Shown: positions 1-64,000 of the stretch, in pieces
Position numbering within the stretch: the stretch's first letter is position 1
Layout of the letters: the number at the start of each line of letters is the position of its first letter
NCBI GenBank assembly: GCA_965202585.1
Contig: OZ241833.1
Span: forward strand, 47,554,001 to 47,618,000
DNA: 64,000 nucleotides
Source: Thalia democratica
Lineage: Eukaryota
Direction of reading: 5' to 3'
The notes under the pieces: generated by a model
The model's input: only the letters and a program-made list of their open reading frames with translations
Told to the model about the DNA's origin: nothing
Database searches by the model: none
Position numbers and translations under genes: made by a program

Positions 1-2024
1 TAATTCAGGCTGGCTTTTTTGCTTAAAAGAGTGGCAAATTAAACTTATGATGTAAGTTTTGCTCAACCCAAAGTGTTAGTTTCAGTTGTAATATATGTTA
101 TAATATATCAAGTTCAAGCTTTAAACTTGAAATTTTATGCTTAAAAATTTTGGCAAAAAACTTGAATTTGAGAATTTTTGAAAAAGCCTGGAGTTTCAAA
201 CAATTTTTACATGTAAAGTAGTGAAATTTCAATTTGACACAAAAAATTTAGCAAATAAACATTTCTTTATTAAAAAATATAATTAAGTAGCTTAACAGTG
301 TTTTTTAATATAGATATACTTTATAAGACACTTTTTAAACTTTAATTAAACTTTATACTAGAAATAAAAGAAGGAATTGTACTTCTAAAAACTTTTGTTG
401 CATTGCACCTTTACTTGTAAAATTTCACCGATTGTTGTGCTTCGTGTTTGAACTAAACCAAGAAATTATACTAAAGTGTCAAAGTTAAAAAAAAATCTCT
501 AATAAAAATTCTCAGATGAGCATTAGTTTTTCTATCAGTGCTCTCATCTTAACATATTGATTAAAGTCATAAGTTGATTTGTGCAACTTTATAACCTTAA
601 TGTATTTCCTAAATAGGACTTTTTGTTGTCATTGAAGAAATAAACAAAAGTTTTTTCATTACTGCCAACAAAAATTCTTTAAAAAAGTTTTCAATTATAA
701 ACGGTATCTCATTATTGTTAATAAATTTTGCTACTTTATAACTTGCCTTAACAACTTTTTTCTGATAATGCTGTAGTTACTGAAGATGATCATGTGCTTT
801 GTTGGACCTGACTTTGATGATTTGTTTTTTTATTGTTTCTCGCAATAACTCCTAGCTAACGTTTTTTTTTTTTTGTTGCTCGTCTTTTATTTTACAACTA
901 ATATTTTTAAATTGTTATTGCAGATAAAGAATTGCTGTAATGTTTAATAAAAAAGAGGTTTTTCTCTTCGCTAATGACTCAATTAAGTTTTATACTTTCG
1001 TTAAAAATGTTTAAGAAAGTTAATTGTCCATTCCAGCTGACTTATATTTTTTTTTGGCATGTAATTTGTTTACTGTTAATAAGTTTCGATATTTCTTAAT
1101 GTTGTGAACTTTGTTTTAACTGGGTTGCTACACAAACAGGCTATTTTAAAAGCTTGAAAACTCAGATGTGTGTGAAACTTTTATTTCAAACACTAAATAA
1201 ATCTTAGAATTCCCAGAACAGTTTTTATGACTGTAGTGTAGTTTACTTATTGTAGTTTTTTCTTGTTTTTTTACACTTTGTGTATTTTTTAATGAAGATG
1301 ATATTTTTACTAGGTATTTAAGCTTGATTTACAACGATTTACTAGCTTTTTAAACTTTTAATGAACTTAGGTTGGTTTGATACAACTCAGACATTTTTGC
1401 TTTTTTAGTGACAACCATGTAAAAGACTAGTTACTAACAAGATATTTTATTTAAGAATTAATTATGCTAAAGAATTTGTTCTAGCTTTTTATAATACAAA
1501 CAGGTATTAATTTTATTAAATTAACTAATTACTTAATTTTTTAATGAATGTAAACTATTTAACACGCAAAAACTTTTTTTTGAAGTTAATATTCTTAGAA
1601 ATATGAAAAAAGGGGTTGATAATATAACAAATATATAAAAGTAACTAATAAATTGTCTTTCAAGATTGGTTTTTATAGAGAGTTAAATTGTATGTAAAAT
1701 TACAAAATTATTAAATTTAACTTAGTAAGTGCTTATGAAAGTACAAAGTTTATTAACACTTAAGTATATTAGTCAATGTAAATTTTATTCTAACTTTCAT
1801 AATAAGTCATAATGAATAGTTGACATACTTAAGGACGATTCAAGAAGTTAAAGTATCACATTATTCTTACTGTTCTAGCTTTGTATATTTTTTATATATA
1901 TATAGAACTACTAAAAAGCGTTAACTCAAAAAAAGTGATAACAAGGAAATTAATTTAACAACAATTTAATATTTTTTATTTGAGATCGACATTGAACTAC
2001 ATGATAAAACATAACTTAAAATAA

Positions 2025-2962
2025 ACAGAAAAAAAGATAGAAAATAATGATGATGTGCATAAGATACAAAGTATTGATGATAAAAACAGTATAGTAATAT
2101 CTGGTGGATTGACAACAAAATCACAGAGCGGATCAAAAAATTGGATATTCAGTAATGCTGTTTACCTATTTGATTCAGTAATGCTGTTAAAACAAACTTT
2201 TATAGTTTACACTCAAAACTAAGTTCTTCAAGGTACAGTCATCAATCTGCTACTGTTGAAGGTAACATTTACTTATTAGGAGGTGTTAGAAATGACAGTA
2301 TATTATCCGATAATGAGGTCATAACAGTTGGTCAGAAGTTGACAGTTCCACCAATGCGTAACGAAAGAAAACTTTTTGGAATGTGCTCATTTGCCGGATG
2401 CATTTTTGTGGCCGGAGGAGCTCTTAATAATTTGGAAACTTCCGCGAAATGTGAAGTTTACAGCGCAGAGTGTGGCGAATGGAGTGAAGTCAGTAGCATG
2501 AACGCAAGCAGATGCGCTTTAGCATTGACATATTTCCAAGATAAAGTGTGGGCAATCGGTGGTGGTTTGAACATGAATGTAATGGACATGGTTGAGACGT
2601 ACGATTTAGGTGAGAACAAATGGACAACAGCTGACGTCAGACTTAATCAAAAACGATACGGTCACAGGGCTGTGACCCACGAAAAAAAAATATTTGTTAT
2701 CGGTGGTTTATGGTTTAAAAAAACATGTTCAGTTGAAGTTTATTCGATCGTGACGAATCAGTTCACTTCAGTGGCTGAAATGAACATATCACGCTCGTTC
2801 TTTGGATGCAGTTTACTTGGAAATAATATTTTCGTCTTCGGGGGTTTTTTGAACAGAAACCAAATAAGTGATTCCGTTTATGACATTGAAAACGATTTTT
2901 GGTCAAAAGATCCAAGTTTACCTCTCCCGTTAGCTTCTTTTGGTTGCTCAAATAACAATTAG
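2025..2962 (+). pseudogene. Kelch-repeat (six-bladed beta-propeller) gene, intronless, frameshifted near its 5' end
   Basis: The frame of ORF 2339..2962 is open from 2174 and has five kelch blades with GG + Y/W signatures (RYSHQSATVEGNIYLLGG, IFVAGG, VWAIGG, IFVIGG, IFVFGG). A sixth blade (SIVISGGL...NAVYLFD) lies in another frame at 2025-2174 and is joined if the 11-nt insertion 2175-2185 is removed. The listed start at 2339 is TTG, not ATG. Confidence 0.8.
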
Positions 2963-5520
2963 TTATCTTACTGTGTATGAAATAAAATCTTTCTACGTAC
3001 AAACTTATATGTTTAGTAATTTCATTGAAATTTATTCATGTTTTGTTTAAAAGCAAACCATGATTTAAATTTTAATAACGAGTTTTTAATGTTTTTATTA
3101 ATAACATTTCATACTCGATCTTTTTGAATACTCAAAATTTTTTGAATTTATTGAATACTGACATTTAACTTTTCTTCCTTGTCATATACTAATGACTATT
3201 TTTCAGTTTAGAGACGGTAACTTAAAATTTTCCAATAAATTGAATATAAAAAGTAGATTAAAAAAGACCTCTCTACACATCTAATTCAAGTCTCTAAGAT
3301 TATAAGCTTTTTGTAATCTAATTCAGCTTTAAAAATAAATATTTTTAAGTAAATTCGATTTTTGAAATCTATTCTGAACTATTGAACTTAAAAGTGCAAA
3401 AGAACCATTGATAACTTATTATTATTTTTCTAATTTTTAAATGTTGTACAAAAAATAAAATAAAAGTAACATAAAATAGTAGGCTGTTTTACTTGTTAGA
3501 TGTTCAGGTGTTTTGACTTGGTTTGTGCTTCAAGTTCTCTTTAGCCTGATTATAGTTAATTTAAATAAACAGTACAATGAAATCGAAGTTTACAATAAAT
3601 TTTGAATTAAATGCAAGATTTTAGTTTTTATCGCAACAAACATTTTAATTTTTCTGTATTATTTACAATTACTATTACTTTAACTACAAAATTTGAATAA
3701 ATCGTACTACAAATAGATTATCCCTCGTTCTTACTTCACTTTATAAAGTAAAAGTGTAACAAATATACGAGTTTAAAGTTTATTACAGTAGAAAATTAAG
3801 TTAAACCGTACGGTAACCGGTGTTAAAATAGAACGTGTTTTTTCTAACTAAGTTTGGGTCGATATACTGCCACTAGCTGGAGAGATTGTAGCCTGCCAAT
3901 CAAACATTACTGAATTGCAATATCTGGAATGTTTATCGGTTAAATTCAATTTGTCTTGTATTTTGAAAAAAAATTATATGAAAATTTGTAATAGATTTAT
4001 TTTTTGGACGAAGAAAAATAAGCTAATGGTATTTACAAAGGACAAATGAAAATATTTTTTAGAACAAAGTTACATGTGCTAATTTCAGTCATTTAATTTG
4101 TGTTTTATAACGGTAGCAATTTTTTAAAACTAATTATGTGTTGCTAACGTAAAAACACAAAACATTTAAATTAAATGCTGTTAGACAGGAATTCGCCAAA
4201 TGAGAAAAGATATTTTTTAATCATTGTGAGTAGGTTTATAATATGTTAAGTAAATTTACATTTGATGTTCTTAACTAAATTCTTTAGAATAGCAATTGCT
4301 TCCAGCTTATATATGCAATAGAGCAATAAGACTTCTGTGAGATTACTAATATCGAGTAAAAATAAAGTTTACACCATATCTTAGCTTAAATTTTCCATAA
4401 TTTGAATTATTTGTTTAAGATAAGTTTTAATAGCTAACATTAATATAAATTTGTGAACTGTCCTTTTATAATCAATAAAAGTAATTAAGTTACATTTTAC
4501 TGTGTTAACTGATCTACGTTTAAAAACGAATAAATAACAATCTCCATTTAAAGGTATTTTAAGTTTATAAGTTTGTATCATCAGAAACTTAAATTTTTCT
4601 ATAAAAACAAATTTTCACTAGTTTATCAGCCTTAAATACCACAACTTTAATTTAAATCAGTCTTTTCTGAAAATAATACTTTACTTTATGATATTTATTA
4701 ATAAAGTGAATTAATTATAAAGATCAGCTTAAAGCAATTAGATCATCAAATGTAAATTAAGAAAATGTAATTATTCATTTAAAAAGCTTGATATAGAAAA
4801 AGTAAAACTGTGGCAGCTGTATTCTATTCTATTTTTTACATTAAAATAAAAAATATATAAATTTTAGGGATCTTGCATTAATTGTTATCTGGCATAACTA
4901 TTACGTCACATAAGCTACTATGCTAAGTATCTGAAATTCGTACTTTCTTAAAATTACGACCACCATAAAATTGTTTGCAATGGGAATCACTTAGTTAAAA
5001 CCGCGATCAATTCCCACCCAATCAAACTCGAGAACAGCGTACGACCAAGGGTTTTATTGATAGTAAAATAAATAAAAAATAAAAAAGTTGTGGGAATCGA
5101 GCGGTTCCAAGTATTTTAAATAAACTGCATTAGAGACAGTTTAAAAACTATGGAAATTTTAATTATTTTGTATTTTAAATTCTAACTATTTTATATTTTC
5201 AAAGTGATAAGTTTTATATTAAATGTTTGAAAAAGAAACATTTGATAGGACTTAATAAACTATTAATATATGTAATCAAAAAGATGCTAACTTGAGCTAG
5301 TAATAATATTTATACTATAAACTTATTGTGTATAGTAAGCTGCCGTTTTGTGCAGTCTTACTTTATTCAAATTTTAGTTATGGAAAAAACAACCAAATAA
5401 ATAAGCTACTTAATAATAAAAAAAGCTTAATGCCCATAGAAAATGGACATTTTGGACATTTAGAAACATATAATTGAAATAAGATTACTCCAAACTCATA
5501 CCATCGAGTTTTCTTCCTTT

Positions 5521-5847
5521 TTAATACTTTCTATTACGACGAAATCTTCTTTTCCCCTTTCTATTGACAACATCGTCATTCTGATAATAACCGTCGCTTG
5601 TGGTGAACGACTCACATATCTGATCAAAAATCGTGGTGCTTCTGGACGTGAACTCTTTGCGCTTTATCAGAGCGAACTTATTCCACTTGACCCGTATTCT
5701 GTCCCACGGCTCGTCGGGGTTCGAGGATAGAAACTCCGACTCCTTTGCCAGGAACAGTCGCGTTATGCTGTCAACGTAATGTTCTTCAAGTTGGGAGTTA
5801 GTGGAAGATATTTTATTTTCAGTGGTATTTTCGGGGTCGATTGTCAT
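5521..5847 (-). CDS. Small intronless orphan protein (108 aa) with a helical core and a basic C-terminus (NRKGKRRFRRNRKY)
   Basis: ORF track 5521..5853 starts at GTG; first ATG is at 5847. The ORF is a GC/CpG-richer island in very AT-rich flanks and has a protein-like composition. No family recognised. Confidence 0.55.
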   Translation of the reverse strand: MTIDPENTTENKISSTNSQLEEHYVDSITRLFLAKESEFLSSNPDEPWDRIRVKWNKFALIKRKEFTSRSTTIFDQICESFTTSDGYYQNDDVVNRKGKRRFRRNRKY

Positions 5848-5978
5848 TTCCACTAATTTTTTCTAAGCTAATCAAAACGCTCAAATAACTAAATTCCCCT
5901 TTACTACACAGTAAAGTAAAAATATAATAAAACTATAAAACCTGTGCAAAATAAAAATAGTAAACAAAAAACAAATGG

Positions 5979-6810
5979 AAATAACGAAGTAACTCTTCGA
6001 AAAAAAAAATAGTAAAATTATACGATAAAAATTTTATTGCAAAAAGTTCATATTCAAAACTCATATATATCGAAAATTAAAAACTGCAAGACATAATTTA
6101 ATAAATAGGAATTTTTTTTGTAATAAATTGTCCCTTAAATAAGAATTATTAGTTTTAATTTAATTCTGTTTAAGATAAAATAATAAATAACTAAAAAGTA
6201 AAATAAAAATACAAATCTAATATTAAAATATAAAGAAATCTAATAAATTATCTTTATATTTTAACTAAATATTTTAAACTTATAGTTTGGAAAAAATATT
6301 AAACAAAAAAAATGCAAATTACGAAGTACACTTTGAAAAAAATTAGTAAAATCGTACGATAAAAACTTTATTCAAAAAAGATCATATTCAAAACTCATTT
6401 ATATCGAAAATAAAAATTGCAAGACATAAACTGGTAACAAAGATTTTTCTTTTATAAGTTGTCCTTTTAAAGAGAATTTTTAGTTTTAATTTGATTTCGT
6501 GAAAACTAACTAAACTAACTATATAAACTAAGTAATCTAATAAATAAATAAAAAGTAAAATAATATAACAAATCTTGTTATATACTTAACTAATTTTTTT
6601 TAATTATGTTAAATATTTTAAATTTATAATTTTCTATAGCTTTAATATACTTCAAAATAGCTTATTTATCATAGAATTTTATTTTACAGCTATCAAAAAA
6701 TAAAAAGAATATCAAAAAAAAAAATTGCAAGACATAATCTGGTAAAACGAATTTTTTTTTTAATAAATTAAGTTTAAAAAGAGAAATATTAGTTTAAATT
6801 TAATTCTACG
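5979..6810. repeat. Degenerate tandem repeat, unit about 340-400 bp, about 2.5 copies
   Basis: Block aaat(a/t)acgaagta...tacgataaaaa...catattcaaaactcat...atcgaaaa...tgcaagacataa at about 5979-6165 and 6316-6500, with a partial third copy at 6721-6810. Confidence 0.7.
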
Positions 6811-7835
6811 TAAACTAACTAAAAAACTTATTAAATTTTATTTAACTTCTATCAGTTTAATTAAACCTGTAAAACTTTATGTAAAAGTTTGTATTGTGAT
6901 CTATATGGTATTGTGATGTGATCTATAAAGTAAAAAGTACATAATTTGATATAGTATATAAAAACCAAAAATTAAAAAAATCAAGAAGTTAACAAAATAC
7001 AATAGATTTTAATTAAAATTATTTTTAGTAACTTATATTTTGGAAATTTTGGAATTTTGGAAAAAGTAACTATTAATACTAACTAACTCAAACTTATTAG
7101 TCTTTAACAAACTTTTGAATGTAAATTTTTATAAATATTCTGAACTGTTTAAAATATTAAAAAAGATTAAAGAAAAAAAAAAATTGTTCTCCAATTAGCA
7201 ACTTTCGTTGAATTCTACATAAAAAGTAAGACATATTCAAAAACTTGAGCTAAATAATTACTACAAAGATTTTAAAACCGTCTCACAACTAATTTTATGG
7301 TCGCGAACATTTTAAAAGACAATAAAGTTGATGTAGATTAAATTGTAATGCTTTTGTCTTAAAAGATAACAACCATAAGGTTTTAACTTATTGCTAAGGA
7401 GAATAATATAAACTCGAACAATTTAGTATTTTATATTCAAAACAAAATTTCACTCAAAAAAGTTTACCAAATTATTAATTTTAATTATAGCTAAAAGTAT
7501 AAGTTTGGTAAAACATAATATTAGACTGATTCTTTTCTATTTGAATTTCTTAAGTTATTGCTTTTTTTTATATCTTAAATAAAAAAACACTTTTCCGTTC
7601 ATTAAAATGCTTGTCAAATTTTTTAGAGCCGACATTTAAGTGACGAAATTTGTTGCGTTAACCAGCGACCAACTCACTGTAGGGTAGAGACTGTATGCTT
7701 AAAATGGACTTCAACTTGTTTTTATTTACCCTTAGCCAGCGCATGCTTGGTCATGTTCTAAAGAGGGGTAAAGATCACAAAGTATTTGCTATATTTCAAG
7801 ATTGTCGTTGGTAAATGCAACTGCAATATCTAATA

Positions 7836-7997
7836 CAGTGCTTATTCACTTATCCGGACTTCACTTATTGCATTATATGAAGCAGTTATGATATTATATA
7901 AAACATTGAATATTTGTACTTATTGGGAATTATGTTTTCCCGGACACGTTTAAAGAAAAATATTGCCAAACTTGTCCGGATAAGTGAATAAGCACTG
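7836..7997. mobile_element. 162-bp Tc1/mariner-type MITE
   Basis: Perfect 24-bp terminal inverted repeats CAGTGCTTATTCACTTATCCGGAC (7836-7859) and GTCCGGATAAGTGAATAAGCACTG (7974-7997), flanked by TA on both sides (7834-7835, 7998-7999). Confidence 0.92.
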
Positions 7998-10900
7998 TAC
8001 AACGTTTTAAGAACTTAGCAAACACTAACCTAAATGTCAGCACTAGATAGATATTTTATCTTAATATGATGCCCGGTAGCTATCTAAGCAACAACTAACA
8101 ATTTAATATATTGTTATAGAAGGTATTAAAACTATACATAGGAAATATTAGATTTATTAGTATTCTTAAGTTAAATAACTTTTTTTTTTGTTGCTAGAAA
8201 ACCTTATATGCAATTTTATTATTATTCTTAAAGCTTATAGCATATAATGAAAACTTTATGCTATAGCAGTATTAAACTACGTGCAGAAGTAGTGTTCTAG
8301 TAGATCAATATAATACTTACGATGTTTTTATATGTAATTCTAAATAACACTTTGTCAACTAAAATACTCTTTTGATTATGCCTAACCTGATACAACCTTT
8401 AACTAAAATATACATTAAACTAAAAACTAATTGAAATGAAACATTACCTAATAATTTAAACTTTTAAAATCATATAAAAATTGTAGCAACAAGAATATTT
8501 TTAAAATCACTTTATGTTTTGCACTCTGAAAAGAGGTGTATATAACCCTAAATTATTTTTTTTAATTTATAAAAAACTTTCAATTAACAACCAAAGCAAC
8601 TTAAGTATAATGATTCTCATTTTAATAAATTTTACTTAAAATTTATAGAAAAGATCAAAGGATTTTTTTAAATTCTACAAATTTTTATTGCAGAGTACAA
8701 ATTTTTAAACGTTTTAAGATTTTACACTCAATAAAAACTTTTTTTTAACTAATAGAACTAAAGTACATTCATGCAACTAAGTAAAAAGTAGCGAAAAATA
8801 AATTATGACGTAATCATTCAAAACTGTGTTTAAAAATAATATGTAAAAAGCTAGAAGATTTTAAGTACATTATAATGATATTAATTTGTAATGATAAAAT
8901 TTGTAACAGAAAATAAATACTAATAAATGTCTTTTTTTGTATAGTTGATATTAATGTGAATTTATAAATTCATTTATTTGCCCTATTTATTTTGTAGAAA
9001 ATCATTTAAAATAATATGAGAACTCATCTAGGTTTTTATACAATAGATTAACAACACATAATGATTTATAACAAAAACAGTAAAAATAAAATTAAGACAT
9101 AATGTTAACTTATAATTATTAGGCTTTTATAAAACATAAAAAAGTTTACCATGTATTAAAGTATCCTTAGAAAAAAGCAGCTTTGTTAATACTGAAAAAT
9201 AATCAGCTATTCTAAAAACAAGCTTAAAATAAGTACAAAACTTGTTGTATGTCGTCAACCGAAATCATTTTACTGAAATATACTATGTATAGACTCATTA
9301 TTAAAAAAAAATTAAATTAGGACCACTAAAAATAAAATATCATAAAATTATAGTTAACGGAAAGTGTTTAGATATTCTAGTCCATTCTTTACACCATCAC
9401 TTTAGATCTACATTTTATAACAATTATTATTCATTATTTGGTTTATATAGATTTTATATGTGTTATTTAAAGAGTTCATGTTGTTTTTAGTTTAACTTAT
9501 TAAAAAAATTTAAACAGTCGCGATATCAAAAATTGTACATTTTGTTTTGTATAAGAAAAAGTCAGTTTGTTTTTAAGTTAAGGTAATATTTTTTAACTTA
9601 GTTTTGTATTTGTGTTACTACTTAAAGCTGTTACTAAAATCTATATTTATTTTTCAACAGCATGCAAATACCAAAATCCAAGTTTATTGTAAAAGTTGGT
9701 AGGTGTCAAAAATACAAGAAGTAACACTTTGGAACAAAGAGAGTTTTGTGCGGGTTAGAACTTTTTTAATTTATTCAATTTAATTTTTTATTTTACTATT
9801 ACTGTTACACTGAACCCTTTCTCTTGGTAGATAGGTTATTTTGTTAGTTTCTAGAACTAGTTTCTTTTTTATTAACAACTTTTTACTCTTTTTCATAATA
9901 TCACTTGTGCAAAATTGAATTCCCGCGCAAAAGTGACCTTTTTTACAAAATTTTAGGTACCTAGCTTGAGTTTTTTTTATTCTTTTTACTTTTAATTTGG
10001 TTAAAAAACAACAACCTCAAAAACTAATAGGTTTTGTTTTTAACACGTGAACGATGCTGTTTAATTTTTTTTACTTAACTTAGTGATATTATATTATTTA
10101 AATATTATTAGTAAGCTTCTTTTCTATTTATACTACAAGCAACTTTAAGTTTTTAGTATCTGGATTCGTTCGGATCCTATTTTAAAAATAAGATTCAGTT
10201 TCAGACCCTATTAAAAAAAAACATCTAGAACCGGCCGGATCATAGTTTTCCGGAACTGGTAAATCGCTACTGTATATCTCTAATACGTTAACAATAAAAG
10301 CTCACAACTTTTGTATAAAAGCGATTTTAAAACATATTTTCATGGTTTTAGCTACGTTTGAAAACTAAGGTATGAGACATAGAGTAAATGACCAATTAAC
10401 TAAAAAAAGACAATAACTAATAAGGGCAGGCAATTATATAGTGAATTTCTATGAAGTGGGCAATTATAAAAAATAGTATTGGAAAACCCTTTTCTAAATC
10501 AAGTTATGAGTGTACTTATGAATATATTTAGTTAAACATTCTTAATTAAAATAATTTAGCTGATTAAGACCGTCAAAACTAAAGCATTGTAATGGAATAT
10601 CAGTTTCACTGCTGTTCTATTTAGTTGAACATCAAATATTATAAAACCAGTCAACCGGAGAGAAAGTTGTTCTGAAACAAGTTTACCTTTTTAAGGAATA
10701 GCTATATAAACCAGCCACAGTGTGATATCAATGATGTTCTAGTCAAGACCTTTCAGATGGAGTTCTAGAACTGAACTTATTTGTTATTGTATTGTTTATT
10801 GTAAATTTGTTATTTACAATAAAGTTTTGGATTTTATTTTAAAGTAGATAGTTTTCAATCTGGTTATGTATTGTTATGTTATATTTCTGTGAGACTTATC

Positions 10901-11544
10901 TCTTGTGTAAAAGTTTTTACCACATATAGAGTATTTTCTAAAGTAAGATATCCTTTATTTTTTAGTGTTTGATATATTCTTCAATATAGAATATAACCAC
11001 CAAAAATCATGCCTAGTCTTTATAAGCAGTATACAATACTTTTAAATATCATTTAGTTCTAAGTAAAGTTTAAATTCAATTATGGTTATCAGTGTGATTC
11101 TACACTGCACTATATTCTTACATTATATCATCAAGGTAAAAAGTCACTAGCTTTTTAGAAAATAATTAATTAAGACCAGAACAGTATTTTACTATAACAA
11201 ATCTTACTTGTTTACCTATATAACCTTTTAAATTTAACACAATTTTTATCACCTTTTTATCTCAAATTCTCTTATATGTTTGACATTTTTAATTAATAGT
11301 GAATTTGTTTTAACAGTATATTTAGATATAGTTTACAAATTAAAGTATTCATTTAATTTTAAAAAGCAATGTTTGCATTTATTATTTAACTTATTAAAAG
11401 CCCTAAAGGTTTTACCATAACAACAAAGACATATGGGGTTAAACATATTATCAGGAAATAAGGGGTTATATTGATAAAAATACCACAAAGAGATTATACT
11501 ATGAATAACAAAGGGTATAGTCCAAGTGAAAGTTATAGTTACCA

Positions 11545-11960
11545 TAGAACTGATAAATTTTAAGTCCACAAAGTCAAAATAAAACTGACAAATTTTAAGT
11601 CCACAAAGTCACTATAGAGCTGACAAAATTCTAGTCCACTAAGTCAAAATAGAACTAAAAAAATATAACTCAACAATTTCATTATACAATGGACAAGCTT
11701 TAAGTCCACTAAGTCAAAGTTAAACTAACATATTTTAAGACCAAAAGCCAATAAAGAATTAAAAAATATAATTCCACAAAGACACAACAGAACTGAGAAA
11801 CTAAATCCACAAATTAAAAATAGAATACTAAGAAAAATAGAATTTTAAGTCCACAAAGTTATTATAGAACTGACAAAATTTAGTTCACAAAGTCACAATA
11901 AAACTAACAAAATATAAGTCCAAATAGTTCTCAGGATTATTAAAAACATATGAGTACAAA
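11545..11960. repeat. Minisatellite, ~35-bp unit (agaactgacaaattttaagtccacaaagtcaaaat), about 11 degenerate copies
   Basis: Repeated aagtccac(a/t)aagtca core seen directly. Confidence 0.9.
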
Positions 11961-12355
11961 TAAATCAAAAAAATTTTGACCAATTTTAAATCATAAGAAG
12001 TCACGTTAAATATAAATTAGACTGTTGAATTTTATTAGCATTATAGAAAAAGACATTATTTATTAGTAAATAGGAAGCAAAGACCAGTAACATGCTGAAA
12101 ATATTTATGAACTTATATCATGGGGGTTTGCATAGGCATGACTATTGAGTGATATTTTCAGTTAAAAAAGTTGTTTCCAATATAATGTTGATTTTTTTTT
12201 GTTTAGCAACTTAAAATTTTTCAAATAAATACTTTGAAAAATACATTTTGAGAAACTGAGCGCTATTGTTATTTTAAATGTGAGATCTTTAAAACCATCT
12301 TTTGAATTTTTTTTTATAATTGTCTACTTAATTTTTTGTTTTTATTTAATTTTAA

Positions 12356-12663
12356 CAGTGTTTCCAAAAAACCTGGAATCCTGAAAAAACCTAGAGTTTG
12401 ACTATTTAGGCTAAACAAACCTGTAATATTAAGCAGTTTTCACATGTAAAGTAGTAAAATTTCTATTTTACACATTAAATGTATCGTACAGATAATAAAT
12501 ATTGTCATCATTAACAATATTTTATTAATAAACACATTTGAAGAAGCTTTTAGATATTATTTTACATTAAATTAAAAATAGACCAGAAAACGTGAAACTA
12601 TAAAATCCTGGAAGAAATTTTGAATATCTGGAGAAAAGTTTCCAAAAACATCTGGAAACCCTG
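12356..12663. mobile_element. Non-autonomous DNA transposon (hAT-like MITE)
   Basis: Termini CAGTGTTTCCA / TGGAAACCCTG (10 of 11 inverted match). Internal 12414-12473 resembles 181-240 (tacatgtaaagtagt.aaattt), so it is a dispersed family. No clean 8-bp TSD. Confidence 0.5.
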
Positions 12664-14184
12664 TTTTTAGACTAATTCAACATTTTTTTATTTTATAGTT
12701 TTTTATTTTGCTTTAATTTTTAAGAACTAGGGCAAGTAGCGTTGTTCGTTAATAAAAATTACTTATTTTCCTACATTGTCCTAGCGAAAAGAATGAAGAA
12801 GAGTAAAATGTGATTCTCTTCTAACCAAAAGGAAGAGTAGATTAAAGTGAGGTTCTCTTTTAAAATGGTAGGAAGAAGAAGTCTAATGGAATACCAGTTT
12901 AACTGTAATGTGTTAGTTGAACATCAAATATTATAAAACCAATCAACCAAAAAGTAAGTTGATCTGAAATAAGTTTACATTTTTAATATAAAGCTATAAA
13001 AACCAGCCACAGTGTAATTGCAGTGATATTCTAGTCAGTCAAGACCTTACAGATTAACTTCATATCTCAACATGTTTGTTACTTTATTGTTCATTGTGAA
13101 GTTATTTTTTAATTAATGTTTGTTAGTTATAATTGATTTTTTTGTTTAAATTCCAAGCAGATAACTCTTAATTTAATTAAATATTGTTATAGTTAATAAT
13201 ATATTCCTATTAGATTTAACTTCTGTGTAAAAGTTTTGACAACATTAACAATATTTTCTAAAGTATTACATCTTTTATTTTTTAGTGTTTGATATGTTCT
13301 TTAATATATAAACATAACGACCAAAAGTCATTCCTAGCTTTCACAAGTAGCATTAAATGTCTTTAGATATCATTTAGTTCTTAGTATATTTCAAGTTTAG
13401 TTATGGTTTTTAGTTTGGTCCTACACTCTAAACTATAACCTTACAACTTAAAGTTGTTTTCAACACTATTGAGTTGAGTTTTTAAAAGTATTACAAATTT
13501 GTAAGAATTTAAAACATGGTTTGCCAAACTAAGCCAAGTTGCTCCCTTCGGAGAATGGACAGCAAAGAAATTATAGAAATTTAGGAAACCATGGGCAGCA
13601 AAAGGGATAAAGGGGGGGGGGGGGCACATGGGGGTCTATGCGGTCATAAATTGGGACTTAAACTAGATAATTTGAATTTGATGATCAAAAGCAATAAAAA
13701 ACTGGTCATGGGCGATTTTTAAAGGTAACATTAAACTTATACTAGATTTTATAGGAAAAATTTAGGAAATTTAGGGAGACAAAAGTTGTAGAAGGGATAG
13801 CCACAAGGTCAAAACTTGAAATTCACTCACTTACACTAGATATTTTGAGTTGATAATAAAGATCAATAAAAAGGTCTTATGCATTTTTAATGATAGTTTT
13901 TTATGAAATCTATAAAAGAGGAATAAAAAAAAAAGATTTGGAAACCTTGATTTAATAAAAAAACATATGTTATATTTATAGTTTAACATTATTTTTGTCT
14001 TTGATTAGTGCATTTAGAATAGTGTTGAAATCTGCTGAGACAATATAAGAAAATATGTTAAGTAAATACATTATTTTTGAATAATTAAACTAACCTATAG
14101 TAATTTAGATTTAAAATAAATTGAAAAGCTTTATTTTCAACGAATGAATATTTTTAAAGGAAATATATTTTAAGTCATACAAAA

Positions 14185-14859
14185 ATGGATTTTGAATGCA
14201 GTATATGTTTAGATAATTTGTTTTCAGTAAACACTGATGTTTCTGTTACGCAATGTGGTCATGTTTACCATAAATCTTGTTTAGAAAATGCAACGCAGAT
14301 TAACAAAAGATGTCCAATATGTAATACTGAAAACATAAACGTTGTAAAGACCATATATCCAAATGTCTATAAAGAACTCAATTATAGTTGCTGTTCAAAA
14401 GATACAAAAGAATTTATTGAAGAAATTTAAGACAACGAAAGAGAAAAAAGAGTAATATTTCTAAATATGATTAAGAAACTAGACAAAGAAAACACAAGTC
14501 TAAAAGAAACTAATACAAATTATCAAAACAACCTTAAAAGTGTTAAAGTGTTTCTACAATGCTTCAAGAAAGATATTAAAAACCTGAAAATAAAAAACGG
14601 ACTAATCACATCAGAGAAGAATATCTTGTTATCTGAAATAAGAAAGTTTGACAATGGCAATGAAAACGTAACCGAAATGTTAAATGTCAAGTATGGAAAA
14701 CAAATTGAGCAAGATTATCGTAATGATAATCTTTCTGGCGAAAACTTTTATGATTAATGTAATGATAGTTGTTGTAGCGATGAAACTTATTTTTCTTGTA
14801 ATGATGATTGTTCCAGATGTAAAGAATCTTTTGTAAATAAAGGTTCGTTAGATTTGTAA
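14185..14859 (+). pseudogene. RING-H2 finger + coiled-coil (TRAIP-like architecture) E3-ligase gene with two in-frame stops
   Basis: CSIC...CGHVYHKSC...CPIC (C3H2C3) at the N-terminus. ORFs 14185..14430 and 14467..14757 are the same frame, separated by one TAA (14428-14430). A second TAA (14755-14757) precedes a Cys/Asp-rich tail ending at 14859. A possible phase-1 intron 14843-15061 leads to a further exon at 15062. Confidence 0.8.
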
Positions 14860-15193
14860 ATATATATAAAAAATACTTATTTTAAATTTTTACTTAGCAT
14901 TTTTTAGTACATCACACCTAGTTATTGATTACTAATAACATAAGTCTAATAGCCGCTTTTATTAATAATAGTTTTGATTTTGTAATTAAATGATTTTTTG
15001 TAAGCAAAATAACTTTTGATTATTAATATGTTTCTCTATTTTTTCTTAACAATTTTTACAGAATTTAATAGCAGTAACGAGAATGACTCTGGTGAAAAGA
15101 ACAACAAACTGCAAAGTTTTGATGACAAACTGAATATAAGTTTACTTGATAAATATTTAAAAAAGAGTATTTTACACGAAGTAAAAGAATGTT

Positions 15194-16855
15194 ATGTCAC
15201 CAGTGACGATGGTGTCCTTGTCATAACGGTGAGCGATGACGTCACGAAAGTGAGTCTGGCGTTCTACGAGGATGACGTCAAAGTTGGTGAGGAGAATGTG
15301 TTCGAGAGTTTGAACGCCGTGAACAGGATCAGACTGTACCCCCTCATGCCAGTTTGTTTAAGTTTATATAAGATAAATTTAAGGTAAAAAGCTAGTTATT
15401 GAAAGCATCAAAATGTTATATGTATTTAGAACAAAAACAATCTGTATTTTTAAATGCTACTGTACATTTTCCCGTTTCACTTCTAACTCATGCAAGGTGT
15501 TGAGTAAAAAATATTTTATAAAACACATGAAAGTTATTATTACCTTCAAGTTTTTTTTTAATAAACGTGGACAAAAGAATGCATTTTTATGTCTTTATTG
15601 TAAAATTAATATTTGTCTCACTGCTTAAGCTGGCTAATCACTACTTCAGTTTTTAGTTTCAAGTTAATCAAACTGTTCTACTCAAGTCTTGCATCAATAA
15701 AGACAACTTTTAAATGTTTATACAGAGACCTCATACAAGATGGTTGCCAAATTTTACTTCAAAGACAACCGAGTCCGCTCCAAAGAAGTCTCCTTCATGA
15801 CGCAAAAGAAACTACAAGTTGAAATGTCAACTGAGCAACCATCAACAGTTTAAATGTCAACCGAAGGCACAACAGTTTAAATGACAACAAACCAAATAAC
15901 AACTCAAGGAGAAATGATCTTCGACCTGTCGGTTGAAAACGTCACCGATAGCAGCGCAGTAATACTGATGACAAATAGCAATGACGTCAGAGCTGTTGAC
16001 GTCATATTCGCGTCATCGGTGCTTCCCCAGCCCATCAGGCAACGACTAACGATGTTCAAGAAAGTTAACGTGTTCCGGTCCACATAGTTGCCTCCCGGTA
16101 AGGTTTTGATTTGTTTAGTTTAATTTTAAAAAATACATTCTGTACGTATACTATTGTATTAATCATTAGTTATATATTAGCTACCTTTGTAAAAAAAACT
16201 CATTTTTAGGGCACTTTACAGAAGTTAGAACTTAAATGTACGCTAAAAAAATTAAAAGCGTAAAACTTTACACACTACTCTTGCATTTTTAAACAATGGT
16301 CAATTTTTAATAAATAAAATTTACGTAAAATAACTCTATTTTTCTAAACATTAAAAAAGATAAATTCGAGGTGTTAAATTCAAATTTTCAAGTTTTTATA
16401 AAAGTATATATTTTATATATATTTTTTTATTCCTAAAGGTACTCTTTACAATGTCGACGATGTAGGTGAATTTTTTGACGAAAGTTTCCAGAGAAGAACA
16501 ATAGAGTTCAACACTTTTGAAGGTAATAATGCATTTTAGACGTCTGTTCTCTGTCTTTATTATTTTTATTCACTTATTTTTGTTAGACACATTACCATTA
16601 TTGTTTTTTTTAACTTGGTTTTTTTTAGATAAGTCACTTTTGATTATGACGTCACAACCAAGATGACCATCACATTCTACTTCTTGTTGCGCGAAGTGAG
16701 GTCATCAATGGTGAAAAATTTCTTGAAGTCGAGTGATGACGTCGTGAGGTACGTCGTCAAGCTGGCGATGGTCAGTGATGACGTCACGGACGAGAGAAAG
16801 GAGAACGTGATCGGCAGGGAGATAGAGGAGATGCTCTTCCAACTCACTATGCTTG
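15194..16855 (+). pseudogene. Inverted, decayed partial copy 1 of the giant gene (homologue of exons at 45.4-43.5 kb)
   Basis: Four exon copies: ~15194-15351, 15726-16098, 16439-16522, ~16630-16855. They match minus-strand exons 45492-45229, 44849-44478, 44093-44010 and 43799-43506. GAA>TAA at 15851 and 15878, a TAG near 16085, and a 1-nt loss at the first donor. Confidence 0.92.
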
Positions 16856-16998
16856 CTATGTCAAGGTGACCTTGAAGTATATTTTTATATTTTAGGAGAC
16901 TTAAGACTGTCAACAACAACTTCAAAAGATTTATTTTTAAAGCTTTTTGAAAAAAGAAAATGCATTGCGTACTTAAAGTTGAAAGTTATGGTATACTA

Positions 16999-17660
16999 TC
17001 AAAATCCACCCGCGTTCAAAATCCACCCGATCAAAATCCACCCGCATTCAAAATCAACCCGATCAAAATCCACCCGGTTCAAAATCCACCCGATCAAAAT
17101 CCACCCGGGTCAAAATCCACCCGATCAAAATCCACCCGAGTCAAAATCTACCCGATCAAAATCAACCCGAGTCAAAATCCACCCGATCAAAACCAACCCG
17201 GTTCAAAATCCATCCGATCAAAATCCACCCGATCAAAATCCACCCGAGTTAAAATCCACCCGATTAAAATCCACCCGGTTCAAAATCCACCCGATCAAAA
17301 TCAACCCGACTCTAAATCCACCCGTTTCAAAATCCACCCGATCAAAATCCACCCGATCAAAATCCACCCGGTTCAAAATCCACCCGATCAAAATCCACCC
17401 GGTTCAAAATCCACCCTATCAAAATCAACCCAACTCTAAATCCACCCGTTTCAAAATCCACCCGATCAAAATCCACCCGGTTTAAAATCCACTCGATCAA
17501 AATCAACCCGAGTCAAAATCCACCCGATCAAAATCCACCCGATCAAAATCCACCCGAGTCAAAAACCACCCGATCAAAATTCATCCGAGTTAAAATCAAC
17601 CCGAGTCAAAATCCTACCGACACAAAATCAACCAAAGTCTAAATCCAACCGAATCGAAAC
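16999..17660 (+). repeat. Left arm tandem array of TCAAAATCCACCCG(A/GT), roughly 40 units
   Basis: Seen directly; decays toward the interior. Confidence 0.95.
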
Positions 17661-19746
17661 AAGCACCTTGTTTATTTATTTCTTTTTAATTCAAGTATCA
17701 TTTAAACAAATCTCACCACTCTAAAGTACCAATCTTAAACAAGTTTTATTCAAAAAACACTTATAAAGTCTTGTATTTTTGTCCCTTATAAATTGACTTA
17801 AGAATATAAAAACTGTACTACAGATTGAACTTATTTTGTGAGGTTTTTTGAGTTGTTATTTGGTATATTTGCTTATTATAAGGAATTTTTGACAAAAATT
17901 ATTTTGTTTTTTTGATTACTGAATATAATTTTGAATAGCTACAGCCGGCAAGCAAATTAAAAGTTTTAGATTAGACAATTTTAAATTTAAAATTTAAACG
18001 TTAACCAAAAGAGATTAAATTTTATAAAACCACTCAATTAATCACTTTCAAAACTGGCCTTAACCTATTAATAAAATTAATAATACGATTGTTTAAGTTG
18101 ATACAGTCTGGTACAAAAATTTATAAAAATAACTTATACTTGAATTTAAACTCTCTTGTCTGAAATACATACTTTTTTTAATGAACCTATGTAAAAATAG
18201 AACATTTTAATAATAAATTAAAAATGTTATAAGTTTTTTTTCGTAATATTTGTTATAAATATAGTGTCATTTCTAAAAAACTCAACTTATTTGTTTACTA
18301 CTACAATTCTAAAGTATATAATTTCCCTAGCTCAAGTCTAACTACTAACTTTTTTAGTTGCAATTTACAAGCTATTTGAGCAAACTCAATGAATTGTAGA
18401 GTCGATATTTGTTTTATGTAAAGGACTTTAGAATTCATAGAAAAATGTTTAGCTTTTTAATTTGTACTATTAGTTAAAAACTAGCAAATTAAGTTGTTAT
18501 CTAATTAAAAATAACTTATAACTTTAGTTACTTTAGACGAAACTATTTTTAGTTTTTTCAAAAATAGATGGTTTATAAAAAAAACATTTAATAAAATAAA
18601 ATTCAATTAACTTAAACACTTTGAAAAAAAGATAATAGCAGCTAAAATTATTGTATAAATTAAAAAAAATAACTAAAAAATATTTGTAACAAAAATTAGA
18701 TAGAAAACAATAAAATTGTTTTAAAACTGTTATTGATTTCTTACATATTCCTCATTTATATTTTTAGTAAATTAGTTTTCGTATTTTTATATTAAAATTT
18801 ATGTTCTGTTTTTAAAAATACTAATAAAAGAAACGTCAATAAATTGTTTACTAAACGACAAATAAAAGCGCTCAAAATATTTGGTCCTAATTCCTCTTGC
18901 ACGAACATACCTTAAAGTTATCGAGTCGCACACCAAAAATATCTTTTAACGTCTTTTCCACGTCAAAAACAATAATGTTTAAAATATAATTAATAGGTGA
19001 TAGTTTTTCCAAATTTAACAAAGGATTTTTATTTTATTATCACGTAGCAATTTTATATTATTCTTTATCTATATTTTATTTTTTATAAACACTGTTAGTT
19101 GAAATTTTTTATATAATAAAATATTGTATGTAATACTATTTTGAAATTTAAGTAAAGCACAAAACACAAAACTTTTTACATCAAAAAAAAAAAGCTCAAA
19201 AATTTTAGATTAATATTTTAATTTTCTTTTTGTAACATTTAATTAACATTTTCCATAAATTTACATTATTTGGTATTTGATTTTTGTAATTTTCTTTAGC
19301 TTAATAAATGTTATTAAAGATTCTTCTAATTTATAAACTTCTATAGTTTGGATATTTTAATTTACTATGAGTTATCCTTAGTAAATATTTTTATTTAATT
19401 ATGATTGACTTTGGGAAATTAAATTAGAAGGAAGTTTAAATGGATTGAAACTGAGCGTAATTCTTTTTTTATTTTTTTAACTTCTTTTTTTAAAAGTAAC
19501 ACCAACACTACTAACATTAATAAATTACAAACACTTTAAATACTTGTAAAGCTACTATGAATTTTTTTTTTAATGCTGTTTAATTATATTGTTTAACTTA
19601 TTTTTTTAATTATTTTATTAAATAAATTAAAATTTCTTTCTTTATAAATACTTACACTTTTTTATACCAATAGTTGTTTAAACATATAACTTTATTCAAT
19701 ATTACAAAATTCTATTAGAAATTAATTCTTATTTCGAAAAAAAATG

Positions 19747-20262
19747 AACTCGGGTTGATTTTGATCGGGTGGATTTTGAACCGGGTGGATTTTGAACCGG
19801 TTGGAGTTTGATCGGGTGGATTTTGACTCGGGTTGATTTTGATCGGGTTGATTTTAATCGGGTGGATTTTGAACCGGGTTAATTTTGAACGGGTGGATTT
19901 TGAACGGGTGGATTTTGACTCGGGTGGATTTTGACTCGGGTTGATTTTGATCGGGTTGATTTTAACCGGGTGGATTTTGAACCGGGTTGATTTTGATCGG
20001 GTGGATTTTGAACCGGGTTGATTTTGAACGGGTGGATTTTGACTCGGGTGGATTTTGACTCGGATGGATTTTGATCGGGTGGATTTTGACCCGGGTGGAT
20101 TTTGATCGGGTGGATTTTGAACCGGGTAGATTTTGATCGGGTGGATTTTGACCCGGGTGGATTTTGATCGGGTGGATTTTGACTCGGGTGGATTTTGATA
20201 GGGTGGATTTTGATCGGGTGGATTTTGATCGCGGGTGGATTTTGATTGCGGGTGGATTTTGA
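19747..20262 (-). repeat. Right arm tandem array of (T/AC)CGGGTGGATTTTGA, inverted relative to the left arm
   Basis: Seen directly; exact reverse complement of the left-arm unit. Confidence 0.95.
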
Positions 20263-22319
20263 ACGTGTCCCGAAAGTTATATAGAACTTGTTCTTAATTA
20301 AAATTCATAAAAATCGAATATAAAGTAATTACAAATGAACTCTTGCTGTAATCTGTATATAAAATCTTTAAATTTCAAGTTTTAACTATACCAATCAACT
20401 CAGCTGTTTTAGTTTTTGTAAAAACTATTATCAAAATTGCCTTTTTTGTGGTAAAAAAGTCTTCTGAGTGACCTTTAATTGTTCTAAGTCAACCTGAGTT
20501 TTTTCAGTCCTTAAAAAAGTTTTTATTAAATTACAAAATTACTAAAAATCTAGAATTCAAGAAAAATTGCTTATAAAATAACAAATTATTGCAGCAAAAA
20601 CTAATACAAAATCTAAAAAATACTGTCCTGAGATTTTTTTTTAATCTTAAAAATATCATAGGAATTTACTAACGAAACAAATCTATGCTAATTAAGACTG
20701 AGTTTTGCTTGCTGGTTAAGACAAAACTTCAAAATACCCTGAGTATTATGATTTCAAAAATCGTTAAGTTTTATCTATCAATTTTTAAAACCAAACCTAT
20801 AAAAAACATAATGACTTTTATAACCAGAATATACAAACATACTAGTTTCAGGGTGACCACATATTAATAAAAATACTTACTAGATTTCCTGATTTCTTTA
20901 AGAATATTAATTTCCAGGTTTTGTGTGATTTTTATTCTTATGTATAAATAAAATAAAAGAAAAGACAAAGTTTTTAGGATTAAAAAGTGGCCTTATAAGT
21001 TCTGCTATGCTACTTTAAATATTGTTGTACGATAAACAAATTCTTATTAGTATAAAATGTTTTTTATCTTTTATTATGAAACGGTTTAAAATTTCAGATT
21101 GTCCAGTTTTTTTGAACAAAAATTTATGTTTTTATTTCTTAAATTAAACTTTTTTATAAAAATATTGACCCTTTAGTTTTACAAAATATTAAAACAGATC
21201 AGTTGAACTTATTGATGAAATAAAAAATTTAAATTACATTATTTTAAAAATGAATATAATTTTTATTAAAAAGAGTACGCTTGTAAAATGGGTTAATGCT
21301 TTTGTGAGTATGTACAATGTTTTTCTTTAAAATAAGGCTTTCAATGATTTCAAAAAAGTGTTTTCCTGAATAAAAATCAATAATAAAACTCTAATTAATT
21401 ATGAAATATTTTTTACCAAAATTTCTCGAGGTGAACTTAGAAGGGGTAATTAAATCAACGATTTTTTATTCCATTGCTAAAGTAAACATTTACAAATACT
21501 TAGGATTTATTACAGAAACTTTTGCAGCAGTTTAACAATTTTTTTTTCAATCTAAAAGTTTATTTTAAATTTTTTAGTTTGTGAAACTTTTTGGGTCTTA
21601 CATATGGTTGACTGATTATAGAATCTAGGCAGTTCTACATTTAAAAATTATAAATTTTTCAAAAGTATATATCGAATCAACTAAAGTTATAAAAGATATT
21701 CGGAGTAAATCATGAACTTAGAAAAACAAAAATTAAAAACAATTATGAGACATTTGAATAAATAAAATATAGAAATAAGTAATTTAACTTTTGGAATTTA
21801 CAAGAATTTATGTTAATAAAAAAAAGTTTTGTAGTAATCAACTTTATAAGAAATAAATAGCTCAAAAAACTAAACCACCTACAAAAAAATAATTTAATAT
21901 GTCTTACGTTAGATTATTCTACCTAATATAGCTAAACCTATAACAATATGACAATTGATGGTAAACAAAATTTTTATATGGCTCCATAAAAAAACATATT
22001 TTAGCTATGGAGTATGTGCAAGCCTAAGTAACTGTTTTATAAGATATTAAGTTAAAAAAACTGCCTAAAATTGTTTTGTAGTTTATGATTTTTTTTTCTT
22101 GAACTTGTTTTTTTAATTCTGCAGCCTTCAAAATAGCATGATGTAACGCTTATTTAAGAAAGTAATTTGACACTGGGTTGACGTATTACTTCTGCCACGA
22201 GTCCACAAAGCTGTCCGAAAAAATCTTATCTTTATATAAATTTATACTTATGGAATTATTATATAATTAATATATTTTTATGATGTATGTAAAATAAAAT
22301 AAATGTGCACAAAAATTTG

Positions 22320-23135
22320 CAATTGTTAATAAATTTGTCTCACTACTTAAACTGGCTCATACTTCAGTTTTTAGTTTCCAGCTAATCAAACTGTTTTACT
22401 CAAGTCTTGCATCAATACAGACAACTTTTAAATGTTTATACAGAGACCTCATACAAGATGGTTGCCAAATTTTACTTCAAAGACAACCGAGTCCGCTCCA
22501 AAGAAGTCTCATTCATGACGCAAAAGAAGTTACAAGTAGAAATGTCAACTGAGCAACCATCAACAGTTTAAATGTCAACCGAAGGCACAACAGTTGAAAT
22601 GACAACTCAAGGAGAAATGATGTTCGAACTTTCGGTTGAAAACGTCATCGATAGCAGCGCAAGCATACTGATGACAACTAGCAATGACGTCAGAGCTGTT
22701 GACGTCATATTCGCGTCATCGGTCCTTCCCCAGCCCATCAGGCAACGACTTACGATGTACAAGAAAGTGAACGTGTTCAGATTCACATCATTGTAAATGT
22801 TATAAGTTATTATCCATTAAAAGACATAAAATGCATTTTTTATCTATAAACTTAAAAAATTGATGATGATCAAGCTTACCATATTCCGATTCAGATCGCT
22901 GCCTACTGGTATAACTTTTATGATAAATTTATTAGTGTAATAGTTACAAAAATTATAATATAATTTCTTTTACTCATATACTAAATATTTTATTTATTTT
23001 TCTTCTATAACTTGCAACAAAGCTAATATTTATGCAAATTAATAGATCTTTCAAAGCATTTAAATGTCTAAAACTGAGGTATTTTCAGTAAAACTTCAAA
23101 CATATTTCATAAAAATTCTTATTCTTGATATGTTC
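22320..23135 (+). pseudogene. Inverted, decayed partial copy 2 of the giant gene (exon 44849-44478 plus both flanking introns)
   Basis: 22446-22796 matches the parent exon. Flanks match the parent introns (e.g. aaaaaattgatgatgatcaag...cgattcagatcgctgcct). TAA at 22569-22571 is shared with copy 1, and the donor site is deleted. Confidence 0.92.
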
Positions 23136-23214
23136 CCAAAAAACCTTTGAAAATAGTAAAAAATTATAATTTTTATACTATGTGTGTTTAAGTTTCTGCT
23201 TGTCTTACTGTTTT

Positions 23215-24150
23215 ACTCCATTACGTATGGTTCATACACACTATACAAGACATTCAAAAAATAATAATTTTGTTATTGAAAGACTTAGAACACAATTTGG
23301 CCTAAACTCCTTCAAGTATTTGGGCCCTAAGTTGTGGTCTAGTGTTGTAGAAATTTTTAAAAACCTAAAAAAAGATCAGTTTAAATATAGTTACAAAAAA
23401 TTCTTGTTGAGCCAGTATACTGAGTAGGTTTAGAGTGCTGTGGTTGAGTATTTTGTGTTGTATGCAGATTTTGATTAATTGCTTTTGGTTGTTATTTTTA
23501 TCTGTTTCTCTTAACATATGTATGGTCAATTTTGTTTGTGTCTACTCTGATCATGATTAGCTGGTTTTGGTCTGTTGATGGGGAAATATATTGTATGGTT
23601 GTGCGTGATTGTTTATTTGCTACTATCCAATTTTTTTTTATAATTATTTTAATTTCAATTTGTTAGCTGTATATATTAATTATTATTGCATAAATATAAG
23701 TTTTTTTTCTTCTTCTTACTTTTATTAGACTAAAATTAATTCCACCAATACAAGTTTCAGAAACTACATTTTTCTTAATAGTTTTTATTTATGTTTTATT
23801 TATTTTATTTTTATTTGTTGTTTTTTTCTGATTTAGCTTAATTTTTAGATTTTTTTTCTTAGTACCATTTTAGTAAATTAGATAGTTATCAAGCTTTAAG
23901 ATAGTTTTTAATACTAATGTATTCATTATAATTCTAGTTTTATGCATTTGCTCAACAACTGATTGTGAGTTCACTATGGTGGCGGTAATCACATGATCGG
24001 ATTGCTGGTGTGATTTTTTTGTTGTAGCGCCGGTGAACACTTACTTGGGGATTTGAGCTTCATGATATTCTCACACTTTGTGGTTTTTAGTGTTGAGATT
24101 TTAGCCTTGTGAGTGTTCTCCAAATAGCGTGTCACCAAGGGCTTTTTTTA
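23215..24150 (+). mobile_element. 5'-truncated CR1/L2-type LINE: extreme C-terminus of ORF2 plus probable 3' UTR
   Basis: ORF 23182..23427 contains HTHYTRHSKNNNFVIERLRTQFGLNSFKYLGPKLWSS...FKYSYKKFLL, matching the H-x-Y-x-T-R...R-T...F...G-x-K-L-W-N...F-K motif that ends CR1/L2 reverse transcriptases. A hairpin-like tract lies near 24068-24100. The right boundary is uncertain. Confidence 0.75.
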
Positions 24151-25587
24151 TTTGTTTAAAAGATAGTTTTTGTTTATTTTATTTTTGAATAGTTAAAGTT
24201 AAATATTAATGTGGCAGGTAAAATTACATATGATGTAACACACTCACTTTTCCCTAGAAAACGTTTATTGTTGCAATGGGTAGAGTTTGAGACTGATTTT
24301 TTTTTTACCATAAAAAAAAAAAAATAAAGTAGTTTTGTTAATTTTGGTATCTGGTGTTGTTAAAGAAAGGTTTCATTAAGTAAAATTGAAATAATTATAT
24401 CTGATTAAAATACTACAAAACATTTTTAGGAATTTAATAATTATTGAAACGTTAAAGTTTATCTATTTCTTTATAGTACGAGTTTAAATTTGAAGTTGTT
24501 AAACTATATTAAAAAAAAAAAAAATTGTATAAACCAGTAATGCTCTTTAACAAAAATAAAACTATATACTTAAGGCGTTGACTAATAGCTATTTTTGCAA
24601 AAGTATAACTATCTGCTTGAATGACTTGTATTTTTTTTATTCTTACAATTAACTTCACTATAGTTCATATATATAATAAGTAGTTTTTAAATCACCAAAC
24701 TAATAAGAAAACTCTGTTTATTAATTGATTTTAGAAAAAAAGCGAGATTTTTTTAAATTATAAAAAATAATGTTGAATCAATTAATAAAAAAATAAAAGA
24801 TAAAATTTTCTAAACAAGTAAAAAATAAATTGAAATTTTAACAAGGTTAGTACGTAAAAAATTTTAAACTAGTTTTGTTTGTGCTGAATTTTTCAAAATA
24901 AATGAAGTTGGCAGCACATACTTCATAAAAAAATAATTAAAAACAAAAAAGGCACATCATATACTTTTGGCCCGGAAATTACAAAAACATTCAAAAAAGT
25001 AGCGATGTTTTAAAGATAATTAAGTTTTAAATAATATAAGGTATTAACGAAATCGAAAAAAATAAAATTTGTTGAAATTTTATAACAGTATGACAAAAGT
25101 AAAACACACTGAAATATAGTAAAATGCTGTTAGATGAATGTTTATAATAGTTTTGTATTTTTATTGTACAGTTTTTAGGTAGACTTAAAAGCGCTAAAAT
25201 AGAAGTTATTGAGGTTAAAAACAAAAAATCTCATAACATGTTCTATACTAAGAATACTTTCAAAAAGTAAAGTTATTGAATCTAACTAAAAAACAGTAAA
25301 TTTAAAATAAAACTTATAAACGTTGAAAGAGCGATTTAAAGTTTTGCTATGACGTCACAACTAAACAACTAGGACTTTTCAGAGCTCTAATAACCATTAG
25401 AGGCCATCATAAAAGCTCAAAGGACAAAAAGGCAAGTTCTTGGCACTGCGGCCCCGACCGTAAACCTTTAACACATTTTTATATAAAAAAGTACCGTTGA
25501 CGAGACGCTCGTTCTGAAATTAATAAGAGAATAAATATTTTTGGAAGAGCTACTCAAGACCGCTTCTTTTTCCTGTCAAGTTTGTCT

Positions 25588-26816
25588 TCAGTCGTCCTTG
25601 GACGATTCCTTGTTGTACTTTGTCATCAGGTTTTCCCACTCAGGCAGCAGGTAATCGGCGAAAATCTCGTTGTCGACTTTGTACGCGTTCAACTCGCTTG
25701 CCAAAATCGCTCCTAAAAGTTTTAAAAATACTTGGATGAACGGTATTTTTTAACAATATGTATATTTAATAGCATTCAGTTCGTCTTTAAGAGTTAAATG
25801 TATCGAAAATAGGCTGTATTTAAATATTGTATAATAATAGGAGGAAACAAATAAAAGACAAATCTTTTATCAATACAATCGACTAGATTTTAAAAATATT
25901 TTTGTAAACCTTTTTTTTCAAACTCAAATAATTTTTTACAATACAATTATAGCAATGGTGTTATTTTTTTTCAGAAACATCTAAATTTTTTTTTTTAATA
26001 AACTGAATTGAAAGTATTAAGGTACCTAAAGTCTTAAAACTTTTTTAATTTTTATTTTCTACACTAAAAAACCTTAGTCGTAGGTTGGTTGCATACAAAG
26101 AATAGAAGTTTGTAATAAAAATATTAAACTAAATACACAAAAAAATAAGTTAATTCCAAACCTTTAGTCTTAGGTTGGTTGCATACAAAGAACAGGCATC
26201 CGTTGTAATCCACGTGCAGCTGCAATGTGACGTCACAATGAGGTCTGACGACCTCTAGTGGACATCTTTCAGGTTGGGGAGTCAAGTCGAGTTCGGTGGA
26301 CAGTTGGATCTGGTATTTGACGAAGGACACCGCCCATACGTTGAATGTTTGCAATCTATTAGAAATAGAAAAATACCTTGTAAATAGTTTTGTTTAACTT
26401 TGTTTCAATTAAGTTAAATTAGGGCGATGTCGCCAAATTTGGGGCTGTCAAGTAACCAGTAAGGCGGCAAAAAAGTAACCAACTAGATATCTAATAAAGA
26501 AGGCGAATAATTTTAAACTTCAAATTTTTCTCAAGAAATATAAATCTCTCCTTTAGTTTAATAATTCTTAATTACAATTTCAAAAGTGTAATGTTATTTT
26601 CGATCATGGATCTAACTAATCTGTAAAAATTTTGAAAAACTTTAAGTAATTTTTATTTTTTACTAGTAAGTTATTAAGTGAAACATTTTAGAGTGTAGTT
26701 ATACATATCTCTGTAATTAATTATTATACTTTACCTCCACTTATTGTATTGTTCTCTCCATTTGTTATTTTCATCATTTTCTGTGTACTCTACCATGTTT
26801 CTTGCGTTCGGATCAA
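25588..26816 (-). CDS. Last three exons of the giant gene: WAT-like helix, 4-Cys antistasin-like module, second WAT-like helix, stop
   Basis: Spliced translation: FDPNARNMVEYTENDENNKWREQYNKWRLQTFNVWAVSFVKYQIQLSTELDLTPQPERCPLEVVRPHCDVTLQLHVDYNGCLFFVCNQPKTKGAILASELNAYKVDNEIFADYLLPEWENLMTKYNKESSKDD*. Confidence 0.85.
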
Positions 26817-29800
26817 CTTTAAAAAAACAAACATGTTGAAAACTTTATTTCTGCATACGAAAATAAGTGCACGTATAATTTACATTGAAAAACTATTATG
26901 ATCTATAAGCAAGCAAACTGTAAAACAACAATAAAATAAAACTTACAAAAAATCTAACATACAGTTGAAAACTTGTATTTAATATTTTTATTTACGTTTT
27001 TGCTTATTTTTAATAAACTCACAGTCGATGGTGCTGACTTGTTTTTCTGCTCTCTTTGTGACCATTCCGTTAGTTCTAGCAACCAAATTGAAGTTGTACT
27101 CTTGTTCTGAAATAAAAAGCATAAGTTTTTGTTTTAGTTTTATGATGGTAGATAGCTAGCGTTCTAAAGTATTTGCCAAGATTCTGCAACATACTTTCTT
27201 AAAAGTAATTTAAACTTTAGTATGTTTGTTTCATGGATGTTGATAAATTCTTAAGTTTTGGTATTAAATAGATACAAACACAGTATACACTTTAACAAGA
27301 AAATTTTGGTGTATGTTGGTATAAACAAGCTTATGTTACTACTATTTGTAAAAATAAGTATAATCATTTACCAGGTTTGAGGTCATAGAAACAAGCGAAC
27401 GTGAAAGGTCCTTGCATGGCGTTCAATGTTTGGAAGTCGTCGGAAAATCCTTCGTATGAGTTCAAACTTGCTCTGTCCATGGATACTGTGAACGATTCTT
27501 TGGCGTTCTGAAAATAAATTTGTATCTAAAATTTTTCAAAAATATTCACGTAAATTAAAGAAAAACAATCAGAAGACTACACAAAGTATACTTGTGCAAA
27601 ATACTAAAAGTAATTTACTAAATAGTATACTTTAAAACCAAGTATTAAACTTAATAAAAAAAAAACCTTTTTGTTTCTGATTCTAACACACGCAGTTTCA
27701 TCATCTACTCTAATGATTTCAAAATCATCTGTAAAAAGTTTGTTACTTATCACTAGTTTGTTACTTATATTACTTATGTTCAAACCAAATGTTTTGTTAT
27801 ATTAGCCACGACTTAATGATTTCTAAGTTATTCGACGTTTATTTACATTTCTTGGAAAATAATAACTAAGTTTTTAAATGAAATCCATATAAGTTTCAGG
27901 ATTAGAAGTTGTTAATAATTTTCTAGTGTATAAAATATTGTGAATCAATGTTTCAAAGCATTCCGAAAACTTGTGTAAAATACATAATACCTACCAGCTT
28001 CAGTTGCAAATGATATTTTTTCTTCAATAAAAGTTCCATCCATAAATGCTACTTTAATTGAAGCAGTGAAGTTTGTGCCTGAGAAAAGTTTTTTTATTTT
28101 TAAGAACTTTTTATATACGAAAATCATTTTAAATAAAATAATTTGGTAAAATTTTAACGCATAATAAAGTTATCATCAAATATTTAACTTGTTATATCTC
28201 ACAAGTTATATAAATATACAGCTGGAAAAGATAAAGACTAAAATATATACTAGTTGACGTTTCCATAAAATGTATCAATAAAATAAACTTGATTAAATTT
28301 GCTTTCTTTGTAACTAAACAATAACTGACTTTACTTTCAAATTTTTTCTACTTTAACTAGTACAAGTGTTTAGATTACAAAACACTTTAACAAGTAACAC
28401 AACTCACTAAAGATTATTATAATTTATACTTTGCAGCATTGTTACCATATAGTGACACTTCAACATTATTTTTAAAAATTTTATTGAAAATACTTTATAT
28501 TTACACAAATGTTATTTTTTTAAAACTTTTTAACAATATCGTTACGCAATATTGACCGCATTAATTACATTTTCGTGAAAATATTTCAGTACTTCCGATT
28601 GCGCAAGACAGTTTTTTAATATAAGAGTTTTTTGAATGCCTAAACTTACCGCTTTAACCAGTAGCTGTACTACCGCTCGACATTGAAAGTTTAAAAAAGT
28701 AATATAAAAAGAGTTTAAAGTTGTTCAAACTTAAATAGCCTAAGCTAAAATTGAAATGATTAATACTTGATAATGTTTATATGAAAACCAACATATATTA
28801 AGTAAAAATGAACACAAAGTAAAAATGTTAAACATTTATTCTCTGAAGACTTTAATGTAGAAATTTTTACCTGTTATAAATTTTTACTACGCAAACACAT
28901 AGCAAATAGTAGAATGCTATTTTACAGTTATCCTTGTTTAACTTTATAAATAAAAACAAAAAACTTCAAATATTTCATCCTAACAAATTCTAATACCAAC
29001 CGGAAGCAAGAGGTCCGAGTTTGACGGGGGTCACCCTTCCCACCCTAGCAACCGTGATGACGTTCGGTTGCGTGGCAACTGAGCTGAACAACGCCACCTG
29101 GAACGTTGTGGCCGAACCCTCGGGCGTGGTGACCATCAGTTCCGCTTCGCTGGTTTCCACCCTAGTGATTTCAACTGTGACGTCATCGTATGAGTACGAG
29201 GAAGTAGTTTCCGGTTCGATGGTGGTTTGGGCCATGGTTGTCATTTCTATTTGTAGAAAACAAAATATATATTATTCTATTTATAATAATCAAGTGCGCT
29301 CGTTATAATTTTCGCTGGATGCAAATTGTTATTTTTTGAACCTTAAATCATAAAAGAAAACCATGACCGTAATACTTTGCGAAACAAAACTAATAGTAAT
29401 CATTGTAAGAACTTTATAAAAAAGGTTGATAACATAATGATATGTAATATAAAGTATCATTTACAAAGCAAGCACTTCAAAATATATCAATAAAACATCA
29501 TAATACCTGGATCAAATTCAGTAGTGAAGTTCTGGATGACTGTCATTGAAGTTTTATCAAACTTGTTTGCTACCAATACGACACGGTACCTTGACCCTTT
29601 GAACAAACAAAAATGAATTAGTAACAACTTTAAATTTGAACAAACGTAAACTGAAATTTCTTTAAATTAAAGTTTAACCTTAAAATGCAAAGCTGAACTT
29701 AGTTATCAAAAAATTACTTCAATTTTTTTCGTCAGTACCTTTTACAAAAAATATTTAGAGTGACTTTATAAAGTTGTCTTAGTAAGTAGTAAACTTCTTT

Positions 29801-32800
29801 GTTAAATAGCTTCAGTAAAATCAAGCTAACCATAAGTATAATTGATAAAAGTTTTTAGTGAAAATAGTAAAAATTGGGTTTTTGTATCACATCAAAATAA
29901 GTACTATTATACAATTATTTTGAGACATTTCTTTACATACATAAATTGCTGTATTTGATTAAAAACTCTTAAAACATTTATATATTTTCTAATAATTTTA
30001 CACAAACCATGATTTAGAGGCCTCAACTCGAAGGTGGTTACTTCGTCCCTCCTTCTGAAGCTCATCTTGTTCGGTTGAGGGTTTTCCCCCTTGTACAAGA
30101 ACAAATCGAAATGGTCCACGCGATCGTCGCTGACAGCCAATAAGGTTGCTTCATTCATTCCAATGTTGACAACGCGCATGGAGAACTGAATTTTTATCAA
30201 AAGTTTTCGATAAACTTTAAGACATACTTTATTAACAATAACAATTACGATTCAAATTATACAGTTTTAAATAATTTAGAATAAAACAAAACCAAATATA
30301 GTGGATAGCCTGATCGAGTTAAAAGTTTTCTTGTCATTTTCAATAGCTTTGTTTTTAGATTGCTCAATAAAACTTTGCCAGAATAAGCTAAAGTTTCTGA
30401 TGGTTTTTCAAAATTTTCATTTACAAAAATTATCTTCTTAGAAATTTACGACAACTTTATAGTTCTTGTCAGCTGAAAGAAATCTGCACATCTAAGTGTA
30501 AATTTAAAACTTTCAAACTTTGACTTACTCAATTTATGATCAGTATTAAAACTTGGCGAATATAATCTTAAGTTATTTACAAGCTTAAAATGGTTTTTCA
30601 AAAATTTTATTTTATGAACTAACTTCTTAGAAATTCACTCAACTTTTTAGTTCTTATAAGCTTCTTTTGTTTTAGAAATTAAATGTAAACTTAAAACTTT
30701 CAAATTTTTGAAATCTCAATTAATTATCAATATTAAGTTAGAATCAATACTAAAAAATCATTAAGAGAGCTTGATAAATTTCGTCGATTTCAGCATTTAA
30801 AAAAATGCAAATTTACAAACAAACTTAAACCTCGATCTCTGCAACTTGAGTTGTTGGTTGCACAGTAGTGACGTCATCTTCCTCAATTACGCCCTCAGTG
30901 GTGAAATTCAATTTTATTTGTTTTCTGCTGAAATCGGTGAAATACCCAACTATTTCAATTTCGTATGTTGTTCCTGAATTGACGTTAATAGTTATTGATA
31001 TTGACGTCTTTAAACTAAAAATAGTTTTACTTTTTCGGTTTGAAAATAACATAGCTGCATAGAAATGATTATCTGATTAAGTTATCTAACAATTGGTACA
31101 TTCTCGAAGTTCGACTTAAACAATGACTAGGAATACTATAAGCTGTCATAAAATATTTATTTTTTACATTGTTTAAGAGAAACTAAAATTATTTCCCACC
31201 AGATTTTAGTTGCGAGATTGTCTTGTCAACGAAGTTCTGTCCCTGCAACATCCTCACTCTCTCCGGTCGGGGGAAAGCCCTCATGGGATCATCTATGACG
31301 TCATAGACGAACATTTCAACCCTGGTGACGTCACTTCCGCCGAATATCATCAGGTCCGCGTCGTTTTCTCCAACACCGGTGACGTCGACGAAGAATCTGA
31401 GCAAATAAAATTGTTGATTATTAGAGAACAATAATGTATTGGAAACATAATTGAAATCACTCAGTGTTAAACTGTTTAGCACTTTGTTGCACACCAGTAT
31501 TAAGAGTTCGAAGTTGTTTTATGTATAGAAAATTTTACAATTTTACAAAATGTTTAATATTGATCAGTATTTAAGTATAAATATTTTACTATCACTCTTG
31601 GTAATTAGATTGAATTAAAATCTAAAGAGTGTTTTTTTTGTTTAAGCTACCTGATATCCATCATGTTTGTAGTGACGTCATCAGGTGCATCAGTCACGCT
31701 TCGGTCCTTCAAAGTGGTGAACCTGGTTTCGGTTGTCATGGAAACCGACCTGTCGCTGAGGAGGCTTCTCACTTCAACAGTGTACTTCGTTCCTGAGTAA
31801 AAGTGAATAAAAAGGGTTACTTTTGCATAAACTCTAAATTAATTTTCGATTCTGATACGAAGCTTATCAAACAATATTTTTTTGTTTTACTCGTGACAGG
31901 CTGACAATAAAAAACTCTCATGTTTACCTTATAATTTACAAATACCATCTCACCTGCCGAAAGCGCGTCGAACAAAACCATTGTGACGTCACTGTCCCTC
32001 GTTACAAATCTCCTGTTGGGAAAGTAGCTGCTTTCTTCGAACAGCATGACGTCATATGTCATTACGTCATCGTCCGAGGAGAAAATGACAAGTCTGGCGC
32101 CATCTTGCGTCACTTCTGTTACCTGCACAGCCAACTGTCCGCTAGACGGCGTGGTTTGCGGTTGTTGAGTTGTTTGTGTGACGTCGTCGCCGTTTGTGAC
32201 AAAGTCGAGTTCTCTGACGTAGGTTTCGTCGCCCATGGCGTACACCTTCAGCTTATAGCTTGTTCCTGAAAATTTTTCGTTGATATAAGTTTAGTTTTAA
32301 CGAAAGCTTGTGCATGTGATAAATAATTATACGAAAGTAATAAGCTTATAATTGTGGGAAACTTTTTGTAAAAAATGCAGTAAAAGCTTGTTTTAACTAA
32401 ACTCTAAAAAAGAAATTTTCAAATTAAAAAAAATCCTAAAGCTACCTATAAAACTGTTTGCAGCTCGTCAAAATTAAGTTTCTTCATTCGTACTAATTTT
32501 TTAACTAAAAAAAACAACTCTCAAACCTGGCAATAGGGGTTCGAGGACGAACTGGCTGATCCTGCCCTGCCTTGGGAACATTGACTTCCTGATCACAACT
32601 GGGGAATCACCCAGATAGTACTCGAGTTGGAAACTGTCAAAATTTGCGGAGGAGTAGACTGCTAACAGGGCGGTTGATGAGGAAACGTTGAAAATGAAGG
32701 GTTCGAACAGTTGGAGGAGTTGGGTTGTTGTGGATTGTGTTGTAGTGGGTTCTTGAGCTGTTGATAGATGTCATTGTTAACAGTTAAATAACTATGTAGC

Positions 32801-35800
32801 TAACAAAAATTTGTCAATTTAGAATTGTTATTTCTTATTATACTTTTATCAATCGATTAGTCAAGAATTGTAGATCTGTAGATAGTTTTAAAAAGATTAC
32901 AACAGATAGCTTTGTAAGTATCTAGAAACAACTTTTTACACTAATTCAGAAGTATATTCAATTACAAACTAGTAGGTCTTGTGGTTTGTTGCCTGGTCGT
33001 TTCCTGCTGAGTGTACATGGCTTGTTTTGATTCGAATGACGAGCTCTCCTTGCTCATAAACACGCTTCCGTCTTTCAAGTAAGCTCGCACGAATATCGTG
33101 TACCGGGAACCTGTTACAATGTGAGGTTTAGTTAAGATGTTCTTTTTTAGTTTTGTGCTAATATTATTGGATATACAAAATTAAACTTTAGTACTCAAAT
33201 AATTCTTTAAAATTTAAGTTTTGGTCTTATCTAAATAACAGTTTATAGTTCATCAAAAAATTTTTATAAATCTAACTTACTTAAATAAACTTCATAAATA
33301 CTTATTTCAACAAAAAATACGTTTTCTACATAGAATTGACAATAATATTATTTAATTAACTAGCTTTTGATATAATGTTACATTATGGCTTATTTTGAGT
33401 AAACTGTTGATTATACATTAGCTAGGTAAAGAAAAAAATGTTATAAAAAAGTTATTAAATACTTATTCAATTTAATGATTTATAAGCATATTTAAACAAT
33501 ATTGTTACAAAAGCTCTCAAGTAGTTGACAAAATATTTTAATAAAAAACCATTTCTACCGGATGTTTACACAAAAGTTGATATTTAAAACTCATTAAATT
33601 TGTGGTAAACGACACAAACTTTAGCAAAACTTTTCATGTATTTTGAAATTTGGTGTACCTATAATTTGTACTTAATTACATAAAACACCGCATATAAAAG
33701 TCTCTAGGCAATATAAAACTCTTTAACGAGAATTTAAACTATGCGTTGGTATTTTTGCAGATTTTATATTCTCTTAAACTTTAACAACTTTTTTTTCTAC
33801 TTTGCTTTACTTAAATTTTTTTCGACTGTTTCTTCAAAAATAAAACGTTACGATTTTAAATTTTGCTAGATTATATAAAGTGGTAACTTTTTTACGTGTT
33901 TTTATTATTAAAGTGCGATCTTTAATTTTTTATGAAGTATAGTTGTTATAAAAAATAATTGTAAAATTTTTTAATAAATTCAAAAGTAAAACCCAAATGT
34001 CTAATTTAAGCCTCTTATGAATTTAGTTACAACTATAACTTTGTTTGAATTCTAAAATCTAATGGGTTTTTTTTAATTACCTAAACCAAACAATTTACAA
34101 ATACTACATAAGTTTTGGTTCAAGAAACAAACAAGCTTAATCGATACTTAAACTACAAAAATGACACTTCAAAAGGCAAAATTACTAATATGTTACTTAA
34201 TTAAAATATCATTTTTTCAACTAAAAAAACATAATTAAATATCTAAAATCTTGTTTTGAATTAAACAGTAATATGTATATATATATATATATAGTTTACT
34301 CACCAGGTCTCAATGGAGAAAGTGTCTTTTTAACGACAGGAGCCACCCTCCTGTACGACGTGACGCTCGGCACGGTGACGTCATCTTTGTACAGCATGAC
34401 GTCAAACGACGTGACGTCATCGGAAGTGAACACGACGACGTCGGCTTCCTCTGACGCGACCCTCATCACTTGGACGGTGATCATTTTGGTGGATTGCTGG
34501 GTCGATGGGGTGATTGTGACCGGTGCAGTGGTCGGTTCGGTTTCTTCTGTTGAAAAAATTGGTTTTGTTAGATCGTATTTTGAGGTTTGTTTTCTTATAA
34601 CTTTTTTTTCAGCTTTTTATAAAAGCTTTGTTTTTTAGTTTATGTCAAATAACATCTTAAAAACATTGTTAAAATAACAAACATATTTCTACCTGCTTCT
34701 GAGGTCTCGAAAAATTGCTGTCTTGAAACAGAAGTTCCATCAACCATTAAAGCTCTAACCATCACTCTGTAGTTGGTACCTAAAATGAGAATCATTTTAG
34801 TATATTGTCGTGTCATATAGCTGTAGTTACTAACTATAACATTTAACACTTATTAATGGTGTAAGTTTTATTTTTAAGTTGGCTATTTTTAAAATATTAT
34901 CTTTTGATATCTAAACAACAAATAAAATAATATTGAACAACTAGGTAATCTTGCTGAAGTCTTTTTCATAGGACAAAAACTTATTGTTTTAAATGTAATT
35001 TGGTGTCTATTATAGACATTATAGAACTTTAAAATTTTTAAGGTAGTAGTTTTCTAAAAAATTAAGTAAATAAATCCAATCTACTGTTAATTTTCAACCT
35101 GATTCAAGCGGTTCCACGGTTGCCATGGTAACAGCCCCTGTCCTTGGCAAGTAGACCACGTGGGGTACCGAAGAGTTGTGGTACAGTTGGACCTCGTACA
35201 TTTGAACCTTGTTTCCTCCCATGAATGCCATCTCGAAACTGCCGAAATTCAAAAGTTGAGTACTTAAAGAAAATAAAAAAAGTAAAGAATTAGAGATATT
35301 TGAACCTATCAGTTTTCGTATTATAAGAACTATCTGAAAATTTGTTATAAATTAAGACAATGAAAAATTTACAATAATTATGATTACAAGTAAACTATGT
35401 AAAGAGACGTATGAAAACATTTTCTAGTTTTCCTACCAAAAAAAAAACTGAACCATTATCAAACCTGGACTCGCTAGCTCTGGTCACCTTGAAGTCGAAT
35501 ATGCCCTCCAATCCGTCTTCAGAGGTGGTAATTTCGACGCTTGGTGTCGTGAATGAGTCGGGTGTTTCGGTTGTCATGACAACCTGACTTCCGGTGGGGA
35601 AGTTTTCGAAAACGGTGCCATCAAGTGACTTCTGGTCATCAGTTCCTGAAAATCGAGATGAATTGTTTTATTTAAACAAAATTGATTTTTGATTCATAGC
35701 TGTGATTTGTAGTTATCAAAACTTAATATATGTTTGTTTAACTAGACTTCATCGAGTTGTTCATCAAGAAAAAGTAATTTATTTAGTTTGAAATTTTTTA

Positions 35801-38800
35801 CACTTTTATTTACTCAGAATTAAAAAAAAGTGCTTAAGATATTTTCTTAACAGTTTAACAAGTAATCTACCGCTGTTAAAGTAATCAGTAGTTTATTTAT
35901 ACAAATTTTCGAGTAAGTTGTTCTATCTTAGGAAATTAATTTCCAATAACTTTTAACTTTTAAACATATTTGAGTTCTCTTAACGTCAAGTTTCTTTTTG
36001 CTTTACATTGATTATAAACTTTAAAAGTTTTTATAAAACCAGGGTGTGGCAAGGCAAGCTTTACATTATTTAATATATCTTGCAAACTTTTCATGTTTTA
36101 ATTTATCTTGCAAACTTTACATGTTTTAATTTATCTTGCAAATACCACAACACACGTTTTTATACTTAAATTATTTTCTTAATTTAAGTATATGTAAAGC
36201 AGTTTTATAAATGAATTATAGTTTTTGTTATTGTTTTTTTTTACTTGTAAACTAGTAAGTTTGTAAACTATAATTTAGTACTTCAAGTAAATATAAAAGT
36301 TAAAATTTTAAAGGTTTCAAAATAATGACTGTAGTTTTATGAACTAAAGAGACATATTTTATTAATGAAAAAAGTCAAGGCAAGTTTAAGAAAGTTTTGG
36401 AGTTAGATAATAAGGAGGTTTATTTACTGAAACTTATAATTTTAGTTTTACATTAAAAACCAACTTCATATTGGTTTTTTAAAATATTTACAAAAAAATA
36501 CGCCTGCTATTTTAAGTATAGGAATTTAATTTATTTGGATTTAAAAGTTTTAAAGTTTTTAAGTTTTCTTTAAAAACTTCAACTTATATAAATCTTGTGT
36601 TGACGTTTTAAATTTTTGATATATGAAATTACTAAAAACAAATTTATCTTAATCAGGATGTTTTCACTATAAAGGGTGTGACCCTATTAGATTTACATAC
36701 TACTAACTTGACTTAACATAAAAACAAGCTTAAACGAACTTTAAACTTTCTAAGCAAAATATGTTAAGAATAAATTGTTTAATTGTTGCACGAAATAGTT
36801 TACTTGTTAAATACTAAACAATGACTTGTATTGTTTTTTTAATATCTGCTAATTATTTTATTAAGTAAATTATATCTAGTTAGTTTTGTTTCATAGTTTA
36901 TTTATAGTATGAGTTTAAGTAACTAAATTTAATTTACAGTAAAAAACAAACTATCTTTTTGCTTATACTATAATACACTTGTAACTTGATAGTAATTGTG
37001 TACTTAATTTGTAGCTCAAAAAGTCAACGCACAATTATTGTTGTTCTGAATTTTTAAAGCGTTCCAATTTGAATTATATGGAAAACTTCTTTATGTATTG
37101 CTAAGTATCAGGAAAAAGTTTTATTTTAAACTATTTTTAAGAACTCCTTTTTCCACTACTATTTATATGCAAATTATTTACCTGTAGTCTCAAAGAATGA
37201 AATTTGGCTAGAACTTGCAGAACCATCAGATACAAAACCTCTGACTCTAACTTCGAATTTGGTAGCTGAAAAAGTTAAACTAATTAGAATTTATATTTTA
37301 TATTTTAACACAACGTTTCAAGCATAAAAAAACTAAAAACTATTTCATACTATGTTTATTAAAAAAAAAATTTAAAGCTTGTGTTTTTAATTTATAAGCT
37401 ACTAAATACTAAATTAATCATGAATTTTTTAACGTCCTTTACGTATAAGGTAAACTTGTTAGCAAGACAATTGTGCATTTAACTTGACAAACCAAAGTAT
37501 AAAGCGATTTGTAGTTATTCGTATTTACTAGTAATCAATAGTTAATAAACCAACCTTTAGGAAGCTTGGTGATGACGACTCTCGTCTTGTTCTCTTCTTT
37601 TGGCGCGAAAGTGACGTATGGGAATATGACGTCATCGGCGAACAGCATCAATTGGTAGTAGTACAGATCTTCACCGCCATCTAGCGTCACAAACGCGGTG
37701 ACGTCATCGATTGTTGTTTCGACTGAGAACTTGTCGTCCACGTATTCTTCTGTTTGTTTTTAATGGGGGTTATTAGTTTGTTATGTGTTGTAAGTCTTTG
37801 TTAAATCATATTCTACCTAGTTTAAGGCAGTTCAATATTTATGTTAATTTTGTTATTTTAGTTATGTTGTATACATAAAATTGTTTTACAATTAAATATT
37901 TATAAGAAGTTGTTGTCAAAATATTCTTCTGTTGGTGGAAGTTTATTTAGTTGCTAAGAGAATTAAATATTTAATGTTCTTTTTACTCTTTTACTTATAC
38001 TTTATTTAATTTATTGTGAGTTTAAATATAATTTAATAATTACTTGTATCTATTAATCTTAAAGTTGTTCTAAGTTGTATAAAAATTTTGATTTAAAGTT
38101 TATGCTATTGTAGTAACTCAAATGACGAAGCTTATTTTCAAAGCTTTTATTTTGAACTTTTGAACGCACATAGTCATTTTTATTTTGTAGTAAAAGAACT
38201 TAAATTTTTCAAGATTTTTGTGTTAAAACTTACCAGTTGTTCTGAAGTGAACTTCTTGTTTCTTAAATGATTTGTCGCTCATTACAACTCCGACTCTCAC
38301 AATGTACTCCTTGTCTGTTAAAGTTATTTATGAATGAATAATAAAACTATAAAGAAATACAGGACATTAACGATTTACAGTTTATAACTAAACACATATT
38401 TTCAAATGCAAATGAACTTCTTAGTGCCAAATAAATATTATAAATTTTTTAGCTTTTCAAAAGTTATTTTAAATAACAGCCAAAACTCTTGCCTTTTATA
38501 TAAGTAGAATAATTAAAAACCGCACCAAATAACTTGTTATCAAAATTTTGATATAACTCACCAGCAAAGAGTCCTTCGAAATCAACGAATTCTTCCTTCG
38601 CCTTCCTGCTTACGAACCTCCTGTCAACAACAACATTCTCCCCGTCAGTTATTGACACCATGTAGCTGATGACGTCATCAGTGGAAGTGATACGCATCCT
38701 CACACTAGTGCTTGTGACGTCATACACCACCATGGTCACGTCATCTTCTGTGACGTAGACGGTCGTGTGGTCGACTGTGGTTGGTTGTGCGGTGGTCGTT

Positions 38801-41800
38801 GTTTTTCGAGAAGCTGTTGAGTTGTTTTAGACTTTTATGTTTATGAATGTAAATTGACGAGGCTCTATTAAGTTTAACCTTAATTTTGGTACGAAATTTT
38901 ACTTTTATTGTAAAACATTTATTTGAGTATAACTAATTTAATCTTACTGTTTTATTGGCTACTTTACTTAAAAAACAAAATCCTTAAAAGTTTAAAGAAA
39001 GAAGTTTTAAACTATTTTCACCTGTCTTGAAAGGCTTAGCTTTAGTATCCACGTTTCCGTTATTGTCCGTTGCTCTGACCAATACAAAGTAGCTAGAATC
39101 TGATTAAAATACGTAATTGTAAAAATATAAGTCTTGTTTACATTAATTCTAAGATTTTAAACATAAAAGCTATAACAGTTTTTTTTTATTAGAACTTTTA
39201 TTTAACTTTTTAGTTTTATTTTTTTTAATGATATACAGTGTGTTTTTATTAGTAATTGTTTGGTAATAAAAAAATTAGTAATATAAAAATTTACATATAT
39301 CAAATAAAAGCAAAAACTATTCTAAAATTTAACCAAGTTTAAATATTATTACCTTGTTCGAGGTTGTCGATCTCAACTTGCGTAGTTCCACTCATCCTTT
39401 CGACAGTCATGTTCCTCACTAATTGCGAGGGACTCTGAATGAACACGTCATATTTGACAACCCTGCTACCGCCCAGTATGACCAGTGTTGCTGATACATC
39501 GGTTACTTGCTCGATTTCGAAGCTGAAACCATCTGATAGTGGTGCTGTTGTCATCTCGATCGTTGTTGATGGCATCGTTTGTGTTACAGTGTCATTTCCT
39601 CCGACTGGTGAAAATTGAATAAGTTTAATAGTTAACTAAATAGTTTAGGGGATTCAGTTTTAAAGTTAAACTTTTTTTTAAATCAATGATATCTGATATT
39701 TTCTATTATTTAAAGTAGTTTATTTTGAAAATTTTCTGGATTAAATAAGTTTGACAATCAAAACATGGTTTTAACAGGTTTATTTTAATCAGTTCTATCT
39801 TAAACAGCCGTTAAAGGTTTGATTTTTTTTTCTCCGAAATAAAAGATCAACGTGCGTTATATTAATCATTTTACTTGTGAATATTATCGTGGTTTGTTCA
39901 GTCGAGGTCGTTTGTTGCTGAGTTGTCATTTTTGAAGTTGAAGTTTGCGGTTCAGTTGTAGTTTTAGTTGCAAACAAGTTCCACAAAATTTCCATGAAAT
40001 CACTGAAATTTGAAGCGAAATTTTGAGTGCCCTTTTCGAGTGAAGTGATTACTGTTCTAGAACCTTCTTCAGTCATTGGTTTGGCTGTTTTAAAGGCAAC
40101 AGTCGTTTCTTTACTAGCAGTTGACATTTCTCTAGTTGTCATTCGGTCAGGTTCAGTTGTAGTGTCGTCATAGAAAGTTGTGCTTTCCTCTGAAAGGCTG
40201 TCTTTTTCTTCAATTCCAGTCGTAGCATAAAAACCAGAACCTTCCGTTGTAATTTCTTCAGTAGGTTCAGCATTCAGTTTAGTAGATAGTTCTTCAGCAG
40301 CCTTTGTAGAGTAAAAGCCGGAACCTTCTGTTGTCTCTTCCAGAGAGTCTACTACGGTAGTCTCTACAATTGCTTGCTTTGAAGTAACTTCCTCAGTAGA
40401 AGTTTTTATTTCTTTAGTAACTGCTTCAGTGGATGAAGTTTCTGCAGCTACTGTTGTAGATTTAGCTTTGTCGAAAAGATTCCACAAAATATTCATCACT
40501 TCTTCCAAATCGTAGTCAAAGTCCATGTCTGAATCCAAATCGAGATCAGTTATTTTGGTGTTTGTTTCTTTAAACTTCTGAACAGTTTTGTATATTTCCG
40601 TGACAACGGTAGATGCCTCGCTAATGTCAAAAGACGTGGGTTTGGTTTTGGACTCAGTGGCTAGAGTGGAAGCTTCTTTAACACTTGTGGTTGATTCTGG
40701 ATCAGCAGTAGTGGTTTCGGATTCAGTAATTTCCCGAGTAGCTGTGCTTGAAGGTTCGGTCGTCACAGAGCTTGTTGTGAGTTCAGGCTTAGCAGTAGTT
40801 GCTCCTGATGAAATAATGTTCTGAGCCAAATTCCACAAAAGTCCGAAAAGCTTATCTTTGATTGACTGTTTAGTTGTTGCGTCGACTGTGGTGTCAAAAC
40901 TTGTTGCGGATACAGGTTTAGTAGTGGGAGTCTTTACAGTAGTGCTCTTACGAGTCGTATCTTGATCTGCAGTGAAAAAAAGTTTATCAGTTGTCGCTTC
41001 ATCTGCTGTAGGTGTAATATCTTGACTATTAGTGGATTGAGTTGTTTCAGCTTCTGTTGTGTGAGCTTGAGTTGTTTCCTCTCTTGCAAGAGTTTTCTTT
41101 ATAGTCTTCAATGCTTCTCCCAAGTTCCACAGCAAGAACTGCTCATTACTGCTAGGCATTTCATCAGTAGTTGATTCAGGTTTTCTGCTCCCTATCAAGT
41201 CTGTTATGTTGTTTATTAGAGTTTGGAGGTCTGTTGCTAAAATAGTTTTCATTGTAGTTGAGTATTGCTTTTCAGACACTTCTGTTGTTTCTACTGGTGC
41301 ACTTTCAGTTGATTTTGGTGATTCTGTATAATGTTTTCTAGTTGAAACATATTTCAAAACAGTATTAAGTCCATGCTTCTTAAACTTTAAACAGCCTCGT
41401 GCAATATTCATTCGATTTTTTATACTCTGGTTAGCTCTTTCAAGAGTTAAAACGCAAAAACAATGGCTACCTTGAAAAGCAGGTAATTTTGTAACGACAT
41501 TAAACAAGCTTTACTTTCTGTCAATGCTTGGTTAAGAAGCTTTTTTCTTCTTCAATCCAGATTTTAAAACAACATACAAACGGCCTTTTGAAGCTCATTC
41601 AATATCAGGAGTGACATATCAATCATAAACAAATCAGTTTGATTTATTTAAACAAATCAAAAGAACTGTGATTAAAGTTTTGAATATTTAATATATATGA
41701 TAATAACTTGCTAATAATTTCTTTGATTTTAACATACGTAATGCTTTAAGAGTAATTTCAATGTGTTCTATTATAATGATTGTTTTAAAAAACGTTCTCG

Positions 41801-44800
41801 GATGAAAATTTTGTGCTTGTAAACAACTTAAAGTGACAATGCTTGGTAAATCGAATTAATCGTGATAAATTATGAACACTTTAATAATTCACTTTTCAAT
41901 CTTTATTCAATGAAAAATTTGCAAAAATACACAGCTGAAGCAGCATAATACGTGCTGTATTGTTACGCAGAAAAAAAAAGAAATTGAAATAAAATACCTT
42001 CAGTTTTGAATGCAATGTTTCTGGATATTAAAAGTCTTCCATTTGAAAGAGCTCTTCCAGACATCATGTATCTTGTATCTGTAAGCATAAGCAAATTAAA
42101 GTTGTATACAAATACTATCTATCGTACATAGTTAAAGTATTAAGATAGCACTACAACAACATTTAATATACAATACTAATTTATACAAACTATACAACTA
42201 TTAAATAAATTGATTAAGATTAAATCTTAAAATGCTCTATGTAAATGAATTTTTGAATTTTTTAACTAGAAGACTACTTAATAGACAACAAGCTACAAAT
42301 ATTAAAACAACATAAAACAACGAGACAGACATAAAGTTATAAAATTAAAATGAGATATGGAATATGCTTAAAAAATAAGGATCACAGTGAAGTTTTTCAA
42401 GTTTTAAATCATGTTTACACAACCAATTAAAACAATGGATACTTTTAAGTAACTTTCAACACAAGTTAACAAACCAGAAGGAAGATTGTTGAACAAGAGC
42501 TCCATTGAACCGGCGCTCTTTGGAACTTTGAACACCTTCGGAACATTGCTTGGAAGTTTGTACAAGTACAACTCGTAGCTGTCTACCTGATTGGATGACT
42601 TGAGTGTGAACACCACGCTTGATGACGTCACGTTGCTCTTTGTGAACTGGAACTCGACTGGGAATGTTACAGGGGACGGAGTTGTTTCTTCGGTAGTGAA
42701 AGTTGTTTCTGTGTGGAGTTTATTTATTTACATTGTTTTCATATTAATTATTATTACTTGATAATAAGTGTTTATTTATTTTAAAGTTACCGGAGATTGA
42801 GTGCCTTGCTTTGTGGTGAAAAGTTTTTTGATTTTTTTTAGTTGTAAGCAAAGTATAATTTAATGTATTTGATAATTTAAAATACTTTGAAAGAATGCAT
42901 GCTTATGTTTATGCTTATTTTATTTTTCGTTTTAAAATATCTAGAAAAAGTAATCATTGGTTGGTTTAAGTACGTATGAGCTGCAAAAAGAATATAACTA
43001 ATAATATATAAAACTGATAATATATGAAAAATGTTTTGGAGTCGCTGTTGTTTTTGTGAATGATGACGCCAAAAAAAATCTATTAACTAACTATAACAAA
43101 TCTATGTATAATGAGAATCATAAACATATTTAACAACTTACCTGGTGTAAGAGTTCTGAAGAAGACGCTGTTAGAAATAACTGATCCGTCCTTCATTACT
43201 GCGTCTATTGTGAGCTCGTATGATGTGTCTGAATAAATAGAAAATCAACTTCTGTCTGATTTTTATTTCATAATAAAAACGTAAAAAAAGTATTAGTCTT
43301 TTAAATTTAAGAATAAAAGTTATTCAATACCTAAAGTGTTTGTTACTTCAATGAAAAACAAAAGGTACGTTAAACTCCTTAAACTATTTAGTATTGTTCT
43401 TATAACGCTTAAGAGATAATAAAATTTCTAAAAACTAATAGATTGTTATAAAAATTCCCAATAATTGTATTAGAGTTTTGATAATAAATAAATATTTTAA
43501 CAAACCTCCGGGTAGCATAGTAAGTTGGAAGAGCATCTCCTCTCTCTCCCTGCCGATCACGATCTCCTTTCTTTCGTCATTGACGTCATCACTCATCGCC
43601 AGCTTGACAACGTACCTCATGACGTCATCACTCGACTTCAGGTAAATTTCAACCATCGATGACGTCACTTCGCGCAACAAGAAGGAGAACGGGGCGGGAG
43701 TGACGGTCATCTTGGTTGTGACGTCATAATCAAAAGTGGTTTCTGACGTTTCTGTTGTTGGCAGCTCCGTGGTGGGCGTTTGAGTTGTTGGAATCTCACC
43801 TACAGTTATATAAACAGACCTAAAGATGTTTTGTTGAAAAATCTATAATTATTTAATGTGTAAGTTTGGTCATTTGACAAAATGTTTATGAAGTATTCAT
43901 TACTTAAGAATAATATAAACTAGTCTGCCAACTTTGAAACATCAATCAAAAAAAAAATTTCTTTAATAACCAAGAAAAAACAAAAAATATTACTGAAGTG
44001 TTAATTTACTTTCAAGAGTGTTGAACTCTATTGTTCTTCTCTGGAAACTTCCGTCGAAAAACTCAGCTACAGCGTCGACATTGTACTGAGAATCTGTAAT
44101 TTAGGTCAAGTTACAAACAGACCAAGAATAGGATTTCTTTATGAAACATGTTTGAAGTTATACTTAAAGTTCCTAAAGTTTGAGCATTTAAATGTTTATT
44201 TAGATCTATTAATTTGCATAAGTATTAGCTTCGGTGCAAGTTTTTAGAAAAAAAAGAAGTAAAAGCTTCTGTTTATGAATAAAACAAAGTATATTATGAC
44301 TTTAGTAAATATTAACTTAATGGAATTATTAGATTAATTTCACTATAAGGCAGCGATCTGAATCGAAAAATGTTAGCCTTCTTGATCATCATCAATTTTT
44401 TAAGTTTATAAATGATCAAACTGTTTATGTCTTTTAATTTATAATAACTTATAACATTTATTATTTTAATTATTCACCAGAAGGCAATGATGTGAATCTG
44501 AACATGTTCACTTTTTTGAACATCGTTAGTCGTTGCCTGATGGGCTGGGGAAGCACCGATGACGCGAATATGACGTCAACAGCTCTGACGTCATTGCTAG
44601 TTGTCATCAGTATGCTTGCGCTGCTATCGGTGACGTTTTCAACCGACAGGTCGAATATCATTTCTCCTTTAGTTGTCATTTGGATTGTCGTCATTTCAAC
44701 TGTTGTGCCTTCGGTTGACATTTCAACTGTTGATGGTTGCTCAGTTGACGTTTTAACTTGCAATTTCTGTTGCGTCATGAAGGAGACTTCTTTGGAGCGA

Positions 44801-47800
44801 ACTCGGTTGTCTTTGAAGTAAAATTTGGCAACCATCTTGTATGAGGTCTCTGTATAAACATTTAAAAGTTGTCTTTATTGATGCAAGACTTGAGTAGAAT
44901 AGTTTGATTAGCTTGAAACTAAAAACTGGAGTAAAAGCCAGCTTAAGTAAAGGAACAAATTTATTAATTATACAATGCAGACACAAAAAATGTTTTTTTT
45001 TTCCGCGTTTATTATATAAAAAACAAAATAAACATGAAGGTAATAACTTTTATGTGTTTTATAAAATATTTTCCACTCAATACCTTGCATGAGTTAGAAG
45101 TAAAAAATAAAATGTACACTAGCATTTAAATTTACAGATTGTTTTTATTCTCAATACAAATAAAATTTTGATGCTTTAAAATAACTAGCTTTTTACCTTA
45201 AATTTATCTTATATAAACTCAAACAAACCTGGCATGAGGGGGTACAATCTGATCCTGTTCACGGCGTTCAAACTCTCGAACACATTCTCCTCACCGACTT
45301 TGACGTCATCCTCGTAGAACACCAGGCTCACTTTTGTGACGTCATCGCTAACCGCTATGACGAGGATGGCCTCGTCACCGGTCACGTTGGCGGCCCTGAT
45401 GTCATAGTCGGTCATTTTGACTGACACTTGGGTAGTCTTGTCGTCCTGAATTGTGGTTGGCTGGTGGGTAGTTGGTTGCGCTGTGGACACTCCTTGAAAA
45501 ATTTAAGATGTTTTGGTGACTTTTGAATTAATTTCTACATATCTTTACTTAAATAGTTGTAACTATATGCTTAAAATTAAATTTTTAGTACTTGTTATCC
45601 TAAGACAACAAAAATACAGTTAAGAAAAAAGAGTTTGTTATATACCAACAAAAACCAGTCTATGTCATGTCTACAAGTTTATTTATTTAGTTATTAAGCT
45701 TTTTTTAAATGGGTTGTTTGATGATTCGTATAATAACTTACTATTAGACTGAAATTTAACTTCTTTTGATTCTGAGCTTCCGTCTTTCAAGTAGAAGATT
45801 GCCTTCATTGTAAAGTCTGAATCTGTTTACAATATAAGGATCATAAAACTGTAATCTCAACCAACCTTAGTTTAAGTGTTTAATTATTTATATAAATATA
45901 TTTTTTTAAAATATGTACTTAAAGTTTTTGATAAAAAATAAGTTTAGTTTCAACAAAATCATTAATGACTTAACCATATGAAAACGACTTAATCTTTAAA
46001 ATAAACAATGGTTAAAATTGATGAAACAAGTTTTAAGTCTATTTACTGAATAATAAAAAAAACAATAAAAATACTGACTAGGAGGCAGAGGCGACAATTT
46101 GATGTTGTTGATCTTCTTGAACTCCGTTAGTTTGTTCTCAATGGGACTATCCAAGTAATCCGCCATGAACAGTAACGTCACTCTGATTACGTCATCATTG
46201 GTAGTCATGACGATGATGGCCGAGTCGTCGGTGACGTTCAATAAACGGATGCCGTAGGTTTCCGTGGCAGCATCAGTGGTTGTTACCATGACAACGTTTT
46301 CCATGGTCGTGGGCTCAGTTAGCATGTATACGATTGTCTCAAATGATTCGGTTGTCTCTGAAGATGTTATCTTTTCAGCAGTAGTAGATCTCTGTGTTGT
46401 TGATTTCTGCGTTGTAGATCTTTCAGTGGTAGATTTTTCTGTTGTCTTTTCATACGTTTCTGTAGTTCCAGGCATTTCTGTTGTTTCTGTTCGTTCAGTC
46501 GTTGCTTCTTGAGTTGTTGATGCAAAAGCGGTGCTTGCCACAAGTTTTTCACCTGTTTAATAAAATTAAACTTTTAATTATTATTTTATGAACCTAATAT
46601 TTGAGTCAAACTGTTTACCAGTGTGCATGATTAGCATATCTAACCGAAATGCTGATATAACCTAAAAAAAATAATAAAAACAATAAACAAATTAAAAGTG
46701 TTTTACAAGAACTATTACTTAGATTATCTATTTACCACCAGTTATAAATAAAAACCTAGTTTTCGCAATGTCGTAAAACAGTAAACATCAAAGTTTCATA
46801 TGCTGATCTCGGATAAAAAAGTAACAATAAACTGCTGATTATACACATATCACACACATGCTTACCTTGTGTCTTGAACTCCAAGTCATCGTACAGATAA
46901 GAACCGTCTCTGAGTTTGGCCTCTCCAACTATTCTGAAGTCACTTCCTGCAAAAATATATTTTATCAGTCTAAAAACTCTTTTCGAATGAATCTAGCATT
47001 TTTAAATAAAAAAAGGCAATTAATAAAGAAACACCTTGTCTTTATTCGTTCAGCTTATTTTAACTACTCATTTTAAAATTAGCTTTGATCAAGCTTTATT
47101 GCAAATGAAAAAAGTGATTCTGCTTATACTTTTTAGTTCTGGTTTGTACACTTGATTAAAACCGTTTTATGCAACTAAAAAAAGCTGTATGGTTTGAGTT
47201 AACAGTCACAAGCTAAATCTAACACAATTTTTTTATTTAACTGAGAAAAATAATAATACTGAACCTTGCGGTAATGGGGACAGTCTGACGTTGTTGACCC
47301 TCATCACCTGGTCAATGTTGAACACGTTGGGCTCGTCGGAAGTGGGCACGTAAAAGTACAGTTTGATGTCAATTACGTCATCGCTCGTCACAATGGCGAT
47401 CATGGCGTCTCTCTCGGTGACTTCCTTGACAGACATTTCGAAATCGACCCTGATTGGTGTTTCGGTCGTTTCAACAGCATCTGTTGCGCTTTCTTTCAAC
47501 TCACCTGATGGGATAATGAAACGTTACGTCTAACATAATAGCTATTTTTTGAAACAAAAGTAATAGTTATTATAAATGATTTTGATAGTGTGATGTAAAA
47601 ACGTAGGTAGAAAACGATTGTTTTATGCTTTCCATAAGTTGTTAATGACTTAAGAAACTTCTTAGTTTACTGTAGTATTTTGTAAAAACAAACGTGTACC
47701 ACTTTTTTAGTTTTAGTTTGTGTTTTATCTTACAATTAAGCAAATAGCTAACTCGGTTTTTCAGTTGTAAATTGCTTCTGAGTAGTAGATTCTTTCCGAG

Positions 47801-50800
47801 TAGAAAACTGTTCTTTTGTAGTTACTTCTGTAGTGAAATCTTTCTCAGTAGTTTCATCCATTTCTGTTGTCATTTCTGTAGTCATTTCTGTCCTCATTTC
47901 AGTTATGATTTCAGGATGTGTCATAATTTTGAAATCTGTTGTCATTTCAACTTCTGTCGTCGATTTAGACTCTGTAATCGGTTCATCTGTTGTTGTTTCA
48001 CGCTCTGTAGTCATTTTAGCTTCCGTAGTAGTTTCTTTGTATGACGTAATAATCTCCATAGACGGTGTTGTCATTTCCATCGGTGACGTAGTTCCTTCTG
48101 CTGACGTCATAGACATTGTTGTGCTCTCAACTACAGGCTCGCCTAGAGAGTAGTTTATATTTCAACATATGTTTTACATAACTTGAAAAAAGTTGATCAT
48201 AAATGTTTTCTTAACCATATTTGAAAATAAATAAACTATACGAACTCTCAAGTGACTAGTATATATATTATAATACACTAATTTTGATCAAAAACGTTTG
48301 CTTAAATTATTGTTTATATAAATATAAAGCTTTAAGGCAGCCCGACTTAAATAATTTGTTTTGTACTTACTCAAAGTTGAAAAGAATATTTCTTGCGAAA
48401 TTTTGTCTCCGTTTTTCAAAGTTGCTTCTCCTACGAGTTGGTAATCAATACCTGAAAGAAATGAAGAATGTTATACAAGTTTTATAATTTTTGAACTTTT
48501 AAAATTATTTACCATTTTTGAGTGGTGAGAGCACGACCATACTGAGCTCGTCCTGAGCCGACACCTGTTTGAGTTTGATAAGTTTTTGCGTAAATAATGA
48601 GATGTTGAAAAAATAAACAATTTTTATCATAGAGGTAGTCAAAAACAAACAAAGGCTTTAATGCATCCGCAAAAAGACATGCAGTTTTTTAAATACTGAT
48701 TTTTTTTCAAACAATTTTTTCGATAATCAAAAAATTAACGTTTTATATTCATTAAATAATTTTAGATTGTTATTTAACAACAACTATTAAGCTGAGTGCT
48801 TTTAAGTATATATAAATAAATAAATATATATATATATATGTATAAGTAATCGACCCTGTAACCGAACGGAATCGCTCCCTCCTGGTGGTACAGCAGAAGT
48901 ATGACGTCATCGACCTCGTCGGTGTCGACTCTGACGTAGACGGTGGCGCGGTCGTGGGTGACGTCATCGATCGTCATCGAGAAGCGGTCGTCCGTGACGA
49001 GCGGTTGGTCGGTGGGAGGCGCTGTTGTGTCGAGGGTTTCGGTCTGTTGGGTGGTTTCATCCGCTTGCGTCGCTTCTGAGTTGTAAATTTAATTAATTAG
49101 ATTAGAAAATTGGAACTTTAATTCAGTTTATATTTTTCCATTAGATGCAATTAATTGTTTTTAATACTAGTTTTTTCAATGTTTGTAAATGTTATTCGTT
49201 TTGAATACAGTATTGTTGCTACGATTTGCTAAACACCGTTAAGCTGAATAACTGTAATACAAATATTAAGGTGTTACAAAATGATTGAAATAGATTAAAA
49301 CATAGATTGAAATATAAAGCAATGTTAAAAAATAACCTAATGTAGAAGTGATTGACGTAGAAAATTCGATTTCTTGGGAGAATTTAGTTCCGTTTGTAAG
49401 CTCAATTTCAGTTACTAGTCTGAACGAAGTCTCTGTTGAAGTTTTAAAATCACTTTAGACTTCATAAGACAACACTACAGAAATTAAAAATAACAAAGTA
49501 ATATATCTCAAACTATCTTAAACATTAGCAATCAGGAAAAATCAGGAAAAATCAGGAAGTTACCTGCGGAAAGCCATAATTGACTATCAACAAAATACAG
49601 AATACATAAACAAAACTTCTATGATTAATTATATTACCTTAGTTTCACAAGTGTAAATATTTATTCTAATTTCAACAATTTATCATACAGCGTTATATAA
49701 AAAAAAATTAAATTTAACCTGCGGGAAGGGGAGCCATCCTGATGACCTCCTCGTCGGCCGGATCGCTCTTCGAGTTGACGCTCGGATTAGGGAAGTTCCC
49801 CACGTAGAGATAGAAGGTGACCATTTCGACCATGTCGTTGGTCCGCATCACCAACACCGCCTCCATGTTCGTGAGCGTGTCGATTATGATGCCGAATATC
49901 TCCTCAGCTGTCATGCTGGACACCTTTTGCTGTTGGGTAGTTTCCATGAACATGTCCTGGGTGGTTTCCACAAACATGTCTTGGGTGGTTTCCATGACGA
50001 TTCTGGCTTGCTGGGTGGTTTCAGGTGCCTGGGTGGTTTCTTCCTCTGTGGAAACCTCGGTGGCGGCCTGAGTTGTTATCAGGATTCCAATTGGCTTCAC
50101 AGTTTCTTCTGAATTTGACCTTTCCGCTTGAGCGGTCGCCATTGTTGTGCTACTCACTTCGATCGGTTTGACAAGTTTTCCTTCAGTTGTCACTCCTTCG
50201 CTTGGCCTCATCGTAGAAGCTTCGAACGATTCGGTCGATGATTCGAAAACTTCCATTGTCGACGTCACAGTGGCTGTTATCTCCTTCTCCATCGGTGCTG
50301 TTGCTTCTGTGGAGAAATGTATTAAAATTATTCAAATATCAGTTTTTAGTTTTTGAGTTTAAGTTGCCTAGTTTTGTTGCCTAGCTATTAACCAAAAATA
50401 TTAACAAAGCAGACAAATTAGTTTATTGTTTGTTTTTTAAACTTTACTCAATCTTAAGTTTAGGCGCATTCAATAATATCCGCTAAGCCGTTTAAATTTT
50501 AATAATAACTTTAATCTACAATATACAACTTAAGTTATTGAAATTAATAAAGATATTGAAACCAACCTGATGGTGTTTCAAAGGAAAAATCGTAAACCGC
50601 AACTTCGGCTCCATTTCTGTTGTAACCGAACACTTTGACTCTAAATTCCATTCCTGTATGTGGTTTTTAACAAAGATGAAACGTGAGTAATTTAAGTATT
50701 TACTGGATTAATTTTAAAAAGTTTATATACTTTTTAATTTAATGACACACTTAAACTTGAAAAAACAGGGTACATAAAAGCAAAGAAGGTTTATAAAACA

Positions 50801-53800
50801 AATAATTTAAGTTATGAAAATTCTAGCAAAACAAAAAGTCCAATTGAAATCCTTTGAGCATTAAGTTTTTACCGTGTAAAAGTTTATTATGATATTAAGA
50901 ATTTTTTCGTGAAAACAAAGCAATTATAAATTAAGGTAAAGTTACTAACAATTTTCTAGATAAAAGCAAAAGCTTCACTGAAGTGTTTGCGATTGACTAA
51001 GTAGCATTTTACGCAACATACACCATTTATTATTATTTATTATTAAACTTTCTGACAACATTTATTCAACTAAATAATAAAAGTTCTCTGAATACCAACC
51101 GCTGATCAGGGGGCTCATCTTCAAAGTCGTGACGTCACCGACCTTGTCGAACTCCTGGAACTGCATTTCTCCTCCCATCCTGACCTCAACCCTGTATGAC
51201 GTCACGCTCGAGCTGCTCTCGATCCTCACTTCGGCCGAGTTCTCCGTGAGATTTGTGACGTCAGCGCTGACGTAAACAAACTCTCTTTTGGTTGTGACGT
51301 CATCGGGTTCGGTTGTCGCGTCGTCATCGCTGACAGTCGAAGTGAAGTCTGTTGTTGAGACGTCGAAACCATTGTTGTCTGTCGTGACGTCAAATTCTGT
51401 TGTGACGTCAGACTCTGTTGTCGCCGTCGCTTCGGTGGTGAAGTTCCTTCTTTCGCCTTTGTTGTTTTGTAAAATCATAAAGTATACAGTTTGTATATTG
51501 TTATTTAAAATTTTAGTTTTTATTTTATAAAAACATCTTAAGACAACGGATAAAACTAAATAAATTTAATTCCAAAAGTTTTTAAAATCTTTATAACTGT
51601 GAGTAATTTTTTCACAATTTAATAAGTTACCTTCAGTACTGAAAGAAATCTCTGCAAGTTTCAAACCATCTCCGTCTTTGTCATTTCCAATTATAATTGC
51701 GGTATAATCGGTTCCTGTTAATAAAAAAAGTCTTTATGATTCGCCAGCTAGAAATTTTTACATCGTATAAGCTTATTATAACCTTTTTTTAAAGATGATT
51801 TTTAACATTTTAATATCCTCATTTATGGAAGAAAGAATTAAATAAACGAAAAAATTAAGTCATATTACGTTTAAAGCGCAATTCAAAATCAAGAAAGCAC
51901 CATATATTAGAAAAATACTTTGTAAGATAACTTTGGTAATGCCTTTACGGCTGGGTTATATTAAAATAAAAACTTAAAACAAAAATATATTAACAATTCA
52001 CCCAAAACTTCAACAAGACTTAATCAAACTATCTTGAAAAAATGAAAACATTACAGAGAAAAACATCTAATCAAGAAAATTGTACTATTTATTTAAATTT
52101 TTTCTAAAACTCACAGATACCGTTATAATATCCGAAAGTAACATAAATTTAAAAAATAATTCCCCTAACCTGAAACAAGCGGTTGCAGCAACACCACGGT
52201 GGGCCGGTTGTCGTTCACGCTGGTGAAATTCTGGTCCCCGCCCCGGTCGTTCAGCAGGTTGACCTGGAACTCACGTATGTCCTCACTGCCGAATATCAGC
52301 AGCAGGGCCGCGTTGGGCTGTACCATGGAAACCTGGACGTACATCTCGGTGGTTGCCATGGAATCCGGCTCGTCGGTGGTGGGTGTGGTGGGTTGCGTCG
52401 TCACAGGTTTCACTCCTGGGGATTTTTTTATTGGTATAATTAAGAAGCTATAGTTTTGTAAATTTCAATTAATTTAACTACTTGGATTCTTTTGAACTTG
52501 ATGTTTTCATATTTATTTGTTAAATAAGGGTTTGTTTTTACAGACTTAAAGATTTTTTGTTAAAAATAAAAGTATATTTTCAATGGGTTAGAGATTTAGT
52601 TTTCAATTTTAAAATTTCTACTTTAGTAAAAAAACTTGTACGGATATATGTGACACTGTTTAATTTAACTTTTTTACTTAAGTATATTTGTTAAAGTTAA
52701 CCTTTTGTTTTGAAGTTTACAATCTGTCTTGCGACCTCTTTACCGTAAAATCCGAAATCTACGTCGTCGTAAGCAAGTACTTCGATAGAGTAGTTTGTTC
52801 CTAAACAATAAAAAATAAATGTTAGTAATTGAGTAATTCAATAGATTAGTTTGTTCCTTAACAATATAAAATAAATCATTAGTAATTGATTACTTCGATA
52901 GAGTAGTGTGTTCCTATATAATAAAGAATAAATTAATTATAATTGATTGATTCAATATAGTAGTATATTGCTGAAAAATTAAAATTTAAACATAAGCAAA
53001 TATGATCATTTATGGAAATATATTTGCGTATGTTATTTTTTCAAGTAAAGTGTGTGCTACCATTCTGAAGCACTTTATTGTAAACTATTTGTTGTACTCA
53101 ATTGTTTGAAGCACTATATTACCACTATAAGTTCTACAAAAAGACTATAAAATATCATATAATACTCTACTAATCGAATTATTGATAACAAATTTACTCT
53201 ATTGTTATTGTTAACTAAGTAATATATTTAAACCTGAACCAAAATACTAAAACGATATTATAACCAATTCATACCTGGTTGCAGCGGAGGCAGTTTGCTA
53301 GTTATGACGTCACTGTACTTCGAAACCTGCCTTACCATTGGTTCCTTAACACCCTCTATGTAGAACCTGACCAGGAAGCTCTTTACATTCCTACCTGACA
53401 ATATGAAGAAGTCGGCATCGTTTTCCCTGATGTTGTCAATTTTTACTAATATGGAGTTGTCTTCGGACGGTTGAGTTGTTTGCGGGACATTTGTGGTGGG
53501 TTTCGGCGCTTCGGTCGTTTTTACCGGTTTGACACCTGCAAAAGTTAGTAGATTAAAAAAACATTATTCACTTCTTTTTGTAATTAATGTTTATATGTTT
53601 CTGAGTTTGTTTTCTAAGCTCAGGTTACTTTAATGTCCTAAAGTGTGATACTTTCTATAAAATCTTTTAAGTTTTTACAACGTCAAAGAAATAAACGAAT
53701 AAGTACCCATGGTAACGAAGCTGACCCATTCTTTGGAGACTACTTTACCGTTCATACCATAATTTACATCATCGAACCCAAAAACTTGAACGGTGTAGTT

Positions 53801-56800
53801 TGTCCCTGTTTAAAAAATGCTTTAAGATACTGTTACGTGAATAACACAGTTTTAAAATAAAAACATAAAAGTAAATTGAGTAAAACTAAATTTATCGAAA
53901 GTTTTATAAATAAAAACAAAGTTAGTCGTAACGATTAGTATTTCTTAAGCAAAAATAATTATTGCAATGCAAAAAAAGTTTATGAAAAAGAAAACTAAAA
54001 TAATTAAAAAATACTTCAAAATCATTTAAAACCAGTTCAAAAATAAATTTTAATCAGGTGCAGAGGGTTATTAGTTGTTATAAAAAATAAAAAAAAACAA
54101 TTTTTACCAGGTTACAAAGGTTTATTAGTTGTTTAAAAAAACAAAAAAAAAAAGATTTTAACCAGGTTGCAGGGGTTTATTGGTTATTAAAAATTTTTAC
54201 CAAGTTGCAGAGGTTTATTAGTTATTAAAAAATAAATATAAATTGTAACCAGGTTGCAGAAGTTTATTAGTTAATAAAAAAAAAAAAATTACCAGGTTGC
54301 AGGGGTTCAATTATCTTCATACCGCTCGCCTCACTCGTCTTCTCGACCCTCATCACTTGCGGCATCGTGCTGTCCTCACTATAAACGTACAGCTCGTAGC
54401 TCTTCACCAATTGTGACGACACGATCATCACGTCCGCGGACGTGTGGTCCACTCGCGTCATGTACGGGATCATGGAGTAGTTCGGCTTCTCGGTCCGCTC
54501 TGTGGTTGGGAGGGGGGTGGTGAAGTCGATCATCATCTCTTGAGTGGTTGCTGACACGTCTGCGTTTATTATTGTGGAAATTAAGTAAAAATAAATTAGT
54601 TTTTTTTCTTTAACTTGTAAAAGGTTATGTGCTTCGACGTATATTTGTTTGCTTTTTTGTCCATAAGTAAACGAAAGTTTACTGATATTGAGAATTATTT
54701 TTTTAAATCTTTTAAATGATGATCTAAACTTAAACTGCTTTTTTTGTTCTCTTCTCGTTTGTATCAATATATGCATGCAACATATTGAGTGGTGGCGGAC
54801 ACGTCTGGATTGTTGTAAGGTTTAAGTGAGAATAATTTAGTGCTTTAGCTTATAAACATGGTTCTATGCTTTGACGTATAATAATTTGTTTTGTTTTCCT
54901 ATTCAGTATACAAAGGTATACTGTTATTGAGAATTTGTGTGTACTTTGTTTTATAAAGTCACTAATGGTCTTGTTTTTTAGTTTAATGGTATTGTTGTAT
55001 CTTATAAGCTTCGTATTACTTTGATTGAAAAGCATTTTGAAAAATGCTTGTATAAGTGAAATTAATTATGATTTATTAATGCAATCTTACCTTCCTTAGC
55101 GGTGAACCTGATTGTTTTCATTGCGATTTCGTTTCCGTTCTGCTTCAACTCGTCATTCGCGAAAACAGTCACAAAGTACTTCACGCCTGAAAATAATTCA
55201 GTTCGTTTAATTTCAATAACAATAATTAATAATTTAAAACATAAGTTTTATTATTATTAATATTAACAACAATAATAAAAAACTAAAAAAAAAGGCACAA
55301 AATAACCTTTTCTAATCTATAACCACCTAAAATCTTAAAAAGTTAAATGAACTATGCTAACATACACGCTGAACTTTGCTTAAAAAACGGCAGCAAGCAA
55401 AAACACGATAAATTAACCTGGCGTGGCGATATCGATCTTGACGATTGTGACGTCACTCATCTTGTCCATTGTGATCGACTCCCCGTAATCGGTGAAGCTT
55501 GACACGGAAATTTCAAAGCTCCTGACCGACTCCCCGGCCAGTATGAGCATCTCGGCGCTTTGCGATCCCACGTTGACCATCCTGAGCTGGAGGAAGTCTC
55601 CGGGGATGGTTGAGGTCGGCGGTCGCACGGTCGGTGACGACGTTCCCAATACCGGGTCTGTGAAGTTGTGATGTTTTTTGATCAATTAAAAAACAAGTTA
55701 TCTTTAGATATATTGGGCAGGATAAAGTTTTATTTTTTGTTTAATTTGATTGCTGTTGTCTATATATTTTTGTTACACAGTCATATCGTATGCTAATACA
55801 CTAGTTATAAAAAAAATATAAATAAATATATTTGTTAGTCTGCATGTTTTTACTTCATTTGGTGTAATTTAAGATTTTATTTTGTTACTATACAACTATA
55901 CCTACCATTCGTTTGGAATTGCACAGAGTACTCATCTACGAAATCTCTCAAGTCGTTGACGTAACCACGTACAACTAATAGAAAATTGGTGGCTGAAAAA
56001 AAAGTTTAATATTTGTACGGGAACATTTTGCTGTTTCAATAGCGTTTCAGAATCTATCACGTATATTACAACTCAACTCTAAATTGCATTTAAGTTTTAA
56101 AGTTTTTTTACAAACTCAAATTAGTCTAGATACCAACTTTATAAACCGTCAATAAAAGTTACGCAAAAACTATCTAAAAACTTTTTTATTTGTTTTCATT
56201 TTTTTGATTGAATATTGTTACAATGCTTGCATGCAGCTTGTTTCGAAAAAGAATTTCGAAAAAAGCTGTCTTTGAAACAAAATACAGTTTCTATCCTGAA
56301 GTATCACATATAGTTTTGCTACACCAACCTGCGTCAAGAGGCTCAACTTTGTAGTAAGTGACTTCTCCGATGCGGGGAACCACCTTCTTTTGCGGGTACT
56401 CGCTATCGCCCTTGTAGATCAGCACCTGGTACTCCTGGTAAGTCTCCCCTCCCAATATGAGGATGTCAACGCTGTTCTCTTTGACCATTTCCACCTGGCG
56501 GTAGGAAAATTAAATTTGTTAAGAAGATTCCGTATGGAAGTTGTTATTATTTCGACCTAGATATACGGAAAGTGAGTTTGGTCAGAAGTATTTCAGGGTA
56601 GTTGTTAATATAATTGCATTAATTAATTCATGTAAGAAGTCTAAAGACAGTGTGTTGGAAAAATGTAGTCTAAAGTAAAGAAGCAATAGAAATTTTAAAC
56701 AATGGTGTGTTTTACGCATAGTTGAAGCTAGATTTTAGATTATTATAGAACCAAACGCAAAATTCACGGCTTTTCAAACCTGTACTCTGAGATGCTCAGC

Positions 56801-59800
56801 CTTTTCGGTTGTTGCTCCAGTTTGAGTTTTCATAGTTGTCTCTGGTGATTCTGTTTTAAAATAGTTAGTCATTTACTAAATTTTTATGCTTTTATTTTAA
56901 ATTTAATATTTTATGTGTCTCAACGAAGCGTATGTGTTTAATGTTTTTCTGTAAAAAACGACAAAGTTTTAAGAAATTTAAAATACAGTGTTTTTAATTA
57001 TTATGTATGTTAAACTACTTTAGCTTATTTAGTTTATTCAAGAATCTTGTTTTATAAAGTTTAAACATACAAAACTTTAAACAAAGAATTAAACGAACCA
57101 TCAAATTTTAATGTGTTGAATTCAACAGTTAATCTCAAAAGTTCGCCCTCTTTGGTTCTAGCTTCAACGGAAACCATGTAGAATGTATCTGAAATATTTT
57201 ACTTGTAAATATATATATATATATATATATGTGTTCCCGAGAACACAGCTTTTTTAAGTCAGGTAAGATATTTAGAGAGATGATTGAGATTTAAAAATTT
57301 TGATATAAATATACTATTGAACTTAGATGTAGTATATATAATTTATTTTAAAGTTTAAATGCAGTTTATATAAAAAATTAAAACCAATAAAACATTTTTA
57401 TCTGAAATATTATACCAGTTTTTACATAAATAGCCGCACAGGTATTTCTACCAAAACAAATTTCTGTTATGGCTCATAATTAAGTAATTATAAAAACACT
57501 TTTTGTAATAGTTATCGAACAAAAATAGTATGAATTAAAACCATTTGTTTACTACTTTAATATATATACTTCTGCATTAATTACGAAATATAAGTATAAT
57601 AGAAACTACTTTTACTGAGCTTGTTCAGTACAACACTATAATACCATGTTAAAATCTACCACAGAAAAGCCCATTACTATACACTCAATTAGATAAATAT
57701 GTATAAAAAAAAATTTTCCAACCTTTTTTGAGCTCATACAGTATGAGACTTTATTATCACAATTAAAGAAAATATCTTTACTATAAACGCAAATAAATAA
57801 ATGTATATATAAATTGTTAAATCCATCAAACCTTTTTTCAGTTCGTTCAATATGAGCTTCATCACCTCCTCTTTCCTGTCGAAACTCATCTCCAGCACTT
57901 TCTCCCTTCCCCCCTCCAACACCTCCAGCTTCATGGTTGTGACGTCATCGGGTGACGTGATGGCCAACACCACTTCCTCCGATTGCACGTTCATCACCTG
58001 AGCTTTAAATGTTCTCATCTGCCTGGTCACTGTAATGGTCTGGTAAAAAAATGTTTGTTAATAACACTTTAAATAAAATGTTTTAATATTTAAATTCGGT
58101 TTTTGTTTGCGCTTTGAAAGTTTTTAGTTTTGAGTTACTTTGGTAGTCTGTGTAGAAAATTCGTTTTAATTTTAATAACAATTTGTATATTGATCTAGGA
58201 TGTTTTATCGTATTTGTTTTTTGTCGTTTATGGTTGTATTGTTTGTGTTCAAGCTGCTTTAAGTCATTTATGTTTATCAACATAATTGACGATGTTAACG
58301 ACAAGTAGAGGTTTAACTTTGTCGGTCTAGTAAAGAAAAGCTTATAAACATAAGATATATAACAAGCTGAGTTTATTTTTTTCACGTAAAAACTAACTTC
58401 TTCTGTGGTGGACCTTTCAGGGCATTCATCGGAAGTGATGCACCTTCCATCATGCAGGACCGGCTTGTCATCGGGACACTGGCACTTTGACACGAAGTTG
58501 AAGGTGCACGCGGGGTTGGGGACTTCGCAGGTGATCGTGCAAGCCGTGGCCTGGTTCGAATACACAACTCCCTCGTTCTCACAACCTAGAGAGTTGGTTT
58601 AATTTCAGTTTACTTTAAATTGGTTATTACTTTTCTTAGTGATCTAGTTATGAACATTTGATAAAAGTATTTCTTGCATTAATCAATTGGTTATTACTTT
58701 AACTCTTATTCCATTATAAATTATAAAAATCGAATTTTAGCCATTATAATTCAGTATGCTAGCATTTAAAACACGTAATGTTTGCCTTATGATCTATTAA
58801 AAATCAGTGTTTTGTATATTTATTTTTATATTTCTCAACTCTCACCTTCACAATTGGGTTCTACCCCGCTGAAAGACATGCTGTCAGGATAAGGAGTTCC
58901 TGTTTTCGGGTTGACGCACATGCACACTGTTCCAACCTGTAAATAGTAAATATATATATATTACTAAACAATACGGAGTTAGCATGCACACTGTTCCAAC
59001 CTTAAAAAATAAATTTTTACAACATTGTTTTTCAAAACTCAAATTTTTTTTATCACTATTGTAGTTTGTATGTTTGTATACGTTTATAAAGCTCGAGAAT
59101 TTACACAGAAATAATAAATGAGTAGCACAACAATATTTTGATTGTTAGTTGTTTATTTTATTACTTATTTCAATGTTACGCAAATAATTTCTACCTGCTG
59201 CGTTTGACCGCACTGTACAGCTTTGTAGTTTCCTGTTTCGTCACAGTCAGGAAGCGTCTGACCAGGTTGCAGGTCTTTACTGACTACGTCATATATTTGC
59301 TGGCACGTCATACCTGTAATCAACACATTATGTTATTAGATTTTATTTCATTGACTAGGTTGCAGGATTTTAGATTATATTTCTTATTTTACATTATTAG
59401 TTCGGGGTTTTCGCTAATTACGTCATATATTTACTGACACGTCATATCTGTTGAAGTGTTTTTTTTTGCGTATTTTTTACTATCAGTAATAATTTTAAAC
59501 TGATACATTGTTTGCTTTAGAAATATATATTTCAAGTCAGAATTTTCAGTCAGTCTGTTTTCTAAACACTTTTAGCTAAAATAAGTAGAAATTTGCTGTT
59601 ATTTAAACTCGTACAGATAATTGATCACCTATTTACATTTTAACATCAATATCAGATATTTTTATTAATTGAATAGTAAACTAAATGTATAAGTCATATA
59701 AATTTTTCTTAGAATCTAATTACAAAAATTAATCTACACTTTATTACAAAACAGCTTAGTATGTTAATTGTAAACAACTAAGTATAATTGATAATACGTA

Positions 59801-62800
59801 CTATCGGATTAAATAAACAAATACTTATTAATCATACTTTTGACTGGGTGTGCTCGGTTCAAATATGATTTGTTTTGCTATATTTCAGAAAAATTAGCTC
59901 TATATAGGTTGTTGCTAAAATACAATACTGTTACGTATAATTTTATAACAAACGTGTGTAACTGGTTACTGATAAAAATAGGCATAAATGAATAGTTATT
60001 TTTATTAAAAGGAGAGTTTAATTTTAATTTTTATAGGTTACAAACACCACTAATTATAAACTATATCTTAAAGGTTAAAACGCAACCACCCTTATTATAA
60101 ATTTATCGAAATTACTACACATGTTCTTAAAACTGGTTGGTACACATTTTAAAATGTAAAACTCTATCATAAAATGCTAAATTTTGAGTGATTTAATGAT
60201 ATTTTTCGTTCGCAATTACAATTTTTTTTATTAGAAGTTTAAATATGTGAAACTAACTTGATCCGACATTAGTTGTTTCATTTAATCCTTCCATAGATGT
60301 AGTTGAATCAAATGTAAACATATCTGGTAAAAAAAACTTCTTAATTGTGGGTGCATGAAACATTAGACTATTTTATAAAATAAAATTTATACTATTAAAC
60401 TGCTGTTTTTTTTAAACAATTAACATATAAAAGTAGATGAAAATTTTATATAACTATAAAAATATTCACTGTAAATAACATATCTACAACAAACACTTTT
60501 TAAAATATTGTTTAATATAAAGTTTTAAAGCAAACAACTTCCAAAATGATTCATAATCAGTATTCTTAAATTATTCATTTTCTACTTAAACTAAGGTGAG
60601 TAACCATAATATTATTAATACCCTTAAAGTTAAATATTTTCTTTTATACATATAATATATGGGTTTAAGTTTAAGTTTAAGTAAAAAAATTTAGACAATT
60701 TAAAGACTATTTATTTACCTTGAGTAAAGTCGGTTACCATTTTTGGAATCATTGTTGTTGTTTGAAGTTGCTTGTAAGCTTCATAAACGTCTATAAAAGT
60801 TTTAAAGTTATTGAAAAAACTAATGTTTTATAATACTTTTCATAAAAGTTTTACTAAAGAATGTTTTCATTAAGAAGCAATCAATTGTCACTGAAATTAT
60901 TATCTGATTGAAGAATATTTTGCTGAGCTTAAACCGGTCGTGTTATTTACTACGAATAAAACTAAAACAGTTTTTTAAGTTGAATAGTAAAGTTGCTACA
61001 TTAACTACAGTTTTGATGATTTTAAATGATGTTTGCATTATTATTTTATTTAAAAACATTTTTATAAAAACTTAATTACCTCACTTTAATTACTTATTTA
61101 ATTTACTGTAAGCTATACAAGGTTAGCTAAAATTGAGCAGTTTTTTATAAAACTGTCAATTATATAAGTATATATGTATATATGTATATATATATATATA
61201 TATATGTCAACTAAAAAACTCACCCTGGCAAGGAATGACCCTTCTGCTCCCGTATGGAGCTTCGGTGTTGGGAATCTCCCTCCCTGTGTTGATATCCACA
61301 CAAAAACAAGTTTGAGTGAACTGCAGGCACTGCTCGAATGCGAAAAGTCCATTGTCGTCGTTACATACGGGGTACTCCGGTCCGTCCATGGGTCGCTCGG
61401 GACTGGCGATGATCTTTCCGACCTCCATGAACTCACGCTGGCACTTGGTCAGGTCTGAAAAAAAAGTAAATTAATTTTAAAATTTAGTAAGACAGTTTCT
61501 GTCTAATTTGTATAGGTATAATTTTGTAATTTGCTTAGTTGGTTGCACTTAGTAAGGTATATGTAAAAACAATAACCCACTTGAAAAATCCAAACTTTTT
61601 TTAAAGCTAAGAAGTATTATAAACAAAAAACAGTGATCAGCAGCTGGAAACAACATTTGTGTACGTATTTAGTCATGTACTTATGTTTAATATATAGTTA
61701 TGAAAAAAGCATTGCGTAAGCTTCTCATCGTTGCAGCCTTTTTCTCAGTAACAGTTTATGGTTGTTAAAAGAAAAACTAGAATAAACAAATACGTATAAA
61801 CAAAATAAACTCACACAACATCTCCCCATTGCAGTCTTGTTCTGTGCCCTCAGTTCCTGGCACAGTGTCACCCAAGAAAGGCTCAACGCACCTACAAACA
61901 TTCAAGAAGGTAAAATATTTATGTTAACCATATTAATAAAAAAATACAATATTTTGGGTTATTTACTTTAACAAACAAAGTCCATACTAATTCTTAAAAA
62001 GTATACTTAAACTTGTAAACTAGTTAATGGTTCTACGCACCTGAAAACACCAGTAGATGTTATAATATTTATAATAAATATTATTGAGAAGTAGTATAAC
62101 TGATTTTAAGAATATTGATATTTCTTTTGTTATACATAGTGTATACTAACAAGAGCATTTTACAAAAATGATAAAACAGTAAGATCTGAACACGAACCTG
62201 CAAACGCCAGTAGTATTTACTACTGTTTGTAATATGTATCCAAACGTACTAATTAGTAATACTATTTGATAACTTTAATTTAGTTTTTATAAAATTCTGT
62301 ACATAAAAGCTTCAAACCTGCAAACACCAGTGGCGGGGTCGCACTGCTTGGCCTGGTAGTTTCCTGATGACGCGTCACACTTCCTCGCGAACATTATGTT
62401 GGTTCTGGCATCCACAAACTCCTTCTGGCAGTTTGTCAGGTCTGAAAAGGATGACGTAAAAGTTATACATTGTTGCCGTTATAAAAATATTCATAAACCC
62501 TTACATTGGTGATGGTGTAAAATTTTTTTGTCATTTATAGATATCTACAAACCTTAACACTCATAAAAACAGTAAGTTATAGAACCCTAATTAAAACATT
62601 CAAACCTTTTCTTAATTATACAACCAAAAACCTTTGTAATTACTATTTTAAAGAATTATAAAAAATAGTTTAGTATGTTGCCATTTAAATAAAAGCATAA
62701 TTCTTTTATTTTAATTAAAAAATATTTTAATCAGTCGCAAACCTTCGCAATCGTACCCAACTTGGTTTCTTTGGTGGGAAGTTCCCGGAATTTCAAGTCC

Positions 62801-63940
62801 CTCTGGAGTTACGCACCTACAAATGTAAAATTATTTAACACTTATACAATGAAACTTAATACTTATGTGCTGATGATTGTAGTGATAGGCTGCATAAAAC
62901 TTGTTTTTATGAATGTTCATTTTAAATAAAATATTTAAAGGCCCATCCAAGCGGGCTTAGGAAAAGTTTATTTTGTTGAATAAATCTTATATATACAACT
63001 GGTTTCAAAAAGTACACTTCAAACAAAAAACAGTACAATTATTTCATGTAGCGTGTTGCTACAATTTACAGCTATTTAAGTTTGAAAACTGGCACAGTGA
63101 AAATTGATTTAGTTAACCAAATCTAATTCTATTTTAACAAACAAATATGTATAGTTTATAAGTTATATTGGATATTGACTCCTGAACACGAATGGGGCTT
63201 TATTTCTACAATATAAAATAATATAATTTATATAAACAAATAAATATTAACCTGCACACGAATGGGGTGCACTGCCTGGGTTGGTAGCTGCCACTAGCGG
63301 TGCAGTTGGGCAGCATGTCGAACAAAGCCTGCCTGGTTTGTGGGTCCTGGATCTGGCTGAGTTGGCGCTCCAGCTCGCGTCTCTGGTCCGCACACAGGGG
63401 CTCGGTACGCGCTGTTATAATTGGTTATTCATAAACCAACTAGTGAGTAGCTAGTTAGTTTCGTTCAAGTGTATGGTTTATTCCCGACTTCGTTTAATTT
63501 ACTATGACTCTGCTGTGTTTTTATCACACTAGATAAAAGTTTACCGGAAGTTTTTAAATATTTAGTTAATAGATGCGTTTTTTTTTTTGTTTGCATTCTG
63601 TTTAGTATAGTGATATGTTTTATATAAAATAATTGATTACTGTTCAGCGTTATTTTTTGCGTTTGTAGTTAACTAGTCGTAACATTGTTTTCTTAAATAT
63701 AAAATCATGTAATACATTTAATTTATAATATTTTTACTATATCTACTTTTTTGTAATTAACAACACAAAGCTATAAAAATAAATGCGGTAACACATATAG
63801 TTCATCGATAAACAACAAACCTGGTTTTGTAGTTTCCACTGCTTGGGTTGTTTCTTCAGGTTTTGGTGTGGCTTCCCAAGTGATGATAGCCTCAGTGGCA
63901 AACTCAGTTGTCAGGATTGGCTTAACAGTGTTGTACAGTT
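25588..63940 (-). CDS. Giant multi-exon extracellular protein (5'-partial, ~4,330 aa): 4x thyroglobulin type-1, TIL-like, 26x FN3-like with mucin linkers, C-terminal WAT-like/antistasin-like tail
   Basis: 70 GT-AG exons give one open frame (12,989 nt) ending in TGA at 25590-25588: 63940-63821,63411-63252,62816-62743,62441-62318,61891-61815,61454-61224,60790-60719,60323-60258,59313-59195,58936-58846,58585-58398,58039-57832,57188-57099,56850-56780,56494-56329,55992-55906,55657-55418,55186-55091,54559-54293,53805-53707,53535-53275,52800-52702,52415-52170,51714-51631,51456-51100,50653-50567,50306-49719,49432-49337,49075-48855,48564-48513,48451-48371,48142-47753,47504-47265,46946-46866,46552-46079,45822-45742,45492-45229,44849-44478,44093-44010,43799-43506,43228-43142,42708-42475,42078-41998,41323-39875,39604-39353,39099-39022,38813-38562,38314-38234,37749-37555,37265-37182,35645-35465,35238-35099,34779-34693,34546-34304,33110-32970,32757-32527,32265-31954,31792-31651,31396-31200,30973-30831,30185-30008,29596-29507,29246-29001,28078-27995,27728-27667,27507-27372,27106-27023,26816-26735,26355-26162,25712-25588. 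58 of 69 introns are phase 1. Least certain boundaries: 51456, 35238 (in-frame alternative 35262) and 48855. Confidence 0.92.
27023..39604 (-). CDS. Giant gene, FN3-like repeats 16-26 with Thr-rich linkers
   Basis: Paired exons: the first ends L-x-[PS]-G, the second starts [TS]-x-Y-x-V-x-V and ends F-x-T (e.g. DLKP|EQEYNFNLVART, PLES|GTNYRVMVRALMVDG). Confidence 0.88.
39875..41323 (-). CDS. Giant gene, 1,449-bp mucin-like (Thr/Glu/Ser) exon
   Basis: Part of ORF 39795..41507. Acceptor AG at 41325-41324, donor GT at 39874-39873, phase 1 at both ends. Confidence 0.9.
41998..58039 (-). CDS. Giant gene, FN3-like repeats 1-15 with Thr-rich linkers (includes mucin exon 48142-47753)
   Basis: Same two-exon FN3-like unit repeated; ORF-track fragments 57734..58030, 55413..55685, 54267..54776, 52165..52413 etc. 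are these exons read into introns. Confidence 0.88.
52780..52975. repeat. Tandem ~55-bp repeat (about 4 units) containing the acceptor and start of exon 52800-52702
   Basis: (ac/aa)ttc(g/a)atag(a)(g/t)tagt.tgttcct...aataaa repeated. Confidence 0.8.
54050..54310. repeat. Tandem 40-60-bp repeat (6 units) containing the donor and end of exon 54559-54293
   Basis: accaggttgcag(g/a)ggttt attagtt...poly-A repeated. Confidence 0.85.
58398..58585 (-). CDS. Giant gene, TIL (trypsin-inhibitor-like) domain exon, 8-Cys variant
   Basis: CENEGVVYSNQATACTITCEVPNPACTFNFVSKCQCPDDKPVLHDGRCITSDECP: C-x3-C, C-x-C and C-x5-C spacing of TIL. Confidence 0.8.
58846..63411 (-). CDS. Giant gene, four thyroglobulin type-1 domains
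   Basis: Each has C...P-x-C...G-x-Y/F...QC...C-x-CV...G...C. Examples: LPNCTASGSYQPRQCTPFVCRCVTPEG, KCDASSGNYQAKQCDPATGVCRCVEPFLG, PVCNDDNGLFAFEQCLQFTQTCFCVDINTG, LPDCDETGNYKAVQCGQTQQVGTVCMCVNPKTG. Confidence 0.92.
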
Positions 63941-64000
63941 CTAAAAAAATATTATATTGACCAGTGTAGTTAGCAAAATTTTATAGTTTTAAAATATATT

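Follow-up and report, generated by a model that had tools for sequence, protein, structure and literature searches.

Why does a single eight-letter palindrome, TGACGTCA, recur throughout the coding sequence of a giant gene encoding a secreted protein of FN3-like/mucin type? The octamer is identical in sequence to the canonical cAMP response element (CRE), and exact search finds 46 copies in the window – the whole 64 kb stretch of Thalia democratica DNA analysed here – compared with a mean of 0.48 and a largest count of 4 in 100 dinucleotide-preserving shuffles. The original prediction had been close, with about 45 copies counted by eye and fewer than one expected from base composition. Here, we show that the motif is present far beyond what protein or codon habits require, and that it is an unexplained DNA- or RNA-level signal running through the whole AT-rich genome of a marine animal.

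Distribution of the octamer in the window

The placement originally described holds. Open GC-rich exon segments of the giant gene, on the minus strand between 26.1 and 58.0 kb, contain 36 of the 46 copies, and eight more are in inverted copies of three of its exons (15.2–16.8 kb and 22.7 kb), which are 92–93% identical to the originals. One copy is at 25350 in the putative 3′ UTR of the giant gene, about 230 nt past its TGA stop, and one is at 2632 in a kelch ORF. The three dense clusters noted previously – six copies at 51130–51410, four at 43581–43726, and three at 34376–34419 – were found as described. The motif-bearing parts are as follows.

2632..2639, plus strand: motif in kelch-repeat ORF (Ala-Asp-Val-Arg), the sole permissive site of that ORF
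15196..16877, plus strand: inverted copy of three exons (45.3, 44.6, and 43.6 kb) with open frames, six motifs (15237, 15273, 15982, 15997, 16647, 16779)
22441..22789, plus strand: second inverted copy of the 44.6 kb exon, two motifs (22685, 22700)
25350..25357, minus strand: motif in putative 3′ UTR (stop codon at 25588–25590)
26157..26351, minus strand: coding exon segment, open frame in GC island, one motif (26228)
28996..29241, minus strand: coding exon segment, open frame in GC island, one motif (29178)
30831..30902, minus strand: coding exon segment (linker), open frame in GC island, one motif (30869)
31195..31401, minus strand: FN3-like repeat exon, two motifs (31296, 31326)
31650..31796, minus strand: coding exon segment, one motif (31673)
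31946..32266, minus strand: FN3-like repeat exon, two motifs (31984, 32047) and two unrealised permissive sites
34299..34550, minus strand: FN3-like repeat exon, three motifs (34376, 34397, 34412)
37550..37759, minus strand: FN3-like repeat exon, two motifs (37627, 37699)
38557..38823, minus strand: FN3-like repeat exon, two motifs (38670, 38715)
42476..42718, minus strand: FN3-like repeat exon, one motif in the Val-Thr-Ser frame (42623)
43507..43803, minus strand: FN3-like repeat exon, four motifs (43581, 43620, 43660, 43719)
44476..44850, minus strand: FN3-like repeat exon, two motifs 15 nt apart (44571, 44586)
45230..45496, minus strand: FN3-like repeat exon, two motifs (45301, 45337)
47751..48152, minus strand: mucin-like exon, one motif in the Met-Thr-Ser frame (48102), RNA-supported
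48852..49082, minus strand: exon, two motifs (48902, 48959), RNA-supported, intron 49076–49336
51083..51457, minus strand: exon with linker and FN3-like repeat, six motifs (51130, 51197, 51256, 51295, 51385, 51403), RNA-supported
53276..53539, minus strand: FN3-like repeat exon, one motif (53305), RNA-supported
55416..55673, minus strand: FN3-like repeat exon, one motif (55448)
57839..58042, minus strand: FN3-like repeat exon, one motif (57940)

Contigs of run X4 skip minus-strand GT..AG introns and span all 10 motif positions between 47.7 and 53.6 kb, and the motif-bearing exons there are therefore expressed. An in-frame skip of 45 nt at 51353–51397, within the exon at 51083..51457, is seen in contigs of runs X4 and X3.

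GC-rich islands occupy 16.1 kb of the window and hold 45 of the 46 copies; the other (16647) begins one base ahead of an island. From base composition, 0.24 copies would be expected in the islands and 0.19 in the AT-rich rest of the window, and the GC-rich noncoding islands of the window (small islands and tandem arrays of about 1.2 kb) have no copies. The introns of the window also have none, although this is weak evidence because only 0.19 are expected and a 12-fold enrichment would still give about two. The proposed confinement to exons largely follows from base composition, and a minority of genomic copies is found in AT-rich repeat-like DNA.

The motif is read in both of the frames previously noted as permitted, T|GAC|GTC|A at 32 sites and TG|ACG|TCA at four, with a density of 3.2 per kb of coding sequence in the window. 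It does not behave as a general exon mark, a role that had been suggested and that we reject: it is present in 19 of 47 exon segments and absent from the other 28, appears only where the peptide allows, and avoids exon ends. We also reject the suggestion that binding shields its CpG from methylation decay, as the other CpGs of the same sequence are not depleted (coding o/e about 0.9). The 580 coding CpGs outside the motif have an o/e of 0.87, compared with 0.92 for coding segments with motif CpGs included, 0.95 for all GC-rich islands, and 0.76 for AT-rich DNA.

A third suggestion, a splicing enhancer, fares little better. An exonic enhancer or exon-definition signal on the pre-mRNA might be needed given the extremely AT-rich introns, the motif is exon-restricted in the window, and its CpG-rich, GAC-containing words presumably resemble some SR-protein enhancers. 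However, most segments lack the motif, and its placement is central rather than near splice sites, with counts of 3, 6, 11, 11, and 5 by quintile along the exon and none within 23 nt of any segment end. A single-strand element would not be expected to require a perfect palindrome, one copy is in the 3′ UTR past the last intron, and other copies are in AT-rich noncoding DNA. We regard this explanation as decidedly improbable.

Excess over protein sequence, codon usage, and repeat descent

The 36 coding copies greatly exceed those generated by shuffling. Amino acid-preserving codon shuffles yield 2.9±1.6 motifs (maximum 9 in 2000), context-preserving shuffles yield 5.1 and 12.7, the latter being dipeptide-specific with a maximum of 20, and codon-order shuffles yield 0.53. 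The codon bias towards the motif thus goes beyond codon usage (36 versus 2.9 to 12.7 under four nulls), and the excess survives amino acid-preserving and dicodon-like shuffles, the check proposed at the outset. The motif occurs only at permissive peptides – x-Asp-Val followed by a codon starting with A, or [Leu/Met/Val]-Thr-Ser – and occupies 36 of 52 such sites (~70%), which is near saturation.

Codon choice around the motif is equally distinctive. Both GAC and GTC are preferred codons, but non-preferred GAT, TAT, and AGT are forced in front of them: the preceding Asp codon is GAT 16 times and GAC once, compared with a ratio of 60:123 in the background (odds ratio 33, p=7.5e-7), TAT encodes Tyr in 4:0 cases versus 20:78 overall, and Ser is AGT four times and TCT once. 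The Thr codon directly after the motif is unconstrained (ACA 12, ACC 5, ACG 3, ACT 2). Amino acid composition is also affected, with DV and DD dipeptides two- to three-fold over expectation (42 versus 18.1 and 33 versus 11.4), whereas DI, DL, and EV are at expectation in the coding segments of the giant gene.

These patterns bear on whether the motif is simply a by-product of a repeated beta-sandwich with a conserved Asp-Val-Thr, C-ending codons, and a common repeat ancestor. Most sites are indeed within a 22-fold FN3-like unit in which Val at strand starts is conserved, DV predominates among the copies at one column, and GAC and GTC are preferred codons. But the shuffles that retain the protein top out at 9 and 20, the preceding codon is a non-preferred T-ending one while the following Thr codon is free, and the sites share neither flanking ancestry nor one fixed domain position. 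Flank identity among sites is 0.31 compared with 0.27 at random in-frame positions, and the sites occupy several different columns of the repeat – the copies of which are 13–33% identical – as well as linkers. Myosin genes encode DV as GACGTC in just one of nine cases, and genome-wide T precedes GACGTCA 113,510 times, compared with 15,655 for A, C, and G combined (a T:V ratio of 7:1). We consider the by-product explanation barely credible, and the original view that protein-level selection and repeat descent are insufficient is borne out by the shuffles, the random-like flanks, and the linker sites.

Exactness and symmetry

TGACGTCA is the top 8-mer by excess in the coding segments, and enrichment is restricted to the exact word. 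One-mismatch neighbours (19 versus 20.8 expected) and all other 8-mer palindromes (37 versus 31.2) are not enriched, and the synonymous neighbours CGACGTCA (2 versus 5.9) and TGATGTCA (0 versus 1.3) are under expectation. Nor is the CRE half-site (TGACG) enriched outside the palindrome: there are 9 instances of TGACGT and 16 of ACGTCA, compared with expectations of 9.4 and 14.9 that still contain about three from palindromes.

The bases immediately flanking the palindrome are symmetric, with A or G at position -1 in 32 of 37 sites and C or T at position +8 in 33 of 37. Position +9 favours A through synonymous choice (ACA 12/22, ATA 5/6), and the lack of a mirrored preference at -2 introduces an asymmetry along the sense strand.

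Conservation and genome-wide abundance

Divergence was counted in two in-window paralogues and, across four contigs, in five comparisons with Tara Oceans homologues. Motif columns differ at 3 of 159 positions, compared with 183 of 1879 elsewhere in the exons (p=2.6e-4), and diverge about five times more slowly than the remaining exon sequence. Synonymous divergence is likewise reduced, third codon positions differing at 2 of 60 within the motif and 94 of 620 outside (p=0.01). All six motifs of the exon at 51083..51457 are kept in homologue L035, two of the four at 43507..43803 are kept in homologues at 12–17% divergence, and homologue L034 bears the motif at one of the two sites left unrealised in the exon at 31946..32266. 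Of the four motifs in the 43.6 kb exon, two have been lost from the inverted copy at 15196..16877, and Tara contig L031 has the same motif states as this copy. Losses in homologues arise by several different substitutions. The motif is apparently kept by selection, with some turnover.

The genome contains 56,755 copies of TGACGTCA, compared with 4,819–9,487 for three palindromes of the same composition (6–12x), and 1,781 close motif pairs, compared with eight for a control; the spacing of pairs is a multiple of three in 23 of 39. The minority of copies within AT-rich repeat-like DNA are clustered and flanked by A...T, and codons cannot be the reason for their presence there.

Discussion

We propose that TGACGTCA, preceded by a purine and followed by a pyrimidine, is under selection as a nucleotide-level element and would be read as a symmetric duplex, most likely by a CREB/ATF-class bZIP dimer on double-stranded DNA, and we place our confidence in this proposal slightly short of even. 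The CREB/ATF bZIPs are the most likely reader because the motif is the canonical CRE, and bZIP genes are encoded in the genome, with bZIP_1 domains at 11 places. The element would be introduced at any point where x-Asp-Val-[Thr/Ile/Met...] or [Leu/Met/Val]-Thr-Ser is acceptable to the protein, fixing three synonymous positions, and would also push residue choice towards Asp-Asp-Val. Accumulation in exons would follow because GC-rich coding DNA alone yields near-matches (the introns are 23% GC), and because coding constraint pins five of the eight letters, such that weak selection per site could suffice for the other three. The gene body would thereby come to contain densely clustered CRE sites, and these may act on transcription or chromatin of the gene. 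The analysis demonstrates the excess at the nucleotide level, the exactness, the flank symmetry, the overriding of codon preference, the slowed divergence, and the scale across the genome; we infer the reader (bZIP), the level (DNA over RNA), and the function, the reader from motif identity alone; bZIP binding would be the most economical reader.

Several observations sit awkwardly with a bZIP reader. Transcription factor sites are usually degenerate, but here one mismatch abolishes enrichment and the half-sites tolerated by CREB are not enriched. Sites in introns would cost no coding, yet none is seen, a weak point with 0.19 expected; GC-rich noncoding islands lack the motif; the preference for A at +9 is asymmetric on the sense strand; and sites turn over, with the loss of two of four at 12–17% divergence. 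The copies in the window are not placed as promoter or enhancer elements near transcription starts, since 44 of the 46 are in coding or exon-copy sequence and the others in the kelch ORF and 3′ UTR, with the promoter of the giant gene falling outside the window.

Some of these observations fit a signal in the mature mRNA, where self-complementary UGACGUCA might pair with another copy in its own or a different transcript, or with a trans-acting RNA bearing the same word, or might be read by a duplex-binding protein, and so affect transcript localisation, stability, or licensing. All copies in the window are in transcribed, spliced-in sequence including one 3′ UTR, the strict need for all eight letters is more reminiscent of base pairing than of recognition by a protein, and the +9 asymmetry follows the sense strand. 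We nonetheless think an mRNA signal rather unlikely, as the folding of two motif-rich exons does not improve on that of dinucleotide shuffles (z = -1.1, -0.6), the same A...T flanks accompany many genomic copies in AT-rich repeat-like DNA, the absence from introns has little power, and a single-stranded RNA reader has no need of a palindrome. A molecular drive or repair bias acting without organismal selection is a similarly minor contender. A sequence-specific process could convert near-matches to the perfect octamer, as bacterial uptake sequences accumulate in coding regions, the candidates being a site-specific binding protein or a sequence-specific cytosine methylase that directs repair or gene conversion. 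The presence of 1–3 copies per kb of coding sequence, the exactness, the tolerant protein regions, and the peptide imprint mirror uptake sequences, and depletion of CGACGTCA and TGATGTCA is consistent with such conversion; the genome encodes three tandem intronless C5-methylase ORFs, and the core GACGTC is what we take to be an AatII-type hexamer. However, animals are not known to have any mechanism or drive of this kind, selection would account just as well for the slow divergence of motif columns, and homologues lose the motif by varied substitutions. The favoured first letter T displaces preferred C, and plain GC-biased conversion therefore cannot be the cause.

It is possible, although we lean against it, that classical promoter-type factor binding is not what keeps this exact eight-letter word in place across tens of thousands of coding sites of an animal genome, and that some other process actively maintains it. 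That process might be a sequence-specific epigenetic mark or repair drive, an animal counterpart to the uptake sequences of bacteria, or a code in mRNA that, being self-complementary, licenses transcripts or links them. If so, whatever process maintains TGACGTCA would be strong enough to rewrite both codons and amino acids.

Among known systems, the CRE/CREB-ATF system shares the identical octamer, the purine/pyrimidine flank preference on both sides, and bZIP genes in the genome. Classical CREs are promoter and enhancer elements with a tolerance for half-sites and a count in the thousands per genome, whereas here tens of thousands of perfect copies are mostly inside coding sequence, half-sites are unenriched, and the reader is putative. 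Duons, reportedly described by Stergachis et al. in 2013, are transcription factor footprints in coding exons that bias codon choice; their effects are disputed and slight, and draw on many degenerate motifs. They resemble our motif in placing a factor-type site in coding sequence, with codon bias towards it and synonymous-site constraint, but here there is a single exact word at ~70% of permissive sites, with an odds ratio above 30 and a distorted dipeptide composition. Coding exons acting as enhancers (PMC3371700) are a related case.

Bacterial DNA uptake sequences (Neisseria DUS, Haemophilus USS) and Chi sites are likewise exact short words, about one per kb and largely in genes, that use frames and protein regions tolerant of the encoded peptide and measurably shape proteins, as the 3.2 per kb, the 32 versus 4 split by frame, and the DV/DD skew do here. 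They are bacterial, non-palindromic, and spread by uptake or recombination bias. Exonic splicing enhancers also constrain synonymous sites at the nucleotide level, but they are degenerate, single-strand, and near splice sites, whereas our motif is an exact palindrome, central, and absent from most segments. The M26/CRE meiotic recombination hotspot of fission yeast, ATGACGT bound by Atf1-Pcr1, is a CRE-type site active inside an open reading frame and has the same A...T extension as the noncoding copies; hotspot motifs tend to be lost through conversion, whereas the word described here has accumulated.

Results

Placement of the motif in the window

The eight-letter perfect palindrome TGACGTCA, the canonical cAMP response element (CRE), occurs 46 times in the 64 kb window, compared with a mean of 0.48 copies (maximum 4) in dinucleotide-preserving shuffles. 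GC content over the whole window is 29%, yet composition switches sharply between two states, and a GC-content hidden Markov model divides the window into 16.1 kb of islands (47.5% GC) and 47.9 kb of AT-rich DNA (23% GC). All but one of the motifs (45/46) lie within the islands, and the remaining copy (16647) begins one base ahead of an island, in a duplicated exon. From base composition, 0.24 copies would be expected within islands and 0.19 elsewhere. An exact search gives the same placement as the original prediction (36 + 8 + 1 + 1), with most copies in the coding exons of a giant minus-strand gene for an FN3-like/mucin secreted protein:

Exact copies of the motif in the window
26.1-58.0 kb, minus strand: 36 motifs, open exon segments of the giant gene
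15.2-16.8 and 22.7 kb: 8 motifs, inverted copies of three giant-gene exons, 92-93% identical
25350: 1 motif, about 230 nt past the stop codon at 25588-25590
Kelch-repeat ORF: 1 motif

The coding copies are read as T-GAC-GTC-A at 32 sites and as TG-ACG-TCA at 4. The kelch-repeat ORF (2174-2959, plus strand; Kelch_1, E=6e-33) belongs to a different gene, which lies upstream of the 3' end of the giant gene. The window also carries two mutually inverted GC-rich tandem arrays (16951-17694 and 19704-20273) with alternating 15/16-nt spacing (a 31-nt unit), a CpG observed/expected ratio of about 1.8, several open frames and no TGACGTCA, as well as seven copies of a 35-nt tandem repeat in AT-rich intergenic DNA (11537-11925).

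Excess over protein sequence, codon usage and descent

The coding set comprises 47 segments (11,328 nt); it is approximate, being delineated from GC islands and open frames, and some small exons (for example 48370-48448 and 51630-51715) are not in it. Four null models were applied to it:

Motifs expected in the coding set under each null model (observed, 36 in every case)
Codon order shuffled: 0.53 expected, maximum 4 of 2000 shuffles
Synonymous codons permuted among same-amino-acid positions: 2.9 +- 1.6, maximum 9 of 2000
Permuted within same amino acid and same next first base: 5.1 +- 2.1, maximum 13 of 1000
Permuted within same amino acid and same next amino acid: 12.7 +- 2.5, maximum 20 of 1000

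The original prediction held that protein sequence does not explain the enrichment alone, and the excess indeed survives amino-acid- and dicodon-preserving shuffles (36 versus 2.9-12.7 expected); TGACGTCA is the biggest outlier among all 8-mers, and an explanation in which the encoded peptides account for it by themselves is essentially excluded. Asp-Val dipeptides are written GAC-GTC in 36 of 45 cases, and 32 of these 36 have a T preceding and an A following. The codon ahead of the motif is of the non-preferred, T-ending kind: for Asp, GAT:GAC is 16:1 compared with 60:123 in the background (odds ratio 33, p=7.5e-7); for Tyr, TAT is used 4:0 compared with 20:78 overall. The Thr codon immediately behind the motif is unconstrained (ACA 12, ACC 5, ACG 3, ACT 2).

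Several simpler causes were considered. Repeat descent is rejected because flanks of the sites resemble one another no more than random in-frame positions do (identity 0.31 versus 0.27) and no direct repeats joining motif-bearing exons to each other were found in the window. Avoidance of cryptic splice sites accounts for GAC-GTC but not for the T ahead of it, plain GC-biased conversion is at odds with a first motif letter that is an AT-ward change, and a general pull towards perfect palindromes fails in that other palindromes are not enriched.

Anatomy of the signal

Enrichment is limited to the perfect palindrome. Its 24 one-mismatch neighbours total 19 copies versus 20.8 expected, synonymous neighbours are depleted if anything (CGACGTCA, 2 versus 5.9 expected), the remaining 8-mer palindromes together number 37 versus 31.2 expected, and half-sites outside the palindrome are close to expectation. 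The adjoining positions are symmetric, with a purine before the motif in 32/37 cases and a pyrimidine after it in 33/37; where Ser precedes the motif and the choice is synonymous, AGT is favoured over TCT. There is also a sense-strand asymmetry, A being favoured at +9 with no mirror at -2.

The motif is opportunistic and occupies permissive sites, that is, peptide contexts able to hold it: x-Asp-Val-[codon starting with A] sites are filled in 32 of 42 cases and [Leu/Met/Val]-Thr-Ser sites in 4 of 10. Sites are spread over several repeat columns and also occur in linkers such as TTESDVTTEFDVTTDNNGFDVS. Within exons the motif is central, at least 23 nt from a segment end. The suggestion that it marks exons in general did not hold up, since most segments (28) lack it, and these mostly contain no permissive site. 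An imprint is visible in the protein itself, in which DV (42 versus 18.1 expected) and DD (33 versus 11.4) are in excess while DI, DL and EV are at expectation.

The giant gene and its exon copies

The giant gene lies on the minus strand and includes Cys-rich exons at 58-64 kb, whose only Pfam match is a weak one to TIL (E=0.0065, below cut-off), a Thr/Ser-rich mucin-like exon of 1.4 kb (39.9-41.3 kb), and about 22 copies of a beta-type repeat of 85-90 residues with T-rich linkers. The repeats share only 13-33% pairwise identity, ending in L-x-P-L-x-x-G with the following exon beginning x-Y-x-V-x-V, and from these sequence features are read as FN3-like; Pfam on single exons gave no confirmation. 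Contigs of sequencing run X4 skip minus-strand GT..AG introns at 48142-48369, 48449-48509, 49076-49336, 51456-51629 and 52415-53273 and span all ten of the motif-bearing positions aligned, from which we conclude that the gene is expressed and that the segments are true exons. An in-frame stretch of 45 nt (51353-51397) is skipped in contigs of X4 (RNA-like) and of a further run, X3, removing one Asp-Val-Thr-Thr unit plus its motif from a low-complexity linker; the skip resembles a polymorphism in the length of a repeat that bears the motif.

An inverted segmental duplication (15196-16877, plus strand) holds copies of three consecutive exons (45.3, 44.6 and 43.6 kb) in their original order and with open frames; the middle exon (44.6 kb) has another copy at 22441-22789 (plus strand). 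The Tara Oceans contig L031 carries an intact ORF and shares derived motif states with the 16 kb copy. The three-exon copy may thus be a live paralogue rather than a set of pseudo-exons.

Constraint in homologues

Protein searches with three query exons identified five Tara Oceans marine metagenome contigs that encode homologues – which may be either orthologues or paralogues – of three motif-bearing exons, with 76-91% protein identity; a scan of JGI metagenomes yielded no relative of the exon with six motifs. Because two of the five share one lineage, four contigs (five exon comparisons) were used for divergence, together with two in-window paralogous copies. Motif positions differ at 3/159 sites versus 183/1879 in the rest of the exons (p=2.6e-4), and third codon positions at 2/60 versus 94/620 (p=0.010); an alternative alignment gives 5 motif differences rather than 3, with the conclusion unaltered. 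There is also turnover. In the 43.6 kb exon, two of four motifs are kept per homologue, with losses by differing substitutions, and contig L034 has the motif (with GAT) where the window reads GAC; in the 51 kb exon, all six motifs are retained in contig L035. Retention with turnover is expected from weak to moderate purifying selection, or conversion bias, on many redundant sites.

The motif genome-wide

The 802 Mb assembly contains 56,755 copies of TGACGTCA, compared with 9,487, 8,961 and 4,819 of the same-composition control palindromes ACTGCAGT, TGAGCTCA and ACTCGAGT. The heptamer GACGTCA is preceded by T 113,510 times and by the other three letters 15,655 times in all, and since T dominates here although C-ending codons are preferred, the octamer-level specificity of the window holds genome-wide. 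There are 1,781 motif pairs at distances of 1-30 nt, versus 8 for the control, and 23 of 39 sampled distinct pairs are spaced by a multiple of three (13 expected), which is a coding signature; about one third of sampled close pairs have AT-rich spacers.

The motif also occurs outside exons, 5,012 copies being flanked on either side by four A/T letters. Many of these form the 16-nt palindrome ATTATGACGTCATAAT, paired about 2.42 kb apart (on genome contig G000:C1, for example, at 4856755/4859176 and 15059269/15061691), and each pair resembles the termini of a mobile element. Another module that holds two motifs, 29 and 21 nt apart, is repeated at C1:4.714-4.724 Mb.

Other genes were sampled at 30 myosin loci (eleven or so genes, 8.2 kb of coding sequence), which contain one motif (0.11 expected) and only six permissive sites. 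The fill rate of the myosins and kelch ORF pooled is 2/7 versus 36/52 in the giant gene, too few sites to compare genes.

CpG content and methylation

The CpG observed/expected ratio is 0.92 in coding segments, 0.95 in all GC islands, 0.76 in the AT-rich remainder and 0.89-0.96 in myosin loci. Motif CpGs are 36 of 616 coding CpGs, and without them the coding ratio is 0.87. CpG is thus not depleted outside motifs, which leaves nothing for a shielding of the motif CpG against methylation decay to explain.

C5-methylase domains are nonetheless present in the genome. Three intronless ORFs in tandem (G000:C1:49968705-49997951), 873-878 residues long, each hold a complete C5 DNA-methylase domain (PF00145, E down to 1e-50), unlike the matches elsewhere, which are split, and could be mobile-element-borne or acquired. 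An intronless myosin-head ORF of 1094 residues (L001, G000:C6:45667159-45672393; GC 0.36) has a CpG ratio of only 0.28, and its only permissive Asp-Val site reads TGATGTCA; it may be a methylated retrocopy. Together, the methylase domains and this CpG-poor ORF make some methylation of particular sequences likely.

Discussion

The exactness of the palindrome and its symmetric flanks point to a reader of duplex nucleic acid. A candidate CREB/ATF-type dimer on DNA is tentatively favoured, at a little under even confidence, because the motif is the CRE word, bZIP genes are present in the genome, and A...T-flanked copies cluster in AT-rich DNA, where neither codons nor mRNA can account for them. 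Such a dimer could produce an exon bias without caring about exons. Near-matches almost never arise in AT-rich introns, and with 0.19 copies expected in AT-rich DNA a 12-fold enrichment would still give only about two; in coding DNA, weak selection would suffice for three letters because the protein already holds the other five.

Four observations sit poorly with a CREB/ATF dimer – zero tolerance of one mismatch, unusual for a transcription factor, half-sites that are not enriched, the sense-strand A preference at +9, and noncoding GC-rich islands in the window that carry no copy – and leave room for other readings. Among these, a signal in mature mRNA is unlikely, two motif-rich exons folding no better than shuffles. 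A drive by repair, methylation or conversion, which would resemble bacterial uptake sequences, is judged equally improbable; uptake sequences of the bacterial type are not known in animals. The same four observations leave some room for a role in splicing, but we regard it as very unlikely. A reader other than a bZIP protein would imply a genome-wide system of marking or drive of a new kind.

Confirmation across the genome would make this the clearest case in animals of a non-coding signal prevailing over both codon preference and amino-acid choice, with one exact palindrome occupying most coding sites able to hold it. It makes the long-disputed question of whether exonic regulatory words constrain protein evolution directly testable. 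The motif is free of ambiguity, occurs in large numbers and is found in the natural populations that Tara Oceans sampled. It also carries a warning for annotation of this genome, in which a DNA or RNA signal may have produced Asp-Val-rich peptides, and some low-complexity stretches, as a by-product.

In the literature searched, we found no description, for any organism, of coding exons enriched in this octamer, nor a report of it from plankton taxa, and there is a substantial chance, though below even, that the mechanism is new. Among known kinds of element, the motif comes closest to duons, exonic enhancers and bacterial uptake sequences; relative to duons and exonic enhancers, the scale of the motif, its exactness and its imprint on the protein go well past what has been described.

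Follow-up and report, generated by a model that had tools for sequence, protein, structure and literature searches.

Can the peptide that tetramerises cholinesterases also end a protein that is not an enzyme? The question is raised by a stretch of 64,000 nucleotides of Thalia democratica (contig OZ241833.1, positions 47,554,001 to 47,618,000), referred to here as the window. An earlier note read aromatic helices like the cholinesterase T peptide, or WAT, at the C-terminus of a giant non-enzyme protein, with the first helix as its main candidate and the last exon as a second repeat. The WAT is characterised by seven conserved aromatic residues in series (PMC1285061) and by three tryptophans at equal distances, W-x6-W-x6-W, called the 'WWW' motif, which stack on the prolines of the PRAD (PMC2212707, PMC1285061). 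A cysteine at -4 from the C-terminus serves inter-subunit and PRAD disulfides (PMC1285061, PMC2212707), and the heptad register allows parallel helices to wind about a polyproline II strand in a left-handed supercoil (PMC1285061; 10.1101/431288).

Gene structure and conservation of the tail

The spliced tail peptide is encoded on the minus strand and consists of ...NNKWREQYNKWRLQTFNVWAVSFVKYQ..., a four-cysteine stretch, and ...NAYKVDNEIFADYLLPEWENLMTKYNKESSKDD followed by the stop. Both the peptide and its aromatic residues W0, Y4, W7, W15, F19 and Y22 read as they had been given, and the position 25610 from which the earlier note began falls within the last exon (25712-25588). The features of the tail are as follows.

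27372..27525, minus strand: exon that covers the greater part of the last FN3-like domain (...FTVSMDRASLNSYEGFSDDFQTLNAMQGPFTFACFYDLKP); its 5' end is not fixed.
27023..27106, minus strand: exon with the end of the FN3-like domain (EQEYNFNLVARTNGMVTKRAEKQVSTID); joints 27106/27372 and 26816/27023 are present in RNA contigs of runs X1-X3.
26735..26816, minus strand: exon A (FDPNARNMVEYTENDENNKWREQYNKW and a split Arg codon), encoding a linker and the first half of helix 1; from sequence and RNA joints.
26162..26355, minus strand: exon B, which completes helix 1 with its second half (LQTFNVWAVSFVKYQIQL) and continues with a loop rich in proline (LTPQPERCP..VVRP.C) and a beta-hairpin with four cysteines (VDYNGCLFFVC).
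26071..26103, minus strand: an 'echo' within the intron, nearly identical to the final ~33 nt of exon B and the GT donor that follows them.
25588..25712, minus strand: terminal exon, encoding helix 2 ((G)AILASELNAYKVDNEIFADYLLPEWENLMTKYNKESSKDD) and the TGA stop at 25590-25588.
25400..25587, minus strand: 3' untranslated region; X1 RNA contigs are continuous over 25400-25680, past the stop codon.

The joints 27372/27106, 27023/26816, 26735/26355 and 26162/25712 are all found in RNA contigs from three marine metatranscriptome runs, and all four are GT..AG on the minus strand. None of them was found in the contigs of run X4, which was taken as DNA because its contigs cover introns too. The splicing of the tail, including that of exon 26816-26735, on which the earlier note had let its reading stand or fall, is therefore as it was modelled. 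The most upstream exon of the list is based on RNA contigs that span 27372-27507 and on its joint to 27106; it is homologous to the region directly before the tail in the Clavelina protein P0008. The intronic echo lies ~90 nt downstream of the real exon B donor and reads ttctttgtatgcaaccaaccta[a/c]gactaa(a)ggt. The terminal exon has 41 codons, and its stop lies 8 residues past Y22 in the window and 6-10 residues past it across orthologues.

The tail forms the C-terminus of a protein that has Tg1 repeats (at 59-62.5 kb of the window), stretches of mucin type and weak matches to FN3. By eye a TIL domain can also be seen, and one is present in the Clavelina homologue, with no Pfam match for TIL in the window. 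A transcript-derived protein of 581 residues maps collinearly to 31772-25591. An esterase domain was found neither in these last 581 residues, nor in seven ORFs of the window, nor in the Clavelina homologue, and the view of the host as a non-enzyme protein holds for these scanned pieces.

The tail is present in five lineages, namely the window species, a close relative, the ascidian Clavelina lepadiformis and two further contigs, and intron positions and aromatic register are preserved in all of them. A HMMER search of 1.84 billion representative proteins returned four true matches (P0001, P0005, P0007 and P0008), which include XP_076801649 of Clavelina lepadiformis. The multi-stretch matches P0003 and P0004 were rejected as repetitive proteins that accumulate score, and P0002 and P0006, whose sequences were left unread, were set aside for the same many-stretch pattern. 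With P0001, P0008 and alignment A4 as queries, word-indexed searches of proteins yielded only further fragments, from near-identical species. In the genomic and metagenomic lineages L001, L002 and L003, the intron positions, their phases and the place of the stop codon are all kept; exon A, which encodes W0, Y4, N5 and W7 of helix 1, is bounded by an intron of identical position and phase in all three.

Helix 1 carries aromatic residues at W0, Y4, W7, F12, W15, F19 and Y22, and the ladder of helix 2 consists of Y0, F7, Y10, W15, M19 and Y22. Across the five lineages, at 33-40% identity, the invariant residues are W0, N5, W7, T11, N13, W15 and Y22 in helix 1 and F7, Y10, L11, P13, W15 and Y22 in helix 2. 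Judged from these alignments the helix register is beyond chance, and the aromatic pattern that was to be sought in orthologues is kept in every lineage. The tail has four cysteines (C-x8-C-x12-C-x4-C). The two helices align with each other in the forward direction only, with a score of 18.3 against 8.4 when reversed, as would be expected if they are units, paired or duplicated, within a single domain. The last three exons thus delimited make up one conserved and apparently undescribed domain of ~125 residues, which matches no curated family at threshold in Pfam and, apart from chance matches, no PDB sequence, and which appears to be restricted to tunicates as far as the searches reach.

Comparison with the cholinesterase WAT peptide

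The likeness of helix 1 to the WAT, the main candidate of the earlier note, does not survive comparison with controls. No match to the Pfam model AChE_tetra (PF08674) was found at E<=10 for helix 1 in any of the five lineages, nor for the whole tail or the last exon of the window. The hhalign score of helix 1 against the WAT is 16.2, while the reversed WAT reaches 18.1, and 11 of 100 heptad-preserving shuffles match the score. Its tryptophan pattern, W-x6-W-x7-W, is invariant in the five lineages. When one gap is allowed, five of the seven WAT aromatics are present in L001, L002 and L003 and six in the window and Clavelina, the tyrosine at position 10 of the WAT being missing throughout. Any aromatic amphipathic helix yields part of the seven-aromatic pattern. 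Helix 1 is followed by ~90 residues and hence does not lie at the extreme C-terminus. Its likeness to the WAT is geometric, that of an aromatic amphipathic helix.

Reversed sequences and heptad-preserving shuffles replaced composition-preserving shuffles as controls. The latter had given Smith-Waterman p values down to 0.0003, which were dismissed as evidence because such shuffling destroys helical periodicity. Several further comparisons were discarded. The window junction and three exon peptides gave no cholinesterase in Pfam and only chance matches (DUF7697, Scm3). A phmmer search of the PDB with the tail gave chance matches to mL40 and PARN, and a whole-tail profile matched HIV gp120/gp41 at E=0.13-0.9, regarded as a coincidence among Trp-periodic helices. 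A pairwise BLASTP of the tail against the human WAT reached 16.9 bits across a gap of 12 residues and was uninformative.

Of the WAT-like candidates only the terminal exon survives the controls, by virtue of its orthologues and not of the window copy. Among 24,736 Pfam models, AChE_tetra is the sole match for the last exons of L002 (E=0.0094, 16.1 bits) and Clavelina (E=0.048, 13.9 bits), both below the gathering threshold of 25 bits; the human WAT, as positive control, scores 77.3 bits. The C. elegans ACE-1 peptide, as given in the earlier note, scores 16.9 bits. The last exons of the window (at E<=10), L001, P0024 and L003 have no match to the model. When a helix-2 profile is compared with three verified WAT sequences by hhalign, the probability rises from 55% to 81% (P=1.2e-5) with the fifth lineage. 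The score is 25.2, compared with 8.9 for the reversed WAT and 12.1+-2.9 for heptad-preserving shuffles, none of which reaches it in 200. The reverse search of the helix-2 profile against 177,635 PDB sequences, including 1VZJ, full-length AChE-T and BChE, returned no cholinesterase at E<=10. The proposal that the last exon is a WAT-like second repeat is thus upheld in part, by the sub-threshold Pfam matches of orthologues and the hhalign score, and fails for the window copy and in the reverse search. The likeness of helix 2 to the WAT lies in the twilight zone.

These signals bear on the account in which the tail is a true WAT derivative. In a tunicate ancestor, exon shuffling would have placed a cholinesterase T exon at the end of a matrix protein as its terminal exon, and helix 1 may have arisen from it by duplication. 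Aromatic helices wrapped around a proline-rich strand would in that case tetramerise or anchor the tail, the strand being provided either by an external PRAD-like partner or by the P-x-P-x-x-C-P loop of the tail itself. We consider this account unlikely but not negligible. It is favored by the scores of L002 and Clavelina, which lie near that of the nematode peptide of the earlier note, by an hhalign score that no control equals, and by the layout shared with the T peptide: helix 2 is a C-terminal amphipathic helix with an aromatic series, encoded in its own terminal exon of ~40 residues, with ~9-10 residues before the ladder and 6-10 after it. After one gap, all seven WAT aromatic positions are occupied in L002 and L003, six in Clavelina and five in the window; the orthologues resemble the WAT more closely than does the window copy, from which the idea arose.

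Several features of the tail weigh against such a descent. Every score lies below the Pfam threshold, four last exons are without a match, no cholinesterase is recovered from the PDB, and helix 1 fails its controls. The tail does not sit on a cholinesterase. In helix 2 the spacing is [W/Y]-x6-F-x7-W, with the central tryptophan replaced by an invariant phenylalanine and an invariant proline at +13, whereas all verified WAT sequences have a tryptophan spacing of 7+7. None of the six last exons contains a cysteine, and so none is found at -4. The hydrophobic moment has its maximum at 95-96 degrees per residue in both tail helices compared with 102 degrees for the WAT, and therefore the stripes follow an 11-residue-type register rather than a heptad. 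The left-handed [WAT]4PRAD supercoil (PMC1285061, 10.1101/431288) would require a break in such a helix. The helices of the WAT are parallel and come from four chains, whereas the two helices of the tail belong to one chain and are predicted to be antiparallel. Helix 2 shares a larger domain with another ladder helix and a disulfide hairpin, and its autonomy is doubtful because both helices are predicted as parts of that domain. By the defining features of the family (gathering threshold, equal tryptophan spacing, cysteine at -4 and heptad periodicity), the tail domain is not a member of AChE_tetra. The fuller scenario, in which the terminal exon descends from a T exon that moved in an early tunicate to a giant matrix protein without enzyme function and was duplicated within the tail, and in which an extracellular rod is assembled or anchored by a superhelix of the WAT/PRAD type, made of aromatic residues and prolines, is rather unlikely; the proline strand of such a superhelix might be the conserved P-x-P-x-x-C-P loop of the tail.

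Predicted fold and candidate roles

Independent AF2 models of two orthologues that are 34% identical have the same order of elements: a helix, the proline-rich loop, a disulfide beta-hairpin and a second helix, arranged as an antiparallel hairpin. The topology of model 1 is H24-59, E82-85, E91-94, H106-140 (pLDDT 78.7, pTM 0.71) and that of model 2 is H22-56, E79-82, E88-91, H103-138 (pLDDT 67.5, pTM 0.56). The strands fall at QLHV and LFFV of exon B. The window species has a mean pLDDT of 52-59 in four of five models, from a shallow alignment of 9 rows, several of them fragments. The exon-A fragments of L001 and L002 were omitted from the folding alignments because MAFFT misplaced them. AF2 applied to a monomer tends to pack helices together even where the real pairing is between chains.

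Structural comparison relates the models to antiparallel helical hairpins and bundles. The matches found by VIA-align include the scaffold-dimerisation domain of TBK1/IKK (TBK1, Z 8.0, the highest) and designed antiparallel coiled coils, with an rmsd of 2.9-3.6 A over 80-114 residues, and share with the tail two predicted antiparallel helices of ~35 residues. Prefoldin, which is also built as helix, beta-hairpin and helix, is among the weak Foldseek matches; Foldseek returned no match from the PDB at E<1. There is no sequence relation to these hairpins, the Z values are in a range common for helical models, and the tail differs in being extracellular, disulfide-bonded and unusually rich in aromatic residues. 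ESM Atlas gave generic Cys-rich families by feature (score 0.65) and a TM of at most 0.37 by shape.

A different parallel is provided by the C-terminal cystine knot (CTCK) and kindred C-terminal joining domains of gel-forming mucins, VWF and SCO-spondin, where likewise a small Cys-containing domain ends giant secreted proteins of the Tg1, TIL and mucin type, with a job that is presumed to be alike. In AlphaFold DB, an entry labelled SCO-spondin ranks first for one tail model and third for the other (E=0.095 and 0.34) through its C-terminal ~120 residues, weak matches (TM <= 0.32) by structural comparison. In contrast with the CTCK, the tail is mostly helical, has four cysteines instead of the about 10-11 of the cystine-knot pattern, and has no CTCK match in Pfam.

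The explanation we favor, at somewhat better than even confidence, is that the tail is a new tunicate-restricted C-terminal assembly domain whose likeness to the WAT is geometric in helix 1 and of the twilight zone in helix 2. Helix 1 (~35 residues) would present the invariant tryptophan ladder W0, W7 and W15 with aromatic or hydrophobic residues at 4, 12, 19 and 22. It would be followed by the proline-rich loop and the four-cysteine beta-hairpin, presumably with two disulfides, and then by helix 2, also of ~35 residues, with the same 0/7/15/22 ladder. In the predicted antiparallel hairpin, capped by the disulfide hairpin, the two aromatic stripes would pack on each other and leave a hydrophobic surface, through which the C-termini of these giant secreted matrix proteins may self-associate or dock. 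In function the tail would thereby be analogous to the C-terminal knots by which mucins and VWF are joined. The burial of the tryptophans in the hairpin is something we infer rather than see in coordinates. The similarity of helix 2 to the WAT, above every control built, is not predicted by a purely independent origin and counts against this explanation.

Two other roles have been weighed for the domain. The tail may be only a structural cap or pro-domain of the last FN3-like unit, with no part in assembly and a coincidental likeness to the WAT, which we judge improbable. With the very large amount of sequence examined one twilight motif match is to be expected, and other Trp-periodic helices, such as HIV gp120/gp41 (with the E values given above) and mL40 (E=0.8), reach comparable scores by chance; but the 125-residue tail is strictly conserved in five lineages, helices of 35 residues that carry unbroken hydrophobic stripes typically belong to association domains, and the helix-2 signal rises as lineages are added. 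Very improbable, in our estimate, is an exposed aromatic face that binds a non-protein ligand and serves as a matrix anchor without oligomerising. As with the aromatic strips of carbohydrate-binding modules, the ligand could be fibres of cellulose or glycan in the tunic or filter; as with the amphiphilic T peptide, it could be the surface of a membrane or micelle. Tunicates make cellulose tunics, and the hosts are secreted matrix or mucin-like proteins of such animals; the Trp/Tyr ladder is invariant among variable neighbors and lies alongside a small disulfide-stabilised unit. Such a face is pure inference, however, with no similarity to a carbohydrate-binding family in Pfam. The aromatic binding strips that are known occur on beta-sheets or knots rather than on long helices in pairs, and the compact AF2 hairpin (pTM 0.56-0.71) suggests that the stripes are at least partly buried.

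Meaning for tunicate matrix proteins

Sequence data alone do not decide between a new assembly domain and a WAT derivative, and the two differ in what they would mean. To our knowledge, the WAT peptide has so far been regarded as private to cholinesterases. If the terminal exon descends from a T exon, the tail would be the first WAT module outside them. The tetramerisation peptide of cholinesterases would then be portable as a module and older than its partnership with ColQ and PRiMA, and the 7+8 variant would show how far the aromatic/polyproline superhelix can be distorted. If the tail is instead an assembly domain of its own, very large matrix and mucin-like proteins of tunicates would end in a new C-terminal domain that replaces the cystine knot of vertebrate mucins and VWF. 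Such a tail, small, easily expressed and rich in tryptophan, would offer a handle on how tunic, filter and mucus networks are assembled in pelagic and sessile tunicates.

Tail exons, transcripts and host gene

The window region is eukaryotic and AT-rich (29% G+C overall), and the tail is encoded by short minus-strand exons. On reading of the sequence, all of the last exons carry AG acceptors and GT donors, and the stop codon is TGA.

27106-27023, minus strand: exon preceding the tail
26816-26735, minus strand: exon A
26355-26162, minus strand: exon B
25712-25588, minus strand: terminal exon
25590-25588, minus strand: TGA stop codon

The spliced product consists of the end of the last FN3-like domain, a linker and NNKWREQYNKWRLQTFNVWAVSFVKYQIQL, followed by a proline-rich stretch with four cysteines (CPLEVVRPHC...VDYNGCLFFVC) and, encoded by the terminal exon, (G)AILASELNAYKVDNEIFADYLLPEWENLMTKYNKESSKDD. 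This translation agrees exactly with the earlier note in peptide strings and in the placing of the aromatics, and the note's splice model is borne out by RNA: the joints 27372/27106, 27023/26816, 26735/26355 and 26162/25712 are all present in contigs of three marine metatranscriptome runs, which are 95-99% identical to the window and extend into the 3' UTR. In a further run, X4, taken to be DNA, the introns are covered and none of the four joints was seen. Exon B is 97% identical to the transcript-derived protein P0001 (269 aa); a 581-residue member of the same cluster, P0017, is more divergent and is collinear with window positions 31772-25591.

Upstream exons encode thyroglobulin type-1 (Tg1) repeats (Pfam, E=7e-10 to 1.6e-4), and many Thr- or Ser-rich stretches separate beta-rich units that match fn3 weakly. 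A TIL-looking cysteine-rich stretch in the window had no Pfam match, and the gene pieces scanned showed no esterase domain. 'Non-enzyme giant Tg1/mucin/FN3-like secreted protein' is a fair label. The following features were also observed in the window.

26071-26103, minus strand: duplicate of the final ~33 nt of exon B with its GT donor (26160-26193), ~90 nt into the next intron and differing at two small places
16826-17721 (plus strand) and 19718-20304 (minus strand): tandem repeat without stops in any of its three frames (…KIHPIKIHP…, …QNPPDQNPP…, …KSTRSKSTR…), in two inverted blocks separated by ~2 kb, downstream of the giant gene
15610-16084 (plus strand), 22298-22793 (plus strand) and 44438-45049 (minus strand): one ORF-bearing element in three copies (…FKLIKLFYSSLASIKTTFKCLYRDLIQDGCQILLQRQPSPLQRSL… then a Thr-rich stretch), a candidate repeated exon block or mobile element; one copy sits within the giant gene on the coding strand
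14158-14754, plus strand: RING-finger-like ORF (CSICLD…CGHVYHKSCL…CPIC) with a coiled-coil-like continuation, opposite in strand to the giant gene and downstream of it
2174-2959, plus strand: 262-residue ORF, kelch-like by eye, likewise opposite in strand and downstream

Tunicate relatives and predicted fold

Searched exhaustively with HMMER, 1.84 billion representatives yielded only four true matches to exon B; the other matches that were read are repetitive proteins that accumulate score. One of the four is Clavelina lepadiformis XP_076801649, a 1,507-residue protein with the architecture CUB-MAM-LDLa-TIL...Tg1...mucin...FN3-like-tail, which fixes the group as tunicates. Two others, L001 and L002, are gene calls at exon level from eukaryotic contigs, on which the flanking exons were located. 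A metagenome scan added a fifth lineage (L003/L004). L001 is orthologous to the window gene, and its upstream FN3-like exons match too; L002 and L003 are closer to the Clavelina type. All relatives share both intron positions of the tail, with identical phases, and the site of the stop.

The aromatic residues, whose conservation in orthologues the earlier note had proposed as a check, are kept across lineages. In all five, helix 1 (the end of exon A and the start of exon B) keeps W0, N5, W7, T11, N13, W15 and Y22, with an aromatic at 4 and a hydrophobic residue at 19. Helix 2 (the last exon) keeps F7, Y10, L11, P13, W15 and Y22, and at position 0 it has either W (L002, L003, Clavelina) or Y (window lineage, L001). 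The step of 8 residues from the second ladder position to the third is invariant, and the hairpin between the helices keeps C-P...P-x-C...D-[YF]-N-G-C-L-F-[FL]-[ILV]-C.

AlphaFold2 was run separately on the window-lineage and Clavelina tails, which are 34% identical, and gave the same topology for both: first a helix of 35 residues and a loop that includes a short turn, then a hairpin of two strands across the cysteines, and finally another helix of 35 residues spanning the whole last exon. The window-lineage model reached pLDDT 78.7 and pTM 0.71, with the other four models at only 52-59; the Clavelina model reached 67.5 and 0.56. In the predicted fold, a beta-hairpin caps an antiparallel helical hairpin. 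VIA-align matched antiparallel helical hairpins and bundles at Z <=8, a level rated common for helical models, and Foldseek found no match to the tail models in the PDB at E<1. In the AlphaFold DB, two proteins are weakly matched by both models over their C-terminal ~120 residues (E=0.1-0.5, 14-20% identity); judging by UniProt accession ranges, these proteins may be ascidian.

F6Q8Z9, named SCO-spondin: residues 164-291 of 298 matched
H2ZCM6, a VWFA protein: residues 529-653 of 658 matched

That both matches lie at C-termini hints that the modelled tail domain may also close other proteins.

Comparison of the two helices with the WAT peptide

The earlier note held that WAT, the cholinesterase C-terminal tetramerisation (T) peptide, had been reused here, with helix 1 as the main candidate. 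The human T peptide used as a control matches PDB 1VZJ chain A exactly and reaches 77 bits on Pfam AChE_tetra; those of Torpedo AChE and human BChE were taken from PDB-sequence search output. Helix 1 has no AChE_tetra match at E<=10 in any lineage. Its hhalign probability against WAT is 8-12%, reversed WAT does at least as well (18.1 vs 16.2 for true WAT), and 11 of 100 heptad-preserving column shuffles equal its score. By these sequence comparisons, the likeness of helix 1 to WAT is therefore only that between any two Trp-rich amphipathic helices. Tail profile positions 10-53 (linker and helix 1, DPNARNMVEYTENDENNKW…NVW) also align with HIV-1 gp120 C1 '…SLW' (PDB 6l1y, 8gpj) at E=0.13; this is a chance alignment, so Trp-periodic helices yield twilight matches to unrelated proteins.

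For helix 2, secondary in the earlier note, the WAT reading is partly upheld. AChE_tetra is the sole Pfam match of the last exons of L002 (E=0.0094, 16.1 bits) and Clavelina (E=0.048, 13.9 bits), every such score being below the Pfam cut-off of 25 bits; those of the window, L001, L003 and P0024, a homologous protein, have no Pfam match. The hhalign probability of the helix-2 profile against WAT rises from 55% with five sequences to 81% with L003 (P=1.2e-5, 29 columns), a pairwise P of 1e-5 being equivalent to E of about 0.3 over a Pfam-sized library. Its score of 25.2 exceeds reversed controls (7-9), is attained by none of 200 heptad-preserving shuffles (mean 12.1±2.9), and is higher than that against the neighbouring helix 1 (18.3). 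The reverse search of 177,635 PDB sequences (including 1VZJ, full-length AChE-T and BChE) gave chance matches only. The likeness is a twilight-zone similarity, beyond what sequence alone can settle. That it is coincidental, and the tail has no assembly role, is decidedly unlikely.

Several defining features of WAT (PMC1285061, PMC2212707, 10.1101/431288) differ in the tail. WAT has equally spaced tryptophans, whereas the tail has a spacing of 7+8 and Phe as the central residue of helix 2; its seven aromatic residues are matched in part, its Cys at -4 is absent, and only helix 2 is, like WAT, a ~40-residue peptide at the extreme C-terminus. The heptad register for a left-handed supercoil is also lacking; the hydrophobic moment has its maximum at 95-96 degrees per residue in both tail helices, against 102 degrees in WAT. 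The extra ladder residue coincides with the invariant +13 position (Asn in helix 1, Pro in helix 2), where, speculatively, a local break might restore the WAT register in two halves. The putative C. elegans ACE-1 tail peptide of the earlier note scores 16.9 bits on AChE_tetra and, if genuine, would legitimise 7+8 spacing inside the WAT family.

Helix 1 is joined to the beta-hairpin by a proline-rich loop (4-6 prolines per 16 residues) with a conserved P-[DNQ]-P-x-x-C-P...P-x-C.

26270-26225, minus strand: proline-rich loop; also in exon B of L001, L002 and L003, and at 1425-1445 of the Clavelina protein (P0008)

As it adjoins two aromatic-ladder helices, the loop is a possible internal proline ligand. 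A true WAT derivative acting on a proline-rich strand is unlikely, and capture of WAT by the tail is quite unlikely and would be of high interest if true; no WAT-like peptide outside cholinesterases was described in the literature searched, whose coverage is incomplete for key papers.

A C-terminal domain of secreted tunicate proteins

Conserved and expressed, the tail forms a C-terminal domain of ~125 residues in secreted tunicate proteins, with two helices bearing matching aromatic stripes and four conserved cysteines; no curated family covering it was found. The best explanation, on balance probable, is that the two stripes pack against each other and that the leftover hydrophobic surface would drive self-association or docking of the C-termini. 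The same ladders could instead form an exposed aromatic face that binds cellulose, glycan or membrane, which is very unlikely. As a self-association or docking domain, the tail would serve as a joining knob, a role filled by cystine knots in vertebrate mucins.

Follow-up and report, generated by a model that had tools for sequence, protein, structure and literature searches.

Gene structure at the locus

The window analysed here is a 64,000-nt stretch of the Thalia democratica contig OZ241833.1 (positions 47,554,001 to 47,618,000), and its minus strand carries the final 70 exons of a giant gene. The exons were chained with a splice-aware Viterbi model, made independently of an earlier sequence-only reading of the same DNA and corrected at three places. 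They run from 63940 to 25591, with the TGA stop codon at 25588-25590, and give an uninterrupted frame of 4,329 aa. The sequence-only reading had joined 70 exons into one frame of about 4,330 aa; the independent model returned the identical 70 exons, thereby confirming the gene structure within the window. The features, in order from the N-terminal side, are as follows.

63821..63940, minus strand: first exon in the window, a linker rich in Thr/Pro that joins Tg1-3 (outside the window) to Tg1-4 (model; phase 1-1, GT-AG borders)
62743..63411, minus strand: Tg1 domain 4, exons 63252-63411 and 62743-62816 (Pfam Thyroglobulin_1, E 3.2e-6, first exon)
61815..62441, minus strand: Tg1 domain 5, exons 62318-62441 and 61815-61891 (Pfam Thyroglobulin_1, E 1.6e-4)
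61224..61454, minus strand: Tg1 domain 6, one exon (Pfam Thyroglobulin_1, E 7e-10, profile positions 1-63 of 67)
60258..60790, minus strand: pair of short Thr-rich linkers, exons 60719-60790 and 60258-60323, less certain than any other exon of the model (model only)
58846..59313, minus strand: Tg1 domain 7, exons 59195-59313 and 58846-58936 (Pfam Thyroglobulin_1, E 3.9e-6)
58398..58585, minus strand: TIL-like eight-Cys module, one exon (sub-cut-off Pfam TIL; similarity to upstream TIL)
49353..58006, minus strand: FN3 repeats 1-8 with Thr-rich linkers, the long ones in exons 51100-51456 and 49719-50306 (repeat alignment; genome profile matches)
41999..48977, minus strand: FN3 repeats 9-15 with long Ser/Thr/Pro linkers in exons 47753-48142 and 46079-46552 (peptide fragments P0020, P0027, P0001 and P0002; RNA)
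39875..41323, minus strand: mucin-like exon of 483 codons, Thr/Ser/Glu-rich, with four hydrophobic [IL]LWNL islands (RNA joint 39604/39875)
27027..39527, minus strand: FN3 repeats 16-26 (Pfam fn3 on P0003; junctions by P0003 and P0022; RNA joint 38314/38562)
26735..26816, minus strand: 82-nt exon, phase 1 to 2, start of the tail, acidic with Trp (model)
26162..26355, minus strand: tail exon with four Cys, C-x9-C-x12-C-x4-C (89-codon open frame)
25588..25712, minus strand: last coding exon, 40 acidic/amphipathic residues and the TGA stop (sequence read)

Model variants with a 7-nt micro-exon, with a long form of exon 30831-31054 or with two further 5' exons were discarded on frame and repeat-homology checks. 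Another minus-strand "gene" given by the same model at 12116-22738 is probably spurious; on the strand opposite to it lie decayed plus-strand copies of the giant gene's exons.

The frame had been read as incomplete at its N-terminus, and 24 more exons were indeed found over about 23 kb upstream of the window, which brings the whole gene to 94 exons, about 61.6 kb and about 5,520 aa. Its introns are GT-AG throughout and in phase 1 in 75 of 93 cases, with a median length of 318 nt and a maximum of 3.7 kb; all exons are on the same strand, and GC content is 47.2% in exons as compared to 24.1% in introns. The upstream part encodes a likely signal peptide, the series CUB-MAM-LDLa-TIL-FN3-CUB-MAM and then three Tg1 domains. 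Retrieval of the upstream DNA provided a candidate signal-peptide exon at window-extended 87152-87218 with a phase-1 GT donor; this exon is predicted from AT-rich DNA, in which open frames for hydrophobic peptides arise often. Pfam matched CUB, MAM, LDLa (3e-9) and TIL (1.7e-7) upstream, and the second CUB-MAM was collinear with the first (E 2e-12). The order of four Tg1, TIL, 26 FN3-like repeats with mucin and a WAT/antistasin-like end, as proposed from the window, therefore held for most of the modules inside it but was incomplete, missing this head and the three additional Tg1 domains.

Tg1 and TIL modules

The gene encodes seven Tg1 domains, four in the window and three upstream. All four in-window domains, as had been read from the letters, matched Pfam Thyroglobulin_1 (PF00086) at 21.5-38.6 bits against a cut-off of 20.6 (E 1.6e-4 to 7e-10), and the three upstream domains at 32-36 bits. 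The TIL assignment of the following module was supported by 37% identity (E 2e-6) to the upstream TIL, which passes Pfam at 31.7 bits, although its own score against PF01826 (15.5 bits, E 0.019) was below the cut-off of 24.5 and it has eight Cys as compared to the ten-Cys pattern of the family. From its start through this TIL-like module, the head contains 82 Cys in 1,632 residues.

FN3 array and mucin-like stretches

Each of the 26 repeats in the window is encoded by two exons, with a phase-1 intron within the motif P-G/T-x-Y (the slash marks the intron). AlphaFold modelled a spliced orthologue of repeat 12 with seven strands at pLDDT 93.7. Among the first 50 PDB matches obtained with Foldseek, nearly all were FN3 domains or FN3-derived scaffolds, the top two being a bacterial RsgI4 sensor domain; 22 of the 50 had E <= 1e-3, with TM of about 0.7 and up to 0.75. 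Pfam fn3 (PF00041) scored 28.4 bits against a cut-off of 25 on residues 110-297 of P0003, a spliced orthologue of repeats 16-17, and gave no match on the orthologues of repeats 10-12 and 25 nor on single exons of the gene. The repeat profile also retrieved the canonical FN3 proteins P0040, P0014 and P0023. The modelled fold thus shows the 26 repeats, earlier called FN3-like, to be FN3 domains. The array has only 2 Cys in 3,753 residues and 14.8% Thr, and a structural FN3 rod with Thr-rich linkers, as had been suggested, is consistent with both sequence and fold.

Mucin-like stretches total about 1,570 residues. The largest, the exon 39875-41323, has no Pfam family, and the orthologue P0003 retains its final ILWNL motif. 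An RNA joint at 39604/39875 represents inclusion of this exon, while a 9-nt loose end at 41998 matching 39596-39604 represents skipping, and it is possibly a cassette exon. A gel-forming mucin or VWF-type polymer was considered and rejected: the 94 exons, assigned by Pfam (selected exons) or by eye, went to other modules, there were no VWD-C8-TIL assemblies or C-terminal cystine knot, and the six Cys of array and tail together (2 + 4) are too few for such a knot.

C-terminal tail

The tail is an orphan of 135 residues with four Cys. Its first exon, 26735-26816, is the sole GT-AG exon that joins the frame of 27023-27106 to 26162-26355 without a stop. Exon 26162-26355 has no Pfam, PDB or database homologue and occurs only in the giant gene and in near-identical copies on contigs C702 and C643; modelled alone, it gave a beta structure at pLDDT 62 and four other models at 39-46, with no usable fold. 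The last coding exon matched no Pfam family at a meaningful E-value.

The sequence-only reading had likened this end to WAT and antistasin modules and had proposed an oligomerising filament. Neither this likeness nor oligomerisation through a WAT-like helix found support in Pfam, PDB or the model. For WAT (PF08674, AChE_tetra), neither the Trp-rich segment of 48 residues nor the last exon had a Pfam match at E <= 10, and the PDB matches at E <= 10 included no cholinesterase chain. The Trp residues are spaced 7 and then 8 apart, as compared to every seven residues in the amphipathic helix of the T-peptide, and the C-terminal half of the segment, which lies in exon 26162-26355, was beta and not helical in the low-confidence model. 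For antistasin (PF02822), there was again no Pfam match, and the four Cys are spaced 9, 12 and 4 apart as compared to six Cys within about 26 residues. The other part of that description did stand, since inspection by eye of the translated model with its tail showed no transmembrane stretch or GPI-type end.

Transcription and continuity of the gene

About 19 predicted junctions were backed by RNA contigs and spliced peptide fragments from a related species, so that the splice pattern proposed for the locus passed this check at these junctions. Contigs of a marine metatranscriptome, from a single RNA run of a relative or divergent population other than the sequenced animal, had joints or loose ends precisely at six predicted junctions; those in repeats 9-15 were joints at 43228/43506 and 43799/44010 and a loose end at 42078/42475. 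Peptide fragments from Tara Oceans metatranscriptomes (source 'merc', ERR17..., 52-71% identity) spanned 14 junctions, one of which was also seen in the RNA contigs. An exact-sequence look-up of the Tara fragments returned zero contigs. In the DNA of a second species, indels in exons were multiples of 3 and those in the intron were not. These data show that an orthologue of the gene is transcribed and spliced in ocean plankton.

Rather than one gene, the locus might consist of two or more transcription units, such as an upstream CUB-MAM-LDLa-TIL gene and a Tg1-FN3-mucin gene in the window, an operon whose messages are separated through spliced-leader trans-splicing, or alternative promoters, in which case the chain of 5,520 residues would never be made. 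Tunicates are known to employ operons and trans-splicing. Nearly all exons are phase 1-1 and any same-strand neighbours would join in frame; hence, the open reading frame that runs through them does little to prove a single gene. Among the RNA contigs and peptide fragments, none bridged the head and the window part, the transition from Tg1/TIL to FN3, or the last three exons, and in word-based homologue searches the three queries (TIL exon, first Tg1 exon, tail exon) each drew one genomic fragment or none, leaving the domain transitions unbridged. However, the exons share one strand with ordinary intron spacing, no in-frame stop or terminal-type exon occurs anywhere along the 94-exon chain, no start inside the chain was convincing as one with a signal peptide, and the Tg1 array runs unbroken across the window edge. 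We therefore regard separate units as rather unlikely, and infer that the upstream head is continuous with the in-window part as one chain.

Homologues and known systems

No full-length homologue was found among 1.84 billion representative proteins, and no named protein with such a domain order was found in the literature, in agreement with the earlier impression that the order was unfamiliar. The FN3 repeat profile had 45 matches in the same set of proteins, the close ones being short fragments from the same or related species. Further matches of the profile within the genome were considered as diverged paralogues and rejected, as they were partial, near-identical or, for the most part, decayed copies without an architecture of their own. 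The gene thus combines familiar extracellular modules in a previously unreported manner. As a separate observation, mitochondrial COX1 has AGA/AGG at invariant Gly positions, which indicates a tunicate; a search for GH6 as another tunicate marker drew a blank, as did its controls, and so carries no information.

FN3-array matrix proteins, namely tenascins, fibronectin, collagen XII/XX and the FN3 segments of titin, resemble the giant protein in their tandem seven-strand sandwiches forming an extensible rod, and the nearest PDB folds were titin Fn3-56, CD148 FN3-2, the tenascin-derived Tencon, collagen XX FN3 and fibronectin FN3-11. In contrast to them, the repeats of the giant protein are 7-40% identical to one another, mostly escape Pfam fn3, lack the strand-B Trp and are each followed by a Ser/Thr/Pro linker, whereas those proteins have no Tg1, CUB or MAM head. 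Zonadhesin, MAMDC4, MALRD1 and the enteropeptidase heavy chain are extracellular chains in which modules such as MAM, LDLa, CUB and TIL are combined with one another and with a mucin-like stretch. The giant protein shares this mix with zonadhesin and the MAM/LDLa/CUB mosaics, but these are membrane-anchored or carry VWD or a protease domain, and none is known to possess an array of Tg1 domains or a long one of FN3 domains. Thyropins (equistatin, saxiphilin, and the Tg1 modules of testican/SMOC) have in common with it the conserved Cys pattern, the CWCV-type motif and PF00086, but are either small or limited to one to three Tg1 domains, as compared to seven here. Long Ser/Thr/Pro stretches are shared with mucins, whose polymerising VWD/CTCK ends the giant protein lacks, and with the oikosins of Oikopleura, which are likewise secreted by a filter-feeding tunicate. 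Oikosins combine CUB, LDLa and mucin-like parts, and none with Tg1 or FN3 is mentioned (PMC3390340).

Possible functions

On the whole, this is probably a single very long gene for a modular protein of matrix or mucus that is predicted to be secreted and heavily O-glycosylated, with a Cys-rich binding head and no membrane anchor. From N- to C-terminus, the chain would comprise the signal peptide, the Cys-rich head of CUB-MAM-LDLa-TIL-FN3-CUB-MAM with seven Tg1 domains and the TIL-like module, the rod of 26 FN3 domains with the mucin exon, and the tail. Once secreted, with its linkers densely O-glycosylated, it could form a hydrated bottle-brush filament of about 0.4-0.5 micrometres when fully stretched, on the assumption that each of 27 FN3 domains adds about 3.5 nm and each linker residue about 0.25 nm, and the FN3 domains would make it extensible. 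The Ca2+-dependent CUB, MAM and LDLa modules together with the disulfide-rich Tg1/TIL array may serve as a binding or cross-linking end, possibly protease-inhibiting, and the Cys of the tail may tether chain to chain. The protein is most likely a structural or adhesive part of an extracellular gel or matrix, be it mucous filter, tunic or epithelial coat without distinction between them; the feeding-net or tunic role proposed earlier is plausible, and protease resistance or inhibition would follow from the domain names only.

The Tg1 domains of thyropins act as inhibitors of cysteine proteases, and TIL domains as inhibitors of serine proteases. With seven Tg1 and two TIL modules, multivalent inhibition could accordingly be the main job of the protein, the array being held on a long stalk and shielding a secreted matrix or the gut rather than building matrix. 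However, many Tg1 and TIL domains are non-inhibitory (nidogen, SMOC, IGFBP, mucins, VWF) and modules of inhibitor type account for under 15% of the chain, so we hold this to be distinctly improbable.

The protein might also correspond, in a pelagic tunicate, to the 'TG-like' protein of ascidians, as a scaffold that the endostyle secretes and that is iodinated, its tyrosines giving rise to thyroid hormone. The hormonogenic role of ScTG-like of Styela clava (Sc.CG.S284.31) has been shown experimentally (PMC12992692). Compared by description, both are giant secreted tunicate proteins with a Tg1 array followed by a Cys-poor C-terminal region, and the present protein falls within the loose signature of that study (PMC12992692): more than 2,000 aa (here 5,520), at least five Tg1 (here seven), many N-terminal disulfides and a Cys-free C-terminal region (here 2 Cys in the FN3 array). 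Since the signature is permissive, the bulk of the protein is FN3 and mucin, ScTG-like has at least 9 Tg1 with no FN3, mucin, CUB or MAM described, and no clear orthologue of it was found even in a close Styela species (PMC12992692), such a counterpart is very improbable. It is just as doubtful that the protein is an endostyle product whose Tg1 array would be iodinated, carried on the mucin/FN3 filament of the feeding net and then eaten; if true, filter feeding and thyroid-hormone supply would be joined in one molecule.

Returning to the matrix or mucus protein that we favour, pelagic tunicates filter much ocean water through mucous nets, and to our knowledge the protein make-up of these nets is almost unknown. 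As merely another mosaic matrix protein the gene would be ordinary. Its unreported mix of modules is put together almost wholly from phase-1 exons, it also lies within the loose signature used to seek invertebrate thyroglobulin-like proteins, and it offers a concrete, transcribed, lineage-restricted candidate for the extracellular material of pelagic tunicates.

Gene model and expression

Tg1, TIL-like and repeated FN3-like peptides were readable in minus-strand stop-free segments of the window (G000:C9:47554001-47618000; GC ~28%, assembly size 802 Mb) before any exon model was made. We used a codon log-odds table trained on long open frames, and a Viterbi exon-chain model with GT-AG introns, phase tracking and twice re-estimated PWMs was run on the window plus 30 kb upstream. 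The model gave 94 exons with a 16,560-nt coding sequence (5,520 aa) and no in-frame stops. All introns were GT-AG (median 318 nt), 75 of the 93 were in phase 1, and GC was 47.2% in exons as compared to 24.1% in introns. The in-window part, with 70 exons and 4,329 aa, was built independently of the sequence-only reading and matched its 70-exon, ~4,330-aa frame in exon count and length. The features of the locus are listed below.

87152-87218 (-, window-extended): candidate start exon
63940-25588 (-): last 70 exons, ending in TGA at 25588-25590
43514-45385 (-): exonic and intronic sequence of FN3 repeats 12-14
39875-41323 (-): mucin exon, 1,449 nt
24325-31914 (-): last FN3 repeats, tail and ~1.2 kb of downstream sequence
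15196-16853 and 22326-23134 (+): inverted copies of 43514-45385
16826-17721 (+ frames): minisatellite-like tandem repeat reading KIHPIKIHP / QNPPDQNPP in several frames, local GC up to 0.35, GC skew -0.23
14158-14754 (+): RING-finger (C3HC4-like) protein, then a coiled-coil-like exon; likely gene, by eye
2174-2959 (+): 262-codon open frame, kelch/beta-propeller-like; likely gene, by eye

Only one RNA run, the marine metatranscriptome X1, contained part of the gene; three other matching runs were taken as DNA because they covered introns too. Contigs of X1 over 38200-44150 were 85-99% alike and positioned on predicted exons, with RNA joints at 38314/38562, 39604/39875, 43228/43506 and 43799/44010 (the last reported as 43800/44011, where 'both = 1' allows the reading one place lower), and loose ends identical to the exon ends 42067-42078 and 43216-43228. 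In X4, DNA from a second species, the exon indels totalled multiples of three (15, 9 and 3 nt), whereas the intronic ones at 38956-38970 did not. Tara Oceans peptide fragments showed 52-71% identity with the gene model and crossed 14 junctions: three by P0020 and P0027, three by P0001 and P0002, four by P0003 and four by P0022. Together with the X1 contigs they joined exons 47753-48142 through 38234-38314 nearly gap-free, and exons 29507-29596 through 27372-27507 were likewise connected. The main uncertainty is whether the head encoded upstream and the exons in the window are joined in one transcript.

The mucin exon is flanked by exons 41998-42078 and 39353-39604, and its inclusion was seen in one X1 contig joining 39604 to 39875. 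A 9-nt X1 loose end before 41998 was identical to 39596-39604, and therefore some RNA lacks the exon. Since both flanking introns are in phase 1, this skip preserves the frame; X1 also contained an in-frame 288-nt skip within the exon (40848-41137). Thus, this is possibly a cassette exon. At 39960-41140 it contains four [IL]LWNL islands, short and hydrophobic, the last of which is kept in P0003 (ILWNLF) amid diverged mucin sequence.

Domain architecture

Pfam identified four Tg1 domains in the window, where a TIL-like exon with eight Cys was sub-threshold and showed clear kinship to the upstream TIL. Upstream, the same strand encodes CUB, MAM, LDLa, TIL, one FN3, another CUB-MAM and three Tg1; the two CUB-MAM pairs are collinear (E 2e-12). 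The candidate start exon encodes a pair of basic residues, a hydrophobic core and a cleavage motif of small residues, is followed by a phase-1 GTTAGT donor, and is likely the N-terminus with a predicted signal peptide; it stays a prediction because hydrophobic frames are abundant in AT-rich introns.

The repeat unit measures ~85-90 residues and a phase-1 intron cuts its motif P-G|T-x-Y. There are 27 units, one of them upstream, with pairwise identity of 7-40% (mean 21%). For the spliced orthologue of repeat 12, with an alignment (A2) of spliced fragments and window half-domains, AlphaFold gave a seven-stranded model (pLDDT 93.7). Foldseek matched it in the PDB mainly to FN3 domains and FN3-derived scaffolds (TM <= 0.75), including titin Fn3-56, CD148 FN3-2, Tencon, collagen XX and fibronectin. 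Pfam fn3 reached its threshold for the spliced repeat 16-17 orthologue and not for the other orthologues scanned. By its modelled fold, the repeat unit is FN3.

Residues 1-1632 contain 82 cysteines, the 3,753 residues of the FN3 array contain 2, and the tail has 4 in 135 residues; Ser/Thr/Pro-rich windows take in ~1,570 mucin-like residues. For the tail, which had been called 'WAT/antistasin-like', we looked for a Pfam family, a PDB relative and a database homologue and found none. As the single-sequence model of its four-Cys exon 26162-26355 was also of low confidence and beta, that label is unsupported. Skipping of the 82-nt exon 26735-26816 would join 27023-27106 to 26355 in a different frame, giving a Cys-containing tail of ~24 residues with a stop near 26265, a possible alternative C-terminus that lies outside the RNA coverage.

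Homologues and copies

We searched 1.84 billion representative proteins with a profile (alignment A1) that comprised 23 N-terminal repeat halves, and 45 matched at E <= 0.001. Close matches were short, several being spliced Tara Oceans metatranscriptome fragments (source 'merc', ERR17... accessions), and distant ones were the canonical FN3 proteins P0040, P0014 and P0023. No full-length annotated orthologue was found among these representatives. As far as could be seen, the gene is confined to this tunicate lineage.

Other matches of the repeat profile in the genome were partial copies of this gene. The two inverted copies in the window, 84-91% identical and with broken frames, are pseudogene fragments just past the 3' end of the gene. 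Unplaced contig C702 (1-39513; loci L013-L016) carries three tandem copies of 24325-31914 with a period of ~16.6 kb. These are 92-96% identical, and the ~9.5-kb stretches between them show no evident coding sequence; their tail exon is unchanged at the protein level. Contig C643 carries similar copies, and those of both contigs may represent either genuine tandem fragments or an assembly left unresolved. On contig C2, mirror-image loci at 26109623-26123962 (-) and 26157499-26171839 (+) (L020-L022) hold many copied, scrambled and frame-broken exons, interspersed with long transposon-like open frames of 374 and 261 aa.

In mitochondrial COX1 (contig C1833), 32 codons are AGA/AGG, many of these at invariant glycines (e.g. 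in the GGGDP and FFGHPEVY motifs), and the gene is read correctly only under genetic code 13; the organism is therefore a tunicate. Several nuclear COX1 copies with many stop codons (NUMTs) are present on C4 (56.84-56.94 Mb) and C757 (L018, L019), the intact mitochondrial copy being that on C1833. The presence of orthologous fragments in several plankton samples of Tara is consistent with a pelagic habit.

Interpretation

From the gene model, the product would be a modular glycoprotein, secreted and without a membrane anchor, in which a disulfide-rich head is followed by a long rod of FN3 and mucin. What the sequence-only reading described is confirmed except for the WAT/antistasin-like tail, and its interpretation is supported in part. 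A recent study (PMC12992692) uses a loose signature to define ascidian 'TG-like' proteins. The present protein carries that signature too, and a counterpart relationship with them is of low probability. The product is a mosaic extracellular protein of known type in an unreported domain order. Because such modules behave so elsewhere, the linkers would be O-glycosylated, the chain would extend to roughly 0.4-0.5 micrometres, CUB, MAM and LDLa would bind in a Ca2+-dependent manner, and Tg1 and TIL would inhibit proteases. A role of this glycoprotein in the mucous filter, tunic or epithelial coat of a filter-feeding tunicate is plausible.
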